NCBI GenBank assembly: GCA_963809485.1
Contig: CAWEJX010000008.1
Coordinates: 160,001 to 224,000 of the forward strand
Direction of reading: 5' to 3'
DNA length: 64,000 nt
Source: an uncultured Acidobacteriota bacterium
GTDB taxonomy: Bacteria > Acidobacteriota > UBA6911
In this document: one piece after another, positions 1 to 64,000 of the stretch
How positions within the stretch are numbered: the stretch's first letter is position 1
Layout: every line of letters starts with the position of its first letter
Made by a program: the position numbers and the translations under genes
The notes under the pieces: model-generated
Database searches by the model: none
What the model saw: the letters and a program-made list of their open reading frames with translations, nothing else
Told to the model about the DNA's origin: nothing

Positions 1-729
1 ACCAATTCCAATAGGCCGGCCGCGAAGAAAACGACCACCAGAAGCACTTTTAGCAGTCCTTCCGATTCCCCCTTTGGGCGCAAACAGCTCTTTTACAAAG
101 CCGATCGGGCCAATTTCCTGGAGAGCCCAGACGATCCAGCAGGCAAAAAATACCAAAGCCATGGCAAAAGTCAGATTCACATCGGCGTTGGCCCCACGGA
201 AAAATGGCTGGTCGATCTTGAAACCATGAGCGGTTTGATGCCCCCACCCGATGGTTCCCACTCCGGGAATTAGGCCCGCCCAATTAGTCGCAAGAATAAA
301 AATGAAAATAGTCGCAAAAAACCAGAAGGTCTTCCGGACCAGATGCGGTCCGAGGATTCCCTCCAGAAAACCGTAGAGGCCTTCCACAAGCCATTCCAGG
401 AAATTCTGCGCTCCTTCGGGAACCTGCTTCATCTTCCGCGTAGCGTACTGGGCAAAAAGGATCAGGAACAAAGCCACGATCCATGAAACGACCATGGAAT
501 TTGTAATAGGAAAGCCCAAAGGGCGCGCAATCTCCACCGCCGCTTGCGGCAGGCCATGCTCCTCCTCCGCCGCGGCACTCGCGGATGTTTCGGATCCAGC
601 CTCCGTGGCCGCACTCGCTGCGAACATCGAGCCGGCGCTCAGTCCTATAAAAAAGAGGATGGCAAGGAGCAGTAGCGCCAGCCCGGGGCTCACGCTGAGC
701 CGTATCCCGCAGCCGGCTATTTTCGGCAA
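1..729 (-). CDS. atpB: F0F1 ATP synthase subunit a, 5' part (runs off the window start); start codon uncertain (TTG 729 or GTG 693)
   Basis: Hand translation of the minus strand gives ...LGFPITNSMVVSWIVALFLILFAQYATRKMKQVPEGAQNFLEWLVEGLYGFLEGILG...FFATIFIFILATNWAGLIPGVG...RGANADVNLTFAMALVFF, which contains the subunit a motifs Q-N-x-x-E, N-x-x-G-L-I-P and A-D-x-N-x-T. The gene is not in the ORF track. Confidence 0.9.
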   Translation of the reverse strand, partial: MPKIAGCGIRLSVSPGLALLLLAILFFIGLSAGSMFAASAATEAGSETSASAAAEEEHGLPQAAVEIARPLGFPITNSMVVSWIVALFLILFAQYATRKMKQVPEGAQNFLEWLVEGLYGFLEGILGPHLVRKTFWFFATIFIFILATNWAGLIPGVGTIGWGHQTAHGFKIDQPFFRGANADVNLTFAMALVFFACWIVWALQEIGPIGFVKELFAPKGGIGRTAKSASGGRFLRGRPIGIG

Positions 730-959
730 AGCTCGTCGCAGACCAATCCCGCAATCCCGGATTTCCAGAGCATCGCCCGCGATGGCGGTTACGGCTGGTG
801 CCGCACACCCGCTCGCGCAATCGCGTCAGCATCAGGTTATCATCTGACTTCGCCCTTCCATCTGCCCTGAATCCTTGAATTGTCACTGCGGTTGGTTTCA
901 TCTTCGTTTCTCAGGCTGTAAAGAAAAGACCGGTTTTCTTCAAGTTATCGATTTTTGAC

Positions 960-973
960 TTGAACGGCATCAA
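960..973. promoter_or_regulatory. Putative FNR/CRP-family binding site
   Basis: TTGAACGGCATCAA matches TTGAT-N4-ATCAA with one mismatch and lies in the divergent intergenic region between atpB and the DUF3300 gene. Confidence 0.4.
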
Positions 974-1115
974 GAATTACATTCGCTGACGATCAAGTCA
1001 CCTGTCATTTTTAACAGTCCAACACCCGGCGCCGAGAAGATACAATTTTCAGGCGGTGCACCGGAAGGCATACATTATTTATATAGATGGGATCTGCGCA
1101 TCAGGAGGTGGCAGC

Positions 1116-3023
1116 ATGAAAGTCAAACAAATAGTGTCGTCAGGGCTACGGATGATCCTTGCGGCTTTATTGCTGTTTCCGCCGGGTTCCCTTCAAGCGC
1201 AGCAGGACAAAATCGCTGCCTTCAAACAAGAGTTGGCCCAGAACAAGAAGCGGCTGGCCCAGTACGAATGGACTGAAACCACGATTATCAGTATGAAGGG
1301 TGAAGAAAAGTCCCGGGTTCAGAAACATTGCTACTATGGTCCGGACGGGAAAATTCAGAAACAGCAGATCAGCGCACCCGCTCAGCAAAAATCTCCGGGC
1401 GGACTCAAAGGAAAGGCTGCCGCCAAAAAGAAGGGGGAGATCACTGAGTATATGCAACAGGCAGCCGCCCTGATCCATAGCTATGTGCCGCCGGAGGCCG
1501 ACCGCGTTCAGGCTGCCCGGGATTCGGGAAAGCTCTCTTTCGTTCCGATGGGCCAGGGTTCGGTCCGGCTGGATTTTCATGATTTTATGAAGCCGGGCGA
1601 CAGCATGGCCTTCACTATCGATAAGCAAAAGTATGCAATCCAGAACATCAATGTGAAATCCTACCTGGATGACAAGGAGGACGCGGTCACTTTGGATGTC
1701 GGTTTCGCGGCCCTCAATGATGGCACCAGCTATGTGTCGAAGGCTGTGGTCAACGCGCCAGCAAAAAAAATCCAGGTTGTGGTCCAGAACTCCAATTACC
1801 AGAGGATGGCTGCCGTTGAAGTGGGGCAGCCACCACCCCAGCAACCGCAAGTCCAAGCAGGCGCGCCGCAGCAGGGGCAGACACTGACGCCGCAACAGAT
1901 CGACACTTTGACGGCACCCATTGCCCTTTACCCGGATGCACTCCTGGCTCAGATCTTTACCGCATCGGTCAACTTTATCGAGCTGCAATCGTTCGCGGAT
2001 TGGATGGGGAAGAACTCCAATCTGACCGGCAGCTCGCTTCAGGACGCTGCGCAGAAAGCGGGGTACGATGCTTGTCTCGTGGCGCTCGCCCCATTCCCCC
2101 AGGTTGTCCAGATGATGATTCAGAAGCCGGACTGGACCCAGCAGATCGGCAAGGCATTTGCGGCAAACCGCAGCGCCGTCTTCGATTCCATTCAGCGGCT
2201 GCGGGCACAAGCGCAAGCCAAGGGCAATTTGCAAACCACGGAACAGCAGGAAGTCAAGACTCAAACGACTTCCGGCGGGCAGGAGGTAATCGTTATTCAA
2301 CCTGCGAATCCCCAGGTGATTTATGTGCCCCAATACAATCCGCAGGTCGTATATGTCCAGTCTGCTCCCCCTCCTTCTGCCGCTTCATCGGCGGCCGGCG
2401 CAGCCCTGGTAGGATTCACCGCCGGCATCATCATTGGGGCTGCAGCCAGCAATAACTATTATCACGGACCCTATGGCTGGCATGGCGCTTCCATGTACAA
2501 CGAATTTTGGGAAGATCGTTATGATGCTGCGGAAGATCTCCAGGAGAACCGGCAGGAGTATATGAATGAGCGCCAGGAGAATTACCAGCAGAATTCAGCC
2601 GATCGACAGTCCTCGGCGCAAGCCAATCAGGCTAACCGGCAGGCCGGCGCCCAAAGTGCCCAGCCCAGTGCGCAAGCCGGCCAGGCGCAGCGCCAGTCCT
2701 CGGCTCAAGCCACCCAGACCAGCCAGGCTAATCGTCAGACCAGCGCGCAAACGGGTCAGACGCAGCGACAGACCGGCGCCGGCGCAACACAGAGCAGCCG
2801 ACAGGCACAGGCAGTTCAATCTCAGAGCGCCGCAAGCGCTTCGAGCCGGACCAGCGGACAATCTGCATCGCAGCGAAGCGGCATGAGCTCGGGTGGCTTT
2901 TCAGGCTATCAAAGCGGCTCAGCCACGGCATCGCAAAGCAAACGAGGAAACAGCAGCCTTTCCTCCAGCCGGAGCAGCCGAAGCAGCGGAGGCGGCCGCA
3001 GTCGGGGCAGTCGCAATAGATGA
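1116..3023 (+). CDS. Secreted DUF3300-domain protein with an extra N-terminal domain and a Q/S/A/R low-complexity tail
   Basis: AGGAGG RBS before ATG 1116; signal peptide; DUF3300 signatures LTAPIALYPDALLAQIF and VIVIQPANPQVIYVPQYNPQVVY; adjacent to a DUF2950 gene as usual. Confidence 0.85.
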   Translation: MKVKQIVSSGLRMILAALLLFPPGSLQAQQDKIAAFKQELAQNKKRLAQYEWTETTIISMKGEEKSRVQKHCYYGPDGKIQKQQISAPAQQKSPGGLKGKAAAKKKGEITEYMQQAAALIHSYVPPEADRVQAARDSGKLSFVPMGQGSVRLDFHDFMKPGDSMAFTIDKQKYAIQNINVKSYLDDKEDAVTLDVGFAALNDGTSYVSKAVVNAPAKKIQVVVQNSNYQRMAAVEVGQPPPQQPQVQAGAPQQGQTLTPQQIDTLTAPIALYPDALLAQIFTASVNFIELQSFADWMGKNSNLTGSSLQDAAQKAGYDACLVALAPFPQVVQMMIQKPDWTQQIGKAFAANRSAVFDSIQRLRAQAQAKGNLQTTEQQEVKTQTTSGGQEVIVIQPANPQVIYVPQYNPQVVYVQSAPPPSAASSAAGAALVGFTAGIIIGAAASNNYYHGPYGWHGASMYNEFWEDRYDAAEDLQENRQEYMNERQENYQQNSADRQSSAQANQANRQAGAQSAQPSAQAGQAQRQSSAQATQTSQANRQTSAQTGQTQRQTGAGATQSSRQAQAVQSQSAASASSRTSGQSASQRSGMSSGGFSGYQSGSATASQSKRGNSSLSSSRSSRSSGGGRSRGSRNR

Positions 3024-3042
3024 GATCAGATAGGTCCGTAAA

Positions 3043-3443
3043 TAATTCTATTGGTAAACCCCCGGCTGTGCCGGGGGACTCATATAGTTTGACAGCTCCG
3101 TATTTTGAAACGCTGAGATACGCTGACAAAAGCGCTGACAAACGCCGATTTGTTCGGCGAGGGTCGGCGAGCAAAAGCCGATGAGGCGCTTCCGATGGAG
3201 TTTTCTGCGGCGGCACTGTGGCAAGCGCCGTGCGGCAAGGAGATGGGGATTATGAGAAACCGGGCGTTTGCCACAGTGCCGCCGCAGAAAACTGTCCAGC
3301 GCAGAGCGCTGGCCCCTGCGGGGATCGGAAGCGCCTCATCGGCTTTTGCCCGCGTATGTCAGCGTTCAAGACCGGCGTATCTTGTCCAACCGCTTTGAGC
3401 GGTTCGAATCTTGCCTCCGGCTTTGCCGGAGGTATCTGACTCA
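3043..3443 (+). mobile_element. Non-autonomous IS200/IS605-end element (MITE/PATE-like), long form with nested hairpin, copy 1
   Basis: Left end TAATTCTATTGGTAAACCCCCGGCTGTGCCGGGGGACTC and right end AACCGCTTTGAGCGGTT...GCCTCCGGCTTTGCCGGAGGT, both with subterminal hairpins. No transposase. Nearly identical to 30991-31392. Confidence 0.75.
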
Positions 3444-3469
3444 GACTTTTGACAGATCGGAGAACCGAT

Positions 3470-4402
3470 ATGCGCATTCTATTCTGTCGTACCCTTGCAT
3501 TGTTCCTGGGACTGACCCTTTTGGGGTGGAAGGCAAATGCACAGGTTCCGGAACAGACAGCTTTCGCCACTCCGGACGAGGCTGCAACCGCGCTTCTCGA
3601 AGCGCTGAAATCAGACGACCTCGACAAACTACGGTCGATCTTTGGTCCTGATGCGCAACAGGCCCTTTCGTCGGGTGACCTGCTATTGGACCGTCATGAC
3701 CGTACCGTCATCGCCCTCGCAATACAGCAGTCCTGGCAGTGGGTGAAGCGCGATTCCAAGAACAGGACGCTCGTGATTGGAGAGGAACGCTGGCCGTTTC
3801 CGGTTCCGCTTGCGAAGAAAGCCAATGGCTGGCAATTTGACACCCAAGCCGGAAAAGACGAGGTTTTGGCACGGCGCATTGGGCGAAATGAGATCTTTAT
3901 TATCGACCTGTGCAGGGCTTATGCCAATATGCAGCAGAGGTACTCAAGTCAACCGCACGACGGTAAGCCGGCTGGATTGTATGCGCAAAAGATTCGGAGC
4001 ACTCCCGGCCGTCAGGACGGCCTGTATTGGAGTGTGAAGCCGGGAGAGCGGCCTAGTCCCTTGGGCGATCTCGCGGCCGAGGCGGCCGCGGAAGGATACA
4101 ATCCTGAGAATAATCAGCCCACCCCGTTTTGGGGCTATTACTTCCGAATTCTCACTGCCCAGGGGAAGTCGGCGCCTGGAGGCCCCAAGAGCTATATCGT
4201 CGACGGCAACATGTCGGAAGGATTCGCTCTTATCGCCTATCCTGCCAGGTACGGGTACAGCGGAGTCATGACCTTCATCGTCAACCAAAGCGGTGTTGTA
4301 TACGAGAAGGATCTGGGTCCGGAGACGCCCAAAATCGCGGGCAGCCTGAATGAGTACGATCCTGACAGGTCATGGAAAGTTGTGAGAGAGATCGTCCCGT
4401 AG
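3470..4402 (+). CDS. DUF2950-domain secreted protein
   Basis: Signal peptide; motifs WPFPVPL, RRIGRNE, DGLYW, PFWGYYFRIL and YGYSGVMTFIVNQSGVVYEKDLG. Confidence 0.9.
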   Translation: MRILFCRTLALFLGLTLLGWKANAQVPEQTAFATPDEAATALLEALKSDDLDKLRSIFGPDAQQALSSGDLLLDRHDRTVIALAIQQSWQWVKRDSKNRTLVIGEERWPFPVPLAKKANGWQFDTQAGKDEVLARRIGRNEIFIIDLCRAYANMQQRYSSQPHDGKPAGLYAQKIRSTPGRQDGLYWSVKPGERPSPLGDLAAEAAAEGYNPENNQPTPFWGYYFRILTAQGKSAPGGPKSYIVDGNMSEGFALIAYPARYGYSGVMTFIVNQSGVVYEKDLGPETPKIAGSLNEYDPDRSWKVVREIVP

Positions 4403-4430
4403 ACGTCTCAATTCATAAGGAGGCAGCAGC

Positions 4431-5056
4431 ATGACAAGCCATGATCCGCACATACCGGTCAGCGCGCAGGAAGGCTCTCAGACGCCTGATCGACGGAAAT
4501 GAGCGGTTCCTGAACGGACAGCGCCCGCTTCCCCACCCATCAGAAAGAAGTCCTGGCCTCCCTGGTACGCGAACAGCGCCCCTACGCAACCATTCTCGGT
4601 TGCAGTGACTCACGCGTGCCACCGGAGCTCATCTTCGACGCCAATTTTGGGGAATTGTTCGTCATCCGTGTCGCCGGCAACGTGCTATCGCCCGAAGTAG
4701 CCGGCTCGATGCAATACGCGGGGATGCATCTGAAGACGCCCTTGTTCGTTGTGCTCGGCCACGAAAACTGCGGCGCTGTCCACGCGGCGCTCGACATGAA
4801 GTTCCGCAATGCCGTACAACCGTCACGCATAGAACTTCTCATTCGAAATATCCTGCCCTCGCTGGAAAATATCGACGAGCATGCCGATCCGGCGGCTCAG
4901 ATGGCGTCTGCGGTAGAAGCCAATGTCCGCTGGAGCATGCGGCAGATAGCCGAATCGCCTGAGGGACGCGCTCGAGCGGCGGAAGGAACTTATATGCTCG
5001 TGGGGGCCATCTTCGAAATTGCGACCGGCCGGGTGAGGTTTCTGGAGCCGGTCTGA
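4431..5056 (+). CDS. Beta-class carbonic anhydrase (frameshifted near the 5' end)
   Basis: RBS AAGGAGG before ATG 4431. Fragments LIDGNERF, ILGCSDSRVPPELIFD, VIRVAGN and VLGHENCGAV carry the Zn ligands (CxD...HxxC). The N-terminus needs a frame change. Confidence 0.85.
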
Positions 5057-5067
5057 ATCAGTCTGAC

Positions 5068-5260
5068 TCAATCGGCAAGCCGCCGGCTCTGCCGGGTGAC
5101 TGATGGAGTATGGCAGTCGCGGATTTTGAAACGCTGACATACGCTGACAAAAACGCTGATACACGCCGATGCATTTGGCGAGGATCCGCGTTATGGCTAT
5201 GGAACTCGTCCAGCCGCTTTGAGCGGTCACAACTGAAAGCCGCCGGCTTTGCCGGAGGTA
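5068..5260 (+). mobile_element. IS200/IS605-end element, short diverged copy 2
   Basis: CCGGCTCTGCCGGG left hairpin, TTTTGAAACGCTGACATACGCTGACAAAA core, and CCGCTTTGAGCGG...CCGGCTTTGCCGGAGGT right end. Confidence 0.65.
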
Positions 5261-5280
5261 AATGCCTGTTTTAATAATCG

Positions 5281-5334
5281 CGCACGGATGCCCACGGAAA
5301 TTAATCCACGAAAATCCCTCAAATCCGTGTCCTC
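5281..5334. repeat. CACGGA...AATCCGTG imperfect palindromic intergenic repeat
   Basis: GCACGGATGCCCACGGAAATT...AAATCCGTGTCC; related sequences at 9441-9510 and 38541-38610. Confidence 0.45.
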
Positions 5335-5497
5335 TTCTTTGGGTTGGGCCGAGTGGCTGTCAGCCCAGTCCCTCCCCGGACTGGTAAAATTGACAGTTTA
5401 TCGCCGGCAGGCAACTGAATAACCTTCCCTCGAATCTCCAAAATATGCCCCATACCAGACAGGAGGCAGAGTCCGTCGCGATTCGGAGAAAGACACA

Positions 5498-6832
5498 ATG
5501 CTCATTTGGATGGAATTGGCAGTATTGCTGGCTGCAATCGTTCTGGGAGCCCGAATGGGCGGGATCGGCCTCGGGCCGATGGGCGGCCTTGGGCTACTGG
5601 TGTTCGTTTTTGTATTCCACCTGCCCCCGGGCAGCCCGCCCGGCAACGTCCTGGGGATGATCCTGGCTGTGATTACGGCCCTGTCGCTCATGCAGGCAGC
5701 GGGAGGATTGGACTACGTCATTCAGCTCGCCGAGAAAGTCCTGCGCCGGAACCCTCGCCGCATCACGATCCTTGCCCCGCTGGTCACCTATCTTCTGATC
5801 CTGGCCTCCGGCACGCAGCATGTGATTTATGCCCTGCTTCCAGTGATCGCGGAGGTGGCGCGCAAAGCCGGGATCCGGCCTGAGCGTCCGCTATCGATGA
5901 GCGTGATCGCTTCGCAGCATGGGCTCGTGGCCTCGCCTGTCTCCGCGGCAACGGTCGCACTCATCGCGGGATTGACAGCGTCGGGTGTGGGATTGCCTCA
6001 GGTCATGATGATCACAATCCCGGCCACCCTGCTCGGCGTAATCGCCGGCATTTTCTCGGTTGCCTTCCGAGGGCGCGAACTGGCGGAGGATCCCGAATAT
6101 AAGCTGCGGCTCGCTCAGGGGAAAGTGACGCCTCCCGCAGAACGGACCGAACTTGCCGGCGCCGAACGAAAAAAAGCCATGGGATCCTGCATGGTTTTCC
6201 TGGCTGCAATTCTCGCAGTGGTCTTAATCGGACTTTTTCCGGCGCTTCGGCCGGTTTATGAAAAAGTCGCAGAAGGTGTGACCGAAACGGGGCAGGTGGA
6301 AATGGGCCGTGCCGTGATGATTGTCATGTTGGCGGCAGCTGCCCTGTTGCTGCTGGTCTTCCGGGCTGATCCCGAGAAGGCCGTGAAGGGGAGCATCATG
6401 AAGGGCGGCCTCACCGCCATCATCTGCATCCTGGGAGTTTCATGGATGGGATCATCCTTTTTCGAGGGAAACCAGCCCGCGATCGTGGGCGCCATCTCGT
6501 CCGTGATTCAGACACAGCCCTGGATTTTCGCCGCAGGCCTTTTTGTTCTTTCGATTCTGCTTTTCAGTCAGGCCGCAACGGTCACAATCCTTGTCCCTGT
6601 GGCTCTGGCCCTGGGCTTGCCCGTCCCGCTTATCGTCGGCGCCTATCCGGCCGTAAATGGCAACTTCTTCCTTCCCACTTACGGTACTGTGCTGGCCGCC
6701 GTTTCCTTTGATCAAACCGGTACAACACGCATCGGGAGGTATTTGCTCAATCACAGTTTCATGCTGCCGGGGCTGGTGACGACAGTGACTGCCGCAATAG
6801 CGGCTTCCATCCTGGCCCAGTGGCTTCTTTAG
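5498..6832 (+). CDS. Anaerobic C4-dicarboxylate transporter (DcuA/DcuB family)
   Basis: N-terminal LGARMGGIGLG, GIRPERPLSMSVIASQ, and FFLPTYGTVLAAVSFDQTGTTRIGRYLLNHSFMLPG; polytopic membrane protein. Confidence 0.93.
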   Translation: MLIWMELAVLLAAIVLGARMGGIGLGPMGGLGLLVFVFVFHLPPGSPPGNVLGMILAVITALSLMQAAGGLDYVIQLAEKVLRRNPRRITILAPLVTYLLILASGTQHVIYALLPVIAEVARKAGIRPERPLSMSVIASQHGLVASPVSAATVALIAGLTASGVGLPQVMMITIPATLLGVIAGIFSVAFRGRELAEDPEYKLRLAQGKVTPPAERTELAGAERKKAMGSCMVFLAAILAVVLIGLFPALRPVYEKVAEGVTETGQVEMGRAVMIVMLAAAALLLLVFRADPEKAVKGSIMKGGLTAIICILGVSWMGSSFFEGNQPAIVGAISSVIQTQPWIFAAGLFVLSILLFSQAATVTILVPVALALGLPVPLIVGAYPAVNGNFFLPTYGTVLAAVSFDQTGTTRIGRYLLNHSFMLPGLVTTVTAAIAASILAQWLL

Positions 6833-6848
6833 CAACCTGGAGGTATTT

Positions 6849-8333
6849 ATGAGACGCCTTATTCCTGTATTTCTTTCCTTACTTATTGTCCTGACTGCAA
6901 TCCAGGGCGCTTCTGCTCAGCAGAAGTTCCGTTTGGAAAAGGATCTGCTGGGTGAAAAACAGATCCCTGCGGACGCCTACTACGGTGTTCAGACCGCCCG
7001 GGCCCTCGAAAATTTTCCTATCTCTGGATTTTTGATCAATCACTATCCCGGTTTCGTTGAGGCGAATGCAATGGTCAAGCTGGCTGCAGCGAGAGCCAAC
7101 ACGGATGTCGGCGCCATGAAACCGGAGACATTGGCCGCTATCGAAAAGGCCTGCCAGGCTGTGATCGACGGCAAGTATCACGACCAGTTTTTGGTTGACT
7201 GGTACCAGGGCGGCGCCGGCACGTCCACCAACATGAACGTTAACGAAGTGCTTGCCAATATCGCGCTTGAACTGACCGGACACAAAAAGGGCGAGTACCA
7301 GTTCGTCGATCCACATGACCATCTGAACATGTCACAATCAACCAACGATACCTACCCGACCGCGATCAAGGTTGCCTTTCTCCTGCGAAATGAATACCTG
7401 ATCAAAGAAATGGAGAGTCTCGCAACTTCCTTTAGGTTCAAGGGGAATGCTTTTCTGAAAATGGTCAAGATGGGGCGAACTGAGATGCAGGATGCCGTGC
7501 CCATGACCGTTGGTCAGGAATTCCATGCCTTTGCGGCTGCGCTGGAAGTCGAAATCCAGTTGCTGCGGGACGCCGAGAAGTATTTATACCCCGTCAACAT
7601 GGGCGCGACCGCAATCGGCACCGGAATTAACGTGCCCAAAGGCTACCCGGAAAAATGCGCGGCGCATCTGGCCAAGTTGACCGGCAAGCCTATTGTTCCG
7701 GCCTCGGACATGCTGGCAGCAACCTGGGATCAGCAGGGATTTGTCGCCTATTCCGCGGCGCTCAAAAGCCTGGCCATAAAGCTGTCGAAGATCGCGAGCG
7801 ACTTGATCCTGCTCGCCTCCGGACCGCGCGCGGGACTGTTCGAGATCAACCTGCCGCCGCTTCAACCCGGCTCCTCCATAATGCCCGGCAAAGTTAATCC
7901 GGTCATGCCGGAAGTGATGAATATTGTCGCTTTTCGCGTTATGGGCAACGATCAAAGCGTAGGCCTTGCGGCGCACCATGGGCAGCTGCAGCTTAATGCC
8001 TATGAACCGCTCGCCGGTCTGGCCGTGATTGAGTCTCAGGCCCTGCTATTCCGCACCTCCAATCTCTTTCGCACAAAGTGTATCGACGGCATCACAGTGA
8101 ACGAGAAGACCCTGCAACGATACATGGAAACCACCGTCGGAATCGTCACGGCGCTCAATCCGGTTCTCGGCTATGAAAAGGCAACCGAGCTGGCCGCTGA
8201 AGCTTACAAGAGCGGCAAAGGAATTATTGAAATCATCCGGGAAAAGAAAGTCCTTACCGAACAGCAGATTCAGGAGTTGCTGGACCCGGCCAAGCTGACC
8301 GGGCTCGATATATCCAAGTATGCGGATAAATAA
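6849..8333 (+). CDS. aspA: Aspartate ammonia-lyase (aspartase) with a predicted N-terminal Sec signal peptide
   Basis: RLEKDLLGEKQIPADAYYGVQTARALENF, QGGAGTSTNMNVNEV, MSQSTND and the family signature GSSIMPGKVNP; leader MRRLIPVFLSLLIVLTAIQGASA-QQ. Confidence 0.92.
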   Translation: MRRLIPVFLSLLIVLTAIQGASAQQKFRLEKDLLGEKQIPADAYYGVQTARALENFPISGFLINHYPGFVEANAMVKLAAARANTDVGAMKPETLAAIEKACQAVIDGKYHDQFLVDWYQGGAGTSTNMNVNEVLANIALELTGHKKGEYQFVDPHDHLNMSQSTNDTYPTAIKVAFLLRNEYLIKEMESLATSFRFKGNAFLKMVKMGRTEMQDAVPMTVGQEFHAFAAALEVEIQLLRDAEKYLYPVNMGATAIGTGINVPKGYPEKCAAHLAKLTGKPIVPASDMLAATWDQQGFVAYSAALKSLAIKLSKIASDLILLASGPRAGLFEINLPPLQPGSSIMPGKVNPVMPEVMNIVAFRVMGNDQSVGLAAHHGQLQLNAYEPLAGLAVIESQALLFRTSNLFRTKCIDGITVNEKTLQRYMETTVGIVTALNPVLGYEKATELAAEAYKSGKGIIEIIREKKVLTEQQIQELLDPAKLTGLDISKYADK

Positions 8334-8359
8334 ACTCAATGATCCAGGAGGTAACTGTC

Positions 8360-9427
8360 ATGAAGTGCAAGATCCAGGTTTTGTGGTTGGGGATTCTGGT
8401 CGCCGCCTTTTTGGCCGTCTCTATGGCCATGGCCGCCGATCTCCCGAACATCGTGGTTCTCGCAACAGGTGGCACCATTGCCGGTGCGGCAGCCAGCGAT
8501 GTTCAGGCCGGCTACACATCCGGCCAGGTAGGAGTCGATCAGCTCCTCGCCGCCGTGCCCCAGGCTAAGAAGCTGGCAGTTTTGCGCGGCGAACAGATCT
8601 CGAACATCGGCTCGCAGGATATGAACGATGAGGTCTGGCTGAAGCTGGCCCGCCGCATCAACGAGCTGACGGCGATGTCGAACGTTGATGGCGTGGTCAT
8701 CACCCATGGCACGGACACTATCGAGGAAACGGGATATTTCCTGAACCTGGTTGTCAAATCAAAGAAACCTGTCGTGCTGACAGCCGCCATGCGCCCGTCG
8801 ACGGCGCTTTCCGCCGACGGCCCGCTCAACTTTTTCAATGCAGTGGCGGTGGCGGCCAACAAGGACGCCGCTGGCCGCGGAGTGCTGGTTGTCGTTAACG
8901 ACTGGATCCACGGGGCATCCTCACTAACCAAAGCCAGCACTACGGCGGTGCAGACCTTTCTTTCGCCATTGCGCGGTTTGATCGGCACAGTCGCCTACGG
9001 TGAAGCCGAATTCTATCGCGGGCCCGTTGGCCGAAACACAACCGAATCGGAGTTTTTTTTGGACGGTGTCACACTCCTGCCCCGCGTGGACATAATCATG
9101 GCTCACGAGAACATGGACGGGAAACTCATTGATGCGGCAGTAGCGGCAGGTGCAAAGGGCATTGTGATCGCCGGAGTCGGAAACGGCAATATGACAAAGG
9201 ACGCCCTCGACGCTCTTGCAGCACAAGCCAAGAAGGGCATTATTTGTGTCCGTTCTTCGCGTGTAGCCACGGGCCTGGTGGGCCGCAATGTTGAAGTGGA
9301 CGACGACAAATTGAGTCTGGTCGCCTCACTTGGATTGAATCCCCAGAAATCGCGTGTGCTCCTCCGGCTGGCCCTGTTGAAGTCGCGCACCCTGGCGGAT
9401 ATCCAGCGAATTTTCGAGGAGTACTGA
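8360..9427 (+). CDS. ansB: Type II (periplasmic) L-asparaginase
   Basis: ATGGTIAG, NIGSQDMND, HGTDTIEET and AMRPSTALSADGP motifs; signal peptide ending AMA; GGAGG RBS. Confidence 0.93.
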   Translation: MKCKIQVLWLGILVAAFLAVSMAMAADLPNIVVLATGGTIAGAAASDVQAGYTSGQVGVDQLLAAVPQAKKLAVLRGEQISNIGSQDMNDEVWLKLARRINELTAMSNVDGVVITHGTDTIEETGYFLNLVVKSKKPVVLTAAMRPSTALSADGPLNFFNAVAVAANKDAAGRGVLVVVNDWIHGASSLTKASTTAVQTFLSPLRGLIGTVAYGEAEFYRGPVGRNTTESEFFLDGVTLLPRVDIIMAHENMDGKLIDAAVAAGAKGIVIAGVGNGNMTKDALDALAAQAKKGIICVRSSRVATGLVGRNVEVDDDKLSLVASLGLNPQKSRVLLRLALLKSRTLADIQRIFEEY

Positions 9428-9440
9428 GAGGCTAACAAAT

Positions 9441-9510
9441 AAAGGACACGGGTTTTCCCGGATCTTCACTGATGTAAATCCGTAAAACCAGCGTAGATTC
9501 ATGTCCTTTT
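9441..9510. repeat. GGACACGG...AATCCGT...TGTCC imperfect palindromic repeat
   Basis: AAAGGACACGGGTTTTCCCGGAT...AAATCCGTAAAACC...ATGTCCTTT forms an imperfect inverted repeat just after the ansB stop. Confidence 0.45.
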
Positions 9511-9553
9511 CTTCAGCACGAAATCAGTCCAATTCATATGGAGGTCATGCCTC

Positions 9554-10777
9554 ATGAACAGAACCGTTGAGAACATACTGAAAAGCCTGTTCTTGTTTTT
9601 ATTTATTGCAGCCGGCAGCCAGCTGGTTTGCGCGCAGACAGGCGAGCAAGCCAAGCCTTTCTTGGACATTTATGGCTTTGCCATGATGGATGCCGGATAC
9701 GATTTTAAGCAGGTGCACCCCGACTGGTTTGACGTCGTGCGGCCAACCAAGCTTCCCTCCTTTGAAAATGAGTTTGGCGCCGACGGCAATACCTACTTCA
9801 GCGCCCGCCAGACCCGGTTCGGCGTCAAATCCGAAGTGCCAACAAGCATGGGCACCCTCAAGACCATCTTCGAATTTGAACTGTTCGGAACAGGCGTGGA
9901 CGCTGGTCAGACCACATTCCGTTTGCGCCACGCCTATGGCGAACTGGGGCAGGTCGGAGCGGGTCAATACTGGAGCCCATTCATGGATATCGATGTATTC
10001 CCCAACACGGTGGAGTATTGGGGTCCGACTGGAATGGTGTTCTTCCGCAATGTGCAGTTCCGCTGGATGCCTCTTAAGGGCGACTCCCGCATCACGATTG
10101 CCTTGGAGCGGCCGGGCGCCAGTGCAGACCAGGGAGTGTACAGCAATAGGATCGAATTGGAGGATGTCCATGCACATTTCCCGATGCCGGACATCTCGGG
10201 AGAAGCGCGCCTTGGCCGCAAGTGGGGCTATGTGGAGGCCGCCGGGATCCTGCGCCGCATCGAATGGGAGGATTTAGGCACCGACCAGTACGATCTCACC
10301 GGAGAAGCCTGGGGATGGGGCGTCAACCTCAGTTCCAACCTGAAAGTCGGAAAGAAGGACGTGATCAAACTTCAGTTCGTTTACGGCGAAGGGATCCAGA
10401 ACTACATGAACGACGCGCCGCAGGATGTCGGGATAGCGTCCAATCCAGGCAACACCACTGCTCCCGTTAAAGGTGAAGCGCTGCCCCTGATCGGCATTGT
10501 CGCATTTTACGACCACTATTGGAGCGACAAGTTCAGCAGCAGCTTCGGGTATTCCCGCCTGGACATTGATAACAGTGCCGGGCAGGCTGACGATGCCTTT
10601 AAGACCGGTCAATACGCTGTTGCCAACCTTCTCTACTACCCGGTGAAGGATGCCATGGTAGGTGGCGAGTTCCAATGGGGTCATCGTGAAAATTTCCGGG
10701 ATGGATGGAGCGTACCGGACTACAGGATTCAGTTTTCATTCAAATACAACTTTTCGTTCCGAGTTTTGGGGAACTAA
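9554..10777 (+). CDS. DcaP-family trimeric outer-membrane porin
   Basis: Signal peptide; SARQTRFG, FRLRHAYG, GQYWSPFMDID and YGEGIQNYMND motifs; aromatic C-terminal strand FSFKYNFSF. Confidence 0.85.
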   Translation: MNRTVENILKSLFLFLFIAAGSQLVCAQTGEQAKPFLDIYGFAMMDAGYDFKQVHPDWFDVVRPTKLPSFENEFGADGNTYFSARQTRFGVKSEVPTSMGTLKTIFEFELFGTGVDAGQTTFRLRHAYGELGQVGAGQYWSPFMDIDVFPNTVEYWGPTGMVFFRNVQFRWMPLKGDSRITIALERPGASADQGVYSNRIELEDVHAHFPMPDISGEARLGRKWGYVEAAGILRRIEWEDLGTDQYDLTGEAWGWGVNLSSNLKVGKKDVIKLQFVYGEGIQNYMNDAPQDVGIASNPGNTTAPVKGEALPLIGIVAFYDHYWSDKFSSSFGYSRLDIDNSAGQADDAFKTGQYAVANLLYYPVKDAMVGGEFQWGHRENFRDGWSVPDYRIQFSFKYNFSFRVLGN

Positions 10778-10810
10778 CGCAATCAACCGGATTTGAAAGG
10801 AGAAGGCATA

Positions 10811-12424
10811 ATGGAGAAGTCATTAAAGGATTTTCAGAGCATACCGGGCGCCTGTGGCAGCGGCGAATGCGGGAGCTGTGGATCGGAGACAAAAAATGGC
10901 GGTCTTAGCCGCCGCGACTTTGGATGTGCTGCTCTTACTGCCGTCGCAGCATCGGTCCTCACCGGCTGTTCCACCGCACAGAAACAGACCGTGCAGAAAG
11001 CTGAGCCTGCAGCGCCGGCCCTGCCTGCCATGTCTCAGGACCTGGAAGTGGTCAAGAAATCCAAAGGGCCGATTATGACGACCCTCGAGGAGTTCTATAA
11101 GATGGGCCCGGGTCCCTCGAGCTCCCACACCATGGGAGTTATGCGGTGTACCTATGATTTCTTCCAGAGGGTCAGCAAGCTTCCCGAGGATCAGCTGAAG
11201 AGAGCCACGGCGCTCCAGGTTCATCTGTTTGGAAGTCTCAGCGCGACCGGGAAAGGTCACGGCACGGAACGGGCTGCGCTGGCGGGCCTGCTCGGCAAGG
11301 CTCCTGCCGATTGTCCTCCTCAATTCCTGGACGGCATGGCGGCCAAACCGGAGGAAGTGCATAAGGTCGCCATAGGCCCCGCCACTTTCAGCTTGACCTT
11401 GAAAAACATCATTTACGATGCTACCAAGGGAGACTTTCCGCATCCCAACACGTTGATCGCCAAACTCCTTGCCGGCAATGAAACCATTCTCGAGCAGGAA
11501 TATTATTCGGTCGGCGGAGGCTTCATCGAATGGAAAGGCTACAAGCCGCCGGATAAGGGCCAACCCAAATATCCATTCTCCTGGGCGAAGGATCTAAAGA
11601 AATTCCTCCTCGATGACAAGATTCCGCTGGCGAGGGTACTGCTTGAAAATGAAATGGCCATCTCAGGCAGGAGTGAGAAGCAGATCTGGGAATTCCTCGA
11701 CCAGGTGGCGAGTGTCATGGCTCGAGGGGTGGAGACGGGATTGTCTGTGGAAGGCGTTCTTCCGGGCCCCATCCAATTGCACAGCAAGGCGGCTGCCATT
11801 TATCGCAGTCTGAAGGACACAAACAAAGGACCGGGCGGCCGGGCTATAAGCACGGTGGCGGCTTATGCTTTCGCCATGGGTGAGGAAAACGCCCGCGGAC
11901 ATGTTATCGTGACTGCGCCCACAGGAGGGTCCGCAGGTATTATGCCGGCTGTGCTCCGGTCGCTGCGCGACATTAACACACCTGCCCAAAAAATCCGGGA
12001 AGGATTCCTGGCAGCGGCGGCTATCGGCTACATCTGCAAACACAATGCCACGCTGGCGGGCGCCGAAGGAGGTTGCCAAGCGGAGGTCGGAGTTGGTTCT
12101 TCGATGGCTGCCGCGATGATTGCCCAGGCTTTAGGTGCTCCCCCCAAAGTTGTCTCCAATGCCGCCGAATCAGCTCTCGAACACCACCTTGGCATGACCT
12201 GCGATCCGGTGGCCGGTTTTGTTCAGATCCCTTGTATCGAGCGGTGCGCCTATGGGGCAGTGAAGGCCTGGACGGGCTATTGCATTGCCAGTGAAGAGAT
12301 TCCGGAACAGCGCCGGGTAGATCTCGATACGACAATCGCGGCGATGGCCATGACGGCCAAGGACATGAACGCCAAATATAAGGAGACGTCTGAAGCAGGT
12401 TTGGCCGCTCTTGTGCTCTGTTAG
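10811..12424 (+). CDS. sdaA: [4Fe-4S] L-serine ammonia-lyase (single-chain SdaA type) with a Tat-lipoprotein signal
   Basis: GPGPSSSHTMG, LFGSLSATGKGHGT, YYSVGGGFI, VTAPTGGSAG, GCQAEVG, GMTCDPVAGFVQIPCIER and KYKETSEAGLA; leader SRRDFG...VLTGC. Confidence 0.92.
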   Translation: MEKSLKDFQSIPGACGSGECGSCGSETKNGGLSRRDFGCAALTAVAASVLTGCSTAQKQTVQKAEPAAPALPAMSQDLEVVKKSKGPIMTTLEEFYKMGPGPSSSHTMGVMRCTYDFFQRVSKLPEDQLKRATALQVHLFGSLSATGKGHGTERAALAGLLGKAPADCPPQFLDGMAAKPEEVHKVAIGPATFSLTLKNIIYDATKGDFPHPNTLIAKLLAGNETILEQEYYSVGGGFIEWKGYKPPDKGQPKYPFSWAKDLKKFLLDDKIPLARVLLENEMAISGRSEKQIWEFLDQVASVMARGVETGLSVEGVLPGPIQLHSKAAAIYRSLKDTNKGPGGRAISTVAAYAFAMGEENARGHVIVTAPTGGSAGIMPAVLRSLRDINTPAQKIREGFLAAAAIGYICKHNATLAGAEGGCQAEVGVGSSMAAAMIAQALGAPPKVVSNAAESALEHHLGMTCDPVAGFVQIPCIERCAYGAVKAWTGYCIASEEIPEQRRVDLDTTIAAMAMTAKDMNAKYKETSEAGLAALVLC

Positions 12425-12461
12425 GATCGCGAATGGATAAAAGCCACGGATTTCAGGCTTT

Positions 12462-12690
12462 GTGTCAAGTGCCTCCGGCTTTGCCGGAGGCTTGAAAGAT
12501 TTGAACCACTCAAAGCGCTTGGAGGAGTTACGCCGGTCTTGAACGCTGACTTACGCGGGCAAAAGCCGATCCTCGACGAACAAATCGGCGTTTGTCAGCG
12601 CTTTTGTCAGCGTATCTCAGCGTTTCAAAATACGGAGCTGTCAAACTCTATGAGTCCCCCGGCAGCGCCGGGGGTTTACCAATGGAATTA
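12462..12690 (-). mobile_element. IS200/IS605-end element, copy 3 (inverted, internal deletion form)
   Basis: Reverse complement of copies 1, 5 and 6: GCCTCCGGCTTTGCCGGAGGC...GAGTCCCCCGGCAGCGCCGGGGGTTTACCAATGGAATTA. Confidence 0.75.
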
Positions 12691-12694
12691 ATCA

Positions 12695-14401
12695 ATGAAA
12701 TCCATGGCGTTTTTTGTCCGGGGTGCCCTTATGCGGATGCCGGATTGGATGATCCAGTATCGGAAAGAGTGGCTGCGCCCTGATGTGGTTGCCGGGGTGA
12801 CGGCTGCGGCCGTAGTTATTCCGAAGGCAATGGCCTACGCCACGATTGCCGGATTGCCCGTGCAGGTCGGGCTTTACACCATATTCCTCCCCATGCTGAT
12901 CTACGCCGTGATGGGGACCTCCCGGCCGCTCAGCGTCAGCACCACAACCACGCTGGCCATTCTGACCGGTGCGGAGTTCGCCGAGGTCGCCGTGAAAGGC
13001 GATCCCGCATCCTTGTTGCCCGCCTCGGCTATGCTAACGCTGCTGGTGGGAGGCATTCTTGTCCTGGCAGGAATTCTGCGCCTGGGCTTTGTCGCCAACT
13101 TCATCTCCGAACCCGTATTGATCGGGTTCAAGGCAGGAATCGGGATCGTCATCGTCGTGGATCAGATTCCGAAGCTCCTGGGCGTTCACTTTGACAAAGG
13201 ACCATTTTTCTTCCGAAACCTGGTTGCGCTGGCCAAAAGCATCCCTGAAACGTCGATGATCACTTTGGCGGTCTCGGTCGTCATGATCGCGGTACTTGTG
13301 GCGATGGAGCACTATACTCCACGAGCACCCGCGCCGCTGATCGCGGTGGCCATCGGCATCATCGGCGTAAGCGTGCTGGGATTGCAGGGCTTTGGGGTGC
13401 AAACGGTGGGTCACGTTCCAAAGGGGCTGCCTTCCTTCGCTCAGCCGGACTTCGCCCTTGCAATGCAGCTCTGGCCGGGAGCTTTGGGAATTGCGCTGAT
13501 GAGTTTTACCGAAACGATTGCGGCCGGGCGCGCCTTCGCCGTGAGCGGCGAGCCGTCGCCTCGTCCCAATCAGGAGCTGCTGGCGACAGGGCTCGCCAAT
13601 GCGGGCGGAGCTTTCCTGGGAGCAATGCCGGCGGGCGGAGGCACTACTCAGACCGCGGTGAACCGCCTCGCGGGCGCGCGCACTCAAATGGCGGAGTTGA
13701 CAACGGCCGGTGCAGCGCTTATTACGATGCTTTTCCTTGCCCCGCTCATTGCCCTGATGCCGCAGGCCACGCTGGCGGCGATAGTCATTGTATACTCGAT
13801 CGGATTGATCAAGCCGGCGGAGTTTCGCGCCGTTCGAAAGGTCAGACGGATGGAATTCCGCTGGGCGGTGGCTGCCCTTCTGGGGGTTGTCCTCCTGGGA
13901 ACGCTGAAGGGGATTCTGGTTGCGATCATCGTATCGCTGGCGGGCCTTGCCTACCAGGTTGCGGACCCGCCCGTGCAAGTATTAGGGCGCAAGCGGGGGA
14001 CCAACGTCTTCAGGTCCCTGTCGAAGGATCATCCGGATGATGAGACATTTCCTGGTCTGCTGCTGATGCGGCTGGAGGGAAGGATTTTCTTTGCCAATGC
14101 CGCGCGTATCGGACAAAAAATTAGGGGCTTCATCGATGCCGAGAAGCCGAGGGTTATTGCAGTGGACCTCAGCGGCGTCATAGATCTCGAATACACCGCA
14201 CTCAAGAATTTGATCGAGGCCGAGCGCAAGGAACGCGAGCATGGTGTTCTGATGTGGCTGGTGGGGCTCAACCAGGAGGTGTTGGATATGGTGATGCGTT
14301 CGGAACTGGGAAAAACCCTTGGGCGCGAAAGAATGTTTTTCAATCTGGAATTGGCAGTCGCAAAGTACCTCTCATTACCGGCAACCGACCGTCAGCTCTG
14401 A
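12695..14401 (+). CDS. SulP/SLC26 family anion transporter with STAS domain (start uncertain)
   Basis: DVVAGVTAAAVVIPKAMAYATIAGLPVQVGLY, NQELLATGLAN, and the C-terminal STAS segment RLEGRIFFANA. Confidence 0.92.
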   Translation: MKSMAFFVRGALMRMPDWMIQYRKEWLRPDVVAGVTAAAVVIPKAMAYATIAGLPVQVGLYTIFLPMLIYAVMGTSRPLSVSTTTTLAILTGAEFAEVAVKGDPASLLPASAMLTLLVGGILVLAGILRLGFVANFISEPVLIGFKAGIGIVIVVDQIPKLLGVHFDKGPFFFRNLVALAKSIPETSMITLAVSVVMIAVLVAMEHYTPRAPAPLIAVAIGIIGVSVLGLQGFGVQTVGHVPKGLPSFAQPDFALAMQLWPGALGIALMSFTETIAAGRAFAVSGEPSPRPNQELLATGLANAGGAFLGAMPAGGGTTQTAVNRLAGARTQMAELTTAGAALITMLFLAPLIALMPQATLAAIVIVYSIGLIKPAEFRAVRKVRRMEFRWAVAALLGVVLLGTLKGILVAIIVSLAGLAYQVADPPVQVLGRKRGTNVFRSLSKDHPDDETFPGLLLMRLEGRIFFANAARIGQKIRGFIDAEKPRVIAVDLSGVIDLEYTALKNLIEAERKEREHGVLMWLVGLNQEVLDMVMRSELGKTLGRERMFFNLELAVAKYLSLPATDRQL

Positions 14402-14411
14402 TTTTAACTTT

Positions 14412-14600
14412 TAGACCCACGGCCCTGCCGGGGAACTCAAAGAGTTTGACAGCCCCGTATTTTGAAACGCTGACATACGCTGACAAAAGCGCTGACCTAC
14501 GCCGAACAAATCGGCGTAGGTCAGCGCTTAAAACTATGGAACTCATCCAACCGCCTTGGGCGGTTTACAACGGCAAGCCTCCGGCAAAGCCGGAGGTAAT
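14412..14600 (+). mobile_element. IS200/IS605-end element, short copy 4
   Basis: GTTTGACAGCCCCGTATTTTGAAACGCTGACATACGCTGACAAAAGCGCTGA core and AACCGCCTTGGGCGGTT...GCCTCCGGCAAAGCCGGAGGT right end. Confidence 0.7.
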
Positions 14601-14662
14601 TGATTGTTAGATTCAGGAAAGGACCGACCGGGATCCGGCTTTCATAATGAAAGGGAAATGGT

Positions 14663-15604
14663 ATGGAACCAAAACACGTAAGATACGAGCAGCTGATTAA
14701 GCGCTGCAAGAAGCTGCCCGCAGCATCGACAGCTGTGGCACATCCGTGTGACGAGAGTTCGCTGCAGGGAGCTGTTGATGCGGCCAGGGCCGGTCTGATT
14801 GCGCCCATTCTGGTCGGCCCGGCAGCCCGCATCCGGGAAATCGCATCGAAAGCCGGCATCAATATAGCCGGCTACCCGATCGTGGAGGCCGCATTCAGCC
14901 AGGAATCGGCCGAGATAGCCGTAAAGCAGGTACGCGACGGCAAGGCGGAGGCTTTGATGAAAGGCAGCCTGCACACCGACGAGCTGATGGGTGCAGTAGT
15001 GAAACGTGATACGGGACTGCGCACGGCCCGGCGCATCAGTCACTGCTTCGTCATGGACGTGCCCGGCTATCCCTATGCCCTCATCATCACGGACGCTGCT
15101 GTGAATATCGCGCCTTCGCTCAAGGAGAAAGTCGATATCGTGCAGAATGCGATCGATCTCGCGCACGACCTCGGCGCCGCCGAGGTTCGCGTGGCCATAC
15201 TCTCCGCGATGGAAACGGTCAACCCGGACGTGCCCTCGACGCTGGAAGCGGCCGCCCTTTGCAAGATGGCGGACCGTAAACAAATCACCGGCGCCCTGAT
15301 CGACGGCCCGCTCGCGCTCGACAACGCGATCAGCCCCGAAGCCGCCAAGATTAAGAAGATCGACTCGCCGGTCGCCGGGCGAGCCAACGTGCTGATAGTG
15401 CCAGACCTCGAGGCGGGAAATATGCTTGCCAAGAGCCTGAGCTTCCTCGCCGGGGCGGACGCTGCGGGCATAGTGCTTGGCGCGCGCGTGCCGATCATAT
15501 TGACCAGCCGCGCGGATTCCCTGATCGCGCGGCTCGCTTCGTGCGCAGTGGCTTCTCTCGTGGCCGCCGCGCGCCGCGCGAGCGCCGGTAAGGCTGTGAG
15601 GTGA
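14663..15604 (+). CDS. Phosphate acetyl/butyryl-transferase (Ptb-like)
   Basis: EALMKGSLHTDELM, ITDAAVNIAP, DGPLALDNAIS, PDLEAGNMLAK and PIILTSRADS; lies immediately upstream of ackA. Confidence 0.92.
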   Translation: MEPKHVRYEQLIKRCKKLPAASTAVAHPCDESSLQGAVDAARAGLIAPILVGPAARIREIASKAGINIAGYPIVEAAFSQESAEIAVKQVRDGKAEALMKGSLHTDELMGAVVKRDTGLRTARRISHCFVMDVPGYPYALIITDAAVNIAPSLKEKVDIVQNAIDLAHDLGAAEVRVAILSAMETVNPDVPSTLEAAALCKMADRKQITGALIDGPLALDNAISPEAAKIKKIDSPVAGRANVLIVPDLEAGNMLAKSLSFLAGADAAGIVLGARVPIILTSRADSLIARLASCAVASLVAAARRASAGKAVR

Positions 15605-15608
15605 TGCC

Positions 15609-16796
15609 ATGACCGACGCCATTCTGGTACTCAACGCCGGCTCGTCCAGCATCAAGTTCTCCCTTTTCCTTGCGCAGACGGATCAGCTTCAGCTCAGGCT
15701 GCGCGGACAGATCGAGGGGCTTTACACCGCGCCACGCTTCATCGCCAAGGACGTGGCGGGGGCCACCCTTAGGGAATACAGGTGGAATGAAGGCACGCGC
15801 CTTGGCCATGACGGCGCGATCGACTATCTGATCGCCTTTCTGATGGAATATCGCCAGGAACTCCGACTGATCGCCGTCGGCCACCGGGTCGTGCACGGCG
15901 GGATCAAGTTTTCGGAGCCCACTCTGGTCAACGCGGAGGTGTTGGACAGCCTCGAGAAGCTGATTCCGCTTGCCCCGCTGCACCAGCCGCACAACCTGGC
16001 ACCCATCCGGGTGGTTGCCCAGCGAAGGCCGGAATTGCCGCAGGTAGCCTGTTTTGACACGGCCTTCCACCGGGCGCAACCGGAACTTGCGCAGGTATTT
16101 GCCTTGCCGTATGCCGTCACGGAACGCGGCGTGCGGCGATACGGATTTCACGGCCTGTCGTACGAATATATCGCCGGTGTATTGGCGCGCTACGATGCCA
16201 GGGCTGCCGCTGGACGCGTTGTCGTCGCGCATCTCGGCAATGGGGCCAGCATGTGCGCCATCCATGCCGGCCGGAGCGTGGCGACCACGATGGGATTTAC
16301 GGCTGTGGATGGTCTGCCAATGGGCACGCGCTGCGGCTCCATCGATCCGGGCGTCATGCTGTACCTGATGGACGAGCTGAAGATGGATGCGCGCGCCATC
16401 GAGAAGCTCATTTACCAGCAATCGGGGCTGCTCGGTGTTTCAGGGATTTCAAGCGACATGCGCGCGCTATTGGAAAGCAGCGAACCAAGAGCCCGTCTCG
16501 CAGTGGATCTATTCACCTATCGCATCGGGCGCGAGCTTGGCTCCCTTTCGGCGGCCCTCGGCGGGCTTGACGCCCTGGTTTTCACAGGCGGAATCGGTGA
16601 GCACGCCGTGGCGATCCGGGAGCGCGTGTGCCGCGAAGCATCCTGGCTGGGGATTGAACTCGATCTCGCCGCCAACAGCGCAGGAGGCCCGCGCATCAGC
16701 AAGGAAGGCTGTCCTGCATCGGCGTGGACCATCCCGACAGATGAAGAGCTGATGATCGCCCGGCATACGCGGCGCCTGATTGGCAAGATCACCTAG
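15609..16796 (+). CDS. ackA: Acetate/propionate kinase
   Basis: LVLNAGSSSIKF, GHRVVHGG, LAPLHQP, FDTAFH, RRYGFHGLSY, HLGNGAS and PTDEELMIA. Confidence 0.95.
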   Translation: MTDAILVLNAGSSSIKFSLFLAQTDQLQLRLRGQIEGLYTAPRFIAKDVAGATLREYRWNEGTRLGHDGAIDYLIAFLMEYRQELRLIAVGHRVVHGGIKFSEPTLVNAEVLDSLEKLIPLAPLHQPHNLAPIRVVAQRRPELPQVACFDTAFHRAQPELAQVFALPYAVTERGVRRYGFHGLSYEYIAGVLARYDARAAAGRVVVAHLGNGASMCAIHAGRSVATTMGFTAVDGLPMGTRCGSIDPGVMLYLMDELKMDARAIEKLIYQQSGLLGVSGISSDMRALLESSEPRARLAVDLFTYRIGRELGSLSAALGGLDALVFTGGIGEHAVAIRERVCREASWLGIELDLAANSAGGPRISKEGCPASAWTIPTDEELMIARHTRRLIGKIT

Positions 16797-16867
16797 GGCT
16801 CAAGGGAATGGGTTTTTGCAGAGGCGAGCGGCAGCTCGCCCTTATCGGACATATAAATTTGGATCAG

Positions 16868-16889
16868 CGGGCGGCCTTCCGGCTGCCCG
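16868..16889 (+). terminator. GC-rich stem-loop between ackA and pflB
   Basis: CGGGCGGCC-TTCC-GGCTGCCCG followed shortly by a T-rich stretch. Confidence 0.35.
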
Positions 16890-16931
16890 TGGCGCTTTAT
16901 ATTTTTGGCAAAATGAAAGAGAGAAGGAAAC

Positions 16932-19187
16932 ATGGCAGCCCAATCGAAAACTGGTGATGAACAGCATGAAATCGCGTGGCATGGATTCGCGCCCGGCAAG
17001 TGGCAAAGCCAAGTCAACGTCCGTGAATTCATCCAGCGCAATTACACGCCCTATGAAGGCGACAGCTCCTTTCTCCAGGGCGCTACCCAGCGAACGCTGG
17101 ACGTCTGGGAGAAACTGCAGCCGCTGCTCGCGGAAGAACGCGAAAAAGGAATCCTGGACGTGTCGCAGATTCCTTCCAGCATTGTCTCGCACGAGCCGGG
17201 CTACATCGACAAGGAGCACGAGATCATCGTGGGCCTGCAGACCGATGCGCCGCTCAAACGAGCGATTATGCCGTTCGGCGGCTGGCGCGTGGTTGAGGCG
17301 AGCCTCAAGTCCTACGGCTACGAACCGGATGAGCGCGTCGGCGAAATCTTCACAAAGTACCGCAAAACGCACAATGACGGTGTTTTCGATGCCTATACGT
17401 CCGAGATCCGGAAAGCACGGTCCGCGCACCTGATCACCGGCCTGCCGGATGGATACGGCCGGGGTCGCATCATTGGCGACTATCGCCGGGTAGCGCTCTA
17501 CGGGGTGGATTTTCTCATCACCGACAAAGAACGCGAAAAGAACGAACTGGATGACCGGTATTCAACGGAGGACGTCATACGCCTGCGGGAAGAGCTTGCC
17601 GAACAGATCCGTTCGCTTATAGAACTGAAGCAAATGGCGTCGATGTATGGTTATGACATATCCAGGCCGGCCGTCAACGCGCGGGAGGCGGTGCAGTGGA
17701 CTTACTTCGGCTATCTCGCCGCTCTCAAGCAGCAGAACGGGGCGGCGATGTCTGCCGGGCGTTTATCTACGTTCTGGGATATATACTTTGAGCGCGACCT
17801 GCGCGAGGGCTTGCTGACAGAGTCGCAAGCCCAGGAAATCATCGACGACCTGGTGATCAAGTGGCGTCTCGTTCGCTTTTTGCGCGCGCCCGAGTATACC
17901 CAGCTTTTTTCCGGCGACCCGGTCTGGGTCACGGAATCGGTAGGCGGGATGGGCGAAGACGGGCGCACGCTGGTAACCAAAACCGCGTTCCGCATGCTGC
18001 ATACGCTCAACAACCTCGGACCGGCGCCGGAGCCCAATCTCACCGTATTCTGGTCCCCGAGGCTGCCTGAGGGCTTCAAACGCTTTGCCATCAAGGCTTC
18101 GATCGACACCAGCTCGATTCAGTACGAGTCCGACGATCTCATGCGGCCGAAGTGGGGGGACGACTGCGCGATTGCCTGCTGCGTTTCGGCGATGCGGGTC
18201 GGCAAACAGATGCAGTTCTTCGGTGCGCGCGTAAATCTGGCTAAGACGCTGCTGTATGCGTTGAATGGAGGTCGCGACGAGCTGAGCGGCAAGCAGGTCG
18301 GGCCGAAACTGGCGCCGATCACGTCGGAGGTGCTGGATTTCGACGAAGTCATGGGCCGGTTCGACCCGATGATGGACTGGCTTGCGAAGACCTATGTCAA
18401 CGCGCTCAATATCATCCACTTCATGCATGACAAATATTGCTACGAGTCGATCGAGATGGCGTTGCACGACCGCGACGTTTTGCGCACGCTCGCCTGCGGA
18501 ATCGCGGGCCTTTCGCACACGGCCGACAGCCTTTCCGCGATCAAGTACGCCAGGGTGAGACCGGTGCGCGATGAGCGCGGCATCATGGTCGACTTTGAGA
18601 CGGAGGGGGAATTTCCCTTTTATGGCAACAACGACGATCGCGCGGACGACATTGCCCGGATGCTGGTGTCCATGATTATGAACAAGATCCGGATGTACCC
18701 AAGTTACCGCAACGCTGTTCACACCCAGGGAGTACTCACCATCACCTCCAACATCGTTTACGGCAGGGCGACAGGCACCACGCCCGACGGTCGCAAAAAG
18801 GGCGAGGCTTTTGCGCCCGGCGGGAATCCGTCGAACGGACGCGATACCCACGGTGCACTGGCGGCCCTGATGTCGGTAGCCAAAATTCCCTATGACGACG
18901 CCGAGGACGGCATCTCGCTCACTTTAACAGTTGTGCCCTCCGCACTCGGAAGCGAAAACGACCGGCTCACGCGCGGGGTTGGTGCACTGGACGCTTACTT
19001 TGCAAGCGGCGGCTTCCACGTCAATATCAACGTGTTGAACCGCGAGACGCTTCATGACGCAATGAAGCATCCGGAGAAATATCCGCAGCTCACGGTCCGC
19101 GTATCCGGGTACGCAGTGAACTTTGTCAAGCTGACCAGGGAACAACAGCTCGACATAATCAACCGCACGTTCCACGGCGCTATGTAG
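16932..19187 (+). CDS. pflB: Pyruvate formate-lyase (formate C-acetyltransferase)
   Basis: IACCVS double-Cys loop, glycyl radical motif [12 protein letters not shown], and [10 protein letters not shown]. Confidence 0.97.
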
Positions 19188-19199
19188 GAGGGGAAACCT

Positions 19200-20057
19200 A
19201 TGAGTCAGCCACTTATCGGGAGCCGTTATGACATCCATGTCGCCCGCACAGGGGCTCAGGAAAGTCAGGCGGAGCACGACTACAAGGCAATATATCCGAG
19301 TGATATAGAGGAAGTCGAGGGAATAGAAGATCTCATCGGCTACGTACACTCGTATGAGGTGGGCAGTACGGTGGATGGTCCCGGCATTCGCTTTGTGGCT
19401 TTTCTGACGGGCTGCCCGCTTCGCTGCCAGTACTGTCATAACCCGGATACCTGGCACAAGCACAACGGCCAGCCCGTGTCCGTTTCGCGCTCGATGCGGC
19501 AGATCGGGAAGTATGCGCAAGTTCTCAAGATCAGCAAAGGAGGCATCACGCTCTCAGGGGGTGAGCCTGTGCTGCAGCGGAAGTACATGACCCGGATCTT
19601 CCGCCGCTGCAAGGAACTTGGCCTGCATACCTGTCTGGACACCTGCGGCCGCCTCGGCGACCTGCTAACCGACCAGGATTTGATGGACATCGACCTCAAC
19701 CTGCTTGATATCAAGTCGGGGGATCCGGTCATTTATGAGAAAGTGACGCACCAGCCCCTGCAGCCGACGCTCGATTACGCGCGCCGGCTATCGGCGCTGG
19801 GGCGGCCGATGTGGGTACGGTTTGTTCTTGTGCCAGGCCTGACCGACGGCTACGACAATGTGGAAAAAGTCGCCAACATCTGTGCGGAACTCAAGTCCCT
19901 GGAGCGGGTGGAAATTTTGCGTTTTCATCAAATGGGCCGGGATAAGTGGAGCAAGCTCGGACTCGAGTACACGCTGGCAGATGTCGAACCTCCAAGCGCA
20001 GAGCTGGCGGAGCGCGTTCGCGGCCAGTTCCGAAGCCGCGGCTTGATGGTCTACTAA
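19200..20057 (+). CDS. pflA: Pyruvate formate-lyase activating enzyme (radical SAM)
   Basis: VDGPGIRFVAFLTGCPLRCQYCHNPDTW and GGITLSGGEP. Confidence 0.95.
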   Translation: MSQPLIGSRYDIHVARTGAQESQAEHDYKAIYPSDIEEVEGIEDLIGYVHSYEVGSTVDGPGIRFVAFLTGCPLRCQYCHNPDTWHKHNGQPVSVSRSMRQIGKYAQVLKISKGGITLSGGEPVLQRKYMTRIFRRCKELGLHTCLDTCGRLGDLLTDQDLMDIDLNLLDIKSGDPVIYEKVTHQPLQPTLDYARRLSALGRPMWVRFVLVPGLTDGYDNVEKVANICAELKSLERVEILRFHQMGRDKWSKLGLEYTLADVEPPSAELAERVRGQFRSRGLMVY

Positions 20058-20237
20058 CATATGCTGCAACCCGATAGGCGAGTGGCTTCGAAATGCCCGA
20101 AGAGGAGGACGCCGGGAATTGGCCTGCGAAAACATCACAGCCCGTACTCCTCAGCGACACAGGTCGGAACGGCAGAGTTTTTTTGGAATTCGCGGCTGGA
20201 GGCGGTGACTTATCATAAGGAGAGTTAGGGAGAACAC

Positions 20238-21830
20238 ATGGAGGCAATTAGGACACTGCTCGAACAGCAGCAGATGTTGGCGCTGTTTCTCACGGTCGCA
20301 ATCGGGTACCTGGTCGGAGAGATCAACCTCAAAGGATTTTCGCTTGGCGTAGGGGCGGTTCTTTTCGTCGCACTGGCTGCCGGTTGGTTCGCCCCGGGGT
20401 CGGCGCCGGCCCCGATGCTTGGGACACTGGGCTTGGCGCTCTTCCTCTATGCCGTGGGTATTCAATATGGCAGGCAGTTTTTCACCGGCTTGAAAAGCGC
20501 CGGCGGCCGCAGAGCAAATCTGATGGCCCTAACCGGCGTCCTGCTGGCAGGCGCTGTTAGCATTGTGTTCGTCAAGACCATGGGCATCAATCTCGGTTAC
20601 GCTTTCGGATTATTTGCAGGATCCGGGACCAGCACGCCGACGCTCCAGGCAGCCATCACGGCGCTCGGCAATGACGATGCCGCGATAGGCTATTCGGTTT
20701 CTTATCCGTTCGGCGTGGCCGGACCCATCCTGATCCTGTACTTCACCTTTTTGGTCCTCAAACCCAGGATCGAGTTGCCCAAAGGAACCGGGCTCGAAAT
20801 GCTCGAAATCTCGGTGCATAACCCGGAAATGTGCGGCAAAACGATCGGCGAGTTGATGACGGTACTGCCCACCGGGGTGCAGATCGTTGCCGTGCGCAGA
20901 ACGCAGCGCAACGAGCCGGCTTCTCCCAATTTCATGATCGCCGAGAATGATGCCCTGCTCGCCGTCGCCCCCACTAAAGCGGTTCTCGATCAGGCCGGCG
21001 AGATTATCGGCCAGGCGGCACATGGCCGGATCATCAAGGATCGCCGGGATATCGATTATGTCCGTGTGTTTGCTTCACGCCCCGCCGTCGTGGGCAGAGC
21101 GGTTGGCGATCTCGATCTGCCGGGCGAGAAGGGCTCGGTCGTCATGCAGGTTCGCCGCGGCGATACGGACCTCCTGGCGCAACCGGACCTCGTGCTCGAG
21201 TTCGGTGACCGTATCGGGATTCTCGCCAATCGAGGAGATTTCCCGGCGTTGCGCAAATACTTCGGCGATTCGATCAAAGGCACAGCCGAGTTCAGCTACA
21301 TCTCCGTCGGTCTCGGCATGGCGCTCGGCTTTCTGCTTGGTGTGATCCAGATCCCTCTTCCCGGCATCGGGAAACTCGCGCTGGGACTGGCGGGCGTGCT
21401 GATCGTGGCGTTGGTTCTTGGCAACCTGCGCCGCACGGGCGGGCTGAATTGGACCATCCCGTTGTCGGCCAACCTTGTCCTCCGTAACCTCGGGCTCACA
21501 ATCTTTCTTGCTCAGGTCGGGATGGCTTCAGGCCCCAAGTTCGCCGCAACCGTTTCCGAAACCGGCTTTCTGATGCTGGGCTTGGGGGCGCTCGTCCTGA
21601 TCGCGCTCGTCCTCCCGATCGTGATCCTCGGATTCGGGATATACCGGATGCCGTACGACGAAGTGGCAGGCATCGTTGCGGGGGCTTGCGGCAATCCGGC
21701 GATCCTGGCCTTTTCAACCAAACTCGCACCAACGGACAAGCCCGATCTCGGCTATGCGATGATCCAACCGAGCATGACCATCGTTAAGATTCTTTTTGTG
21801 AACATCGCGGCGTCGCTCCTGCAAAGCTGA
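20238..21830 (+). CDS. AspT/YidE/YbjL family antiporter with TrkA-C domains
   Basis: Duplicated membrane domains (LGLALFLYAVGIQYG; NLGLTIFLAQVG), GSGTSTPTL and GACGNPAIL helical-hairpin motifs, and a central soluble RCK_C region. Confidence 0.88.
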   Translation: MEAIRTLLEQQQMLALFLTVAIGYLVGEINLKGFSLGVGAVLFVALAAGWFAPGSAPAPMLGTLGLALFLYAVGIQYGRQFFTGLKSAGGRRANLMALTGVLLAGAVSIVFVKTMGINLGYAFGLFAGSGTSTPTLQAAITALGNDDAAIGYSVSYPFGVAGPILILYFTFLVLKPRIELPKGTGLEMLEISVHNPEMCGKTIGELMTVLPTGVQIVAVRRTQRNEPASPNFMIAENDALLAVAPTKAVLDQAGEIIGQAAHGRIIKDRRDIDYVRVFASRPAVVGRAVGDLDLPGEKGSVVMQVRRGDTDLLAQPDLVLEFGDRIGILANRGDFPALRKYFGDSIKGTAEFSYISVGLGMALGFLLGVIQIPLPGIGKLALGLAGVLIVALVLGNLRRTGGLNWTIPLSANLVLRNLGLTIFLAQVGMASGPKFAATVSETGFLMLGLGALVLIALVLPIVILGFGIYRMPYDEVAGIVAGACGNPAILAFSTKLAPTDKPDLGYAMIQPSMTIVKILFVNIAASLLQS

Positions 21831-21867
21831 TCCCCGATGGAGACATAATCCAAAAACACCACGGGCA

Positions 21868-22085
21868 TAATTCTATTGGTAAATCCCCGGCTCTGCCGGG
21901 GGACTCATAGCGTTTGACAGTTCCGTATTTTGAAACGCTGAGATACGCTGACAAAGGCGCTGACAAACGCCGATTTGTTCGGCGAGGGTCGGCGTAAGTC
22001 AGCGGTTAAGACCGGTGAAACTCCTCCAACCGCTTTGATCGGTTCAAATCTTTCAAGCCTCCGGCTTTGCCGGAGGTGCCTGACA
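21868..22085 (+). mobile_element. IS200/IS605-end element, short copy 5
   Basis: TAATTCTATTGGTAAATCCCCGGCTCTGCCGGGGGACTC...AACCGCTTTGATCGGTT...GCCTCCGGCTTTGCCGGAGGT. Confidence 0.75.
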
Positions 22086-22184
22086 TATCTTTGAAATCCG
22101 TGGCTGTTTTGTCGCAATGGGGGGCCAGACCATGATTTGGCTCGAATTGCTTGTCGTTCCGGCGTGCACATTTCTTGCGGGTAT

Positions 22185-24527
22185 ATGGGCAAAGGAATCT
22201 CAGGTTTGATTCAGGGGAAGGCGGCTAAAACCGGGATCGGTTTGTGCTTCCTGAGCGCCTGCATTGCTGCGTCGTCAATGCAGAGGTTCGGCCGCGAATC
22301 GATTTCGTTGCCGACCGACTCTGAGCTTCTTGCCAAGCCCGGCGTGGTTCAAATCTGGGCAGAGCGCCTGCTGGCGGACAGCCAGAAGGTCCGGGCACAA
22401 GCCGCTTCGGAGTTGATACAGGGCGGCGCAAAATCCCTGCCTCTTCTTCGTCGCTTTCTGTTCGGCAGCAATGCAGCGTTGCGCCGCGAATCTTTCGAGA
22501 TCACCCGCCGCATCGGCGCGGATGCCATTCCCCTGCTTACCGGGTTGCTGGAATCGAATGAGATACCCACCAGGAGGCAGGCCATAAGCGTGTTGGTCGA
22601 TCTTGCGCCCGATACTCAAACGGTACAACCCGCGCTGATCCGCGCGCTTTATGACGCAGACCTGCCGGTGGCGCGCGATGCAGCCCGGGCATTAGGTGCG
22701 TTGGGCGTACGGGCCAGCCCGTCGCTCCCACACCTGGTGAAGTCGCTTTCTCACCAGGATCCGCAGGTACGCCTTTATGCCGCGGAGGCACTGGCGTCTA
22801 TTGGCCCCTATGCGGCCGCAGCGACACCCGATTTGGCACAGGCCCTTCGCGACCCCATTCCCGGCGTGCGCTGGGCCGCATGCGAAGCCCTGGCAGCCAT
22901 CGGGCCGCCCGCAGCCTCCTCGGTGCCGGCCTTGATAGAAGCCCTGAAGGATGAGTTTCTTTACGTACGCATTTGCGCAGCCGGCGCCCTGGGTAGCATT
23001 GGATCGAAAACGGAAAGGGTGCTTGCGGCGCTGAAACATGCTGCAAACGATCCGGCGATGCATGCAGAAGTGGAGTGGGCGCTGCATCAAATTTCGGAAA
23101 CATCGCCAGGCGCGAGTCCAGCTCCTTCCGATCAGCCTGTGGAAGGTGCCGTGCAGGAAGCAGCGGCTTTACCGGGACAGTCAAGGGGTGCTTCGGAGGC
23201 GGTTGCTGATGACCGAGGGTATCCGCCGGACATTTGGAACATAGAAAGCGGCCGGAATATCGTCTGGACTGTTCCCTTGGGAGATCAGACGTTTGGCCGG
23301 CCTGTGGTGGCCGGCGATGTGGTTTACGTGGGAACCGACAACGGGCGGAAGATGAACCGGGCCGGTCCAGAAGAGTGCGGCGTGCTTCTTGCGTTCAGGG
23401 CAAAAGACGGTGCTTTTCTCTGGCAGGATGCGGCACCGCAAGTAAAGCAGAGAGGACTGGATGGATTCCTGCTTTCCTCGACCACCAGCACTCCGCATGT
23501 TGAGGGGGATCGCTTGTATTATGTCACTGCCGAGTGCCAGCTCCGCTGTCTGGACACCCAGGGCTTCCGGGATGGCAAGAACGACGGTCCTTTTCAAAAT
23601 GAGACTATCCGGGACGAAAATGCCGCTGATATCGTCTGGGAACTGGACATGTGCGAAAAGCTGGGTGTCTTCCCCCATGAAGCTACCAACAGCGATGTGA
23701 CAGCATCGGGCAATATGCTGTTCGTCTCAACATCCAACGGTCGAAACGAAGGACACACGCGTGTGCCGTCCCCGCGAGCGCCGAGTCTGATCGCGGTCGA
23801 CAAGCGTTCCGGCGAAGTGGTTTGGAGGGCGGTCGGGGCCGGCGCAGACGTGCTGCACGGGCAGTGGTGCAGTCCTTCGGTTGCGAATGTAAACGCGCGC
23901 GTTCAGGTGCTTTTTGGAGGAGGAGATGGATGGCTTCGTGCCTACGATGCGGATTCGGGGAGTGAGCTCTGGCGGTTTGCAGGGAATCCTCCGGAGGCAT
24001 ATTGGCGACCGCGGCCCGGGGCTTTTTCACGCAGCTCGATCATCGCTGCTCCGGTTTACAGTGATGGCCGCGTTTTTATCGCCATGGGCCAGGATCCTTC
24101 GCATGGAAACGGACCTTCCCTGCTTCATGCGGTCAGTCCCAATGGGCATGGAGACGTTACGAACAGCAGAGGCCTCTGGACCTGTTCCAAGGTCGGCCGC
24201 GTGCTGGGGACGCCGATAGTAAAGGAGGGGCTGCTTTATGTGGGAGATCTGGGCGGCGTGGTGCACTGCCTGGATGCCGCGACGGGTGCTGTCGTCTGGA
24301 CACACGACACAATGGCCCCCATCTGGGGCTGCCTGATGACGGCCAAAGACCGGCTGTATGTGGGCAACACCGACGGGGTCATGACCATCCTGCGGACAGG
24401 ACGCCGGAGGAAGGAACTGGCACGGATTGAAATGGACGCACCGCTCTATTCGCGCCCGGCGCTGGTATACGGAACCCTTTATCTTGCCACCGCAAAGCAT
24501 TTGTACCGTATCGGGGAAAAGCCGTGA
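22185..24527 (+). CDS. HEAT-repeat plus PQQ-like (BamB-like) beta-propeller fusion protein
   Basis: N-terminal repeats VRxxAAxALxxIG; C-terminal W-containing propeller blades (LLAFRAKDGAFLW, LIAVDKRSGEVVW, CLDAATGAVVW). Start uncertain (22137 or 22185). Confidence 0.8.
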   Translation: MGKGISGLIQGKAAKTGIGLCFLSACIAASSMQRFGRESISLPTDSELLAKPGVVQIWAERLLADSQKVRAQAASELIQGGAKSLPLLRRFLFGSNAALRRESFEITRRIGADAIPLLTGLLESNEIPTRRQAISVLVDLAPDTQTVQPALIRALYDADLPVARDAARALGALGVRASPSLPHLVKSLSHQDPQVRLYAAEALASIGPYAAAATPDLAQALRDPIPGVRWAACEALAAIGPPAASSVPALIEALKDEFLYVRICAAGALGSIGSKTERVLAALKHAANDPAMHAEVEWALHQISETSPGASPAPSDQPVEGAVQEAAALPGQSRGASEAVADDRGYPPDIWNIESGRNIVWTVPLGDQTFGRPVVAGDVVYVGTDNGRKMNRAGPEECGVLLAFRAKDGAFLWQDAAPQVKQRGLDGFLLSSTTSTPHVEGDRLYYVTAECQLRCLDTQGFRDGKNDGPFQNETIRDENAADIVWELDMCEKLGVFPHEATNSDVTASGNMLFVSTSNGRNEGHTRVPSPRAPSLIAVDKRSGEVVWRAVGAGADVLHGQWCSPSVANVNARVQVLFGGGDGWLRAYDADSGSELWRFAGNPPEAYWRPRPGAFSRSSIIAAPVYSDGRVFIAMGQDPSHGNGPSLLHAVSPNGHGDVTNSRGLWTCSKVGRVLGTPIVKEGLLYVGDLGGVVHCLDAATGAVVWTHDTMAPIWGCLMTAKDRLYVGNTDGVMTILRTGRRRKELARIEMDAPLYSRPALVYGTLYLATAKHLYRIGEKP

Positions 24528-24544
24528 TGCGGGTGCGCCATGTT

Positions 24545-25975
24545 TTATATGCCTGGAGCGCCGCGGAGGATAACCGGTTTTTGACGGGCATATTCAAGCA
24601 GGTGGCGCGCCTGCGCAACCTTTTCAGCCAGAGGGCCTGATTCGGAATAGCCGGCGGCGAAGATGATGATCGAGCTTTCGGTTTCCTCTACCTTTAGGGA
24701 GGGGATGGTTTGTGTGCTGTCGCGGGAAAGGACACGCGCCAACCGCAGGATGCCGCACAACTCTATCGCATGCTGCCTCTGTCCTTCGGACAGACCGGAA
24801 TAGGGCTCCCCATCGGGGCCCCGAAACATTCCGCGTTGGCCCTGAACAATCATCGCGACGACGGCTAAAGACTCGGGCGGGAAACCCAGCGTGCAGGGGA
24901 GTCCGAAATGCAGGGCAGCGGATTCCGCATCGAGGTCTTCCCTGCTCATTTTGCGCCTGAATTCCTGAAGGATTGCCGCAAGGCGCAAAATATTCCGCTC
25001 GCCGGCAATTTCCGAGCGCCTTCCAGACCGCAAGCCATTCAGCATCTGCAGCGCCAGGTGCCGGATATGGCGCGCGCGGCTTAGACTGATTCCCCGATAA
25101 AAAGCCCATTTATCGATCATTTTCATGGTTGCAGAAGGCAGCTGGTTCTGCGCCGGGAGGGCGAGCCGCCAGGCTCTCCAAAGTGAATCCCTTCCCGCCA
25201 TTTTTGCCCGGTAGCGCCCGATGCGCTCTGCTTTCTCTCCGGCCAGCAGAGCCCGCCATCGTTCCTTGCTCTCCTTATCAGGAAATACGCCAAACCGGAG
25301 TGCAGTCTGCCAGAATAGGGAGAGGTCGTGCGCCTCCCCGAGACAGTCCTGTATCTCCCGGAGATCCTTGGCCCATGCATCGTGCAATAGCGGGAGGAAA
25401 TTTTCGACCGTGTATCGGAATCTCTTGATGCCGATGCGAAGCCTGTGATAGGCCGCATCGCTCCGGTTGCGCAATGCCTGCTTATGGAGTGCATGGGCCT
25501 CATTCCATGCCTGCAGGGCGCTCAGCTGGAATATCGTGCCTCCGGACGGCAGATGGCGGGCTCGGGTCTGCAGCCGGCCGATCAAACTGCGCCACCGGTC
25601 CCGTTTGAAGGTATGCAAAGCATCCATGGCGGCATGTTTTAGCTTCCTCTCCCTTTGAGCGAGATGAAACAACATTGCCATCGACACTATATCTTCCGGC
25701 ACACCGAGACGGCCTACCCACTCCTCCATGATTTGTGTATCCCTCAGTGCGCCAAGCCGCCTGAATAGCTGTCTCCCTTCCTTGAGCAGGCTCTTCCATC
25801 TTTTGTCGGGATCGGTCGCCATGATCCCCTCAGCCATGGACCTGCAGCGGCGCAGGGCGACCCGCAGATCATGAACCCGGTCCGGATCCAAATCACGGCT
25901 TGCGCCGTCGAGCTCGGCTAAAACTCGCTCCATCCAATAAGACAATCCGAATGGCGTGCTCTTTTCAGCGTTCAT
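24545..25975 (-). CDS. CHAD-domain polyphosphate-binding protein with a degenerate Ppx-like C-terminal region
   Basis: VHDLRVALRRCRS, LGALRD, HRLRIGIKRFRYTVE and QDCLGEAHD CHAD motifs; next to ppk2. Confidence 0.85.
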   Translation of the reverse strand: MNAEKSTPFGLSYWMERVLAELDGASRDLDPDRVHDLRVALRRCRSMAEGIMATDPDKRWKSLLKEGRQLFRRLGALRDTQIMEEWVGRLGVPEDIVSMAMLFHLAQRERKLKHAAMDALHTFKRDRWRSLIGRLQTRARHLPSGGTIFQLSALQAWNEAHALHKQALRNRSDAAYHRLRIGIKRFRYTVENFLPLLHDAWAKDLREIQDCLGEAHDLSLFWQTALRFGVFPDKESKERWRALLAGEKAERIGRYRAKMAGRDSLWRAWRLALPAQNQLPSATMKMIDKWAFYRGISLSRARHIRHLALQMLNGLRSGRRSEIAGERNILRLAAILQEFRRKMSREDLDAESAALHFGLPCTLGFPPESLAVVAMIVQGQRGMFRGPDGEPYSGLSEGQRQHAIELCGILRLARVLSRDSTQTIPSLKVEETESSIIIFAAGYSESGPLAEKVAQARHLLEYARQKPVILRGAPGI

Positions 25976-26029
25976 CAGCGGTTTTTTCAGCGTCTGTCAG
26001 CGTCACCTGATCCTGGTGCTGTCCGGGGA

Positions 26030-26841
26030 TCAGTATTTCGCCGGCACCATGCGTCTGCCTTTGAGCGCCACGCTGTCGTCGTATTTCCCCTTGTTGGACC
26101 GGTCCCCCAGTTTCACCTTCTGCTTGGGAACTTTCTCATAGGGGATCAGACGCAGAATATGTTCAATGCAATTCAGCCGGGCCTTTTTCTTGTCGTTGGA
26201 ATCCAGAATATACCAGGGGCACTGCTTTGTGTCGGTTGCTTCCAGCATCAGGTCCCGTGCGCGGGAATAGTCATACCATCGGCGGTACGATTCCAGTGTC
26301 CATAGGGCTGAGCTTCCATTGGCGCAGCGGATCGACTATACGCGCTTCAAACCGGCGTTGCTGTTCCTTCATGCCGACCTCAAGCCAGATCTTGATGAGG
26401 ATAATGCCGCCAGTCCACATATATTTCTCAAATACAGGGCAGTGCTTGAGGAAACCATCATGCTGCGCCTTCGTGCAAAATCCCATGACGTATTCCACGC
26501 CCGCGCGGTTGTACCAGCTGCGGTCAAAAATCACCATTTCGCCCGCGGCGGGGAAATGTTGAAGATAGCGTTGCATATACATCTGAGTTTTCTCACGGTC
26601 GGATGGGGCGGGCAAGGCGACGGACCGGAAGACCCTGGGACTCGTGCGCTCCGTGATCGCGCGAATGGTGCCGCCCTTGCCCTGCCGCATCGCGCCCTTC
26701 AAAAACGACGATCACTCTCAAACCCTTGTACTTAATCCAGTCCTGCAGTTTGCAGAGCTCGGCCTGGAGCCGGCGCAGTTCCTTCATGTATTTCTTGCCC
26801 TTCAATTTTCCCTGCTCTTCTTCCTTCTCTTTTTTAGCCAT
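26030..26841 (-). CDS. ppk2: Polyphosphate kinase 2 (frameshifted, three ORF pieces)
   Basis: The pieces give VFEGRDAAG-KGGTIRAITER, FDRSWYNRAGVE, DPLRQWKLSPMD and DKKKARLNCI. Confidence 0.9.
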
Positions 26842-27007
26842 GATTCCATTGCTCCCCTATTTGACAATCGGCCCCGTTTCAAATCCACGAAATGCAGCAC
26901 ATCGCTTTGCCAGGCGATAAACTGAATCTTAGGTCTTACAGTCAGATTGATACACTGGCATTTTTACCAGGGTATAGCGGAGATTGACGGAGCCTGTTTT
27001 TGTTTCA

Positions 27008-27788
27008 CTATTTCATGCTATTCCTCAAATCGACCAGTACCTGATCCATGTAGTCCACCCGGATAAATCCAAGGCGCGGATACTCGAGGTCGAGAACGAC
27101 GTAAATCGCTGCAGCCATGGCGAGCGAAAAACACAGCATGTGAATCCACGTGCGCCCTTTCCCCTCCGCCATGGCGTGGCCGGCCAGCAGGGAACTGGCC
27201 AACGCGAGAACAAAAAGCAAAATGAAGATGATGCGTGGCGGATGCATCTGACTCGCCATCGTTCGCGTTGTCGTGATATCGATCATCGCATTCAGAGCCG
27301 GAAGAAGCAGTTTGGCCGCATCAGGGTGGGCATCGGGCAGACGGGATGCCGCTATAGACTGCCGCCAGATCTCGCCCTGGAGTTTTGCCGATCGCGCCAA
27401 TTCCTTGTTGACTGCCGCCATGTCCGGCACGAGCCGATAGGTCTCCAAACGGGAATCCAGGTACTGGCGGAACAACTCCCGCAGCTGCCGGCTGAGAGGC
27501 GCCTGGCAGCAGGTCAACCCGCAAATATGCGGTTCCGATATCGTTGCTCTCCTCCACAATCAATTGCCGCCTGCCATCGAATCTCGACATTGCACCGGAA
27601 AATGTGAATGCGATGAGCAACCCCAACAGAGCAAGCACTGCGCCCTCCAGTGTGCTGACTCCGGTCTTGCGGACTTCCGGATTCTGAGCCAGGCGATGCA
27701 CGCCGACGCGCCGGCCTATTTCCAGAAATACCATCATCGCAACCAGCATTCCACCTGTGATCAGCAAAATAGTAAAAACGAAATTCAT
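27008..27788 (-). CDS. DUF4239 (bestrophin-like) membrane protein (frameshifted)
   Basis: LALLGLLIAFTFSGAMSRFDGRRQLIVEESNDIGTAYLR and VLDLEYPRLGFIRVD lie in two frames. Confidence 0.8.
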
Positions 27789-27901
27789 ATCAGGTTCTCC
27801 AATGAAGGAAACGGTCTCCCGGCAAAAGCGGTCTCCTCGCGGATGCTCACGAGTCTCTTTTCGCTTGTCCATTTCCAGCAAAGCTCTTCTGCACCATAGT
27901 T

Positions 27902-29206
27902 TTATTTTATCCATAATACTACTTGCTTGTATCCTGTTTTCTCGCTTGGCGGGATCACTAATGGACGGCCGATCGCCCGCATGATATATGCCGGCTCAAG
28001 ATCTAACTCGATCAGTTTCCGGAAGGCGATCATGTACTTGGAGGAGTGCCTGAAAAACTTTTTATATCCGGCGCAAAGGTAATGAAGCCCCGGCTCCGCG
28101 TGTGGAGATTGGATAAAACGGTGCTTCGGACAGCCTCCCCAGCAGGCCTGCAACACGTCACATTCCCGGCAGCAGCGCGGCAGGGTGTGCTCCTTATGCG
28201 GGCCAAAACCGCCGGTCTACTGAGGACTGAACCATGCTGCGCGAGATTCATCGTTTCGAAGATTGCCCAGGAGGTATTCCGGATAGACATAATGATCGCA
28301 GGCGTATACGTCGCCATTGTGCTCGACCGCCACCGCGCGGCCGCACTGCCGTGCGAAAACACAGATCGGAGAGCCATTGCCGACTGCGGCATTAAGCGCC
28401 CATTCAAAATTCATGACAAACACCTTGCCTACATCCTGACGCACCCATTCATCAAAAATGGCAATCAAAAAATCGCCGTATTTTTCCGGTTCTACCGTCC
28501 AGGATGTAACTTGGGTATTCGTCTCTTTGGTGTCGAGGGCTGCAGGCATGGCAAGCCGCAATCCGTATCCTGCCGCTTTCTGATCCGCAATTCGTTCGAC
28601 GACAGGTGTAAATTGGATAAAGGCAGCGCCCTGCTCCTTGAAAAAATGATAGACGTCAAGCGGCCGATAAGCCGTCTCCCTGGCCACGGAGGCAAGCACA
28701 TTGAATTCCACTCCCCACTTCTTTAACAATCTCATGCCCCGCATCACTTCATTAAAGGTGGGTTGACCTGCGCGATTGCGCCGGTACCGGTCGTGGATAT
28801 CCGCCGGCCCGTCCAAACTCAATCCGACCAGGAAGCCGTTTTGCTTAAAAAATTCACACCATTCGTCCGTTAAAAGCGTCCCATTGGTCTGAATGGAGTT
28901 TCTAATCGTTTTGGAAGCCAGGTATGGTTTCTGGCACATCACTACTCTTCGATAGAAATCGATCCCGCGCAATGTCGGTTCCCCCCCCTGCCAGACAAAC
29001 TCTACTTCCGGCGTCGGTTGGGACTGAACATAGCTTTTGATGTATGCCTTCATCACCCCATCCGGCATTCCAAGATTTTCTTTTGCGGGGTAGAGATTCT
29101 CCTTTTCCAGATAAAAACAATAATCACATTTGAGATTGCAGGTAGAACCCATGGGCTTAGCGAGCGCATGAATCCCTTGAGGAATTTCCAGTTGAGGTTT
29201 ATCCAT
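27902..29206 (-). CDS. Anaerobic sulfatase-maturating enzyme (radical SAM/SPASM, AtsB/ChuR type; frameshifted at the 3' end)
   Basis: AKPMGSTCNLKCDYCFY, WQGGEPTL, QTNG, SLDGP and DVYACDHYV; SPASM C-terminus CWGGCPKHRF...YLCAGYKKFF is in another frame. Confidence 0.9.
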
Positions 29207-29219
29207 CGTATACCCAGAA

Positions 29220-29319
29220 GGGGACAGTCACCAGTGTCCCCGTTTCCCGACCTGGAACTATGAGCAGCCGGCGCATCGGTGCCAGGTTCCTACCACAGGG
29301 ACACTGGTGACTGTCCCCC
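29220..29319. repeat. REPIN-like inverted pair of GGGGACAGTCACCAGTGTCCCC
   Basis: The 22-mer at 29220 and its reverse complement at about 29298-29319 are about 55 bp apart; single copies occur at 30956 and 57690. Confidence 0.75.
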
Positions 29320-29434
29320 TTTTCTCCTCGCAGACATTAGAATCCTCTTCTCCGAAAATCCTATCGGTGTGTCCCTCACACGCTCTTCAGTAGTGCCGAT
29401 TCGCAGCAAGCTATACGGGCGCGCGTGAAAAAGC

Positions 29435-30862
29435 TCAGAAACGATACAGCAAAGTTGCCGAGTAGAAGCCAAATCCACCGGCAACGAACGTTTTTTCAAG
29501 AAAGGCGCCTGCAATAAATCGAGTGATGGCGCCCTGGAACATCACATGTCTTGTAACCTGCCAGACGCCGACAACGCCGGGATTGGTGCCCACGTATCTT
29601 CCCTGGCCGACGGCGGCACGCAAAAGAAGTTTCAGGTCCGTAGTGTACACCCCGTCGGCCGTCGAGGTGCGCCAATAGCTGGGAGCCTCGAAACTCATAA
29701 AAGCGTTCTCCTTCAGGATGAATGTGACCGCAGGAGTAAAGTCGATGAGATTTGTCGGCCCGAAGAATCCCACTTGTCCGGAGTAGCTGTTGCCGGGAAA
29801 TAGCGGATTGAATGATTGAAGTCTCGGATCGTTGCGGTCTTGATCTCCAGATGCAATATCGGTGCGGACCGAAAGCCGCGGTTTGCCGGGAGCCCGGGCG
29901 AAGCGGTATCCGGTCTCGGTGGAGAATGCCCAAGCCCGCACAGCCGATCCCTCAAAAGATCCCCACTGCCAGATCAGATCGTAGTTCAGGTCCAGCCGGG
30001 TTCCCGTTCCGGTCCATTTCACCCCTATGGTATGACGCAGATCGCGCCCCTGACCCTGGTCGTAGACAGCATGAGCGCGATCGACATTCAAGTAATAGAA
30101 ACCCAATTCCCCCTTTTCGAATCGTGGTGACTTTCTGCTGACTGAAACGCCCCAGAATGTCTGTTCGTGATCCGGCCGGTCATCAAACGCGCCCGGATCG
30201 ACGGAAACAAGCTTCGCAAAGGTGCCGGCAATGCGCCATGCGTCGCTGCGGTAGTAGAAAAGAGCCCCATCGAAGCTTCTCTTCACGTTCAGCCCGGGGC
30301 TGGCTGAGATCAGCCGACTGCTTCCGATCGACATCTCCTGGCGCCCGGCCTTCAACCCGAAAACGCTGTTTCCCTTAAGCGGCTGTTGCCACTCCAAAAA
30401 AGCCTGGTGAAAGTCTGCAATATTCTGATCCTTCGGTCGGGGCGACCTCAACTGTCCGTTGACGATGCCGCTCTGGAATTCGGCAAACAGCCGGAAACGA
30501 GGTCCCAGATGCAGATCAGCCCCGACAAGATAGCGCTGGAGCAAATAATTGTCCTGCGTCGACAGAGTCGAGGTGTCGCCTCGAAGATGAAATCCTTCCG
30601 CCCGGTACCGGATTTCGCTGCTCAGTGTCAGATAACGGCCCTCCCGGCCCAGGGAGATGTATTTTAGCGGATCCCAGAAATCATTTCTCTTGGAGCGCTC
30701 GATGAGGAAACTCCAGTCCTCATCGGCCGCATTGGGAGCATAACTCCGGACGACCGGTTGCTGCGCGTGGAGGTTTCCGGCCAGGCAAGTGAATAAAATC
30801 AGTCGGGCAGTGAACAAGATCCGTGCGGTGACCCACGTTCCCTTTTTCGGACACCGCTCCAT
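29435..30862 (-). CDS. Alginate export (AlgE-like) family outer-membrane beta-barrel
   Basis: DEDWSFL...WDPLKYISL, AGRQEMSIGSSRL, NVKRSFDG and ASGDQD...FNPLFP motifs; terminal YRF. Confidence 0.85.
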   Translation of the reverse strand: MERCPKKGTWVTARILFTARLILFTCLAGNLHAQQPVVRSYAPNAADEDWSFLIERSKRNDFWDPLKYISLGREGRYLTLSSEIRYRAEGFHLRGDTSTLSTQDNYLLQRYLVGADLHLGPRFRLFAEFQSGIVNGQLRSPRPKDQNIADFHQAFLEWQQPLKGNSVFGLKAGRQEMSIGSSRLISASPGLNVKRSFDGALFYYRSDAWRIAGTFAKLVSVDPGAFDDRPDHEQTFWGVSVSRKSPRFEKGELGFYYLNVDRAHAVYDQGQGRDLRHTIGVKWTGTGTRLDLNYDLIWQWGSFEGSAVRAWAFSTETGYRFARAPGKPRLSVRTDIASGDQDRNDPRLQSFNPLFPGNSYSGQVGFFGPTNLIDFTPAVTFILKENAFMSFEAPSYWRTSTADGVYTTDLKLLLRAAVGQGRYVGTNPGVVGVWQVTRHVMFQGAITRFIAGAFLEKTFVAGGFGFYSATLLYRF

Positions 30863-30955
30863 CTCCACTGCGCGCTCCTGATTCTCAATTGATTGGTCCC
30901 ATAAAAGTTGGAAGCAGTTATTCATACAACTCGTGGCCTACCTAGAGACGCAGAG

Positions 30956-30977
30956 GGGGACAGTCACCAGTGTCCCC
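30956..30977. repeat. REP-like palindrome GGGGACAGTCACCAGTGTCCCC
   Basis: Identical to the 29220 copy; 7-bp stem with an 8-nt loop. Confidence 0.7.
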
Positions 30978-30990
30978 GTCTTTTAGCCGG

Positions 30991-31392
30991 TAATTCTATT
31001 GGTAAACCCTCGGCTCTGCCGGGAGACTCATAGAGTTTGACAGCTCCGTATTTTAAAACGCTGAGATACGCTGACAAAAGCGCTGACAAGCGCCGATTTG
31101 TTCGGCGAGGGTTGGCGAGCAAAAGCCGATGAGGCGCTTTCGATGGAGTTTTCTGCGGCGGCACTGTGGCAAGCGCCGTGCGGCAAGGAGATGGGGGTTA
31201 TGAGAAACATGGCGTTTGCCACAGTGCCGCCGCAGAAAACTTTCCAGCGCGGAGCGCTGGCCCCTGCGGGGATCGGAAGCGCCTCATCGGCTTTTGCCCG
31301 CGTAAGTCAGCGTTCAAGACCAGCATAACTCCTCCAACCGCTTTGAGCGGTTCCAATCTTTCAAGCCTCCGGCTTTGCCGGAGGTTTCTAAC
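30991..31392 (+). mobile_element. IS200/IS605-end element, long form with nested hairpin, copy 6
   Basis: Near-identical to 3043-3443, including the nested inverted repeat TTTTCTGCGGCGGCACTGTGGCAA / TTGCCACAGTGCCGCCGCAGAAAA. Confidence 0.78.
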
Positions 31393-31674
31393 TGTGTCAA
31401 ACTGCTCAAGCAAAGCCGGAGGGCGCCAACAATAGCAGTATTGGCGAGTCACGGCTGGAGCTCAACGGCCGCATTTCGCAAAATCAACATCCTCATTCCA
31501 TCTCTCCTGCTTTCTTGGTGCTGATAGTTTCTTTTATTCCAGTAGCCTCGGCGTGAACTCAGCCAACGGCGCCAGACGACATAAACCTCTGGGGCCAGTA
31601 TCATCAAAGCGTCACATAGCAACCAGGAAGGAAAGGGCGCGAGGCTCTTTCCTTCCGATGCGCGTGCATATCGC

Positions 31675-34137
31675 TCAATCTGCCATCGCCTTCTTATGGG
31701 CGACTTCCGCGCGGAGTTTGTTCTCCTGCGCTTTTTCGGCCGTTTTTGTTTCTTTCAGGTCGATGGTGACCTTGACGATCTTGCCGTTGAACTTATTGTC
31801 GTACGCCTTGTAGTCTTCCGTTACGGGCGTCGCGTCGTCCTCCCCGACGTCAGCTGTTTCGTCGGCGGAGAAAATTATCGACTGCGTGCGCTCGATCCGT
31901 CCCTCGGCAACTTTCTTGTCGTTCACGTAGATCGTGCCCACGCCGCCTTTGCCTAGGCCGCCTCCGTCATAGGCGAATTCGAAGCGGATCGTCGCCTTGC
32001 CTGCAGGCACTGCCTGCGCCGAACCGACATTGAACCGCTGAAGGCCCAGGAAATTATAGGTGTAGAACGGTTTTCCATTCTTGAAATAGAGGCTCCAGCC
32101 TCCGAAACGTCCGCCCTGAGCAAGGATCACGCCGTTGGCGCTACCCTGCGGAATTTCAACGATGGCGTTTATGGTTAGAGAGCGGTTCTTTACATTGATA
32201 AACACATTCTCCGACATTCCCTTCATGCCCGGGTAAAGTGCAAGCGACATGCGGCCTCCCATGAGGTCCGGCCGGCCGGCCAGTTCAGCATTGACGCGTT
32301 CGACGACCCGGTCGTCGATGGGGAGCACACGATATTTCACCGCCTCTTTCATGAAAAGGTCCTGCAATTCCTTCAGCTTCGTTGGATTCTGAGCTGCCAG
32401 ATCGTTGGCCTGGCTGAAGTCGACTCGCGTGTCGTAAAGCTCCCACTTGTCGTCAAGAAGCGCCACGCGGGGCTTCATCTCCCACGGGGCTCTGTGGAGG
32501 GTTCCCGCAAACCACCCGTCGGCGTAAATGGCGCGGTTGCCGAACATCTCAAAGTACTGGATCTTGTGGCGGCTGTCCGCCTTGGCATCATCGAAGGTAT
32601 ACATTATGCTCACGCCCTCGATCGGCGTCTGCGGCGTGCCGTTGACGATCTTGGGCTCAGGCAGGCCTGCCGCTTCCAGCACCGTGGGCGCAACATCGAT
32701 GACGTGGTGGAACTGTGAGCGAATTTCGCCCTTGGCTGTGACTCGCTTCGGCCACTGGACTATCATCCCGTTCCGCGTTCCGCCGAAATTCGACGCGACC
32801 TGTTTGGTCCATGTGAACGGCGTATCGCCTGCAACCGCCCAGCCCGCAGCCATGTGCGGATACGACATCGGCCCGCCCAGATCGTCATAGTGCTTCAGGA
32901 TGTCCGCCACGTTTTCCTGAACGCCATTGAAATAGGTCATCTCACTGAACATGCCGCTCATGCCGCCTTCGGCACTCGTGCCGTTGTCGCCGAGGATGTA
33001 GAACACCAGCGTGTTTTCAAGTTGGCCAATTTCCTGGACTGCGTCTACAAGCCGGCCGATCTCAGTATCGGCGTATTCGCCAAAACCCGCGAAGATTTCC
33101 ATCTGGCGCGTGAAGAGCTTCTTTTCGTCCGCGGAAAGCGTGTTCCAGTCTTTAATCGCTTCAGGCTTTGGTGCGAGCTTCGTCCCCGGCGGCACGACGC
33201 CCAGCTTGATCTGGCGCGCAAGGACCTCTTCGCGCATCACGTCCCAACCCTGGTTAAACTTGCCTTTGTACTTGGCGATCCATTCCTTCGGCACGTGGTG
33301 CGGGGCGTGCGTTGCGCCCGGGGCGAAGTACATAAAAAACGGTTTGTCCGGCGTCAGAGACTTCTGGAACCGCATCCAATCAACGGCTTTGTTTGTCATG
33401 TCGGTCATGAAGTGGTAGTTCGGGTCCTTTGGGATTTCGACCGGATTCATTCCGTGGTAGAGGAACGGCGCCCACTGGTTGGTCTCGCCGCCGAAGAAGC
33501 CATAGAACTCGTCGAAGCCGGACCGTGTCGGCCAGCGGTTGGTGGGACCGGAGGGGCTGACTTCCCAGGGCGCGGTCTCGTGGTTTTTGCCGAAGAAGCC
33601 CGTGCTGTAGCCGTTCAGCCGCAGCATCTCCGCAAGCGGCGCCACGTTGTTCGGGCGCTGCCCCGTGTTCCCCGGGAACGCGGTGGCCGTCTCGGTGATC
33701 CCGCCCATGTTGTTCATGTGGTGGTTGCGGCCGCTAAGCAGCGCCACCCGCGTCGGCGAACTCACCGCGGTTGTGTGGAAGTGGTTATAGCGCAGCCCGG
33801 CCTGAGCCATGCGCTCGGCGGTCGGCATGTGGATCGGTCCGCCGAAAGCGCTCGGCATGCCGAATCCCATGTCATCGATGAGCACAATGAGCACGTTCGG
33901 CGCACCGGCGGGAGGCTTTACCTCGAAGCGCGCCGGCGGTGTGGCCTTCCGGGCATCGAGTTCGGTTTCGTGCGCGTAATCGGGCTCCGCTATGGGCAGC
34001 ACCGTCCGGTCGAGCGAATCGGTCTGGTGTTTCGTCCCCGGTGCGGTGGTTGATTGCTGCCGGTTCTGACAGGCCCATGTGCCGGTCAACCCGACAGCCA
34101 TCATCCCGAGCACTATCGGTTTCTTTCCTCGTTTCAT
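31675..34137 (-). CDS. Arylsulfatase (Ser-type, predicted lipoprotein)
   Basis: PNVLIVLIDDMG, sulfatase motif SSPTR followed by LLSGRNHH, and GKNH; signal peptide ending TWAC. Confidence 0.93.
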   Translation of the reverse strand: MKRGKKPIVLGMMAVGLTGTWACQNRQQSTTAPGTKHQTDSLDRTVLPIAEPDYAHETELDARKATPPARFEVKPPAGAPNVLIVLIDDMGFGMPSAFGGPIHMPTAERMAQAGLRYNHFHTTAVSSPTRVALLSGRNHHMNNMGGITETATAFPGNTGQRPNNVAPLAEMLRLNGYSTGFFGKNHETAPWEVSPSGPTNRWPTRSGFDEFYGFFGGETNQWAPFLYHGMNPVEIPKDPNYHFMTDMTNKAVDWMRFQKSLTPDKPFFMYFAPGATHAPHHVPKEWIAKYKGKFNQGWDVMREEVLARQIKLGVVPPGTKLAPKPEAIKDWNTLSADEKKLFTRQMEIFAGFGEYADTEIGRLVDAVQEIGQLENTLVFYILGDNGTSAEGGMSGMFSEMTYFNGVQENVADILKHYDDLGGPMSYPHMAAGWAVAGDTPFTWTKQVASNFGGTRNGMIVQWPKRVTAKGEIRSQFHHVIDVAPTVLEAAGLPEPKIVNGTPQTPIEGVSIMYTFDDAKADSRHKIQYFEMFGNRAIYADGWFAGTLHRAPWEMKPRVALLDDKWELYDTRVDFSQANDLAAQNPTKLKELQDLFMKEAVKYRVLPIDDRVVERVNAELAGRPDLMGGRMSLALYPGMKGMSENVFINVKNRSLTINAIVEIPQGSANGVILAQGGRFGGWSLYFKNGKPFYTYNFLGLQRFNVGSAQAVPAGKATIRFEFAYDGGGLGKGGVGTIYVNDKKVAEGRIERTQSIIFSADETADVGEDDATPVTEDYKAYDNKFNGKIVKVTIDLKETKTAEKAQENKLRAEVAHKKAMAD

Positions 34138-34301
34138 GTCTTTCTCCTGGTATTAGGATTTGTATTTCCGTGTTCACTCAAATACGGGTTTAGATTTTGG
34201 AGACCGCCGCTCGGACGATATTTGCTCTTGCTTAACCCAAACATTCCAAAGACCTTAATTGAGATCTTCGACGTCCTTGCGGGCTGGATCCTTCCGGCGT
34301 C

Positions 34302-35087
34302 CTAAAATTTAAAAGCCGCCCCAAGAACAATGGCTTGGGTAATGACATCGTACTTGAACTGTTGGCCTTCGCTCCCGGTGGCGTAATCCAAACTCAGGAT
34401 TCGATAGCCAATCCCGAGCGTGGCGCGCTTGCCCACATCGACGCCGATTACGGGCCATAGCTGCCATGCGAAATCTGAGCCGGCACCGAATCCGCCGATG
34501 TCTCCCTCAAATGTGAAACTCCATGGGCCACCAAGGCGCTGCTTCAGCTTCAGACCGACGATGGGATCGACCCACTGCTTGGTTGCCTCAAAAACGCCCT
34601 GAAGAGGCGGTTCCTTGAAATCGAGCTTGCCCTGAAGGACGTTCCAGCGTGCACCGAAAATTAGGTCGACCTTCTCGTTCAGCTGGCGCAGTCCCATGAA
34701 CGTATATGCCCCCTGGTTGAAATCCAGGTTTGCAGAAGGCTGGTCCACGTCCGTACCCAACGCCATGTAAACCGCATCTGCCCCTATGCCCCATTGGGCT
34801 TTGCGCGCCTCGAAGTAACCCATCCCCCCGAACTGGAGATTCTTGAAAATATCGATCGCCGATATGTCCACCTCGATCTCATTGCCTCTGATTGCCGTCT
34901 TGCCGTCCATCCGGGCGAACAGAAGGTAGGGGGCCAACGTAAATTTCCATTCATCAGAGCTTGTCCCGCTGCTGCTTGGAGACTGGGCAAACGCAGGAGA
35001 TGGGATGACTGACATAAGCACGAGGGTTGCCAGGATAGCACCCATGATAAACCGGAGTTGCCGCTTTTGGTTCAACACTGTATCCAC
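34302..35087 (-). CDS. Outer-membrane beta-barrel protein, paralogue 1
   Basis: Signal peptide, WKFTLAPY, GDIGGFGAGSDFAW and a terminal Phe; very similar to 40212-40994. Confidence 0.8.
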   Translation of the reverse strand: MDTVLNQKRQLRFIMGAILATLVLMSVIPSPAFAQSPSSSGTSSDEWKFTLAPYLLFARMDGKTAIRGNEIEVDISAIDIFKNLQFGGMGYFEARKAQWGIGADAVYMALGTDVDQPSANLDFNQGAYTFMGLRQLNEKVDLIFGARWNVLQGKLDFKEPPLQGVFEATKQWVDPIVGLKLKQRLGGPWSFTFEGDIGGFGAGSDFAWQLWPVIGVDVGKRATLGIGYRILSLDYATGSEGQQFKYDVITQAIVLGAAFKF

Positions 35088-35175
35088 TGTTTGTCGACCT
35101 CCTTTTTTTCTGCGCAGAGCAGGCGATGCTCAACGCTAGCCCGCAAGGACCGAGGCTTCCAAAGGATCTGGCTGG

Positions 35176-35508
35176 CTAGGCCCCGCTGCTGGTACGTAAC
35201 TGCCGGATTAGGTCCAGGCCCTGAGTATCAGAAACCCGGTGAAACCGGATCTCCGGAGCCTTTCTCGAAAGCTCGGCGGCGGAAAGAATGCGAAGATAGA
35301 GACCCGAACGAATATGCTCATAAAGTGCAGCTTCGCTTTCCCACTGCTCGGAAAACAAAACGGAGCCGCCCATGCCGATTTCAGTGTAAATCTCGCAAGA
35401 CAGGCATCCAGGTTGAGCCCTAACCCGCCCTTGGATCGATTCTAACATTTCGAGCACCTCAGGACGCTGCTTCGCAAGAGGCGCAATTTTGAAAGTTGAG
35501 ATGATCAC
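35176..35508 (-). CDS. Antibiotic biosynthesis monooxygenase (ABM) family protein
   Basis: QPGCLSCEIY and EQWESEAALYEHIRS fit the ABM pattern. Confidence 0.8.
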   Translation of the reverse strand: MIISTFKIAPLAKQRPEVLEMLESIQGRVRAQPGCLSCEIYTEIGMGGSVLFSEQWESEAALYEHIRSGLYLRILSAAELSRKAPEIRFHRVSDTQGLDLIRQLRTSSGA

Positions 35509-35521
35509 GGATAGAATCTAA

Positions 35522-35538
35522 GGCAATAACTGTACCAG
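35522..35538 (-). promoter_or_regulatory. Sigma-54 (-24/-12) promoter
   Basis: The minus strand reads CTGGTACAGTTATTGCC (GG-N10-GC), directly downstream of a sigma-54 activator gene. Confidence 0.7.
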
Positions 35539-35636
35539 CCAATTTTCTGGCAGGCAGAGCAATCCCTATGTCCTTGTCGCGTAAGTTAAAAGAGAAAATC
35601 GGGTGGGAATGGGTAAGAAATCAGGACCTGCAAGAA

Positions 35637-35675
35637 AAAGACGGAATGCCGCCCTTAAGTTGGGATGCCGTCTTT
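35637..35675. promoter_or_regulatory. Imperfect inverted repeat, candidate enhancer (UAS) or terminator
   Basis: AAAGACGG...CTTAAG...CCGTCTTT lies about 100 bp upstream of the sigma-54 promoter and just after the activator stop codon. Confidence 0.35.
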
Positions 35676-35733
35676 ATTGTCCTGAAAACAAAAAAGTGAC
35701 TCAGAGACACAGGGATTGACCTGAGGTTATTGC

Positions 35734-38115
35734 TTAAGACTCGTTTTCCTTCTGTCGGCGGCCGGGGATGCCCAGTTTCTGCATTCGTGTATAGAGTGTC
35801 GAGGGTTTGACTCCAAGTATATCAGCCGCGCCTTTCGAACCCTTGATGCGCCAATCGGTTCTCTCGAGCGTCCTGATAATGTGCTCGTACTCGATTTCTG
35901 CAAGGCTTTGACCTGGCATGGTGGTTCCCGTGGCAGTATCGTCCACCATCGGCACGATCAGCGTATGACCGGTGGTGAGAATGGCGCCGTGTTCGATCAC
36001 GTTCCGCAACTGGCGCACGTTACCCGGCCAGGGATGACGCTGCAGGGCTTCCATTGTCTTGCGTGAAACCTGGGTTATCTTCTTCCCCATTCGTGAGCAG
36101 AATTCATCGAGGAAAGCCCAGACCAGTAACGGAATGTCTTCGGCCCGCTCGCGCAGAGCCGGCACTCGTATGGGAAAGACATTGAGGCGATAGTAGAGGT
36201 CTTCCCGGAAGCGTCCCTTTCGCATATCTTCGGACAGGTCGCGATTTGTGGCCGCAATCAAGCGGACATTGACTTTGATGGTTTTGGGACTCCCAAGCCG
36301 CTCGAACTGTCCTTCCTGCAACACTTGCAGCAGCTTCGATTGCACTTCGAGCGACAGCTCGCCGACCTCATCGAGAAAGATAGTGGAGCCGTCTGCGACC
36401 TCGAAGCGTCCGACCTGGCGCGTCAATGCCCCGGTGAAGGCGCCTTTTTCGCGGCCGAACAGTTCGCTTTCCACCAGGCCGGACGGCAGAGCGGCGCAGT
36501 TGACCTTGACCATCACGCGGCTTTTGCGAGGCCCAAGCCGGTGAATGGCCTGGGCAATGAGTTCCTTGCCGGTGCCGGTTTCGCCGCAGATGAGCACCGA
36601 GGAATCCGTCGGCGCGACCTGTTCCACCTGGCGCAGCACTTTCTTTATGGCTGCGCTCTGCCCGATAATCTGGTCGTGGGCTATTGTCTGTCTGATCTCG
36701 GCTTTGAGGTAGTCGCTTTCCGCCTGTAACCGGTCTTTCAATCGCTCGATTTCGGCATACGACTGTCGTAGTGCCTCCACGGCCTTCCTGTTCTCAGTGA
36801 TGTCGCGGATAACTCCGATCAGGTGGACTGCCTTTCCGCCGGCGTCGCGAATGTCGATGCGAGCCAGGTGATGCAGCCACCTTAGGCCAAGATCCGGATG
36901 CATATAGCGATACTCCATCGAGATCCGGTCCGTACGCCCATCTTCCAATTGGAGACGCGCATCCAGGATACCCTGGCGGTCGTCGGGGTGCAGGTGCTCC
37001 GTCCAAAATTCAATGAGCTGGGCGCCGTGGCCGGTTCCCGGAGGCATGCCAAGAAGGGTGCGGGCCCGTCCGTCCATGTAAGTAATGCCTTTGCCATAGA
37101 CTATTTCCAGAAAACCCAGACCGGCCAGGTCGACTCCCGAAGCGAGGCGGGCCTCGCTTGCCCGGGATGCCTCTTCCGTATGTTTGCGATCCGTGATGTC
37201 TATGGTGACCCCCATCAGACGCTCCGGCTCACCATCGGCCTTGAAGTAAGGCCGCCCGCGGGAATGGACCCAGCGTACGCATCCGTCACCCCTTAGAATC
37301 CGGTATTGGGCGTTCACCATTTCAGGTTGATTCCTGGACCGTTCGATGGTTTGTTGAACGAGTTCCAGATCCTCCGGCAGGACAGAGGCTTCGAATCGTT
37401 CCATATCGATGGCCTCTTCCGGGCCATACCCGAAGATCGCCCTGGTCCTGTCCGTAACCCAGAAAGCGCGCGCGCTCCAATCAAGGACCCAAAGTCCCGC
37501 CTCGGCGGAATCGGCGGCCAGGGCCAGGCGAGCCTCGCTCTCGCGCAAGACCTCCTCCGAGCGTTTGCGGCCAAGCGCGTTGGCAAACACCTTTGCCGCC
37601 AGTTGAAGCCGATCCACTATCTCCGCCGGCCAGGTGTGTTCCTCCAGCATGCTGTGGAAGGAAACAAGTCCAAAAGGCGGCCCTGTTCCAACCCAGAGCG
37701 GAAAGTTAGCAAGGCTCTTGATCCCAAAGTATTCAAGGGATTCCCGGTCCCGGGCTGCCTCGGCGGGCAACTCTGCAGTGGTAGAAAGAGCCACGACTTT
37801 CCCTGCCAGCAACTGGTTCATGAGCCACGGGAAATAGTCCGAGGCGTTCATCGGATCCGGCACCGGAGGATCTTCAAAGCGCCGAAAAAGGTGGGTAAGC
37901 GTCAAAAAACCCTTGTTCTCGGTCGACCACTGCCAGAGCGCAGACAGGTCCAATCCGAGCTGATCGCAGATCCGGCGCAGAGCCTCTTGGATTTCCCGGT
38001 CCACATCCCCCAGATCGAGACCAGTGAATCGCGACGAGATATCGGCCAGTAGCATTTCGAGCTGCATCCGCGCTTCAAAACCTTCGCGCCTGCCGGTTTT
38101 TTGCGGGGTCATCAA
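35734..38115 (-). CDS. Sigma-54-dependent Fis-family activator with GAF and PAS domains (FhlA-like)
   Basis: Walker A GETGTGKE, ESELFGREKGAFTGA, FLDEVGE, RLNVFPI, WPGNVRQL and a C-terminal HTH; two PAS/PAC repeats. Confidence 0.95.
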   Translation of the reverse strand: MMTPQKTGRREGFEARMQLEMLLADISSRFTGLDLGDVDREIQEALRRICDQLGLDLSALWQWSTENKGFLTLTHLFRRFEDPPVPDPMNASDYFPWLMNQLLAGKVVALSTTAELPAEAARDRESLEYFGIKSLANFPLWVGTGPPFGLVSFHSMLEEHTWPAEIVDRLQLAAKVFANALGRKRSEEVLRESEARLALAADSAEAGLWVLDWSARAFWVTDRTRAIFGYGPEEAIDMERFEASVLPEDLELVQQTIERSRNQPEMVNAQYRILRGDGCVRWVHSRGRPYFKADGEPERLMGVTIDITDRKHTEEASRASEARLASGVDLAGLGFLEIVYGKGITYMDGRARTLLGMPPGTGHGAQLIEFWTEHLHPDDRQGILDARLQLEDGRTDRISMEYRYMHPDLGLRWLHHLARIDIRDAGGKAVHLIGVIRDITENRKAVEALRQSYAEIERLKDRLQAESDYLKAEIRQTIAHDQIIGQSAAIKKVLRQVEQVAPTDSSVLICGETGTGKELIAQAIHRLGPRKSRVMVKVNCAALPSGLVESELFGREKGAFTGALTRQVGRFEVADGSTIFLDEVGELSLEVQSKLLQVLQEGQFERLGSPKTIKVNVRLIAATNRDLSEDMRKGRFREDLYYRLNVFPIRVPALRERAEDIPLLVWAFLDEFCSRMGKKITQVSRKTMEALQRHPWPGNVRQLRNVIEHGAILTTGHTLIVPMVDDTATGTTMPGQSLAEIEYEHIIRTLERTDWRIKGSKGAADILGVKPSTLYTRMQKLGIPGRRQKENES

Positions 38116-38435
38116 ATTCCTCCGGGATTCTGCATGATTTTATCACAGGGAACCCGCAATCCGGATGAGCCCTGAGACTCTGTTTCCCGCGATCGTTTCT
38201 TGGCCCCAAAATCCGCCAAATCACATCTGGATGAATCCCATAGATCACGACGACTCAGAATCGTTTTGAGCTGAACGATTCAAGCTTACGCGTGTCAACC
38301 TCATTCCCGCCAAAACCCAACTTCACCAAAGTGCAGTATCCTTAGGCCGGCAGATCTGCAATATTTCAATTTTCGGCGGTAGCGCGACAACCGGTCCAAT
38401 TGCCGCCGGGATCCCAAAACGAAGGAGGTCATTTC

Positions 38436-38537
38436 ATGAAGGCAATCACAGTAGAACCAAAGTAGCCAGGATCCGCATGTCTTGAAGATATCCCGGAGCC
38501 TGACATAGATAACGGCTCCGTGCTGGTTCAAGCCAAT
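38436..38537 (+). pseudogene. 5' remnant of a Zn-dependent glucose dehydrogenase gene
   Basis: After an AAGGAGG RBS the sequence reads [32 protein letters not shown], matching [33 protein letters not shown] of the gene at 57398. It has an in-frame TAG and is truncated. Confidence 0.8.
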
Positions 38538-38540
38538 AGA

Positions 38541-38610
38541 ATTGGACACGGATTTTAACGGATTATCATGGATACAAATCCGTGAGGATCAGTGAAAGCC
38601 TGTAGCCAAA
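38541..38610. repeat. GGACACGGATT...AATCCGTG imperfect palindromic repeat
   Basis: ATTGGACACGGATTTTAACGGATTATCATGGATACAAATCCGTGAGGATCAGTG...GCCAAAT; same family as 5281 and 9441. Confidence 0.5.
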
Positions 38611-38673
38611 TCGCTTTTCGGAATCTCAGCGTAAATTATACCGCCCAACAACTCCGGGCTGATTATTTCCGGG

Positions 38674-39447
38674 TCAGAAGTAAAGGTTGACCACTGCTCC
38701 CACGGCATTCACCGTCCGGTTCGGACTCCCGCCAGAGTCATTCTGATGCTCAAAATACCCCTCGAGTTCGACATGTTTGGTTATGGGAAAAGCCGAACCG
38801 CAGATCAGCGACGTCCGGCTCACTTTGTCATGCCTGCTGTCATAGTAGATTTCACCCCGGGCGTAGGGATTGAACCTGAACTGCTTGATCGTGAACTCCT
38901 TTTCGACAGTCAGCCTATTGCGATAGCGCCAGGAGAATTCTCCTTCAATGGACCGCAAATCCATGCGATGTCGATCAGAGACGAGTACTCCAAGCGCCAA
39001 AGGGTGGCGAGTCGTTGCCTCCAGCACTCCACGGTGCTCAACGGAAGCGTCACCCGTGTACGGCCGTATAAAACGGTACCCGATCCTCAGCATCAGTAGC
39101 CGGTTCTTGGATTCATCCAGGGAGAACATGCCCCACCTTTTCGCCTTCCGCAGCGGCTTGAGGTAGAAATCAAAATTCGGGCCGTATTCTCCTTCCGTAG
39201 AATCGGTATCTTCTTTGACGGTCGTTGCCAGGAAGTAGAAGCGCATCTGATCCGTCAGCTTTACGAACGTGCTGACCTCAGGCCAGACCTGGTTGCTTTG
39301 CGCCCGGGCAGGAATCTCCAAGAGCAGGATCAGTAGCGCAACCCGTATCGGCCAGCGCCAAGCTACCGTGATTGCCGCCGCAGACAGCCCATCCCTGCGA
39401 AGAGCTGCGCGGCTGATGCCGTTCGCCATAAATTCGCTCGAACTCAT
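38674..39447 (-). CDS. DUF2490-family outer-membrane beta-barrel protein
   Basis: SDRHRMDLR...WRYRNRLTVE and PYARGEIYYD motifs; terminal LYF; hydrophobic leader. Confidence 0.75.
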   Translation of the reverse strand: MSSSEFMANGISRAALRRDGLSAAAITVAWRWPIRVALLILLLEIPARAQSNQVWPEVSTFVKLTDQMRFYFLATTVKEDTDSTEGEYGPNFDFYLKPLRKAKRWGMFSLDESKNRLLMLRIGYRFIRPYTGDASVEHRGVLEATTRHPLALGVLVSDRHRMDLRSIEGEFSWRYRNRLTVEKEFTIKQFRFNPYARGEIYYDSRHDKVSRTSLICGSAFPITKHVELEGYFEHQNDSGGSPNRTVNAVGAVVNLYF

Positions 39448-39480
39448 CGTAACCTGAAGTCCGCTCCCGAAGGACGATGT

Positions 39481-40008
39481 CTATGCGCCCAGCGGCGCTA
39501 CACCGTAGGTTCGTGCCAGGTCGTTAATGGCGCTGCGAAGCACTCCCCAGTAGCGCTCAGCTTGCGTTCCATAATTGCCTCGGACCATGACTTGATTGAT
39601 GCGTCGGCCATCCTCCACCACCTGTTCTACCTGGACTTTGGTCTCCATCCACTTGTCGGTGGCGTCGAATTTGCGCCGCAACCGGTTGGTGGAGCGGTTC
39701 ATATCATCCAGCGCGTCCTCAAGATCATCCTTTGTATCCTTAGCTTGATCCTTGCGTGCTTCTGTATTGGATGGATTCGTGCGCGTACGGCGCGTTGTTT
39801 TGCCACTGCTTTGAGCCGATTCCGCGCGGCTCTTCGCGTCCTCTCCGCGCTTTTTTGCCCAATCCCGGAACTCGTCCAAACCATCTTCGACTTTGCGGAT
39901 ACGGTCGGCGACATACACCTTGGTAAAGGTGCCTTGTCCCAGAACGGGCCATGCAAACGACACTGCAAATACAAGTAAGGCCAGACTTATTTTTGTAATG
40001 CGACTCAT
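39481..40008 (-). CDS. Hypothetical secreted helical protein
   Basis: Signal peptide; charged helical body ending WGVLRSAINDLARTYGV; G-rich RBS-like sequence upstream. Confidence 0.7.
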   Translation of the reverse strand: MSRITKISLALLVFAVSFAWPVLGQGTFTKVYVADRIRKVEDGLDEFRDWAKKRGEDAKSRAESAQSSGKTTRRTRTNPSNTEARKDQAKDTKDDLEDALDDMNRSTNRLRRKFDATDKWMETKVQVEQVVEDGRRINQVMVRGNYGTQAERYWGVLRSAINDLARTYGVAPLGA

Positions 40009-40211
40009 ACTTTTTCCCCCCTCAAGTAGGAGTATAGCTTTTTCCCTTCCCGCATGGATGTCAGAAACAATCCCGTGGGCATAGACGTGGATGTAGACAT
40101 ATTCGGATTATGTCTTTGCCATCCATTCCGTCTGAAAAGGCCGTCCACGTTCACAACTATGTCAACGTCTCCCTCTACGCTCTAGGAACAAGGACCATAG
40201 TTCCGGGCGTC

Positions 40212-40994
40212 CTAAAAATTAAAGGACAGCCCAAAAACCATGGCTTGAGTGATGACATCGTACTTGAAGTACTGGTTGTCGCTCCCGGTGTCATAATCCT
40301 CACTCAGGACCCGGTAGCCGACCTTGACCGCCGTTCGCTTGCCTATGTCAATGCCGATTGTCGGAAACAGATTCCATGCGAAGTCTGAGCCGGCGCCGAA
40401 TCCGCCGATGTCTCCCTCAAATGCGAAGCTACATGGTCCGCCGAGGCGCTGCTTGAGCTTCAGGCCGACGATGGGATTGACCCACTGCTTGGTTGCTTCG
40501 AATTTGCCCGTAAGCGGCGGTTCCTTGAAATCGAGCTTTCCCTGAAGTATATTCCATCGCGCCCCGAAGACGAGGTCAACCTTCTCGTTCAGCTGGCGCA
40601 GCCCCAGGAACGTGTATGCATGCTGGTTGAAATCAACGTTTGCGGAAGGTCTGTCTAAATCGGTGCCCAACGCCATATAGACCGCATCCACGCCTATCCC
40701 CCATTGGGCCTTGCGCGCTTCAAAATATCCCATCGCACCGAACTGGAGATTTTCGAAAATCTTGCTTGGCGGAACGTCTACTTCATGTTGAAGGCCTCTA
40801 ACTGCAACCTTGCCGTCCATCCAGGGAACCAGAACGTAGGGAGCCGCCGTAAACTTCCATTCATCCGGGCTCGTCCCGCTGTTTGTCGACTGGGCAAGTG
40901 CGGGAGCTGGGATGACTGGCAGAAGCACAAGAATTGTCAGGATGACGCCCAGAATGAACTGGAATCGCCGATATGGATTCAACGCAATATTCAT
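40212..40994 (-). CDS. Outer-membrane beta-barrel protein, paralogue 2
   Basis: Shares long identical blocks with 34302-35087, for example GYFEARKAQWGIG, GLRQLNEKVDL and GDIGGFGAGSDFAW. Confidence 0.8.
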   Translation of the reverse strand: MNIALNPYRRFQFILGVILTILVLLPVIPAPALAQSTNSGTSPDEWKFTAAPYVLVPWMDGKVAVRGLQHEVDVPPSKIFENLQFGAMGYFEARKAQWGIGVDAVYMALGTDLDRPSANVDFNQHAYTFLGLRQLNEKVDLVFGARWNILQGKLDFKEPPLTGKFEATKQWVNPIVGLKLKQRLGGPCSFAFEGDIGGFGAGSDFAWNLFPTIGIDIGKRTAVKVGYRVLSEDYDTGSDNQYFKYDVITQAMVFGLSFNF

Positions 40995-41027
40995 TTTCTT
41001 TTGATCACCTTTCTTTATGGGTTGAAA

Positions 41028-41240
41028 CTAGACTCTCTGTGTTTCCAGCGTGCTCTGGGCAAGAGCGGGATTGATGCTGTACACGGCATCATATTGAGCA
41101 AGATGGACCCCACCGGTTAGCTCTTCGAGAAGGTGCGACCGTTTCAGACGGTCCATGACCGGGACCTTCACCTCGGACAGGTGCAGCGTGAACCCCCCTT
41201 CCTTGAGCCGCTGATTGATGGCGCCGAAGCCTCGAGCTTG
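41028..41240 (-). pseudogene. Orphan 3' remnant of another SulP STAS domain
   Basis: With small indels, the minus strand reads AINQRLKEGG.TLHLSEVK.PVMDRLKRSHLLEELTGGVHLAQYDAVYSINPALAQSTLETQRV*, a typical SulP C-terminus. Confidence 0.6.
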
Positions 41241-41243
41241 GCA

Positions 41244-43086
41244 TCAGGCGCCTCCTTCATCACGCCTTCCTCCCCCAATTGCGTCGGGCTCCGCGGCCGC
41301 GCTCTCTGGAGACTGGCGAAAGGCTTGAGCCGCGTGCCGGTTGGTCGGGTAGAATCGGCCCGGGTCGATCAGTTCCATCAGACTCGTACCTCTCGAGCCA
41401 CGAGCGGAAGGACCGGTCGGCGCGGCTGACGGCGAAGGTGATGTTCTCGCTTCGTCAGCAGGGTGATCGCCTGACGCAGGACCTCCGCACCGGTCGTGTC
41501 GACGTCGACCATCGCCTCGCGCATCCAGCACGAACCCAGCGGACAGGGGTGGGCGCCTGCGTGACCAGCCGCTCGACGTCGTCGAGGAACAGGGTCGCAT
41601 TGGCGAAGTAGAGCGGGGCGCCGAAGCGGTACACCATCAGGCCCGAAGAACCGGAGACCTGCCCGGCGTCCCCGGGGACGAAGTGACTGCCGTCGGGCGC
41701 TTCCACGAGCGCCGAGGTGTCCGGACGGGACGCCCGGCGGATGACATCGATGGTCGACATGAGAAAGGCGATGAGGACGGCGCGCAGCGGGCCCAGGGCC
41801 AGCACGCTCAGCAGGCAGACCGCGGCGATCCAGAACTCCGAACGGCGCATCCGCCACAGCTCGCGGAACTCGTGGACCTCGATCAGCGAAAGCACCGCGT
41901 TGGCGACGATCCCGGCCAGGGCCGCATTCGGCAGATACGCCAGGAGGTTGGTGAAGAAAAGCATCACCAGTGTGATCGTCCCGGCCGCCACCAGGCTGGG
42001 CAACTGGCTGCGCGCGCCCGCGGCATCCATCGCCGCCGAGCGGGACGGGCTGTTGCCCGTGACGATGGACCCGGTGAAGGCTGCTGCCAGGTTGGCCGCA
42101 CCGTAGGCGAACAACATCTGGTCGCCGTCGGCCTTGTAGCCGTACTTGTTGCTGTAGCTGCGGACCACCAGCAGACCTTCGCACAGGAGAATGGCCACGA
42201 TGGCCAGGGCGCCCGGCAGGAGCCGCAGGTAGTCGGCCAGAGGGATCGTGGGCAGGGTCAACGCCGGGAATCCCGAGGGGATCGTGTTGCCGAGCACGGC
42301 GACGCCTTTCGCCGGGAGGTCGAGCATTGCGACGAGGGTCGTCAGCAGCACCAGGGCCACCAGCGCCCCGGGGACTTTGGGCGCATACCGTTTCATCAGC
42401 CGGATGATCAGGAAGGCGCTCACCCCGACCGCCACCGAGTAGAGGTTAGCGAGCGGAATGGAGTGGATCAGGGCCAGGACCTCCACGAAGTAGCCCTCGG
42501 TGCTGCACCGAGGTCGCCAAGGTCTCCTTGAGGTGCTCCGCCGCTGCCAGCAGGCCCGACGTGGCTTCGCCCACATGGGGAGCGGCGAGGATCTTCCTGA
42601 CCTGGTTGGTGAACACCTCGACGCCGAGCCCGGTGATGAAGCCCGCCATCACGGCGCGCGAGAGGAAGTTGGCGAGGAACGCCAGCCGGAAGATCCAGAA
42701 GATGAAGAACAGCAACGCGCAGACCACGGCCAGGGCCAGGGCGTACTGCATGCGAAGCGGATCCCCGGGCGCGGCGAAGGCGACGAGGGCGGCCCCGACC
42801 AGGGTGGCCATGGAAGCGTCGGGGCTCGTCACCAGGTGGCGCGAGCTGGCCGAGCAGGGCAAAGACCACCAGCGGGATGATGGCCGCGTAGAGACCGGCC
42901 GCGGGGGGCAGGCCGGCCACCTGCGCGTAACCGATGTTCAGCGGGATCATCAGGGCGGCCAGCGTGACGCCCGCCGAGACCTCCCGCGGGACGTCGGCCA
43001 GCGTGATCCCCCGCAGGCCCGCGAACGGGCGGGGCCAGCGGATCTTGGCGAGAATGGATTTATTGCCTCCCCGCGCCGGAAGTCAT
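41244..43086 (-). CDS. SulP family anion transporter with STAS domain (several frameshifts)
   Basis: Fragments AGVTLAALMIPLNIGYAQVAGLPPAAGLY, NFLSRAVMAGFITG and YRFGAPLYFANA; ATGA overlap with the upstream symporter gene. Confidence 0.85.
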
Positions 43087-43949
43087 GCCGCCCCTCCTGC
43101 ATCGATCAGGCCGGCCTGCTTGGCGAATATTTTGGCTCCAATGGCCGCGAGGACAACCGACCACAACGTCCACATGATGGTCATCACCACGATGCGCGGG
43201 TCCGCGTTCGGAATGGCAAGAGCCGCCGCCAACACCGCTGCGACGTTACGCGTGCCCATCCCGAGCGCCATGACGCTTCGCTGATTCTGTTTCATGCCGA
43301 AGCCGAAGCGATACGTGATCAGGCCCATCCCGACCATGAACAGGGTCATTGAAAGGAGGGCAAGTTCGCCCGCCGTGTTGAGCATCCCCCGGCCGTAGAT
43401 CACAAGGCACCACACGATCGTCAGCAATGTGGAGAGTAGGGCCAATCCCTTGACCGCCGGGAAGATCTTGGTTGCCCCAGTTCCGGCGTAATGCCGGATC
43501 GCCGCTCCGATCATCAGCGGCAGGAGTATGGTCAGGAGGAGCGGTTTCGCGAGCGACCAGGTGCTGATCGTCACCCCCTTGATCAGCAGGGGTGCCATCA
43601 ATGGCATCAACACCACCGTGCCGACCGCCACCAGCGGTATGAGGGCTCCCGCGAAGCCCATGTCTCCGCGGGCTTTTCCCACCATCTGCTGGAGGAACGG
43701 CGCGCAGGGCGCCAGGCTGGCGAGGAGCACCACGACTACGTAGGGCTCCGCCAGCGGAAGAACCCTGGTGATCAGATAGCCGAACGCCGGCCCCAACACC
43801 CAGCCCCACACGAAGATCAGCGCCAGGGATTTCTTATTCCGCAACGCCACGACAACCTCGGGCATCTTCACTTGGAGGCCCATGGCCGCCAGGTTCGACA
43901 CGGTGAAGATGAACACCAATGGGCCGAATGTGGTCTGAAGAAACTGCAT
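43083..43949 (-). CDS. Bile acid:sodium symporter (BASS) family protein
   Basis: NLAAMGL, LASLAPCAPF and ALGMGTRNVAA; multiple transmembrane segments. Confidence 0.85.
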   Translation of the reverse strand: MQFLQTTFGPLVFIFTVSNLAAMGLQVKMPEVVVALRNKKSLALIFVWGWVLGPAFGYLITRVLPLAEPYVVVVLLASLAPCAPFLQQMVGKARGDMGFAGALIPLVAVGTVVLMPLMAPLLIKGVTISTWSLAKPLLLTILLPLMIGAAIRHYAGTGATKIFPAVKGLALLSTLLTIVWCLVIYGRGMLNTAGELALLSMTLFMVGMGLITYRFGFGMKQNQRSVMALGMGTRNVAAVLAAALAIPNADPRIVVMTIMWTLWSVVLAAIGAKIFAKQAGLIDAGGAA

Positions 43950-44025
43950 GACACTCGTTCATAGTCTGTTTCCTTTCAAGCAAACCGGTGTTGTTGTCAG
44001 AGCTGTTGACATAAGGAGTTCTCCG

Positions 44026-45732
44026 TCATTTCGATTCCGCGATCGAGCGCATCGCGCGGCGACAGCATGCCGCCGGAGATGTTTTTCGCCTTGAACCCGT
44101 TCTGCAGACAGGATGCGCGTCGCGTAGTAGGCGCGCTGGGCGGAACGGCAGATGACGTGGATCTCGCGGTCGCGGGGAAGTTCGCCCAGGCGGCTGCGGA
44201 GTTGCGGCAGCGGAATGTTGACCGCGCCCGGCACGCTCTCCACGACCAGTTCGACCGGCTCGCGCACGTCGAGCAGGAACGCGCCGTCCAGCGAATCCCA
44301 GTGACTGAGCGGCATGTCGCCGCGCAGGACATTCGCGGCCATCATCCCGGCGAAGTTGACCGGATCCTTGGCGCTGCCGAACTGGGGCGCATAGCACAGC
44401 TCGGATTCTTCCAGGTCGTAGATCGTCGCGCCCATCTGGATGGCCATGGCCAGGGCGCTGATCCGCTTGTCCACCGCCGGGCCATCCTCGCCCAGCGCCT
44501 GCGCGCCGAGGACTTTTCCGTTGGATTTGCGGAAGATGAATTTCAACCCGAGCATCTTGGCGCCCGGGTAGTATCCGGCGTGCGAATTCGGGAACAGGTA
44601 GATCTTCTCGTAGTCCGTGTCTCCGAGCTTCTTGAGCGTTTTCTCGCTGACGCCGGTCCAGGCGGCGGCGCCCCCGAACAGCCCGATGATCGAGGTGCCC
44701 TGCGTGCCGCGGTAACGGGAATCGCGCCCGCAAATCACATCGGCCGCGATCCGGCCCTGCCGGTTCGCCGGCCCGGCCAGCGCAATCAGGCTCCACTGGC
44801 CGGTCCCGAAGTCCTTGACTTCGATGGCATCGCCGACGGCGAAGATGTCCGGGTCGCTCGTGCGCATGTGCTCGTCCACGCGGATGCCGCCGCGCTCGCC
44901 GATCGCGAGGCCGGCCGACTTGGCCAGGGTGGTGTCCGGCTTCACGCCAATCGCGAGGATGACGATGTCCGCCGGAAACGTTTTGCCGGAGCTGGTCAGG
45001 ACCTCGATCGCGCCGCCGTCCAACTGCTTGAATCCGACCACGCCGTCATTGGCGACAACCTGGACGCCATGTCTTGTCATGTGGCCCTGGACGAGGCACG
45101 CGATCTCCGGGTCCAGCGGGGACAGGACGTGATCGGGCTTCTGGATGAGGGTCACATCGAACCCGAGATGGACCAGGTTCTCCGCCGTCTCCAGACCGAT
45201 GAATCCGCCGCCGACGACCACCGCGCGCGGTCACTGGCTTGACCATCTGAATCCCCGAGTAGCTGAACATCCCCGCGAGAAACGTCGTGCCTTTTTCAAT
45301 CCACTCGCGGATCGTCCTCGCGTCGGGCACGGTTCGCACATGGAAGATCCCCGGCAGATCAATGCCCGGCAGGGGCGGATGAACCGAGGCCGCCCCGGGC
45401 GACAGCACGAGCTTGTCGTAGGACTCGGTCGTGACCTCGCCGGTCTTGACATTGCGCAGATTCACGGTTTTCTTCTTCGGATCAATCGCGATCGCCTCGC
45501 AGTTCGTGCGCGCATCGATCGCGAACATGGCGCGAAACATCTGTTCGGTCCCCACCAGGAGGCTCGATTCCTTTTCAATCACGCCGCCGACGTGGTAGGG
45601 CAGTCCGCAGTTCGCGTACGAAACGTACGGTCCGCGTTCGACCATGAGGATTTCGGCCTTTTCATCCAGCCTGCGCAGGCGCGCCGCACACGACGCTCCG
45701 CCGGCAACTCCGCCAACGATGATGACTTTCAT
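44026..45732 (-). CDS. CoA-disulfide reductase-rhodanese fusion (Cdr-RHD/Npsr-like; frameshifted)
   Basis: IVGGVAGGASCAARLRR, redox Cys motif SYANCGLPY, GGGFIGLE, ELCYAPQFGSAKDPVN, and a C-terminal rhodanese segment LDVRE...ICRSAQR. Confidence 0.9.
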
Positions 45733-45913
45733 CTGTGAACCCCCTGTCCGACTAATAAGCTGCTGTTTCGCCGCAGGTCCAGCGTCCCAATAAACCTCCT
45801 CATTGCCTTGGAGTTTCCAGTTTCCAGTTTGAAGGGCTTTAACTGGGAACGCTAAACGGGTAAAGGCGTCAGCAAGCTGCCGCACTCCAAAGCATGTGCG
45901 CCAAAAAGCTCAC

Positions 45914-47346
45914 TTACCTGTCCTCCTCGAATTCAGCTTCGACTTTGCCGGCCCGGATGGCGCGCTTCAGCGCCGCGTGGTCCTTCTCGTTCTGGTCCGC
46001 GTAGGCGACGGAAAAGGATGCGAGCGCCCGGTCGAAAGTGTCGCTCGTCCCCATATACCCGCTGAGCTGGACCGACAATCCCGCGCGCGCGTGGGAGAGC
46101 GCGAGCGCCCTGCCGCACCAGGTGGCGTAGAGTTCCATCTCGGAGGAGCCGAAGGTCTCGACGCGGATGCTGATTTTGATGTCCCTCAATTGGCGGACGA
46201 AGTAGTGGCGCTTGTCGTATTGCCCATGGTCCAGCCGAGGAACATGTCGCTGGCGGGCTGCATGCGCCGGTAGCCATCCACGACGCGCTGGCCGTGGTTG
46301 GGAAAGACGCTCGCGCCGGCGTACGGCTCCAGCACCGAGGCGCGCGCCTCCTTGACCTGAAGGAAGAGTGGATCCCCTTCGCCAGCCAGAAGAGCATCAC
46401 CCAGCAGAGGTCCCGACGCTTCCGATTCCAACTACTTTGATGGCGGCATCCTTAATCTCGTATCGGTCCAGCAGAGACCGGTAGGAGGACGGCAAGGTGT
46501 CGCGGTACCGTGCGAATGCGTCCATGAGATTTTTTGGATTATGCCCGGAGGGTGGCCTTCGCGCGTGAAAGATTGTCGGGAGTTGTCCTTGATGAGGGGC
46601 ATTTCCCCTTTGTGCTCCACCAGCTTCGGAAAGATGTCCTCGGCAATGCTGCGCGCACGCTCCTTCTGGAGACGCATCAGGGCTCGCTTACGGAGCCTGG
46701 GATTCTTGATGCTCGCCACCAGGTCGTCCGCATCCAGCGCCAGGTACCACAGCTCCAGCGTATTCATCTGGCTGAACTCGGCCATGGACTCGCGGTAAGT
46801 GCGAACGCAAGTCATAACCACATCCTTCGCCACAGCATTCGCTCAGGCCGTTGTCCCGGCAGGCCACCACGAAGCTTGCGGCGAGGCGCTTGACGTCCCA
46901 CTCCCATGGCCCCGGGAGCGTCTCGTCGAGGTCGTTGATGGAGAAGATGACCCGCCTCTCCGGCGTGGCGAATCCGCCGAAGTTGCACAGGTGTGCGTCC
47001 CCGCAGCACTGGACACGGATGCCCGAGACCGGCGTGGACGCGAGGTCCGAGGCCATGGTGAGCGCCGCGCCCCTGTAAAAGGTGAACGGCGATCGCGCCA
47101 TGCGCCCGTGGCGCAAGGGAAGCAGTTCGGGCAATCGCCCCTTCTCCGCCTTAAGGACCAGCTGGACCGCATCGGGACGGTCTTTGGGCGCCTTCCAGAT
47201 GGCGTGGGAGCTCCTCGGGCAGGCATCCCGCAATCGCTTACCGAGGGCGCGGGCCTCGTCACTGCGAAAGCCCCTTCGCTGAGGCTGGATTCCGCGCGGG
47301 GGGTGGGGCTGCACTTTGCGTTTCTCTCTTGGGTTTCGTGGTCCAT
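45914..47346 (-). CDS. DUF2252-domain protein (frameshifted)
   Basis: RHGRMARSPFTFYRGAA, CGDAHLCNFG, INDLDET.PGPWEWDVKRLAAS, LFLQVKEA and QPASDMFLGW across several frames. Confidence 0.88.
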
Positions 47347-47507
47347 GACGACCTGTCCCTTCATTGTTGCGCTCCCTGACGTAGTGAGGACGGCTCTCCA
47401 GAGCCGTCCAGGCAACGTCTATCGGACGGGTCTGCGAGACCCGTCCTCACAGGCTTGCTATCCCTCGCTACAAAACGTGGAAGCCTCCAATTCGTTCATC
47501 AGCTCAG

Positions 47508-48023
47508 CTACAGGGCCTTAGGAAGTATCATCCGTTCGGGAGTGAGGTTGTAGGTCCACGGACAGCCCGAGTTCTTCCAGCCGTTCTTCAACCGCTGGCC
47601 CTGAAAAACGCTGCCAGGATCCTCGACCGTATCGCCTTCCATGCCATCGGTGATGTTGTAAGCATGCTTGAATCCCGCCTGGGCGAGCAGGTTGACAGCG
47701 ATGGCGCTGCGGCCGCCGGACCGGCACATCACCAGGATCGTGTCGTCGGGCTTGGCCACTTCCTTCACGCGGGATACGAAATCCAGGAGGAGCTTCATGG
47801 GGAACTTCCCCTTTTCAGCGTCCCACTCGTACACCTGAGCAGCGATAGGAATTTTCCAGGCCATGGCCGGATGGCCTACAAAGAGAAATTCCTCAGGGGT
47901 TCGGACGTCGAGAATTTTCACCTTTTCAGGATCGGCCTTCCACTTCTCGTAGGCCTCCTTCGACGTCACATAGAGTCCCAGCACCGTCTGCTTTTCTTTG
48001 GGGATTTTATTGGGTTCAGTCAT
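47508..48023 (-). CDS. Rhodanese-like sulfurtransferase, copy A
   Basis: ILDVRTPEE.LFVGH and active-site loop MCRSGGRS. Confidence 0.9.
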   Translation of the reverse strand: MTEPNKIPKEKQTVLGLYVTSKEAYEKWKADPEKVKILDVRTPEEFLFVGHPAMAWKIPIAAQVYEWDAEKGKFPMKLLLDFVSRVKEVAKPDDTILVMCRSGGRSAIAVNLLAQAGFKHAYNITDGMEGDTVEDPGSVFQGQRLKNGWKNSGCPWTYNLTPERMILPKAL

Positions 48024-48090
48024 ATTCAGTTCCTCTTTTCAATTCCTCGGTCTTCACTGTTTGTCGCGCTTGATTTTGCCTTGTGTGGCT

Positions 48091-48121
48091 GACGGCGCCC
48101 TCCGGCTTAGAGGGCGCCGTC
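48091..48121. terminator. 12-bp stem-loop between the DszB-like gene and rhodanese A
   Basis: GACGGCGCCCTC-CGGCTTA-GAGGGCGCCGTC is a perfect stem. Confidence 0.45.
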
Positions 48122-48215
48122 GGAAATTCCTGCTCTGGATGCCGATGCATAGATTCTTTGCCGCGAAATACCAGGAAGAGCACACTCGCAAGGCTTTAAT
48201 TGCCTTTCCTTCCGG

Positions 48216-49385
48216 CTAGCCAATCCGTTGGCCTGACTTCAGCAGCTCAGTCGCATCGGGAAGCTTTGCCGTGGTGACCTTCTTCCATTGTTGCTCGAGC
48301 AGTTCCTTAGCTGCCTGTTCCAGGAATTCCGGCGCGGCCCACTTCTGCACATCGAAGTCGTGCTTGATGTAGCCGTGGCTCAGCATGAAGTCCTTGCCTA
48401 TCTCAACAGAAACAAGGTTCTGGGGCGACAGGTTGGGAACCATATCGATGTGCTCTATGCCCCTGAAAGTATGGTCGACGTCGAGGTAGAAGGTTTGCTT
48501 ATCAAGGATAGCTGCAGCAGCACGCTTGTGTTCATTGGCCCAGCGCCCTACTTTGATCATACCTTTCATGAATGTTACGGCGAGCTCAGGATGCTTCTCA
48601 GCCATCACGTCGGAGCAGGTGATGGCGGCAGGGATGTTGGCCACCTGCAGCGTCCAGTCGGGATACCTCGACAGGTCTTCGATAGCCTTGAACTTGCCGG
48701 TTGCTTCAGAAAGCTGCTGCAGCGGGCCGGTCTGCATATACATCGCATCTATGACGCCCTTCTCCAGCGCCGTCTCCAGCGGACGGAAAGCCAGGTCGTG
48801 CTTGTGGTCACGCCTCAGCCACAATTCTGACGGATTTTCCATGAGCGGACCCATCATTTCGGGCTTATCGTACCAGTCGTCGGGGTAGGGGAATTCCACG
48901 ATTTTTACATCCTTGCGGGTCATGCCGTTCAGCCTCAGCATCAGCTCTATGCCCTGTTCCTCCTGAATGCCCCACCAGTCGGTCTTGATGTTATTCTGGC
49001 TTCTTGAAAGCCCGATCTTCTTGCCTTTCAGATCGGCCATCCGGTAGATATCGTCCCTGGAGCGAACCAGCATGACGCCGCCTTCGCGCGGTGCATGTGT
49101 TACACCCAATAATCGTGTCCTGCGTATATCCGCCTGAACATGAATGGGTGGGAAAAGACCGCCAAAGCGGATGAGGTTGTCGAGGTTGTGAACGTAGTGC
49201 GGGTACCAGTCGTTCTCGGCACGGCAGCGGAGATAAAGGTAATTTACACCCATCTTCTTATACTCTTCCTTGGTCCAACCCAGTTCCTGGTCGACATTGC
49301 TGGCGGACACGAGGGGACAATTGGTGTAGTAGACCTCTTTCCAGTTCAACGGAACCGTGCTGAGTTTTTTAGCTTCCTTAGTCAT
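48216..49385 (-). CDS. DszB-like desulfinase homologue (periplasmic-binding-protein fold, no signal peptide)
   Basis: YYTNCP, HYVHN.DNLIRFGGLFPP and RTRLLG parallel the DszB segments TYSNCP (Cys27), HFTYD (His60) and TRFGGEIPP (Arg70), recalled from memory; also DLKGKKIGLS. Confidence 0.75.
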   Translation of the reverse strand: MTKEAKKLSTVPLNWKEVYYTNCPLVSASNVDQELGWTKEEYKKMGVNYLYLRCRAENDWYPHYVHNLDNLIRFGGLFPPIHVQADIRRTRLLGVTHAPREGGVMLVRSRDDIYRMADLKGKKIGLSRSQNNIKTDWWGIQEEQGIELMLRLNGMTRKDVKIVEFPYPDDWYDKPEMMGPLMENPSELWLRRDHKHDLAFRPLETALEKGVIDAMYMQTGPLQQLSEATGKFKAIEDLSRYPDWTLQVANIPAAITCSDVMAEKHPELAVTFMKGMIKVGRWANEHKRAAAAILDKQTFYLDVDHTFRGIEHIDMVPNLSPQNLVSVEIGKDFMLSHGYIKHDFDVQKWAAPEFLEQAAKELLEQQWKKVTTAKLPDATELLKSGQRIG

Positions 49386-49507
49386 GACTGTGTTCCTTTC
49401 GTTTTTTACGCATTCCGCGGACAGCGGTAATGGCAAGTTGTTTTAAACCAGGCCCGGCTTTGTGCCTGGATTGTTGAGTTGTCTCTGATTCCTATCTTGT
49501 CTCTGTG

Positions 49508-49900
49508 TCATTGTTTTTTTGCGCCGGATATGGTTTCGGAGATGGCGGACAGCAGGACATCGCGATCCACTGGTTTCCTCAGACATACGGAGGCTCCAAG
49601 CGCAAGCACCCGCTCGGCCGTGCCGGGTTCGTCATGAGCGGTGATGACGACGACCGGCACGGGCATCTGTTGGAAGCGGAAATCCCCCAGCAAATCAAAG
49701 CCATTGAGATCCGGCATGTGCAGGTCCAGCAACAGGCAATCCGGCGCATGTAAGCCCAGTGCAGCGAGGAACTCCTCACCGCCCGCATACTCCTCGACAC
49801 GGAAGCCGCAGCAGGAAAGCAATCGTCGAAGCGCCTTCCGCATTTCCGGCTCGTTGTCCAGCACGGCAATCACTGGTTGTGTCATTTGCGTCTTTGGCAT
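49508..49900 (-). CDS. Single-domain response regulator receiver
   Basis: AVLDNE, LLLDLHMPDLNG, ITAHD and LRKP. Confidence 0.9.
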   Translation of the reverse strand: MPKTQMTQPVIAVLDNEPEMRKALRRLLSCCGFRVEEYAGGEEFLAALGLHAPDCLLLDLHMPDLNGFDLLGDFRFQQMPVPVVVITAHDEPGTAERVLALGASVCLRKPVDRDVLLSAISETISGAKKQ

Positions 49901-50098
49901 CGCAGCAAAAGCCTATAGGAAATCGGTAATGCTATGCTACTAGACCTTAGTGTAGTCCCCTATTTCAGGGGCCTAACCCGGCGGACGTGGACGTAATCGG
50001 CTTATTTTTTCGCAGTCCACGGAATCCAAACCATGCCCAGGCGTGCGAAAATTTTGAGTCAGACTTTTCGGCATCGCGTGTCCCACTCAAAGACTCGG

Positions 50099-50617
50099 CT
50101 AGGGAACCTTAGGAAGTATCATCCGGTCGGGAGTGAGGTTGTAGGTCCAGGGACAACCCGAATTTTTCCAGCCATTCTTCAGCCGCTGGCCCTGGAAAAC
50201 GCTGCCCGGTTCCTCGACCGTATCTCCCTCCATGCCATCGGTAATGTTGTAAGCATTCCTGAATCCGGCTTGGGCGAGCATATTGACGGCTATAGCGCTG
50301 CGGCCGCCGGACCGGCACATGATCAGGATCGTGTCGTCGGGTTTGGCCACTTCTTTCACCCTCGAGACGAAATCCGGCAAGGGTTTAATCGGGAAAGCCT
50401 TCTTTTCGGCGTCCCATTCATACAGCTGAACGGCGATGGGAATTTTCCATGCCATCGCCGGATGGCCGACGAAGAGAAATTCCTCGGGTGTGCGGACGTC
50501 GAGGATCATGACCTTTTCGGGATCGGCCTTCCACTTCTCGTAGGCCTCCTTCGACGTAACATAAAGTCCAAGCACCGTCTGCTTTTCTTTAATAAGAGTT
50601 TCATTCGATTCAGTCAT
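50099..50617 (-). CDS. Rhodanese-like sulfurtransferase, copy B
   Basis: Near-identical to 47508-48023; MCRSGGRS loop. Confidence 0.9.
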   Translation of the reverse strand: MTESNETLIKEKQTVLGLYVTSKEAYEKWKADPEKVMILDVRTPEEFLFVGHPAMAWKIPIAVQLYEWDAEKKAFPIKPLPDFVSRVKEVAKPDDTILIMCRSGGRSAIAVNMLAQAGFRNAYNITDGMEGDTVEEPGSVFQGQRLKNGWKNSGCPWTYNLTPDRMILPKVP

Positions 50618-50668
50618 ATTATGTCCCTCCGTTAATCGTTCTTACCCTTGTCCGACAGCGCAGCGGCC

Positions 50669-53633
50669 TCACCCCGTATGGATGCCCGCTCCCACGGCAG
50701 GACGATCGGCCCGTCGGCGCGCGCACGACGGGCAGAGCTCGCGGTCTAGAAGAGCCGCCATATGATCCGGCAGGCGCAGCCGGACGAAATCCCGGTGTGC
50801 AGGAGTCTGGGTCGGCGCTCCACATTCGCTGCAAACCAGCAGCGGCTGTTCGCGCACAACGGTTCCCGTGATAATCGTGCGCCGCACTCCATCCCGATCC
50901 TCAATTCGGATCGCGCCCGTCGGGCAGACCTGCGTGCAGGCGCCGCAGCCGATGCATAGCTCCGCAGGCCGCGTGAAGTCGAAGTAGGCAAGCCGGCCGG
51001 CCGGCGTGTCGGCCATGCGCAGCGCCTCGACCCCCATCTCGCTGCAGGCGGCCATACACAGGCCGCAGCCGATGCACAGGTCGCAGCGCAGGCAGCGGCG
51101 GGCCTCGTCATGAGCCATCGCGTCGGTCAGGCCCTCCTCGATCCGGACGTAGTTGCCCTCGCCGAGAACTTCTTCGACACTCCTCTCGGGCATCGCGGCA
51201 CGGCGCAGGCTGTGTGCGATGGCCGGCCGCGATGTCCAGGGGCGACACCTCGGCGCGGCGCACCGGCTTGCCGGTGGCGGCGTCCATAACCGACCCGCGC
51301 AGCCAGGCGTCGATGGAAGCCGCGGCGATCTTTCCGGAGCGGATAGCCTCAACGGCCGTCCGCGGGCCGTGCTCCACGTCGCCGCCGGCGAAGACGCCCG
51401 GGACCTTTGTCATCAGGGTCTTCCGGTCCGTGACAAGGAAGCCGCGGTTGGTCTCGACCCCGCTGCCTTCAACGATCGTCAAGTCCGTGCCCTGGCCGAC
51501 GGCGAGGAGCACGTGATCGGCCTCGAGCGTCAGCAGGCGTCTGGAGTCGAACTTCGGGTCGAAGCGGCCGCTCGCGTCCTTGACCTGCTCGCAGAGCTGG
51601 AAGACGACGGCGCCGTCCTCCCCGACGCTGACCGGGCCCCAGCCGGGATGCAGGTTTACCCCTTGCGCCACGGCGGTCTCTATCTCGCCCGGGCTGGCCG
51701 GCATCTCGCGGCGTTTCTCCAGGCAGACCATGTCCACATGCTTCGCGCCCTCCCGCAATGCCGTCAAGGCGACGTCGATGGCGACGTTGCCGCCGCCGAT
51801 GACCACGGCCCGCGGCCCGACCCGCACGGTTTCGCCGCTGCGCACGGCGCGCAGGAAGTCGATGCCGCCGAGCACGAAGGGTTGATGGACGCCTTCGATC
51901 GGGATGTGGCGTGAGCGCTGAATGCCGAGGCCGAGAAACACCGCGTCGTAGCCCTTGCGGAAAGCCTCGATGCTCTCCACCTTGGAGTTGGTGTGAATTT
52001 GAACTCCCAGCAGCCCGGATCTGGTCGAGTTCCTTCTCGAGCAGATCGGGCGGCATGCGGTACGCCGGGATGCCGTAGCGCAGCATACCGCCGGCCTTCT
52101 CCTGCGCCTCGAAGACTTCGACCTGGTGACCGAGGGTGCGCAGGAAATAGGCCGCCGTGAGACCGGCTGGGCCGGAGCCGATGATGCCGATCCGCTTGCC
52201 CGTATCGGGCGCCAGTTCGGGTTTTGGGTAGCCGTCCTCGGCGAGGCAGTGCTCGGCCGCCTTGGCCTTCATCGGCCGGATGAAGACGGCACCGTCGCTG
52301 CCGCCGCGCACGCAGGCTGATTCGCACGGCGCCGGGCAGACCAGGCCACAGGTCAGCGGCAGCGGATTATCCCGCCTGATGACCTCGATGGTGGAACGAT
52401 AATCCCCATGACCGAGGTGGGCCAGGAAACTCGGGATATCGATGTTAGCCGGACAGGTGCGGTGGCAGGGCGCCGGATTGAGCTCCAGGCAGAGCCCTTC
52501 CGGGCAGGACTCACGCCGGACATGACGTTCCCACTGCTCTCGGTAGTAGCGCAGCGAACTGCCGAGCGGCCAGGCGGCCGCCAGCCCTTGCGTGGCCATC
52601 TCGAGCGCCACGCCGTCGAGTGCGGCCAGGTGGGACTGCTTCACCTCGGCCGAGGGTGATCTCGGCCACGAGACGCGCGCCGCGCGCCAGCAAACCGCGC
52701 ACCGGCGCCTCTTCGCCTTCGGCCAGCTGCCAGTGGCGATAGAGTGCGCGCCGGGTCTGTTTGACGACGCACACGCCCTCGGCCATCACCATAAGGCTGG
52801 ATGGCACAGGGACGATGCCCATGGATGCAAATGAGTGTGGCTCGCATGAAACGTTCGTCCTGGAGAACGGCAGGAAGCCACCCAGACCGTCGTCGAAAAC
52901 GAGCACGGCGTCCTGGCCTTCCACTTCGACGCCGCCCCCCCAGTTGCTCGATCTGGCTTCGCAGATTCCCGGAACGCCCAAGCTCGACCAGGCCGCGCTG
53001 CTTCATGCCGCGCCGGAGCGTCAGCAGCGACCCATCGAGGTCCGCCGCGCCAGCGAACAAAAGGGCAATCCGGCACCAGGTTTCCGGCGTGTGGATCAGC
53101 CGTGACCGGTCGGCGGCATTTGCTTCCGCCCAGCAACTGCGCCGGCAATTGCGCTGTACCTCCACCTGCATACGGGGAGTGGTGATTTGGGCGAGCGAAC
53201 GGATGGCATCGACCGTATTTAGGAAGGCGGCTTCCCGGCCGGTCAGCTCCGCCGGCAGAAGCAGCTCGACCTTGCGGCTGTCGCGCAGCCCGGCAGCGAT
53301 CAGGACGCCCTCGGCCAGCTGCCAGGGAGCTCCATCGAGAACGGCGGCCGTGCCGCGTTCCTGCGCGTCGAAAGTGGTCGCGTCGATCACCAGCACCGAC
53401 GGCCCGTGGCCGCGCAGGAATTGCCGCCAGGCAATATGGATCGGTTCACCCGCGGCGCCACATTCGGCCATGCCGGATTCCCGCAGTCGCTGCAACCGCT
53501 GCAGGGGCGCCAACGCCCGGGCCAGGGCCAAACCGGGCAGAGCGCTGTCAAGAGTCGGCGCCGGCGGGACGTCACCCGCAAGGGCAGCCCCCCCCGCATC
53601 GAGCCAGGCCGGCAGCATCTGGAGTTCGCTCAT
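50669..53633 (-). CDS. Multidomain flavoprotein: degenerate NuoF-like N-terminus, GltD-like NAD(P)H oxidoreductase and 4Fe-4S ferredoxin domains (frameshifted)
   Basis: APCHRTCPANIDIP, CGLVCPAPCESAC, IIGSGPAGL, GGMLRYGIP, IGGGNVAIDVA, VFAGGD, RCLRCDLCIGCGLC and CIGCGACTQVCP across four ORF pieces. Confidence 0.85.
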
Positions 53634-54157
53634 GCCCCCTCCTTAGCGACACCCGGAGGCTCGGCGATGAGATAACGGGCGTAACGCTCGCGACGCGGGT
53701 CCGGCGCGTCGGTGGCGAGACCAAAGGATAGGCAACCGGTCACGCACTTGGTGACGCAGGCCGGCTGGAGCCCGCCATCGAGCCGATCCATGCAATAGTC
53801 GCACTTGATCACTTTTTGGGTTGCCGGATTCCACTGGGGCGTGCCCCAGGGGCACGCAGCCATGCAGCTCTTGCAGCCGACACACACACTGGACTGGACG
53901 AAGACGATGCTGTCCTTCTCGCGCCGCTGCATGGCGCCGGTCGGGCAGGCTTTCATGCACCACGCCTCCTCGCAGTGGAAGCAGGGCATGAAGACGAAAC
54001 GCATGCGCGGATGCCCGTCGACATTAAGCGGGCCGAAGGTGACGATTTTGCACGGGGCCGGGCCGGCGCCGAGATCCTTGTTGGACTTGCAGTGAACCTC
54101 GCAAGCCTGGCAGGCGATGCAGTTGGCCTCATCGTGGCGCAGGATGTAATTGCTCAT
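53630..54157 (-). CDS. Four-cluster Fe-S electron-transfer subunit (PsrB/DmsB family)
   Basis: CIACQACEVHC, CFHCEEAWCMKACP, CVGCKSCMAACP and KCDYC...PACVTKC; ATGA overlaps on both sides. Confidence 0.93.
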   Translation of the reverse strand: MSNYILRHDEANCIACQACEVHCKSNKDLGAGPAPCKIVTFGPLNVDGHPRMRFVFMPCFHCEEAWCMKACPTGAMQRREKDSIVFVQSSVCVGCKSCMAACPWGTPQWNPATQKVIKCDYCMDRLDGGLQPACVTKCVTGCLSFGLATDAPDPRRERYARYLIAEPPGVAKEGA

Positions 54158-56310
54158 TGTTGCCCTCCCCCCGTCTGCGCGGGCTTGATTCGGACGATGG
54201 TCTCGGTCAGGGCACAACCGCCGCCGGCCGGGTCGAATTCGTAGAGCTTGCCGTGCTGAAGGCGCTGGTCGGCGACACCGACGCCGTGGGCGCGTGTGGC
54301 GAGCGGCACGGTGGCGCCATAGCCGTGAAGCATGAAGACCGCCTCGGGATGGATCCACGGCGTCACCCTGGCCTTGATGCGGCCGGAATAGCTTCCGCCG
54401 CCGTTGATCTCCACCTCATCGCCGTCGGCTATGCCGAGCGGCCTGGCACGGTCGGGGTGAACCCACAGTTCCTGTTTCGGCGCGATCTCATTCAGGATCG
54501 GATTGTTGAGGGACTGGCCGTGCGCCAGCGTCGCCGGGCGTCCGAACAGCAGGTGGAAGCGGTCGCCTGTCGGCGCCGCTTTTGGCTCGTAGGGCGGCAG
54601 GCTGGGCAACCCGGCCTTCTTCAGCACCTCGCTCTCGATCTCGATCTTGCCGGAGGGCGTTGGGAATCTGAGCTTCTCGCGCGGCGTCAGCGTCGCCGCG
54701 TCGGCCAGGCTGACGATCCCCGCCTCGCGCATCTCGGCGACCGTGACGCCGGTGCCCTCGAGCTGGTAGTTCCAGAGCTCCTCGATCGTTTCAAAGTCCA
54801 GGGCCTGCTTGATGCCCATGCGGCGCAGGATCTCGCGGAAGATCCACCAGGCCGGGCGGCTGTCGAAGCGCGGCGCGATTGCCTGGTCGCGCATGGCAAA
54901 GACCGGAATCGGGCCGTTCATCTGGCACAGGATGTTGGCGCGCTCAAGGTAGGACGACTCGGGGAGTATGACGTCAGAGAACCAGCCGGTCTCCGAGTAG
55001 CGGACGTCGATGGAGACGAGCAGCTTCAGTTTGTCCAGCGCACGTTGCATTGCCTCCGGATCGGGCATGCTGGTGAGCGGATCGTGGCGGTAGGCGAAGT
55101 AGGCGCCGATCCCGTACGGCTGCGCCGTCTCCATGGCGGCGAACAGTTGATGCAGCATGCCGATGGCCGGATCCCACTGCGGTCTGTCGGTGCCGGCGCC
55201 GTCCACCCGCGGTTCCCCAACCTTGGGCACACGGCCGGTCAGCGGCTTCAAGCCCTTGCGGCCGTAGTATTCCGGTGACTTCCCCAGCGCGCAACCGCCC
55301 GGGATTTCGATGTTGCCCATCAGCGCATTCAGGATCAGCGCCGTGCGGCTGACATAGAATGACTGCTTGTGTCGCGCCGTCATCCAGCCCGGATGGAAGA
55401 TCACGTGCGGCGCGTCGGCGGCGATCTCCTTGACGAAAGCGCGAATCTGCCCGGCGGGAAGGCCGGTGTGGCTCTCCTGCCATTCCGGCGTCGTGTCTCT
55501 GACTGCCTTACGCAGGTAGTCCATGCCGGAAACGAAGCCGGCGACGAAGTCTTTGTCATAGGCTTCCTGCTTCAGGACTTCGTGGATGATGGCAAGGTTC
55601 AGCGCATAATCGCTGTTCGGGCGCACTTGCCAGTAACGGGTGGCCTTGCATGCGGTGATGCTGGCGCGCGGATCGATGTAGGTGCAGCGCATCCCGTTTG
55701 CCATCGCACCCATGAACGCCTTGGCCTCCTTCACCATGAGCGATTCGACGATGTTGCGGCCATAAAGCACGAGGTGTTTTGTGTTCTTCAGATCGAGGAT
55801 TAGTCCGGCGTGGCTGAAACCGTAGATCGTGCGCGCGGCGTTGTGGACGTTGCCGCCGCAGGTGGCGTCGTGGTTGAAGTAGTTCGGAGAGCCGAGCGCC
55901 TGCACAAAGGTCCGGGTCAGGTCGGTGAAGAAGCCGCCGCGATCGGAAAGCGCGATGCCGCGCCCGCCGAAGGAGTCGATTGTCTCGTGCAGCTTGTCGG
56001 CGACGTAATCCAGGGCCTCGTCCCAGGACGCCCGCCGCCAACGGCCTCCGCCACGCGGGCCCATGCGGATCAGCGGCGTCTGCGGCCGCTGGTCGTCGCC
56101 GTACTGGAACGACAGGCCGGCCGAACCCTTCGCGCACAGGCTGGCGCCGATCGCCTGGTCGTGCGGATTTCCCTGCAGCCAGACAACCCGGCCGTCCTCA
56201 ACCGTCACCTCGATGGGGCAGCGCACCGCGCACATGCCGCACATGCTGTAGACCGTTCGCCGGCCCGGGACGCCCACGCCGCGCACGTTTGGTGCCATGA
56301 CAGAACTCAT
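54154..56310 (-). CDS. Molybdopterin (bis-MGD) oxidoreductase catalytic subunit, PsrA/PhsA-like, no Tat signal
   Basis: Fe-S motif CGMCAVRC...LCAKG, WDEALD, likely Mo-ligand Cys in HDATCGG, IDPR, SDVILPESSYLER, and a C-terminal MGD-binding domain. Confidence 0.9.
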   Translation of the reverse strand: MSSVMAPNVRGVGVPGRRTVYSMCGMCAVRCPIEVTVEDGRVVWLQGNPHDQAIGASLCAKGSAGLSFQYGDDQRPQTPLIRMGPRGGGRWRRASWDEALDYVADKLHETIDSFGGRGIALSDRGGFFTDLTRTFVQALGSPNYFNHDATCGGNVHNAARTIYGFSHAGLILDLKNTKHLVLYGRNIVESLMVKEAKAFMGAMANGMRCTYIDPRASITACKATRYWQVRPNSDYALNLAIIHEVLKQEAYDKDFVAGFVSGMDYLRKAVRDTTPEWQESHTGLPAGQIRAFVKEIAADAPHVIFHPGWMTARHKQSFYVSRTALILNALMGNIEIPGGCALGKSPEYYGRKGLKPLTGRVPKVGEPRVDGAGTDRPQWDPAIGMLHQLFAAMETAQPYGIGAYFAYRHDPLTSMPDPEAMQRALDKLKLLVSIDVRYSETGWFSDVILPESSYLERANILCQMNGPIPVFAMRDQAIAPRFDSRPAWWIFREILRRMGIKQALDFETIEELWNYQLEGTGVTVAEMREAGIVSLADAATLTPREKLRFPTPSGKIEIESEVLKKAGLPSLPPYEPKAAPTGDRFHLLFGRPATLAHGQSLNNPILNEIAPKQELWVHPDRARPLGIADGDEVEINGGGSYSGRIKARVTPWIHPEAVFMLHGYGATVPLATRAHGVGVADQRLQHGKLYEFDPAGGGCALTETIVRIKPAQTGGGQQ

Positions 56311-56347
56311 TACAATCTCCTTCCCTCCGATCGCTCAGCCCCAACGA

Positions 56348-57398
56348 TTACACCTCGGAAAACTGAATGACGACCTTGATATCATCGGGCTCTCGCGCCA
56401 ACGCCTGCTCGAAATTCTCCGGTTTTTCACGCCGTGTAATGAGGCCCTTCAGCCACGTTCGATCCGCGTGGGCCAGGGCTTCACCGGCCTTGTACCAGTG
56501 CCGCTTGTTGGCATTCACACTGCCGACCAGCACCAGGTTTCTCAGGACTATTGCTGCCGAGGCGTCTGCTACGGACATTCGGCTGGTAATACCGCCGCTT
56601 CCAACCCCCGTGAGGCAGAGGACCCCGCCCGCTCTGAGCTTCTGCATCGAATCGCCGATCACCGCTCCGACACCGGTACACTCGATGATGACTTCCGGCT
56701 CGAATCCGAGATCAGTAGCCCTCCCGGAGTGATACGTCGCACCGAGCGCTCTTCACCAGATCCGGCTTGGGACCCGAAGTGACGCGGTCCAGCACGTGGA
56801 CGTCCAATCCGCGCTGCACACCCAGGAGGGCGGCGAGAAGGCCGATCGGCCCGGCACCGGTCACCAGCACGCTCCGCGGTTCCCAGAACGAGCGCTGGCC
56901 AACCGCCATCACCATCTCCCAGGCTTTGGTCACGACTGTCGTCGGCTCGAGCAGCACGCCCAGGATTCCCAGTGTGGAATCCACTTTGATCGTGTATTCG
57001 GGCTCAATCCGCCATCGCTCCGACATGTACCCGTCAATCTGTTTGATGCCGCGTTCGGTATACTGACCGTTGTGGCACATGTCCCACTCCCCCACCGCAC
57101 AGCTGGAACACGGAACCGGGTCAGGGCGGCGAACGATGCCGACGACGAGATCGCCCGGCCTCAAACCCTTGACCGGACCCGGGTCGATCACTCGGCCGAG
57201 AGATTCGTGCCCCAACACGAGCCGTGATTTGCCCTCGGGCGCCCAGCCGTATTTGCCTTCGACAATTTCGACGTCGGTTCCACACACCCCGACGGCGATA
57301 GCCTCCACGAGCACCGAGCCGTTCTGCGGATCCGGTTCCGGGATATCTTCCCACCGTGCGGTTCCCGGTTTCTTTGGTTCTACAGTGATGGCTTTCAT
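56348..57398 (-). CDS. Zn-dependent glucose 1-dehydrogenase (MDR family; frameshifted)
   Basis: GVCGTD, LGHE, CSSC...C and GAGPIG; C-terminal [12 protein letters not shown] is in a second frame. Confidence 0.88.
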
Positions 57399-57658
57399 TT
57401 GAGTTCCTCCTTCGGTTGACTCAGTAAAGCGACGAATAGAGAGGTGTCGTCATCGGATATGCCCGCCAGCCCATCTTCGCCCCAGCGATATGCCCGCGAG
57501 CGGGCGTGGTCATGCGTGAAGTAATTCCAGGCATCTCCGCTTTCGCTGTAGTCTTCGCGTACGGTTCCCCATTGCCGCTCGCTCAGGTAGGGCCCCCATT
57601 TTTTCCAGGGAGCTAGTTTCGTCCGGGCTTCTTCAAGTCTTGTCGCTTCAGCGTTCAT
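57395..57658 (-). pseudogene. N-terminal fragment of a GH63/MGH1-like glycoside hydrolase
   Basis: [21 protein letters not shown]...[21 protein letters not shown] is the conserved start of these long proteins, but this ORF ends after about 87 aa. Confidence 0.85.
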
Positions 57659-57689
57659 AAAGAGTTCCTCTAAAAAGCGGGGGGAATCC

Positions 57690-57710
57690 GGGGACACTGG
57701 TGACTGTCCC
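57690..57710. repeat. REP-like palindrome (reverse copy of GGGGACAGTCACCAGTGTCCC)
   Basis: GGGGACACTGGTGACTGTCCC. Confidence 0.7.
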
Positions 57711-57719
57711 TTTCCATAC

Positions 57720-58864
57720 CTACTTCGTTGATGCCCGATTCTGCAGACGCATCTCTTCCCATTCCACCATGCTGGAAGGAACGTGGAACCATTCTTCTTC
57801 CGATACGGGCACCATCACGATCGCCTCGGTTGCGCATCCAATCACGCACACGCCGCAACCGATGCACTTGGCTCGTTCTACCTTCGCCTTGCCATTCTCA
57901 TCCTCAGCGATGGCGTCCACCGGGCAACGCTCGATGCAGGCGCCGCAGGCAATGCACTCTTCCGGATCGATGACGGCGCGGTAGTTCGATCTCTGCGGCC
58001 CTTCCGCCAGACCGGCGAGCTGTCTTGGCCGTGTAAATATCCCACAGCAGCAGGCGCAGCAGTTGCACGTGCCGACGAACTGAGGCGTCTCCGCGCACAT
58101 GGTGAAGCCATAGAACGCGAGGTGGACGTGCCCCATCTGCTCGAGCTTACCAAGGAGCTTCGACGCCTCCTCCCGGCCAATGACGGTTTCGCCGAGCGGG
58201 GTCTGAGGCGGCAGCCCGACGAATCCGCAACGCTTCATGGGCAGATTGCAGCTGTAGTCCGTGCAGTAACTCCCTCTCCCTTTTGCACACGCAGGGAATC
58301 ACGAGAAAACGCTCGTGCCGTTTGAAGTGGGCGTCGATGTCAAGGTGGGGTTCGCGCTGCGATATACTCGGGCTTGAGTGATCCTCGCACCGGAACGACG
58401 CCCAGCAACCCGGGCCGCGGGCGAAAGGATCCGCTCGCCGCCGCCCTCGATCACGTATTGCTCGAAGAGCTCGGCGAACTCCTTGTCCAGCAGCCGCATG
58501 TTGGCTTCATACCAGCCGACCATGAACGGGCCCAGCCGGTACCTCTTCTCGCCTTCGACCTCAGGCTTCAGACCGGGTGCCGCCATGCCGGGAGAGTCGA
58601 GGCGAACCAGACGCCGCGGTATCAGGCTCTCGAGCGTCGCCGTGACCTCGCCGACATCGCGGCCCACCCGTTTCGCAATCTCGGCACGCGGTTTCGGGAA
58701 AGCGGGTCAATTGGCCGGCCAGCCAGACCTCCTCTGGTGTGAACGACTTCTTGATAAGGTTTATTTCCACCCCGGAGGGCGTCCGGGGAAAGCCATGCGG
58801 GAGCGCCTCCAGCGCAGCCGCCAGTCGTTCGTAAATGTCTTCTGGATTTGTCAGAATTGCTCAT
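57720..58864 (-). CDS. HTH plus Cys-rich 4Fe-4S binding protein (frameshifted)
   Basis: FTPEE and [13 protein letters not shown] at the N-terminus, then [13 protein letters not shown], and the ferredoxin motifs [12 protein letters not shown] and [11 protein letters not shown]. Confidence 0.8.
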
Positions 58865-58913
58865 TGATAATCTCCTTTTTGCAGCTGCTTGGCCTGCCTT
58901 AAAAGGCGAACGG

Positions 58914-58975
58914 CAAAGACCTCAAAGATCGCCAAGCACAAGGTTCTTTGCGGTCTTGGCGATCTCTGCGGTTTA
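58914..58975. repeat. Imperfect intergenic inverted repeat
   Basis: AAAGACCTCAAAGATCGCCAAG...CTTTGCGGTCTTGGCGATCTCTGCGG. Confidence 0.4.
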
Positions 58976-59034
58976 TATTTCCACTGGCCGGTTTCCATCC
59001 GACATACTCTTGGACAACCGGCTGAACATGTACC

Positions 59035-60012
59035 TCATTTCAAACCCGGGGCTGTTTGGCCACCGCGGCCAAAAGCTTCGTCGATGATGGATTGCAGGTA
59101 CTGGACCAGTTCATCGGACGGTGTTTTATAATCGTCCAGTTCGTACACAACACCCAGGTGTTCGTACTTGCCCAGGCCAAAGCGGTGATACGGTAACAGC
59201 TCATAATCAATCACGTTCTTGTGCGGGCGAATGAACGCCAGGACCGCCCGGATGTGCTCTTCGTCGGCATTGATGCCGGGAATCAGCGGCGTGCGCGCGA
59301 TAAAGTCGATGTCCGGGAACGTCTCGTACGCTCGCTTGAAGTTCGCCAGGATCCGCTCGTTGCTCACACCGGTCCACTTCTTGTGCCGCTCCGGGATCGA
59401 GAGCTTATGATCGTGAAGCATCGTATCCACATGAGGCAATACCTTTTCCACGAAAGCCCAGGGCACATTGCACGCCGTTTCGATGGCTGTATTGAAGCCG
59501 CGCTCGTGGGCTTCCTCGAGCAGCGCGGCGCTGAAATCCGGCTGCAGCAAGCACTCGCCGCCGCTCAGGGTAATGCCGCCGCCGGTCGAGCGATAGAAGG
59601 AGGCGTCCTTTTCCACCTCGTCCAGCACCTCGTTTAAGGTCATCTTCTTGCCGTACATGGAGAGCGCTTTCGGCGGGCAGAGAGAAACTAACGCCTCGTC
59701 GCAGTCGCCGGCCAGGTCCCAGTTGACGCGGACCTTGTCATCGTCGGCGCCCTCCACTACGAAGAACGCCCCTTCCGGGAAGGGAGGCTTGAGGCACACG
59801 CCGCATGCCTTCTTTCCGGTGCACAACTTGGGGTCGTAGGCCAATTCCGATTTGAAGCGGATGCTTTCGGGATTGCCGCACCATTTGCAGCGCAGCGAGC
59901 AGCCTTTGAGGAAAACCGTTGTACGGATGCCAGGACCGTCGTGGCTGCAATAGCGCTGGATATTCAAAACGATTCCGCTTGGGGCGGATGTGTCGGCTGA
60001 CTGGTTCTTCAT
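59035..60012 (-). CDS. Glycyl-radical enzyme activating enzyme (radical SAM) with a reduced ferredoxin insert
   Basis: HDGPGIRTTVFLKGCSLRCKWCGNPES, GGITLSGGE and ELLPYH; ATGA overlap with the PFK-like gene. Confidence 0.95.
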   Translation of the reverse strand: MKNQSADTSAPSGIVLNIQRYCSHDGPGIRTTVFLKGCSLRCKWCGNPESIRFKSELAYDPKLCTGKKACGVCLKPPFPEGAFFVVEGADDDKVRVNWDLAGDCDEALVSLCPPKALSMYGKKMTLNEVLDEVEKDASFYRSTGGGITLSGGECLLQPDFSAALLEEAHERGFNTAIETACNVPWAFVEKVLPHVDTMLHDHKLSIPERHKKWTGVSNERILANFKRAYETFPDIDFIARTPLIPGINADEEHIRAVLAFIRPHKNVIDYELLPYHRFGLGKYEHLGVVYELDDYKTPSDELVQYLQSIIDEAFGRGGQTAPGLK

Positions 60013-61184
60013 AGTTCCCTCCCCAGGCAAATGCCAAGTGACCGCGCGATCTGCATGAATTCGCTGTTCGCGGGCACAGTTCTGACTTTGTTGATCGCTT
60101 CCGCCAGCGGCACGAAGGTGATGTCCGGCGGGACGAATGCCATCATCACGCCATATTTGCCGGCTTGAATTGCACGTATGGCGCCGGCCCCGTAACCCAA
60201 TCCCAGTTGACGATCAACCGCAGAGGGGGTGCCGCCCCGAACCCAGGGGCCCAGGACCATTGGAAAAGTCTCCTCGGCGATCAGCAACTGCAGCCTGGTC
60301 GCCACAGACTCGGCTGCCTGACCGGATTTCTGGATGACAAATTCACTCGCATCACCGGTTGCCAGCGGAGACAGAGATGCTTTGAACGTGGATTCTTTTG
60401 CCTGTGGTTGCGGACCGTCCGTAAATCTTGCTCCTTCGGCCACCACCACCAGCCCGTAAGGCCGCCGGGGGCTAACCTTGTCCTTCAACCTCGCAGCTAT
60501 CACCCGCAGATCGCAGGGGATCTCCGGGATCAGGACCGCATCGGCACACACGGCGATGCCGGCCTGAAGAGCCAGCCAGCCGGCCTGCGCGCCCAGGACC
60601 TCGACCACGCCAATCTTCCGGGCTGACTGGGCAGCCTGGCGGGCCTTGTCGAGCATTTCAATGGTGAAGCTGAGGGCGCTGTTGAACCCGAAGGAGACCG
60701 CGGTGGCGGCGATGTCGTTCTCGATCGTGCGGGGGATACAGACAGCATTGAGCCCTTTGCGGTGGAGTCTATGGAAAATGCTCATCCCCCGGCCGCCAAC
60801 AACCGCAATCAGGCCATCAATTCGTTCCGCCTGTAGTCTTTTCAGAAGTTCATCGGACATGTCCACTTCCTCGACCATGCCGTCTTCATTCACCGTGCGC
60901 ACATGAAACGGGTCCACCCGGGCCGATTGGCCGAGGATCCCCCCGGCGGCCGGATCCAGGTTCTCGGCCAACTGGGGACTGAGTGGCACCAACCCGCCAT
61001 CGGGGTATCGATCGGGGTGAAGCAACCCGTCAAACCCATCCCGGATGCCGAGTATCTCCCATCCCAGTCTTCCTGCCGCCAGAGCCGCACCCTTGACCAC
61101 GGAATTCATCCCTGGAACGTAGCCGGCCCCTACCACAATGGCAATGCGTCTAAGAAAACCGGCATGACCTACTTCAATACTCAT
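60009..61184 (-). CDS. Phosphofructokinase-fold protein with substituted catalytic motifs
   Basis: The PfkA scaffold is present (PGMN, GIRDGFDGL, SFGFNSA, ADAVLIPE, VVVAEG, RGGTPSAVDR), but GGD, GGDG, TIDND, MGR and GHxQR are all altered. Confidence 0.85.
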   Translation of the reverse strand: MSIEVGHAGFLRRIAIVVGAGYVPGMNSVVKGAALAAGRLGWEILGIRDGFDGLLHPDRYPDGGLVPLSPQLAENLDPAAGGILGQSARVDPFHVRTVNEDGMVEEVDMSDELLKRLQAERIDGLIAVVGGRGMSIFHRLHRKGLNAVCIPRTIENDIAATAVSFGFNSALSFTIEMLDKARQAAQSARKIGVVEVLGAQAGWLALQAGIAVCADAVLIPEIPCDLRVIAARLKDKVSPRRPYGLVVVAEGARFTDGPQPQAKESTFKASLSPLATGDASEFVIQKSGQAAESVATRLQLLIAEETFPMVLGPWVRGGTPSAVDRQLGLGYGAGAIRAIQAGKYGVMMAFVPPDITFVPLAEAINKVRTVPANSEFMQIARSLGICLGREL

Positions 61185-61266
61185 GACGTACCTCCTCTAT
61201 TAAAGCGTCGCGTGTCAGACTTCATAGCGTTCCATCTTCCTGCCTCGTGATGCGGGCAAGGAGCGG

Positions 61267-61300
61267 CCGGTGCGGCGTGGCGGAGCGCCACGCGCACCGG
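61267..61300. terminator. GC-rich stem-loop just after the GRE stop codon
   Basis: CCGGTGCG(G)CGTGGCG-GAG-CGCCACGCGCACCGG; no poly-U tail, so possibly an mRNA-stabilising or partial terminator. Confidence 0.4.
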
Positions 61301-61318
61301 CGCCACCTTTCCTCAGCA

Positions 61319-63733
61319 CTAGCCGAAACTCTGCTCCGTGCGTGCGATGATTTCGTTCTGAACGCCAGGATGCAGCCTTGTGAAGAAAGCGCTGAAACCG
61401 GCTACCCGAACCACGAGGTCAGGGTACTTTTCCGGGTGTTTCTGCGCGTCCCTCAGGATGTTGGTGTCCAGCACATTGAACTGAATGTGATAGCCGTCGT
61501 GGTCCATGTAGGTCTTGACGAGGTTCAGGACATTCTCCCGGCCCTTGCGGGTTTTGAGCTGATTGGGGGGGAGCTTCAAGTTCATGTGCGTCGCGGTGAA
61601 CTTGATCGCGTCCGCACCCTTCGCTGCGGACATGACCAGCGCGGTCGGCCCGGTGACGTCGGTTCCGGGCATGGCCGACAGGCTGCCATCGGTGAGCGCC
61701 ACGCCGGCCTTTTTGCCGGTGGGCAGGGCCCCGGTCATCAGACCCATCAGGTTGTGGATGCTCTTAGTGTAGGAGTCAGGCGCCGATCTGATGTCCCGGC
61801 TGATGTAATTGCCGCCCCCCTCCACGTTCTGGAAGGCTTGGAAGATGGTCTCGTACACCCGGTGGACGAGCTTGTTGACCTCGGGGATGTCGTTTCCATG
61901 CTTGGGCGCTTCGAAGCACATCTTCCCGACGCGCTCGTATTCCCCCTCGAAGTTGGCCGCCAGGGCCTTCTTGAGCTCGGCCATGGTCAACTTCTTCGTG
62001 TCGTACACGAGGTGCTTCACCGCCATAAGCCCGTTGGCGGCGTCGACGCCGCCAACCGTGATCTGGGCGACCGTGTAGTAGTTGGCTCCACCGTTCCAGA
62101 CCTCGGTGCCGGTTTCGATGCAGCCCCCGGTGAGGATGGAGCGCCAAGTGACCGGCAGATACTCGGCACACAGAATGCTCGCGATCCACGCCTCGCGGCG
62201 GAGCGTGTCCTCGCAGAACTGGAGCTGCTTCTCGAAGGCCGCGTACAGCTCCTCGAAGTCCTTGAAGGACTCTGGATCGCCGGTCTTAGGTCCGATCTGC
62301 TGCTTGGTGCGAGGGTCAAACCCGTTGTTCAGGGTGAGCTCGAGGACCTTCCCCAGGTTGGGCTGCCCCTCCACGGGATGCCCCGTCTCGTAAGGGATGT
62401 AGCTTCCCACGCACGCCCCGATGCAGGTCCGTCGTGCCTTCTCGAGGGTGAGCCCCTTTTTGCTGTTCGCGAAGAGGTTCAAGGCTCGCTTGATCATCAC
62501 GTCGCCGTTGACGAACTGCGGCATGCCGACCCCGGTATCGATGACGTCGAGGACCTTTTCGAGGAACTTGCCGCTCATCTTCTCGGTGTAGCAGCAGGAC
62601 AGCGGCGGCTGGGGCAGCTTCAGGTACTTGGCGGCATCGAGGATCAGGTAGTCCATCTCCGCCGTGGCGTCGTCTCCATCCTCGGTGAAGCCTCCGAGGG
62701 TGATGCTCTGGCCGAGGTCCGCGGAGTTCTGGATCTTGACATACTCACCGTAGTAATAACCGATCTCGTTCAGCTTGATGAACAGGTGCTTCAGCAGGGT
62801 GGTGGCTTCCTCCGGACCGATCCGGCCGGCCGCCTTGTCACTCTGATAGAACGGCTCGAGGTTCTGGCCCAGGTAGGCCTCCGAGTAGCCGCATCCGACC
62901 TGCTCGATCTCCGCGCAGATGTGGCACAGGAAGTGGCACTGAAGGGCCTCCCGCAGCGTCCGGGCAGGATGCTCGGGCACGTGTTCGCAGACCTCGGCGA
63001 TGTCGAGCAGCTCCTGCTTCCGCTCGCCGTTCTTTTCCTTCGCCGCCATCTCCCGGGCCAGCTCGGCGTACCGGTTGGCCAGTCGGATGATGGCCCTCAT
63101 CGTGATCAGACAGGCCTCGTAGAAGTAGAACTTGGAAGCATTCGGCAGCCGCATGTCGAGGGCCTTCTGCCGCTCCTCGACTTCCTTGATCATGCTGGCC
63201 AGGCCTTCTCTGTAGACGCGGGGGTAGTTCAGGTTGCCTCCGCCGCCCGGCCACGACATGAACTCGGCGATGAGGCCGGACTTGTAGACCGGGTCCGGAT
63301 CGAAGCCGTACTTCTTGATGAAGATCTCATCGGCCCGCGGCCGCAGCGCCCACTTGTCCCAGTACTCGAGCGCCCACTGGTTCGCCTTCCGGTCCTCCGG
63401 GGTCTTCGAGTTCTCGACCGTCTTCTCCTGCTTCATCCACTCCACGTTCCATTCCGGATACGTGTAGACTGCATTGACGCTGCTCGCCATGCTGCCCACG
63501 ATGAGGTTGTCATCGATGTACAGCTTCTTCCTCTCAATCAACTGTTCGAAGAACTTTGCCCGGCGGATGATTTGCTGATAGCCGGCTGTGCCCTCGTAGA
63601 CCTCCGCCATGATGCGGACCCGCTCGTTGTCGATCTCCTGGGGCGTGTTTATGAGCTGAGCCTTCAGCCGATCGATCCGCGCGTCATCGGCTTTAATCTT
63701 ACCGGTGGATTGCTTGCTGGTTTCCGTTTTCAT
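61319..63733 (-). CDS. Uncharacterised glycyl radical enzyme (PFL-like family), about 804 aa
   Basis: C-terminal Gly loop HIQFNV...LVVRVAGFSAFF; Cys loop CIGACVGSY; AGGAG RBS before ATG 63733. Confidence 0.95.
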   Translation of the reverse strand: MKTETSKQSTGKIKADDARIDRLKAQLINTPQEIDNERVRIMAEVYEGTAGYQQIIRRAKFFEQLIERKKLYIDDNLIVGSMASSVNAVYTYPEWNVEWMKQEKTVENSKTPEDRKANQWALEYWDKWALRPRADEIFIKKYGFDPDPVYKSGLIAEFMSWPGGGGNLNYPRVYREGLASMIKEVEERQKALDMRLPNASKFYFYEACLITMRAIIRLANRYAELAREMAAKEKNGERKQELLDIAEVCEHVPEHPARTLREALQCHFLCHICAEIEQVGCGYSEAYLGQNLEPFYQSDKAAGRIGPEEATTLLKHLFIKLNEIGYYYGEYVKIQNSADLGQSITLGGFTEDGDDATAEMDYLILDAAKYLKLPQPPLSCCYTEKMSGKFLEKVLDVIDTGVGMPQFVNGDVMIKRALNLFANSKKGLTLEKARRTCIGACVGSYIPYETGHPVEGQPNLGKVLELTLNNGFDPRTKQQIGPKTGDPESFKDFEELYAAFEKQLQFCEDTLRREAWIASILCAEYLPVTWRSILTGGCIETGTEVWNGGANYYTVAQITVGGVDAANGLMAVKHLVYDTKKLTMAELKKALAANFEGEYERVGKMCFEAPKHGNDIPEVNKLVHRVYETIFQAFQNVEGGGNYISRDIRSAPDSYTKSIHNLMGLMTGALPTGKKAGVALTDGSLSAMPGTDVTGPTALVMSAAKGADAIKFTATHMNLKLPPNQLKTRKGRENVLNLVKTYMDHDGYHIQFNVLDTNILRDAQKHPEKYPDLVVRVAGFSAFFTRLHPGVQNEIIARTEQSFG

Positions 63734-63840
63734 TGTGTTGTCTCCTATCGCTGAATTTTGAAGTAGCTTGTTTGGGTATTGTTGCTCATTATGTGACCGG
63801 CGATGATGGCTGTTTCCCATTGAATGCAGGACCGGCCTCC

Positions 63841-63856
63841 TGCATAAACTGCGCCG
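63841..63856 (-). promoter_or_regulatory. Candidate sigma-54 promoter of the GRE operon
   Basis: The minus strand reads CGGCGCAGTTTATGCA (GG-N10-GC), about 110 bp upstream of the start codon. Confidence 0.45.
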
Positions 63857-64000
63857 AGGTTTATTGAAACCGCTTGCCAACGATTCGATCCTCTGTTACG
63901 AAATAGCATGTTTGTTTCCATGGTCATTTACTCCTGTCGTGGGATGTGGCTGCCGCAATGGCAAGTAGCAGGGCATCCCGATCGACCGGTTTCTTCATGT

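Follow-up and report, generated by a model that had tools for sequence, protein, structure and literature searches.

A 2026 review (PMC13450708) states that a CXE motif is kept by all glycyl radical enzymes (GREs) acting as eliminases, and gives two Arg and one Gln as the residues that the C-S lyases employ. The sequence-only reading of the locus analysed here had taken IslA and HpsG, which cleave sulfonates, as the analogy for its GRE. For comparison we also used HypD, whose active-site residues are given in PMC7077986, and DszB, whose residue roles are given in PMC6100217.

All the genes named in that reading lie on the minus strand of the window, which is the whole stretch of 64,000 nucleotides that was analysed. 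The minus-strand run from approximately 35.7 to 63.9 kb is best explained as a single copy of a modular, anaerobic island of genes that passes from phylum to phylum. Its putative radical core is encoded by four genes:

61319..63733, minus strand: GRE of a new clade (Pfam PFL-like 497.8 bits, Gly_radical 95 bits)
60009..61184, minus strand: PFK-fold protein (PF00365, 208 bits)
59035..60030, minus strand: GRE-activating radical SAM enzyme (TIGR02494, 312.7 bits, cut-off 174.35)
57720..58700, minus strand: ferredoxin-like Fe-S protein (Fer4 domains)

The open frame of the GRE extends to 63880; its relatives have about 805 aa and are 77-90% identical, and the ATG at 63733 is the likely start. Every NCBIfam equivalog remained under its cut-off (HypD, 490.8 vs 1100; HpsG, 416.3 vs 1000). 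In the PDB, HypD was the best match (E 6.8e-125), with IslA among the weakest (E 3.5e-76). The Cys loop reads GACVGS and lacks the CXE glutamate, and all 34 intact relatives have CV(G/P) in place of CXE. Moreover, all 34 carry GCGYSE, with a second Cys at the position of HypD Asp278, and 30 of them WPGGGGN at that of Arg156-His160, while a Lys stands at the Thr645 position (mapped by hand on the alignment). The residues that anchor the sulfonate in IslA, R189, Q193 and R678 (numbering fixed on 7KQ3), correspond in this clade to Pro, Gly and a variable R/Q/K. By these motifs, the active site is of its own kind. Note that the absence of the sulfonate anchor of known C-S lyases speaks against an organosulfur substrate.

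The PFK-like protein scored under the cut-offs of the NCBIfam PFK equivalogs, and its catalytic site is remodelled, with the phosphoryl-transfer residues replaced: compared to PDB 1ZXX, D103 is R, D127 is E, R171 is A, H249 is P, D12 is Y and G124 is R, and 48 relatives have the same sort of changes. The two other PFKs of the genome both keep TIDND, one together with GGDGS and MGR, the other with GGGGT and MGH. The PFK-like gene always adjoins that of the GRE. It overlaps the activase gene by 22 nt in the window; in 18 of 26 loci the frames of these two genes overlap by 10-19 nt, and in the other 8 they lie at most 24 nt apart. Co-folding of the PFK-like protein with the activase gave a median score of 0.55 over three runs, against 0.00 for the best of 3 controls. 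Of 157 solved complexes, 116 attain the mark of this scale, as do 2 of 215 mismatched pairs; scores of 0.60 or less hold only 18 of those complexes and both passing mismatches. With at least 55% contact agreement between runs and a partner pLDDT of at least 82, the model lends weak support to the idea that the PFK-like protein may bind the activase. The Fe-S protein, of approximately 380 aa with a Cys-rich middle and a 2x[4Fe-4S] C-terminus, is one open frame in G018 and L023; in the window it has two compensating frame shifts at about 58240-58400, with the out-of-frame stretch visible.

The sulfur module and its carriers are encoded further downstream:

50099..50617, minus strand: single-domain rhodanese, copy 1 (PF00581; active-site loop CRSGGRS)
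48216..49385, minus strand: DszB-like protein, putative desulfinase (PDB 2DE2, E 1.1e-11 over residues 20-358)
47508..48023, minus strand: single-domain rhodanese, copy 2 (PF00581)
43959..45885, minus strand: CoADR-rhodanese fusion (CoADR-RHD) of the CoA-persulfide-reductase type (TIGR03385 on both pieces)
43083..43949, minus strand: BASS/SBF family carrier (PF01758)
41458..43082, minus strand: SulP family anion carrier, in two frames (PF00916)

The DszB-like protein keeps C27, H60 and R70-F-G-G73 of DszB, with S25 replaced by Thr. No signal peptide was found in it, and it is predicted to be cytoplasmic. The CoADR-RHD has one frame break, between 45232 and 45398, and keeps the redox Cys (SYANCGLPY) and the rhodanese Cys (VICRSAQR); its intact ortholog in L023 matches PDB 3ICR (E 2.3e-158), 3NTA and 8A56, the last entitled 'Coenzyme A-persulfide reductase'. 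The two rhodanese copies are 86% identical in DNA over 300 nt, and copy 2 is 93% identical to the single copy of G018.

The GRE clade, 70-92% identical among loci, carries about a dozen phylum-level labels: Acidobacteriota, Bacteroidales, Ignavibacteria, Kiritimatiellia, Verrucomicrobiota, Pirellulales, Gemmatimonadota, Aminicenantes, Actinomycetota, Nitrospiraceae, Chloroflexia and Pseudomonadota. Since the grouping of genes recurs in other phyla, it is more than chance. What we observed are gene content, motifs and co-occurrence, counted in related genomes and for a mobile cassette, so that the following counts are not independent events. Among the 59 clade loci, 30 from about a dozen phylum-level labels had at least 20 kb of sequence (full-flank loci). 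These contained the PFK-like gene (28/30), the activase (28/30), the Fe-S protein (18/30), CoADR-RHD of the same subfamily (23/30), the DszB-like gene (19/30), rhodanese (10/30), BASS (14/30) and SulP (5/30). In 26 of the 30, a DszB-like, CoADR-RHD or rhodanese gene lay within 10 kb of the GRE, and three of the other four had a cassette-type CoADR-RHD (68-85% identity) farther along the contig. Outside the clade, the neighbouring GRE group, from which L094 was re-assigned to the clade, was represented by 20 loci, and none of them carried the PFK-like, activase, Fe-S, CoADR-RHD, DszB-like, BASS or rhodanese genes.

In a sample of 401 Acidobacteriota genomes, four had the GRE clade, and the DszB-like gene occurred in six, three of these four holders vs 3 of the 397 others. 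CoADR-RHD at 75% identity or more was found only in G000, G081, G371, G374 and G418, plus a partial copy in G313; the rest reached at most 61%. Among the genomes with a DszB-like gene, G345 (96% complete) had no GRE match, and G081 had none of this clade, its only GRE being about 30-39% identical. Starting from the DszB-like gene in 27 metagenome loci, each flanked by 6 kb or more, CoADR-RHD was present in 15 and a GRE, PFK-like or activase gene in only 1. L121, L144 and L158 had none of these three within about 10 kb on both sides, a reach that would miss the GRE in the window too, where 12 kb separate it from the DszB-like gene. The co-occurrence test proposed in the sequence-only reading was thus passed from the GRE side. 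Because, seen from the DszB-like side, the sulfur module mostly occurs without a nearby GRE, the modules are separable, which that reading had listed as refuting the pathway.

Between the two modules, within the sulfur module and on its downstream side, the window contains these other genes:

57425..57658, minus strand: remnant of an MGH1/GH63-like glycosidase (tblastn with the intact L031 protein)
56351..57419, minus strand: Zn-ADH/glucose-dehydrogenase-like MDR protein, 'gdh' (ADH_N, Glu_dehyd_C)
54154..56310, minus strand: Phs/Psr-like molybdopterin subunit (Molybdopterin, Molybdop_Fe4S4 and Molydop_binding domains)
53630..54358, minus strand: four-cluster Fe-S subunit of DmsB/PhsB type (Fer4_11; DmsB TIGR02951, 126 bits vs cut-off 214)
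50669..53633, minus strand: NAD(P)H-side flavoprotein of the Mo enzyme (weakly NuoF-like N-terminus, GltD-like part, 2x[4Fe-4S])
49508..49900, minus strand: stand-alone response-regulator receiver (PF00072)
45933..47314, minus strand: DUF2252 protein in at least three pieces (PF10009 on two)
35734..38115, minus strand: sigma-54 activator with PAS domains (Pfam)
31675..34137, minus strand: sulfatase
28217..29206, minus strand: anaerobic sulfatase maturase (TIGR03942, 406.5 bits vs cut-off 349.45)

The conserved unit reaches beyond 44026..63733, down to the sigma-54 activator, which is probably the regulator of the island; it has full-length relatives next to the cassette in L047, L091, L032 and L045, with 49-59% identity over about 780 aa. 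The response-regulator receiver is a local addition, present in G018 and, at a threshold of 50% identity, absent from all 59 clade loci, and so is the DUF2252 gene (2/59).

The Mo subunit, 84% identical to the L053 protein, scored 499.9 bits with PhsA NF012032 (cut-off 694). Its Fe4S4 cysteine motif begins at residue 23 and leaves no room for a Tat signal, so the subunit would be cytoplasmic. The flavoprotein is a single 978-aa protein in L053 and five pieces in the window (breaks near 52946, 52635, 52005 and 51209). The enzyme had been placed in the common pathway and proved to be a rare add-on, with four known loci including the window; 3 of 59 loci have it beside the GRE, and in the phylum sample a single genome of the 401 carries it. 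Two loci with the Mo module and no nearby DszB-like gene, L057 and L058, had no DszB-like gene anywhere in either genome; the desulfinase is therefore not obligatory. The gdh gene has a frame break near 56750, and its two pieces share 92% and 86% identity with the L031 protein. The remnant covers 78 residues, 6-83 of 914, of a glycosidase that in L031 is intact (Pfam MGH1-like_GH and Glyco_hydro_63). Both had been considered unrelated genes, and both recur in the neighbourhoods of such loci. Note that PFK-like, GH63-like and glucose-dehydrogenase-like genes could fit a sugar-type substrate equally well, which counts against an organosulfur one.

The reading that we favour, at about even confidence and judged from the sequences, is that the island encodes an anaerobic radical pathway for a polar organosulfur substrate, with sulfinate or sulfite and sulfane sulfur dealt with downstream. 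We infer the joint working of the modules, the sulfur in the substrate and each chemical step. The obligatory PFK-fold protein and the activase would form the radical core with the GRE and the ferredoxin-like protein, which probably supplies the electrons for GRE activation. The GRE would most likely abstract hydrogen from an organosulfur substrate that is polar, anionic and fairly large, and cleave a C-S or adjacent bond without the glutamate-assisted ketyl route of IslA, giving a sulfinate or a sulfane-level sulfur species. The sulfur module would turn this product into sulfite and sulfide: the cytoplasmic DszB-like enzyme may convert R-SO2- to R-H and sulfite, the CoADR-rhodanese and the rhodaneses may use NAD(P)H to reduce sulfane sulfur to H2S, and BASS and SulP would be the anion carriers. 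Where present, the cytoplasmic NAD(P)H-linked Phs/Psr-like molybdoenzyme may reduce thiosulfate, polysulfide or a related S-oxyanion. The window's genome (95.7% complete) yielded no DsrA, so Dsr sulfite respiration is not the outlet, which leaves room for NAD(P)H-linked enzymes. Against the favoured reading, no substrate-specific enzyme is conserved, and a direct sign of sulfur in the GRE substrate is therefore absent.

In a tentative and less probable alternative, the GRE core would act on a sulfur-free substrate (such as a sugar, sugar acid, glycoside aglycone or other polar metabolite), and the sulfur module would be a separate scavenging or defence unit against reactive sulfur species, sharing the island since both are useful in sulfidic, anoxic habitats. 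The frequent occurrence of the sulfur module without a nearby GRE, the lack of the Arg/Gln/Arg anchor, the recurrence of PFK-fold, GH63-like and glucose-dehydrogenase-like genes in these neighbourhoods and the known role of CoA-persulfide reductases and rhodaneses in stress responses fit this possibility. However, the non-clade GRE loci carry none of these genes, the same CoADR-RHD subfamily is on the contig in 29 of the 30 full-flank loci across about a dozen phylum labels, which is hard to explain without a functional need, and a PFK-like protein without phosphoryl-transfer residues is weak evidence for sugar phosphate chemistry.

The island may be non-functional in the window's genome, given at least 11 frame breaks within about 20 kb that interrupt six of its genes (SulP, CoADR-RHD, DUF2252, the Mo flavoprotein with 4 breaks, ADH and the Fe-S protein with 2). 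That it is decaying there, with real breaks and several pseudogenes, would fit any reading of the intact island, and we regard it as rather improbable. The glycosidase truncation is a real deletion, and only 1 of 24 other genomes of the genus has the GRE clade. Against decay, frame-broken genes occur genome-wide, other GRE paralogs are in pieces too, related loci from similar assemblies have the same problem (the L094 GRE is in more than 8 pieces) and one break lies inside a run of seven G. In addition, relatives' short-read contigs differ by one base at 52012 and at 56752 (in ADH, one base shorter), weak evidence with one contig each. These points fit assembly indel errors.

It is very improbable that unrelated operons came together here by chance and have no joint function: the order and orientation of the accessory genes differ among loci, the local additions are unconserved and the similarity of the rhodanese copies suggests the merger of two variants, but the same families stand at 55-92% identity beside the GRE clade in many phyla and not beside the sister clade. 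Finally, a sulfonate sulfite-lyase of the IslA/IseG/HpsG kind is hardly tenable, because the activase's best equivalog, HpsH (345.1 bits, cut-off 430), and the surrounding sulfur genes are outweighed by the weak IslA match, the Gly or Pro in place of the CXE glutamate and the missing Arg/Gln/Arg anchor, the last two of which refute membership of that family and with it the original analogy.

Taken at the level of the sequences, our results point to an uncharacterised island, common to many lineages, in which an unusual GRE is nearly always accompanied by sulfur-handling genes.

The core built around the glycyl radical enzyme (GRE) is almost never found without the sulfur module that accompanies it in the window's island, the minus-strand run at about 35.7-63.9 kb. 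The minus strand carries every long gene from 24.5 to 63.9 kb (gene calls with Pfam and NCBIfam annotation), and the inventory of the sequence-only reading, which proposed here an anaerobic pathway of organosulfur C-S cleavage, proved correct: every gene that it named was found, on this strand. The radical core comprises the GRE, the PFK-like protein, the activase and the Fe-S protein; the sulfur module comprises the DszB-like protein, the CoADR-rhodanese (CoADR-RHD), the rhodaneses, BASS and SulP; the Mo enzyme forms a third module.

Genes in order of transcription (window coordinates, strand, position in the order, product)
61319-63733, minus, first: GRE (Pfam/NCBIfam)
60009-61184, minus, second: PFK-like protein
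59035-60030, minus, third: activase
57720-58700, minus, fourth: ferredoxin-like Fe-S protein
57425-57658, minus, fifth: MGH1/GH63-like glycosidase remnant of 78 residues
56351-57419, minus, sixth: Zn-ADH/glucose-dehydrogenase-like protein
54154-56310, minus, seventh: Phs/Psr-like molybdopterin subunit
53630-54358, minus, eighth: four-cluster Fe-S subunit of the Mo enzyme
50669-53633, minus, ninth: large NAD(P)H-type flavoprotein
Between the flavoprotein and DszB-like genes, minus, tenth and eleventh: rhodanese 1, then a receiver domain
48216-49385, minus, twelfth: DszB-like protein
Between the DszB-like and CoADR-RHD genes, minus, thirteenth and fourteenth: rhodanese 2, then DUF2252
43959-45885, minus, fifteenth: CoADR-RHD
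After the CoADR-RHD gene, minus, sixteenth to eighteenth: BASS, SulP and two outer-membrane-like proteins
35734-38115, minus, nineteenth: sigma-54 activator
Beyond the sigma-54 activator, minus, twentieth entry: sulfatase and anaerobic sulfatase maturase

Six of these genes (flavoprotein, Fe-S protein, CoADR-RHD, ADH, SulP and DUF2252) carry at least 11 frame breaks between them. The flavoprotein, one protein of 978 aa in L053 (a short-read locus), lies in five pieces in the window, and the Fe-S protein departs from its frame and then returns to it. Indel errors of the assembly are a more likely cause than decay, since the genome's other GRE paralogs are likewise fragmented, the GRE of the related locus L094 is in many pieces, one of the breaks lies inside a run of seven G, and, at precisely 52012 and 56752, a short-read contig from a relative differs in a single base (one contig per site, which makes this a weak point). 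The truncation of the GH63-like gene is a genuine deletion. Note that the window's genome has several more GRE paralogs (29-34% identity to the island GRE), on contigs C4, C7, C12 and C20, and that some are multi-frame (C4:228542-230439, C12:63424-65758), as fits an indel-rich assembly. None of the public sequencing runs held more than 0.08 of the words sampled from 49000-58900, and the contigs in such runs that match the window are short pieces, from relatives only. The gene families were built from non-overlapping ORFs passed through a coverage filter, since single-linkage clustering of all six-frame ORFs merged them into two meaningless clusters in DNA this rich in G+C; a 446-aa cluster on the opposite strand with no family match (c5) was dropped as probably an antisense artefact.

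A sigma-54 promoter consensus matched 25 times in the whole window against 33 expected, showing no excess, and three times against 2.9 expected in the DNA upstream of the GRE, with no match upstream of the gene itself. Just upstream of the GRE, past the window end (4103-4494 of L001, the locus of the window's own region), a second stand-alone response-regulator receiver lies in two frames and adjoins an HlyD-like gene. Elsewhere in the window, the plus strand carries a second, ordinary GRE system at 15609-20057, in which a canonical pyruvate formate-lyase (751 aa, PFL-like 703 bits) and an activase for it lie with acetate kinase. The same strand encodes, at 5498-12424, a DcuA/DcuB carrier, an aspartase/fumarase-type lyase, an asparaginase, a DcaP-like porin and a serine dehydratase (aspartate, asparagine and serine use). 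At 24545-26702 a CHAD/Ppx-like protein adjoins a PPK2 whose match is confined to positions 42-171 of the 229 in the profile and which is probably truncated or frame-broken.

The co-occurrence to be expected if these genes belong together was borne out from the GRE side. Scanning species genomes with the GRE gave 80 loci: 59 of its own clade (at least 60% identity), L094, and 20 of the neighbouring non-clade group of about 42% identity. Relatives 77-90% identical to the window's GRE occur in many phyla. L094 had the look of a distant GRE (36-37%) beside a PFK-like protein and an activase, but its GRE belongs to the clade and is split over many frames. Among the 30 clade loci that span 20 kb or more of sequence, PFK-like and activase genes were each found in 28, CoADR-RHD in 23, DszB-like in 19, the Fe-S protein in 18, BASS in 14, rhodanese in 10, enoyl-CoA hydratase and GH63-like genes in 7 each, SulP and nitroreductase-ferredoxin in 5 each, and the Mo module in 2. 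At least one of DszB-like, CoADR-RHD and rhodanese was present in 26/30 clade loci versus 0/20 non-clade loci, and no other tabulated island gene was found in those 20 either. In three of the four exceptions a cassette-type CoADR-RHD lies farther along the contig, in one of the three together with a DszB-like gene. L057 and L058, two of the four exceptions, carry the Mo module, and a DszB-like gene was not found anywhere in their genomes.

From the DszB side the picture was different. Metagenome contigs searched with the DszB-like protein yielded 80 loci (74-96% identity), 27 of which have at least 6 kb of flank and were used for counting: CoADR-RHD was present in 15/27, nitroreductase-ferredoxin in 9/27, rhodanese in 7/27, BASS in 6/27, and a GRE, PFK-like or activase gene in 1/27. 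In L106, L130 and L147, GH63-like and gdh-like genes immediately adjoin the DszB-like and CoADR-RHD genes. These counts thus make the sulfur module a separate unit, often with no GRE within 10 kb. Since a reach of 10 kb would miss even the window's own GRE, the asymmetry is real and its size uncertain.

Within the window's phylum (401 genomes) the GRE clade occurs in 4 genomes and the DszB-like gene in 6, three of which are GRE-clade holders. CoADR-RHD at 75% identity or more was found in only six of the 401, each of which has the GRE clade or the DszB-like gene or is partial, all other matches reaching at most 61%. At this identity the cassette-type protein is confined to genomes that have the island or its sulfur module. 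The Mo subunit was found in the window's genome only. Of 24 other genomes of the genus, one (G018, 84% complete) has the GRE clade, in an island with the core, ADH, receiver, DszB-like, rhodanese and DUF2252 genes. At the position of the Mo enzyme, between the Fe-S protein and ADH, G018 has genes for an aldehyde:ferredoxin oxidoreductase and ethanolamine lyase (EutB and EutC, both frame-broken). An opposite-strand HipA-like kinase gene also lies inside this island (13485-14738 of its locus, L014).

The sulfur module encodes proteins with recognizable relatives. The DszB-like protein aligns with DszB (PDB 2DE2) over residues 20-358 and retains C27, H60 and R70-F-G-G73, with Ser25 replaced by Thr; the roles of C27, H60 and R70-x-G-G73 are described in excerpts of PMC6100217. 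It thus shares fold family, full-length alignment and key residues with this enzyme, which desulfinates 2'-hydroxybiphenyl-2-sulfinate in the aerobic 4S pathway. However, the match is distant (E 1.1e-11), the island has no DszA/DszC oxygenases and an anaerobic setting, and the desulfinase role is putative. The protein scores below the SsuA-family cut-off (58 versus 163.5 bits), and no signal peptide was found on it. The intact CoADR-RHD ortholog of L023, a locus with an intact copy of the island, aligns at full length with B. anthracis CoADR-RHD (3ICR), Shewanella Npsr (3NTA) and a CoA-persulfide reductase (8A56), with E values from 2.3e-158 to 3.2e-133. Both the redox Cys (SxANCGLPY) and the rhodanese Cys are present in this ortholog and in the two pieces of the window. 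The island protein differs from the known CoADR-RHD/Npsr enzymes as a distinct subfamily, below the TIGR03385 cut-off (434 versus 578.8 bits).

The Mo enzyme resembles PhsABC/PsrABC in its catalytic subunit, closest to PhsA, and in its four-cluster Fe-S subunit, but it falls below the PhsA cut-off (499.9 versus 694 bits) and has neither Tat signal nor membrane anchor. Its Fe4S4 motif starts at residue 23, leaving no room for a Tat signal, a Pfam search of 50-57 kb gave no match to an NrfD/PsrC-type membrane subunit, and the NuoF-like/GltD-like flavoprotein would link the enzyme to NAD(P)H. These features place it in the cytoplasm, in agreement with the soluble enzyme first proposed, and a respiratory PhsABC/PsrABC type, with Tat export and a quinol-oxidising membrane subunit, was rejected. 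The two rhodanese genes form a diverged direct repeat (47503-47802 and 50094-50393, 86% DNA identity over 300 nt), with 93% (copy 2) and 85% (copy 1) identity to the one rhodanese of the G018 island, which suggests that the Mo module came with its own rhodanese.

The GRE itself has the PFL-like barrel (PF02901, 497.8 bits) and the C-terminal glycyl radical domain (PF01228, 95 bits). Its glycyl motif is VRVAGFS in 31 of 34 intact relatives and VIRVAGFS in the other three, its catalytic Cys aligns with HypD C434 and GD C433, and its cognate radical SAM activase passes the TIGR02494 cut-off. The GRE is under the cut-off of every NCBIfam equivalog. Among solved structures, HypD (E 6.8e-125) and B12-independent glycerol dehydratase (4.5e-116) are the closest by sequence, with almost full-length alignment; IslA ranks near the bottom of the matches.

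The sequence-only reading likened this enzyme to IslA and HpsG, an analogy that the active site contradicts. All GRE eliminases and isomerases keep the CXE motif (PMC13450708, section 5.6), and in sections of the same review the three GRE C-S lyases hold the sulfonate by two Arg and one Gln. The CXE glutamate is present in 0/34 intact relatives (CVG in 27, CVP in 7), the Cys loop reading GACVGS in the window and in 27/34, and GGCVPC in 7/34. When IslA numbering was fixed on PDB 7KQ3 through the D. piger ortholog and then aligned with the clade, R189 was replaced by Pro, Q193 by Gly and E470 by Gly or Pro, and R678 was variable (R/Q/K); the sulfonate-anchor residues are retained in the D. piger ortholog and in a second CTE-type GRE of the same alignment. 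Since both the glutamate and the Arg/Gln/Arg anchor are absent, the GRE is not of the IslA/HpsG kind. It shares with IslA, IseG and HpsG the fold, glycyl motif, catalytic Cys, dedicated activase and sulfur-gene setting, but it also differs in its obligatory PFK-fold partner and in the genes downstream, for a putative desulfinase and persulfide reductase instead of dissimilatory sulfite reductase. DsrA was not found in the genome (95.7% complete).

Membership of the HypD family was likewise rejected, on the NF043068 score (490.8 bits versus a cut-off of 1100) and on the pocket residues. With the residues described in excerpts of PMC7077986 mapped by hand on the HypD alignment, Glu436 is Gly in the clade, His160 is Gly (within the loop WPGGGGN), Asp278 is Cys (within the invariant GCGYSE), Tyr450 is Gln and Thr645 is Lys; GCGYSE is found in 34/34 and WPGGGGN in 30/34 intact relatives. 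The abundance of glycine and of polar residues points to a spacious pocket, suited to a polar and probably anionic substrate. The arylacetate decarboxylase AAD (PDB 7E7L) likewise lacks CXE, has a Cys loop (GGCVLHQ) akin to the GGCVPCF found in the second subclade, and has no small subunit (PMC13450708, section 5.4), but its overall similarity to the island GRE is lower (E 7.7e-95) and it has no PFK-like partner; nothing in our data points to an arylacetate substrate. Note that a sister clade about 42% identical occurs in Desulfovibrionaceae (gut Desulfovibrio, Mailhella and relatives; L071-L086, L096, L099, L100). In this clade, too, CXE is missing (the Cys loop reads GCVS) and a Cys occupies the place of HypD Asp278 (beta-1); a sigma-54 activator is close by in 11 loci, and PFK-like and sulfur genes are absent.

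The second core protein has the PFK fold (PF00365, 208.2 bits versus a cut-off of 30.9; PDB 1ZXX, E 4.4e-34) and is under the cut-off of every NCBIfam PFK model. We aligned it to 1ZXX and 48 relatives, with the numbering checked on 1ZXX, taking D103, D127, R171 and the GGD loop to be the catalytic and metal/phosphate residues. D12 is Y in the window (Y/F in 45/48 relatives), D103 is R (R/Q/K in 43/48, with D not among the five commonest residues), G124 is R (R/K in 48/48), D127 is E (45/48), R171 is A (E in 39/48), D175 is W (48/48) and H249 is P (41/48). N128 and R252 are retained, as is R72, checked in the window's protein only. Thus the fold fits a canonical ATP- or PPi-dependent PFK of the PfkA family, but the phosphoryl-transfer residues are replaced, and this assignment was rejected. 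Two other PFKs, about 35% identical, are encoded elsewhere in the genome, both with TIDND and one also with GGDGS and MGR, which makes a housekeeping role for the island gene unlikely.

In 18/26 loci the PFK-like frame shares 10-19 nt with the activase frame; in the remaining 8 the two are no more than 24 nt apart. Co-folding of the two proteins scored 0.55 (median of three runs; best of three controls, 0.00), with contact agreement of at least 55% and partner pLDDT of at least 82. This mark is attained by 116/157 solved complexes and 2/215 mismatched pairs, although scores of 0.60 or less comprise only 18/157 solved complexes and both passing mismatches. We propose, with modest confidence, that the PFK-like protein is a non-kinase partner of the activase or the GRE. 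Like the accessory subunits HPAD gamma, BSS beta/gamma and MASS delta, it accompanies the GRE as an additional gene product and is always inherited together with it; unlike them, it is a 390-aa PFK fold, and the models place it, weakly, on the activase and not the GRE. A PFK-type partner is absent from sections 5.4, 5.6, 5.7 and 7 of the 2026 GRE review (PMC13450708), 'kinase' occurring in the reference list only. For the Fe-S protein, an Atlas search returned generic ferredoxin clusters only. One or two extra pairs, each a PFK-like paralog with the Fe-S protein after it, follow the activase in L025, L026, L029, L031, L032, L059, L061 and others (Bacteroidales-type and some other loci), which hints that these proteins also act as a pair. 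A SAM synthetase gene follows the activase in L050, L055, L056, L057 and L062 and the Fe-S gene in L088, and may provide a dedicated SAM supply; in the GGCVPC-type loci among these, the Fe-S gene was not found.

The one-sided dependence (the core almost always with the sulfur module, the module often without the core nearby) fits a feeder-and-sink picture: the product of the GRE core would need the sulfur module, or the Mo enzyme in a few genomes, and the module would also serve other sources. This fit favours an organosulfur substrate for the GRE, to which we give an even chance. The released sulfinate or sulfane sulfur would pass to the DszB-like desulfinase and the CoA-persulfide reductase. 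The missing glutamate speaks for chemistry other than the ketyl route; beta-scission releasing a sulfinate or another sulfur leaving group would be one, speculative option. A serious though less probable rival is that the GRE acts on a sulfur-free, sugar-like substrate beside an independent sulfur module, as the DszB-side counts would allow and the one-sided dependence of the core disfavours. The organosulfur reading in its full form joins a new mechanistic class of GRE (no CXE, a second invariant active-site Cys, a Gly-rich substrate loop and an obligatory, catalytically remodelled PFK-fold partner on the activase) to a desulfurisation without oxygen, whose substrate would be a large, polar organosulfur compound (candidates are sulfosugars, sulfones, sulfinates and sulfonates), and to mineralisation of the released sulfur by the DszB-like desulfinase and CoA-persulfide reductase; we consider the whole conjunction tentative and less likely than not.

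Among the papers listed by our literature search, with subscription journals outside its scope, none linked a GRE with a PFK-like partner (judged by title or abstract), sulfoquinovose/sulfofructose, DszB/desulfinase or CoADR/rhodanese/persulfide, nor with Acidobacteriota/organosulfur/peatland or sulfinate/sulfone/thiosulfonate/arylsulfonate. Such a cassette is also absent from the same four sections of the GRE review and from excerpts of the 2026 sulfoquinovose review (PMC12890257).

The cassette is short, and undamaged copies such as that of L023 are available, which makes the question directly testable. The known GRE C-S lyases are only three and share one glutamate/arginine apparatus, so a mechanistically different GRE tied to sulfur genes would widen the chemistry of the superfamily, and a kinase-fold protein that serves a radical SAM activase would be a novelty among GRE systems. 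An anaerobic DszB-type desulfinase would be of interest to biodesulfurisation. Sulfonates and related forms make up a large share of soil sulfur, and the island could bear on the oxygen-free mineralisation of organic sulfur outside the gut. If the proposed pathway is true, it would be a widespread and hitherto unseen route of organic-sulfur turnover in anoxic soils and wetlands.

Follow-up and report, generated by a model that had tools for sequence, protein, structure and literature searches.

Why does a gene with the fold of a phosphofructokinase (PFK) lie between the gene of a glycyl radical enzyme (GRE) and that of its activase? In the current view, a GRE system needs the enzyme, an activase of the radical SAM type and, only occasionally, small FeS subunits. 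The question is raised by a three-gene unit on the minus strand of the window, i.e. the whole stretch of 64,000 nucleotides that was analysed. According to the open reading frames, the order is GRE, PFK-fold gene, GRE activase:

61319..63733, minus strand: GRE, 804 aa counted from the ATG, with a GGAGA box 7 nt upstream of the ATG
61267..61306, minus strand: GC-rich hairpin lacking a T-run, within the 134 nt that separate the GRE from the PFK-like gene
60009..61184, minus strand: degenerate PFK-fold gene, 391 aa, no internal stops
59035..60012, minus strand: GRE activase, a radical SAM enzyme of 325 aa whose cluster motif is CSLRCKWC

The activase ATG overlaps the TGA of the PFK-like gene as ATGA; this overlap, the coordinates and the gene order were verified on the window as first described. 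The GRE contains the Pfam domains PF02901 (E 6e-149) and PF01228 (E 4.8e-27), the PFK-like protein PF00365 (208 bits, E 2e-61) and the activase PF04055 and PF13353. The spacer hairpin is not among the terminators called, and the folding of the spacer region is insignificant (61185-61325, -60.6 kcal/mol, z -1.76, 11 out of 200 shuffles equal). A scan for sigma-70 promoters found none, and terminator-like sites are at chance level.

The window PFK-like protein was aligned at residue level to the solved PFKs 1zxx and 4i4i. GGDAPGMN, which contains what we take to be the nucleotide-binding motif, GGD(A/C/S)PG, is replaced by AGYVPGMN, and GGDGS, whose Asp is presumably the Mg-binding D103 (E. coli numbering here and below), by GGRGM. 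TIDND, with the presumed catalytic base D127, reads TIEND, MGR, whose Arg we take to be R171, reads LGA, and GH(M/I)QRGG reads GPWVRGG. This alignment confirms all the substitutions listed in the original prediction (AGYVPG, GGRGM, TIEND, LGA, GPWVR) and adds one, ETR to ETF at the second 6-phosphate Arg. With R162, R243, H249 and R252 taken as the four 6-phosphate ligands of PFK, the window protein keeps the equivalents of R72, R162, E222 and R252.

The degenerate motif pattern is found in 72 out of 72 full-length family members examined, so the substitutions recur beyond this genome, as the original prediction required, and chance or local decay is ruled out. Among these 72 members, the N-terminal GGD position is GAG[YF] in most and GADY in three, R, Q or K takes the place of the Mg-binding Asp, and the third position of MGR is variable. 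The catalytic loop [STA]-I-E-N-D is conserved, with IDND kept in five. SFGF is near-invariant, as are the residues matching R72, R162 and R252, while the R243 position is F or Y and the H249 position is P or L. At the E222 equivalent, 55 members have E and 16 have Q. The protein also has a family-specific insertion of 30 residues, at about residues 257-286.

The AF2 model of the protein (pLDDT 79.8) has PFKs as its top Foldseek matches, E 1.4e-24, with a TM-score of ~0.90 normalised to the target. The cut-offs of the curated NCBIfam PFK models are not reached, the best scores being 244.9 vs 430.55 for TIGR02483 and 220.6 vs 253 for NF002872. Five PF00365 genes are present in the host genome, whose canonical PFKs carry GGGD, GGDGS, TIDND, MGR and GHIQRGG. 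Judged from its sequence, normal PFK activity of the PFK-like protein is unlikely, since GGD, the Mg-binding Asp, MGR, R243 and H249 are lost and the genome also has canonical PFKs. Close relatives of the protein are named simply '6-phosphofructokinase' in public sources.

The same residues can be read in another way. The protein may still be a pathway enzyme, i.e. a phosphotransferase or a catalyst of another kind that works on the substrate or product of the GRE (e.g. a sulfonated or phosphorylated sugar-like compound), with Glu taking over from the catalytic Asp and the donor being something else than ATP-Mg; we consider this a serious but rather doubtful candidate. The conserved [STA]-I-E-N-D loop with its five IDND members, the near-invariant SFGF, R72, R162 and R252, and the E or Q at E222 all suit it, and the loss of R243 and H249 might favour a mono-anionic sulfonate over a phosphate. 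A PfkA-family sulfosugar kinase, SqiK (PF00365), offers a precedent (PMC9594981). Against it, the canonical nucleotide signature GGD...GGDG is gone throughout the clade, with R, Q or K for the Mg-binding Asp.

Across anaerobes from many phyla, 80 loci carry the trio. The GRE is upstream in 77 out of 80 and the activase directly downstream in 78 out of 80, and four of the five cases of a missing partner fall at locus ends (L056, L060, L063). The exception is L058, where the PFK-like gene stands with a PNP_UDP_1 nucleosidase-like gene and a fourth gene (described below), and both GRE and activase are absent within 6 kb. In L056 the fourth gene, instead of the activase, directly follows the PFK-like gene. 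Adjacency to the activase is therefore not absolute. The nucleosidase-like neighbour was considered as a lead to SAM or 5'-deoxyadenosine and set aside, as it is present in only 2 out of 80 loci. In 25 out of 80 loci there are two to three PFK-like copies, yet one GRE and one activase.

All three genes are under purifying selection. The median NG86 dN/dS is 0.161 for the PFK-like gene (1375 pairs), 0.151 for the GRE (1014 pairs) and 0.133 for the activase (1027 pairs). With an intact ORF, family-wide substitutions and a dN/dS of 0.16, similar to that of its neighbours, the gene looks repurposed rather than decayed, in line with the original prediction.

There is a sharp sequence boundary between the degenerate clade and canonical PFKs. 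All seven full-length representatives at 44-69% identity to the window protein are degenerate, and all eight fetched relatives at 34-40% identity are canonical PFKs. Of the control loci obtained with probe P0135, 79 hold canonical PFKs and a single one, L113, is degenerate; locus L179 is canonical with GGGD, GGDGS and MGR, together with KTIDHD. A search for a deeper clade in genome contigs with probe P0130 gave one unrelated locus at 26% identity and nothing else. A GRE or an activase was found in the flanks of 0 out of 106 canonical-PFK loci. By comparison, all of 12 further degenerate loci and one fragment have a GRE, an activase or both, with gaps at contig ends only. Degenerate homologues are thus linked to a GRE or activase wherever the contig allows, except in L058; unlinked homologues would have spoken against the original prediction.

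That the linkage is incidental, or that an ordinary or decaying paralogue of glycolytic PFK came into the operon by chance, is highly improbable. Paralogues are common, as the five PF00365 genes of the genome illustrate, and the public names of close relatives would agree with such an origin. It is contradicted by the multi-phylum synteny, the intact ORF with a dN/dS of 0.16, the family-wide substitutions at defining residues, and the lack of GRE or activase linkage in all 106 canonical-PFK loci.

At least 4892 metagenome proteins match at E<=1e-20 among 8000 candidates scored, and the best 120 have 77-94% identity. Relatives occur in soil, peat and lake MAGs that are labelled as many phyla.

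To which of its two neighbours does the PFK-like protein belong? At the junction with the activase, 29 out of 51 scorable loci have the ATGA overlap, and in the remaining 22 the junction measures 9-11 nt. Over 41 loci (820 pairs, those of related loci not being independent), the Spearman rho of pairwise distances is 0.69 between PFK-like protein and activase, 0.11 between PFK-like protein and GRE, and 0.23 between GRE and activase. Such co-variation could also stem from tight linkage alone, with recombination breakpoints in the 134 nt that separate the PFK-like gene from the GRE, and not from contact. The activase itself scores 312.8 on TIGR02494 (cut-off 174.35), its nearest equivalog is of the HpsH type (345 vs 430), and the CX3CX2C cluster motif reads CSLRC[KR]WC in 62 out of 62 sequences.

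A sister clade of PFK-like proteins, at 51-57% identity, has an activase 63-71% identical to that of the window and a GRE only ~30% identical to the window GRE. This second GRE is related to IseG, HpsG and IslA and is sulfonate-lyase-like, scoring 966 on the HpsG model (cut-off 1000) and matching IseG 5ymr at E 2.7e-229. SBF transporters and HpsH-like activases are common to both GRE types. The PFK-like protein travels with the activase across two GRE types.

These data bear on a role as a GRE subunit, in which the protein would bind the catalytic subunit and control activase access or thiyl-radical formation, as the small subunits of HPAD, BSS and MASS do. Its gene is placed between GRE and activase across loci, its selection strength matches that of the GRE, and known accessory subunits regulate activation or thiyl-radical formation, according to a 2026 GRE review (PMC13450708). 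We nevertheless find this role improbable, as the distances of the PFK-like protein hardly track those of the GRE (rho 0.11), the same PFK-like/activase pair stands beside an unrelated GRE type, and the subunits in that review are small HiPIP- or rubredoxin-like FeS proteins, against a 391-aa PFK fold. The SBF transporters and HpsH-like activases shared by the two GRE types would suit a pathway enzyme. Against such an enzyme, the protein travels with the activase beside GREs that are 30% identical and co-varies with the activase and not the GRE; two to three paralogous copies per locus are also unusual for a single pathway step.

Complex prediction gave a score of 0.59 for activase and PFK-like protein (runs 0.59, 0.62 and 0.56), against 0.00 for the best of three controls, with a contact agreement of at least 44% and a partner pLDDT of at least 82 in the runs. 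The pass mark is attained by 116 out of 157 solved complexes and 2 out of 215 mismatched pairs, a calibration that is only rough since our prediction used its own alignments; scores of at most 0.60 include 18 of the 157 solved complexes and both passing mismatches. A score of 0.59 lies in the 'weak' band of the tool, where a prediction is more often wrong than right unless the pair was a likely guess beforehand. It was originally suggested that the protein might partner the GRE or the activase, and the modelling gives weak support to the pairing with the activase.

The window GRE has PF02901 and PF01228, an RVxG glycine motif and the Cys-loop cysteine, as expected of a PFL-like GRE. Its glycine motif is VVRVAGFSAFF, its Cys loop IGACVGSY without a Glu at Cys+2, and it has a conserved loop WPGGGGNLNYP. 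In the family, the glycine motif is VVRVAGFSAFF in 49 out of 52 and VIRVAGFSAFF in the other three, the loop Cys is present in all 52, and the loop reads C-V-G in 47 and C-V-P in five. The window GRE reaches no NCBIfam GRE cut-off, the best model being HypD (491 vs 1100). Nor does it match the formate lyases, decarboxylases and X-succinate synthases: formate lyases have CC in the Cys loop, PhdB has C-X-Q and PflB and BssA have Ser at Cys+2, whereas the window loop is A-C-V-G. It aligns to the GCVE of HypD, GDH, PD dehydratase and CutC; HypD, GDH, CutC, IslA, HpsG and YbiW have C-X-E, in contrast to the C-V-G of the window GRE. According to the 2026 review, C-X-E with a general-base Glu at Cys+2 is a requirement for GRE 1,2-eliminases and isomerases (PMC13450708). 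As this catalytic Glu of all eliminases and isomerases is missing, the window GRE probably carries out a yet-unassigned chemistry, and its sequence suggests a new functional type. PhdB, the toluene-forming phenylacetate decarboxylase of Acidobacteria, was considered as its identity and rejected: PhdB has C-X-Q, with Cys482 and Gly815, and PflB and BssA have Ser at Cys+2 (PMC7079210).

Further features lie downstream of the trio:

57720..58864, minus strand: remnant of a fourth conserved gene, broken by an in-frame stop and frame changes
54154-56310, minus strand: PhsA-like Mo enzyme (Pfam; NCBIfam PhsA 500 vs 694)
53630-54358, minus strand: FeS subunit beside the PhsA-like enzyme (Pfam)
50099-50617 and 47508-48023, minus strand: rhodaneses (Pfam)
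49508-49900, minus strand: response regulator (Pfam)
48216-49436, minus strand: SsuA-family-like binding protein (NCBIfam SsuA family 58 vs 163)
43959-45885, minus strand: CoA-disulfide-reductase and rhodanese, split (Pfam)

The fourth gene is present in 45 out of 80 loci and intact in, for example, L011 (8105-9244) and L042 (9373-10560), where it encodes 379-395 aa; the window remnant has 67% identity over residues 55-379. The N-terminal part of the protein is winged-helix-like, the middle is rich in Cys, and the C-terminal part is RnfB-like with 2x[4Fe-4S]. The same sulfur-themed families recur near the trio core in other phyla. We treat the neighbours at 43959..56310 as surroundings of the module, with only putative membership in it; an organosulfur compound is the probable GRE substrate. 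An arsenic (ACR3) reading of the SBF transporter was rejected, with only weak BASS/PanS matches in NCBIfam.

With moderate confidence, we propose that the PFK-like protein is no longer a kinase but serves the activation machinery as a partner that probably binds a ligand, within a self-contained mobile GRE module with a likely organosulfur context. Linkage, family-wide substitutions and a dN/dS of 0.16 support the original prediction of a repurposed PFK-fold partner in a new GRE system; among the roles offered there, our reading leans to an activase-side partner or ligand sensor over a kinase. The three genes would form a self-contained, horizontally mobile glycyl-radical module, in which a PfkA-family protein was converted into a non-kinase accessory protein. 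The PFK fold is retained, as is part of the half-site for the sugar phosphate: the IEND loop, SFGF and the Arg residues matching R72, R162 and R252. The ATP-Mg half-site is replaced (GGD by GAG[YF], the Mg-binding Asp by R, Q or K), the Arg of MGR is gone, and so are two of the four ligands of the 6-phosphate. Through translational coupling, the protein would be made stoichiometrically with the activase and bind it, either alone or in hetero-oligomers that also contain paralogous copies and the fourth, ferredoxin-like protein. There it may serve as a scaffold, or may regulate the installation of the glycyl radical on the GRE in response to a metabolite, with the anion-binding half-site sensing a phosphorylated or sulfonated ligand. 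The kept acidic residue of IEND, D129, R72, R162 and R252 would fit retained catalysis of another sort no less well than ligand sensing.

More tentatively, and with some doubt, the PFK-derived pseudoenzyme could be an obligate activation factor for an unrecognised GRE class (C-V-G, no general-base Glu), complexed with activase, paralogues and the ferredoxin-like protein and gating radical installation by a sulfonated or phosphorylated metabolite. In anoxic soils, peat and lake sediments, the GRE would transform an organosulfur compound that is abundant in the environment, and the module would have spread horizontally over more than 10 phyla.

If the proposed partnership is true, a large conserved derivative of a glycolytic enzyme wired to the activase would be a new kind of GRE component. 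It would also be a clean bacterial example of the passage from enzyme to pseudoenzyme, with a sharp sequence boundary between both. The 2026 review stresses the difficulty of activase reconstitution as a bottleneck (PMC13450708), and a PFK-like partner could explain why some activases resist it. The module is abundant in metagenomes and in MAGs of many phyla, so its substrate may matter for anoxic carbon or sulfur cycling.

It was originally stated that no characterised GRE is known to have such a partner, and literature listings and the 2026 GRE review indeed show none. That review does not mention a PFK-like gene with a GRE (PMC13450708), and the sulfoquinovose review uses the PFK-like term for the kinases YihV and SqiK alone, neither with a GRE (PMC9594981). 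On this literature, a PFK-fold partner is not described for the GRE family.

Among known systems, the PfkA family (PF00365; 'mixed' group TIGR02483) shares the fold, with a TM-score of ~0.90 to 1zxx, 1mto and 3pfk, and the domain order, and the nearest canonical relatives (34-40% identity) have the same C-terminal extension as the window protein. The window protein differs in the family-wide replacement of GGD, the Mg Asp, the catalytic Asp (by Glu), the MGR Arg, R243 and H249, in the 30-residue insertion and sub-cut-off scores, and in its GRE/activase neighbourhood (except L058).

GRE accessory subunits (HPAD gamma; BSS beta and gamma; MASS beta, gamma and delta) are likewise extra non-catalytic proteins encoded inside GRE operons, and according to the 2026 review they influence activation or thiyl-radical formation (PMC13450708). 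They are small HiPIP-like or rubredoxin-like FeS proteins, whereas the PFK-like protein has a 391-aa PFK fold, lacks a cluster motif and tracks the activase over the GRE.

The C-S-cleaving GRE eliminases IseG, IslA and HpsG with their HpsH-type activases share sulfur-handling neighbours with the window, whose activase has HpsH as its best equivalog. They have C-X-E, in contrast to the C-V-G of the window GRE, which has a Gly-rich loop at the position of the first sulfonate-binding Arg. Finally, SqiK, the sulfofructose kinase of the sulfo-EMP2 pathway, is by its description a PfkA-family protein recruited to organosulfonate metabolism, encoded in a sulfoglycolytic cluster (PMC9594981). By the same description it is an active kinase, whereas the PFK-like protein shows neither the nucleotide motif nor the Mg motif and is linked to a GRE activase.

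The glycyl radical enzyme (GRE), the phosphofructokinase-like protein (PFK-like) and the GRE activase form a three-gene operon in the window:

63733-61319, minus strand: GRE, 804 aa, with a GGAGA box 7 nt before its start ATG; PF02901 and PF01228
61184-60009, minus strand: PFK-like gene, 391 aa, uninterrupted; PF00365 at 208 bits
60012-59035, minus strand: activase (radical SAM), 325 aa; PF04055 and PF13353

The GRE and the PFK-like gene are separated by 134 nt, and the activase ATG runs into the TGA of the PFK-like gene, so that the ATGA overlap described in the original prediction is seen in the window sequence. The GRE falls under every NCBIfam equivalog cut-off (best HypD, 491 vs 1100), and the PFK-like protein under every NCBIfam PFK cut-off (top score 244.9 vs 430.55). 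The activase scores above the cut-off of the general GRE-activase model (312.8 vs 174), and its nearest match is the HpsH-type activase that serves the sulfopropanediol GRE (345 vs 430). Directly after the GRE stop lies a GC-rich hairpin without a T-run (61267-61306, minus strand), which might give the GRE and the downstream genes different mRNA stability; against shuffled sequences it is not significant (z -1.76).

Alignment to solved PFKs confirms every substitution listed in the original prediction: GGDAPGMN reads AGYVPGMN, GGDGS reads GGRGM, TIDND reads TIEND, MGR reads LGA and GH(I/M)QRGG reads GPWVRGG. The second 6-phosphate arginine is also changed (ETR to ETF), and the equivalents of R72, R162, E222 and R252 are retained, with residue numbers and roles that we take to be those of E. 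coli PfkA. The pattern is common to all 72 full-length members surveyed, i.e. the window and 71 loci. The nucleotide motif is mostly GAG[YF] (GADY in three), the GGDGS site is GG[RQK]G[LM][ST], the catalytic loop is [STA]IEND with IDND still present in five, the MGR site is LG or QG plus one variable position, and the GHIQRGG site is G[PL]W.RGG; the E222 equivalent is E in 55 members and Q in 16. The AF2 model (pLDDT 79.8) adopts the PFK fold, and its top Foldseek matches are PFKs (E 1.4e-24, TM-score about 0.90 normalised to the target); residues 257-286 form a family-specific insertion of low confidence. The same genome also has ordinary PFKs (GGGD, GGDGS, TIDND, MGR, GHIQRGG), and glycolysis is therefore independent of the PFK-like gene. 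Another PFK paralogue of this genome (L002:1345-2475, contig C16), outside the GRE-linked clade, has GGGGT for GGDGS, MGH for MGR and GYLQRGG, and keeps TIDND.

A scan of genome collections gave 139 relatives, and 80 loci, 62-83% identical, were kept. All are MAG or metagenome-assembly records whose bin labels may be imperfect, with titles naming Acidobacteriota/Terriglobia, Bacteroidales, Verrucomicrobiota, Chloroflexia, Nitrospiraceae, Kiritimatiellia, delta-, beta-, alpha- and gammaproteobacteria, Hydrogenedentes, Aminicenantes, Ignavibacteria and Actinomycetes. The synteny recurs: tblastn finds a GRE upstream on the same strand in 77/80 loci and an activase directly downstream in 78/80. 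Two of the loci lacking the GRE (L060, L063) are cut at that end, L056 stops 328 nt past the PFK-like gene, and only L058 is truly without a GRE and also without an activase. At this exceptional locus (L058:4147-8345), PAS-LuxR, a nucleosidase-like PNP_UDP_1 gene seen again only in L020, PFK-like and a conserved fourth gene are found, and neither a GRE nor an activase lies within 6 kb. Of the 51 loci whose junction could be scored, 29 have the ATGA overlap and the remaining 22 a junction of 9-11 nt. Relatives with at least 60% identity were found in 2/40 related genomes, including 1/24 of the same genus, a patchy distribution as expected of a transferable island.

Searching 1.84 billion representatives gave 7354 matches. 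Of 15 full-length representatives fetched, the seven with 44-69% identity are without exception degenerate and the eight with 34-40% without exception canonical. Three more probes added 123 loci, four of them matches too short for classing. None of 106 canonical-PFK loci has a flanking GRE or activase, and the 12 degenerate loci and one C-terminal fragment all adjoin a GRE and/or an activase, any missing one falling at a contig end. Homologues unlinked to GREs, which would have spoken against the original prediction, are confined in the degenerate clade to L058, contig ends aside. Median dN/dS (Nei-Gojobori, pairs with dS 0.05-1.5) is 0.161 for PFK-like (1375 pairs), 0.151 for the GRE (1014 pairs) and 0.133 for the activase (1027 pairs). 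With an uninterrupted reading frame, family-wide substitutions and this median, the proposal that the gene is repurposed and not decayed stands. Chance linkage and decay can in effect be ruled out as explanations.

In the main family, the Spearman correlation of pairwise distances is 0.69 for PFK-like vs activase, 0.11 for PFK-like vs GRE and 0.23 for GRE vs activase (41 loci, 820 non-independent pairs), and part of the PFK-like/activase co-variation could be explained by tight linkage alone. Complex prediction on custom alignments gave weak support for the activase and PFK-like pair, 0.59 (runs 0.59, 0.62 and 0.56; best of three controls 0.00; contact agreement at least 44%, partner pLDDT at least 82), a mark reached by 116/157 solved complexes and 2/215 mismatched pairs, with scores up to 0.60 within it obtained by only 18/157 solved complexes and by both passing mismatches. 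A PFK-like protein bound to the GRE as a subunit is a lesser rival and improbable: the near-constant GRE upstream fits it, and the correlation of 0.11 speaks against it.

Six sister loci (L088, L089, L194, L196, L198, L204) have a PFK-like protein 51-57% and an activase 65-71% identical to those of the window, with a GRE only about 30% identical. In L088 (2405-9102) the genes run from the GRE through SDR, PFK-like and activase to an SBF transporter. The Cys loop of the sister GRE reads SGCCE(N/S)RL, with C-C-E. This GRE scores 966 with the HpsG-type model, just under the cut-off of 1000, and matches the IseG, HpsG and IslA structures (E 2.7e-229 to 4.2e-221) with their arginine pair kept, taking the binding residues from section 5.6.3 of PMC13450708. 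It is probably a sulfonate lyase. Because the sister loci keep the pair beside such a different GRE, the PFK-like/activase pair is the constant unit.

The best-supported reading, held with middling confidence, is that the PFK-like protein would be a non-kinase accessory at the activation step. It is favoured by the lost ATP-Mg half-site with a new conserved motif in its place, by the retention of much of the sugar-phosphate half-site, by strong selection, by the exclusive GRE/activase linkage of the clade, and by the coupling to and co-variation with the activase. The protein could plausibly act as a ligand-sensing scaffold. A pathway enzyme with changed chemistry is a serious rival that we consider possible, though less probable than the accessory role.

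Beyond the three core genes, none is universal. The fourth gene is found in 45/80 loci, and its 379-395-aa product combines a winged-helix-like N-terminus with a Cys-rich middle and an RnfB-like 2x[4Fe-4S] domain. In the window it is broken beside the intact 4.7-kb GRE/PFK-like/activase stretch, and is either a pseudogene or a local assembly error:

58864-57720, minus strand: fourth gene, broken by a stop in frame near 58299-58301 and by two or more frame changes

In 25/80 loci, one GRE and one activase are accompanied by two or three PFK-like paralogues (three in L059, L079, L080, L084 and L085), which hints at hetero-oligomers. The second copy is frequently just ahead of the fourth gene, and the only one inspected (L042:8200-9318) is likewise degenerate.

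Flank clustering finds an SBF/BASS transporter in 34 loci, rhodanese in 20 (22 by tblastn), PAS-LuxR regulators in 19 and SAM synthetase in 12. An SsuA-family-like binding protein is detected in 24 by tblastn of its antisense ORF, and CoA-disulfide reductase-rhodanese fusions and SulP occur in single inspected loci. In the window, two rhodaneses, an SsuA-like protein, a split CoADR-rhodanese and a PhsA-like molybdoenzyme lie within 15 kb on the same strand. These sulfur-themed neighbours point to organosulfur chemistry and leave the substrate itself unproven.

The stretch 52641-56310 (minus strand) encodes the PhsA-like molybdopterin oxidoreductase (500 bits, under the cut-off of 694) along with a 4Fe-4S subunit and a protein of 330 aa without Pfam or NCBIfam match, and may be a thiosulfate/polysulfide-reductase-like complex adjoining the GRE module. 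Split minus-strand ORFs for CoA-disulfide reductase-rhodanese, a GltD-like FeS flavoprotein and an alcohol-dehydrogenase-like protein (within 43959-45885, 51108-52644 and 56712-57697) overlap or abut, suggesting frameshifts from sequencing error or island decay around the intact core. Just past the high end of the window, L086:5185-6626 of the same genome has an AbiEii-type toxin gene (PF08843) with a 213-aa ORF without Pfam match upstream; an HlyD/OEP efflux pair lies between the toxin gene and the GRE operon.

Among the matches listed by full-text searches of openly available papers, none concerned a PFK-like partner of a GRE, and "phosphofructokinase" and "PFK" have no occurrences in the 2026 GRE superfamily review (PMC13450708). 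The accessory subunits named in part of that review are HPAD gamma, BSS beta and gamma, and MASS beta, gamma and delta. In homologues of the window GRE, VVRVAGFSAFF (the Gly motif) is conserved, as is the Cys, and the Cys+2 residue is Gly in 47/52 and Pro in 5/52, whereas it is Glu in HypD, GDH, PD dehydratase and CutC. According to portions of PMC13450708 and PMC7079210, respectively, GRE eliminases and isomerases retain C-X-E, and PhdB has C-X-Q and PflB and BssA Ser. Judged by this motif, the window GRE, with Gly at Cys+2, thus fits none of the C-X-E, C-X-Q and Ser classes. Where sulfonate lyases have their first sulfonate-binding Arg, the window-type GRE has instead a conserved WPGGGGNLNYP loop.
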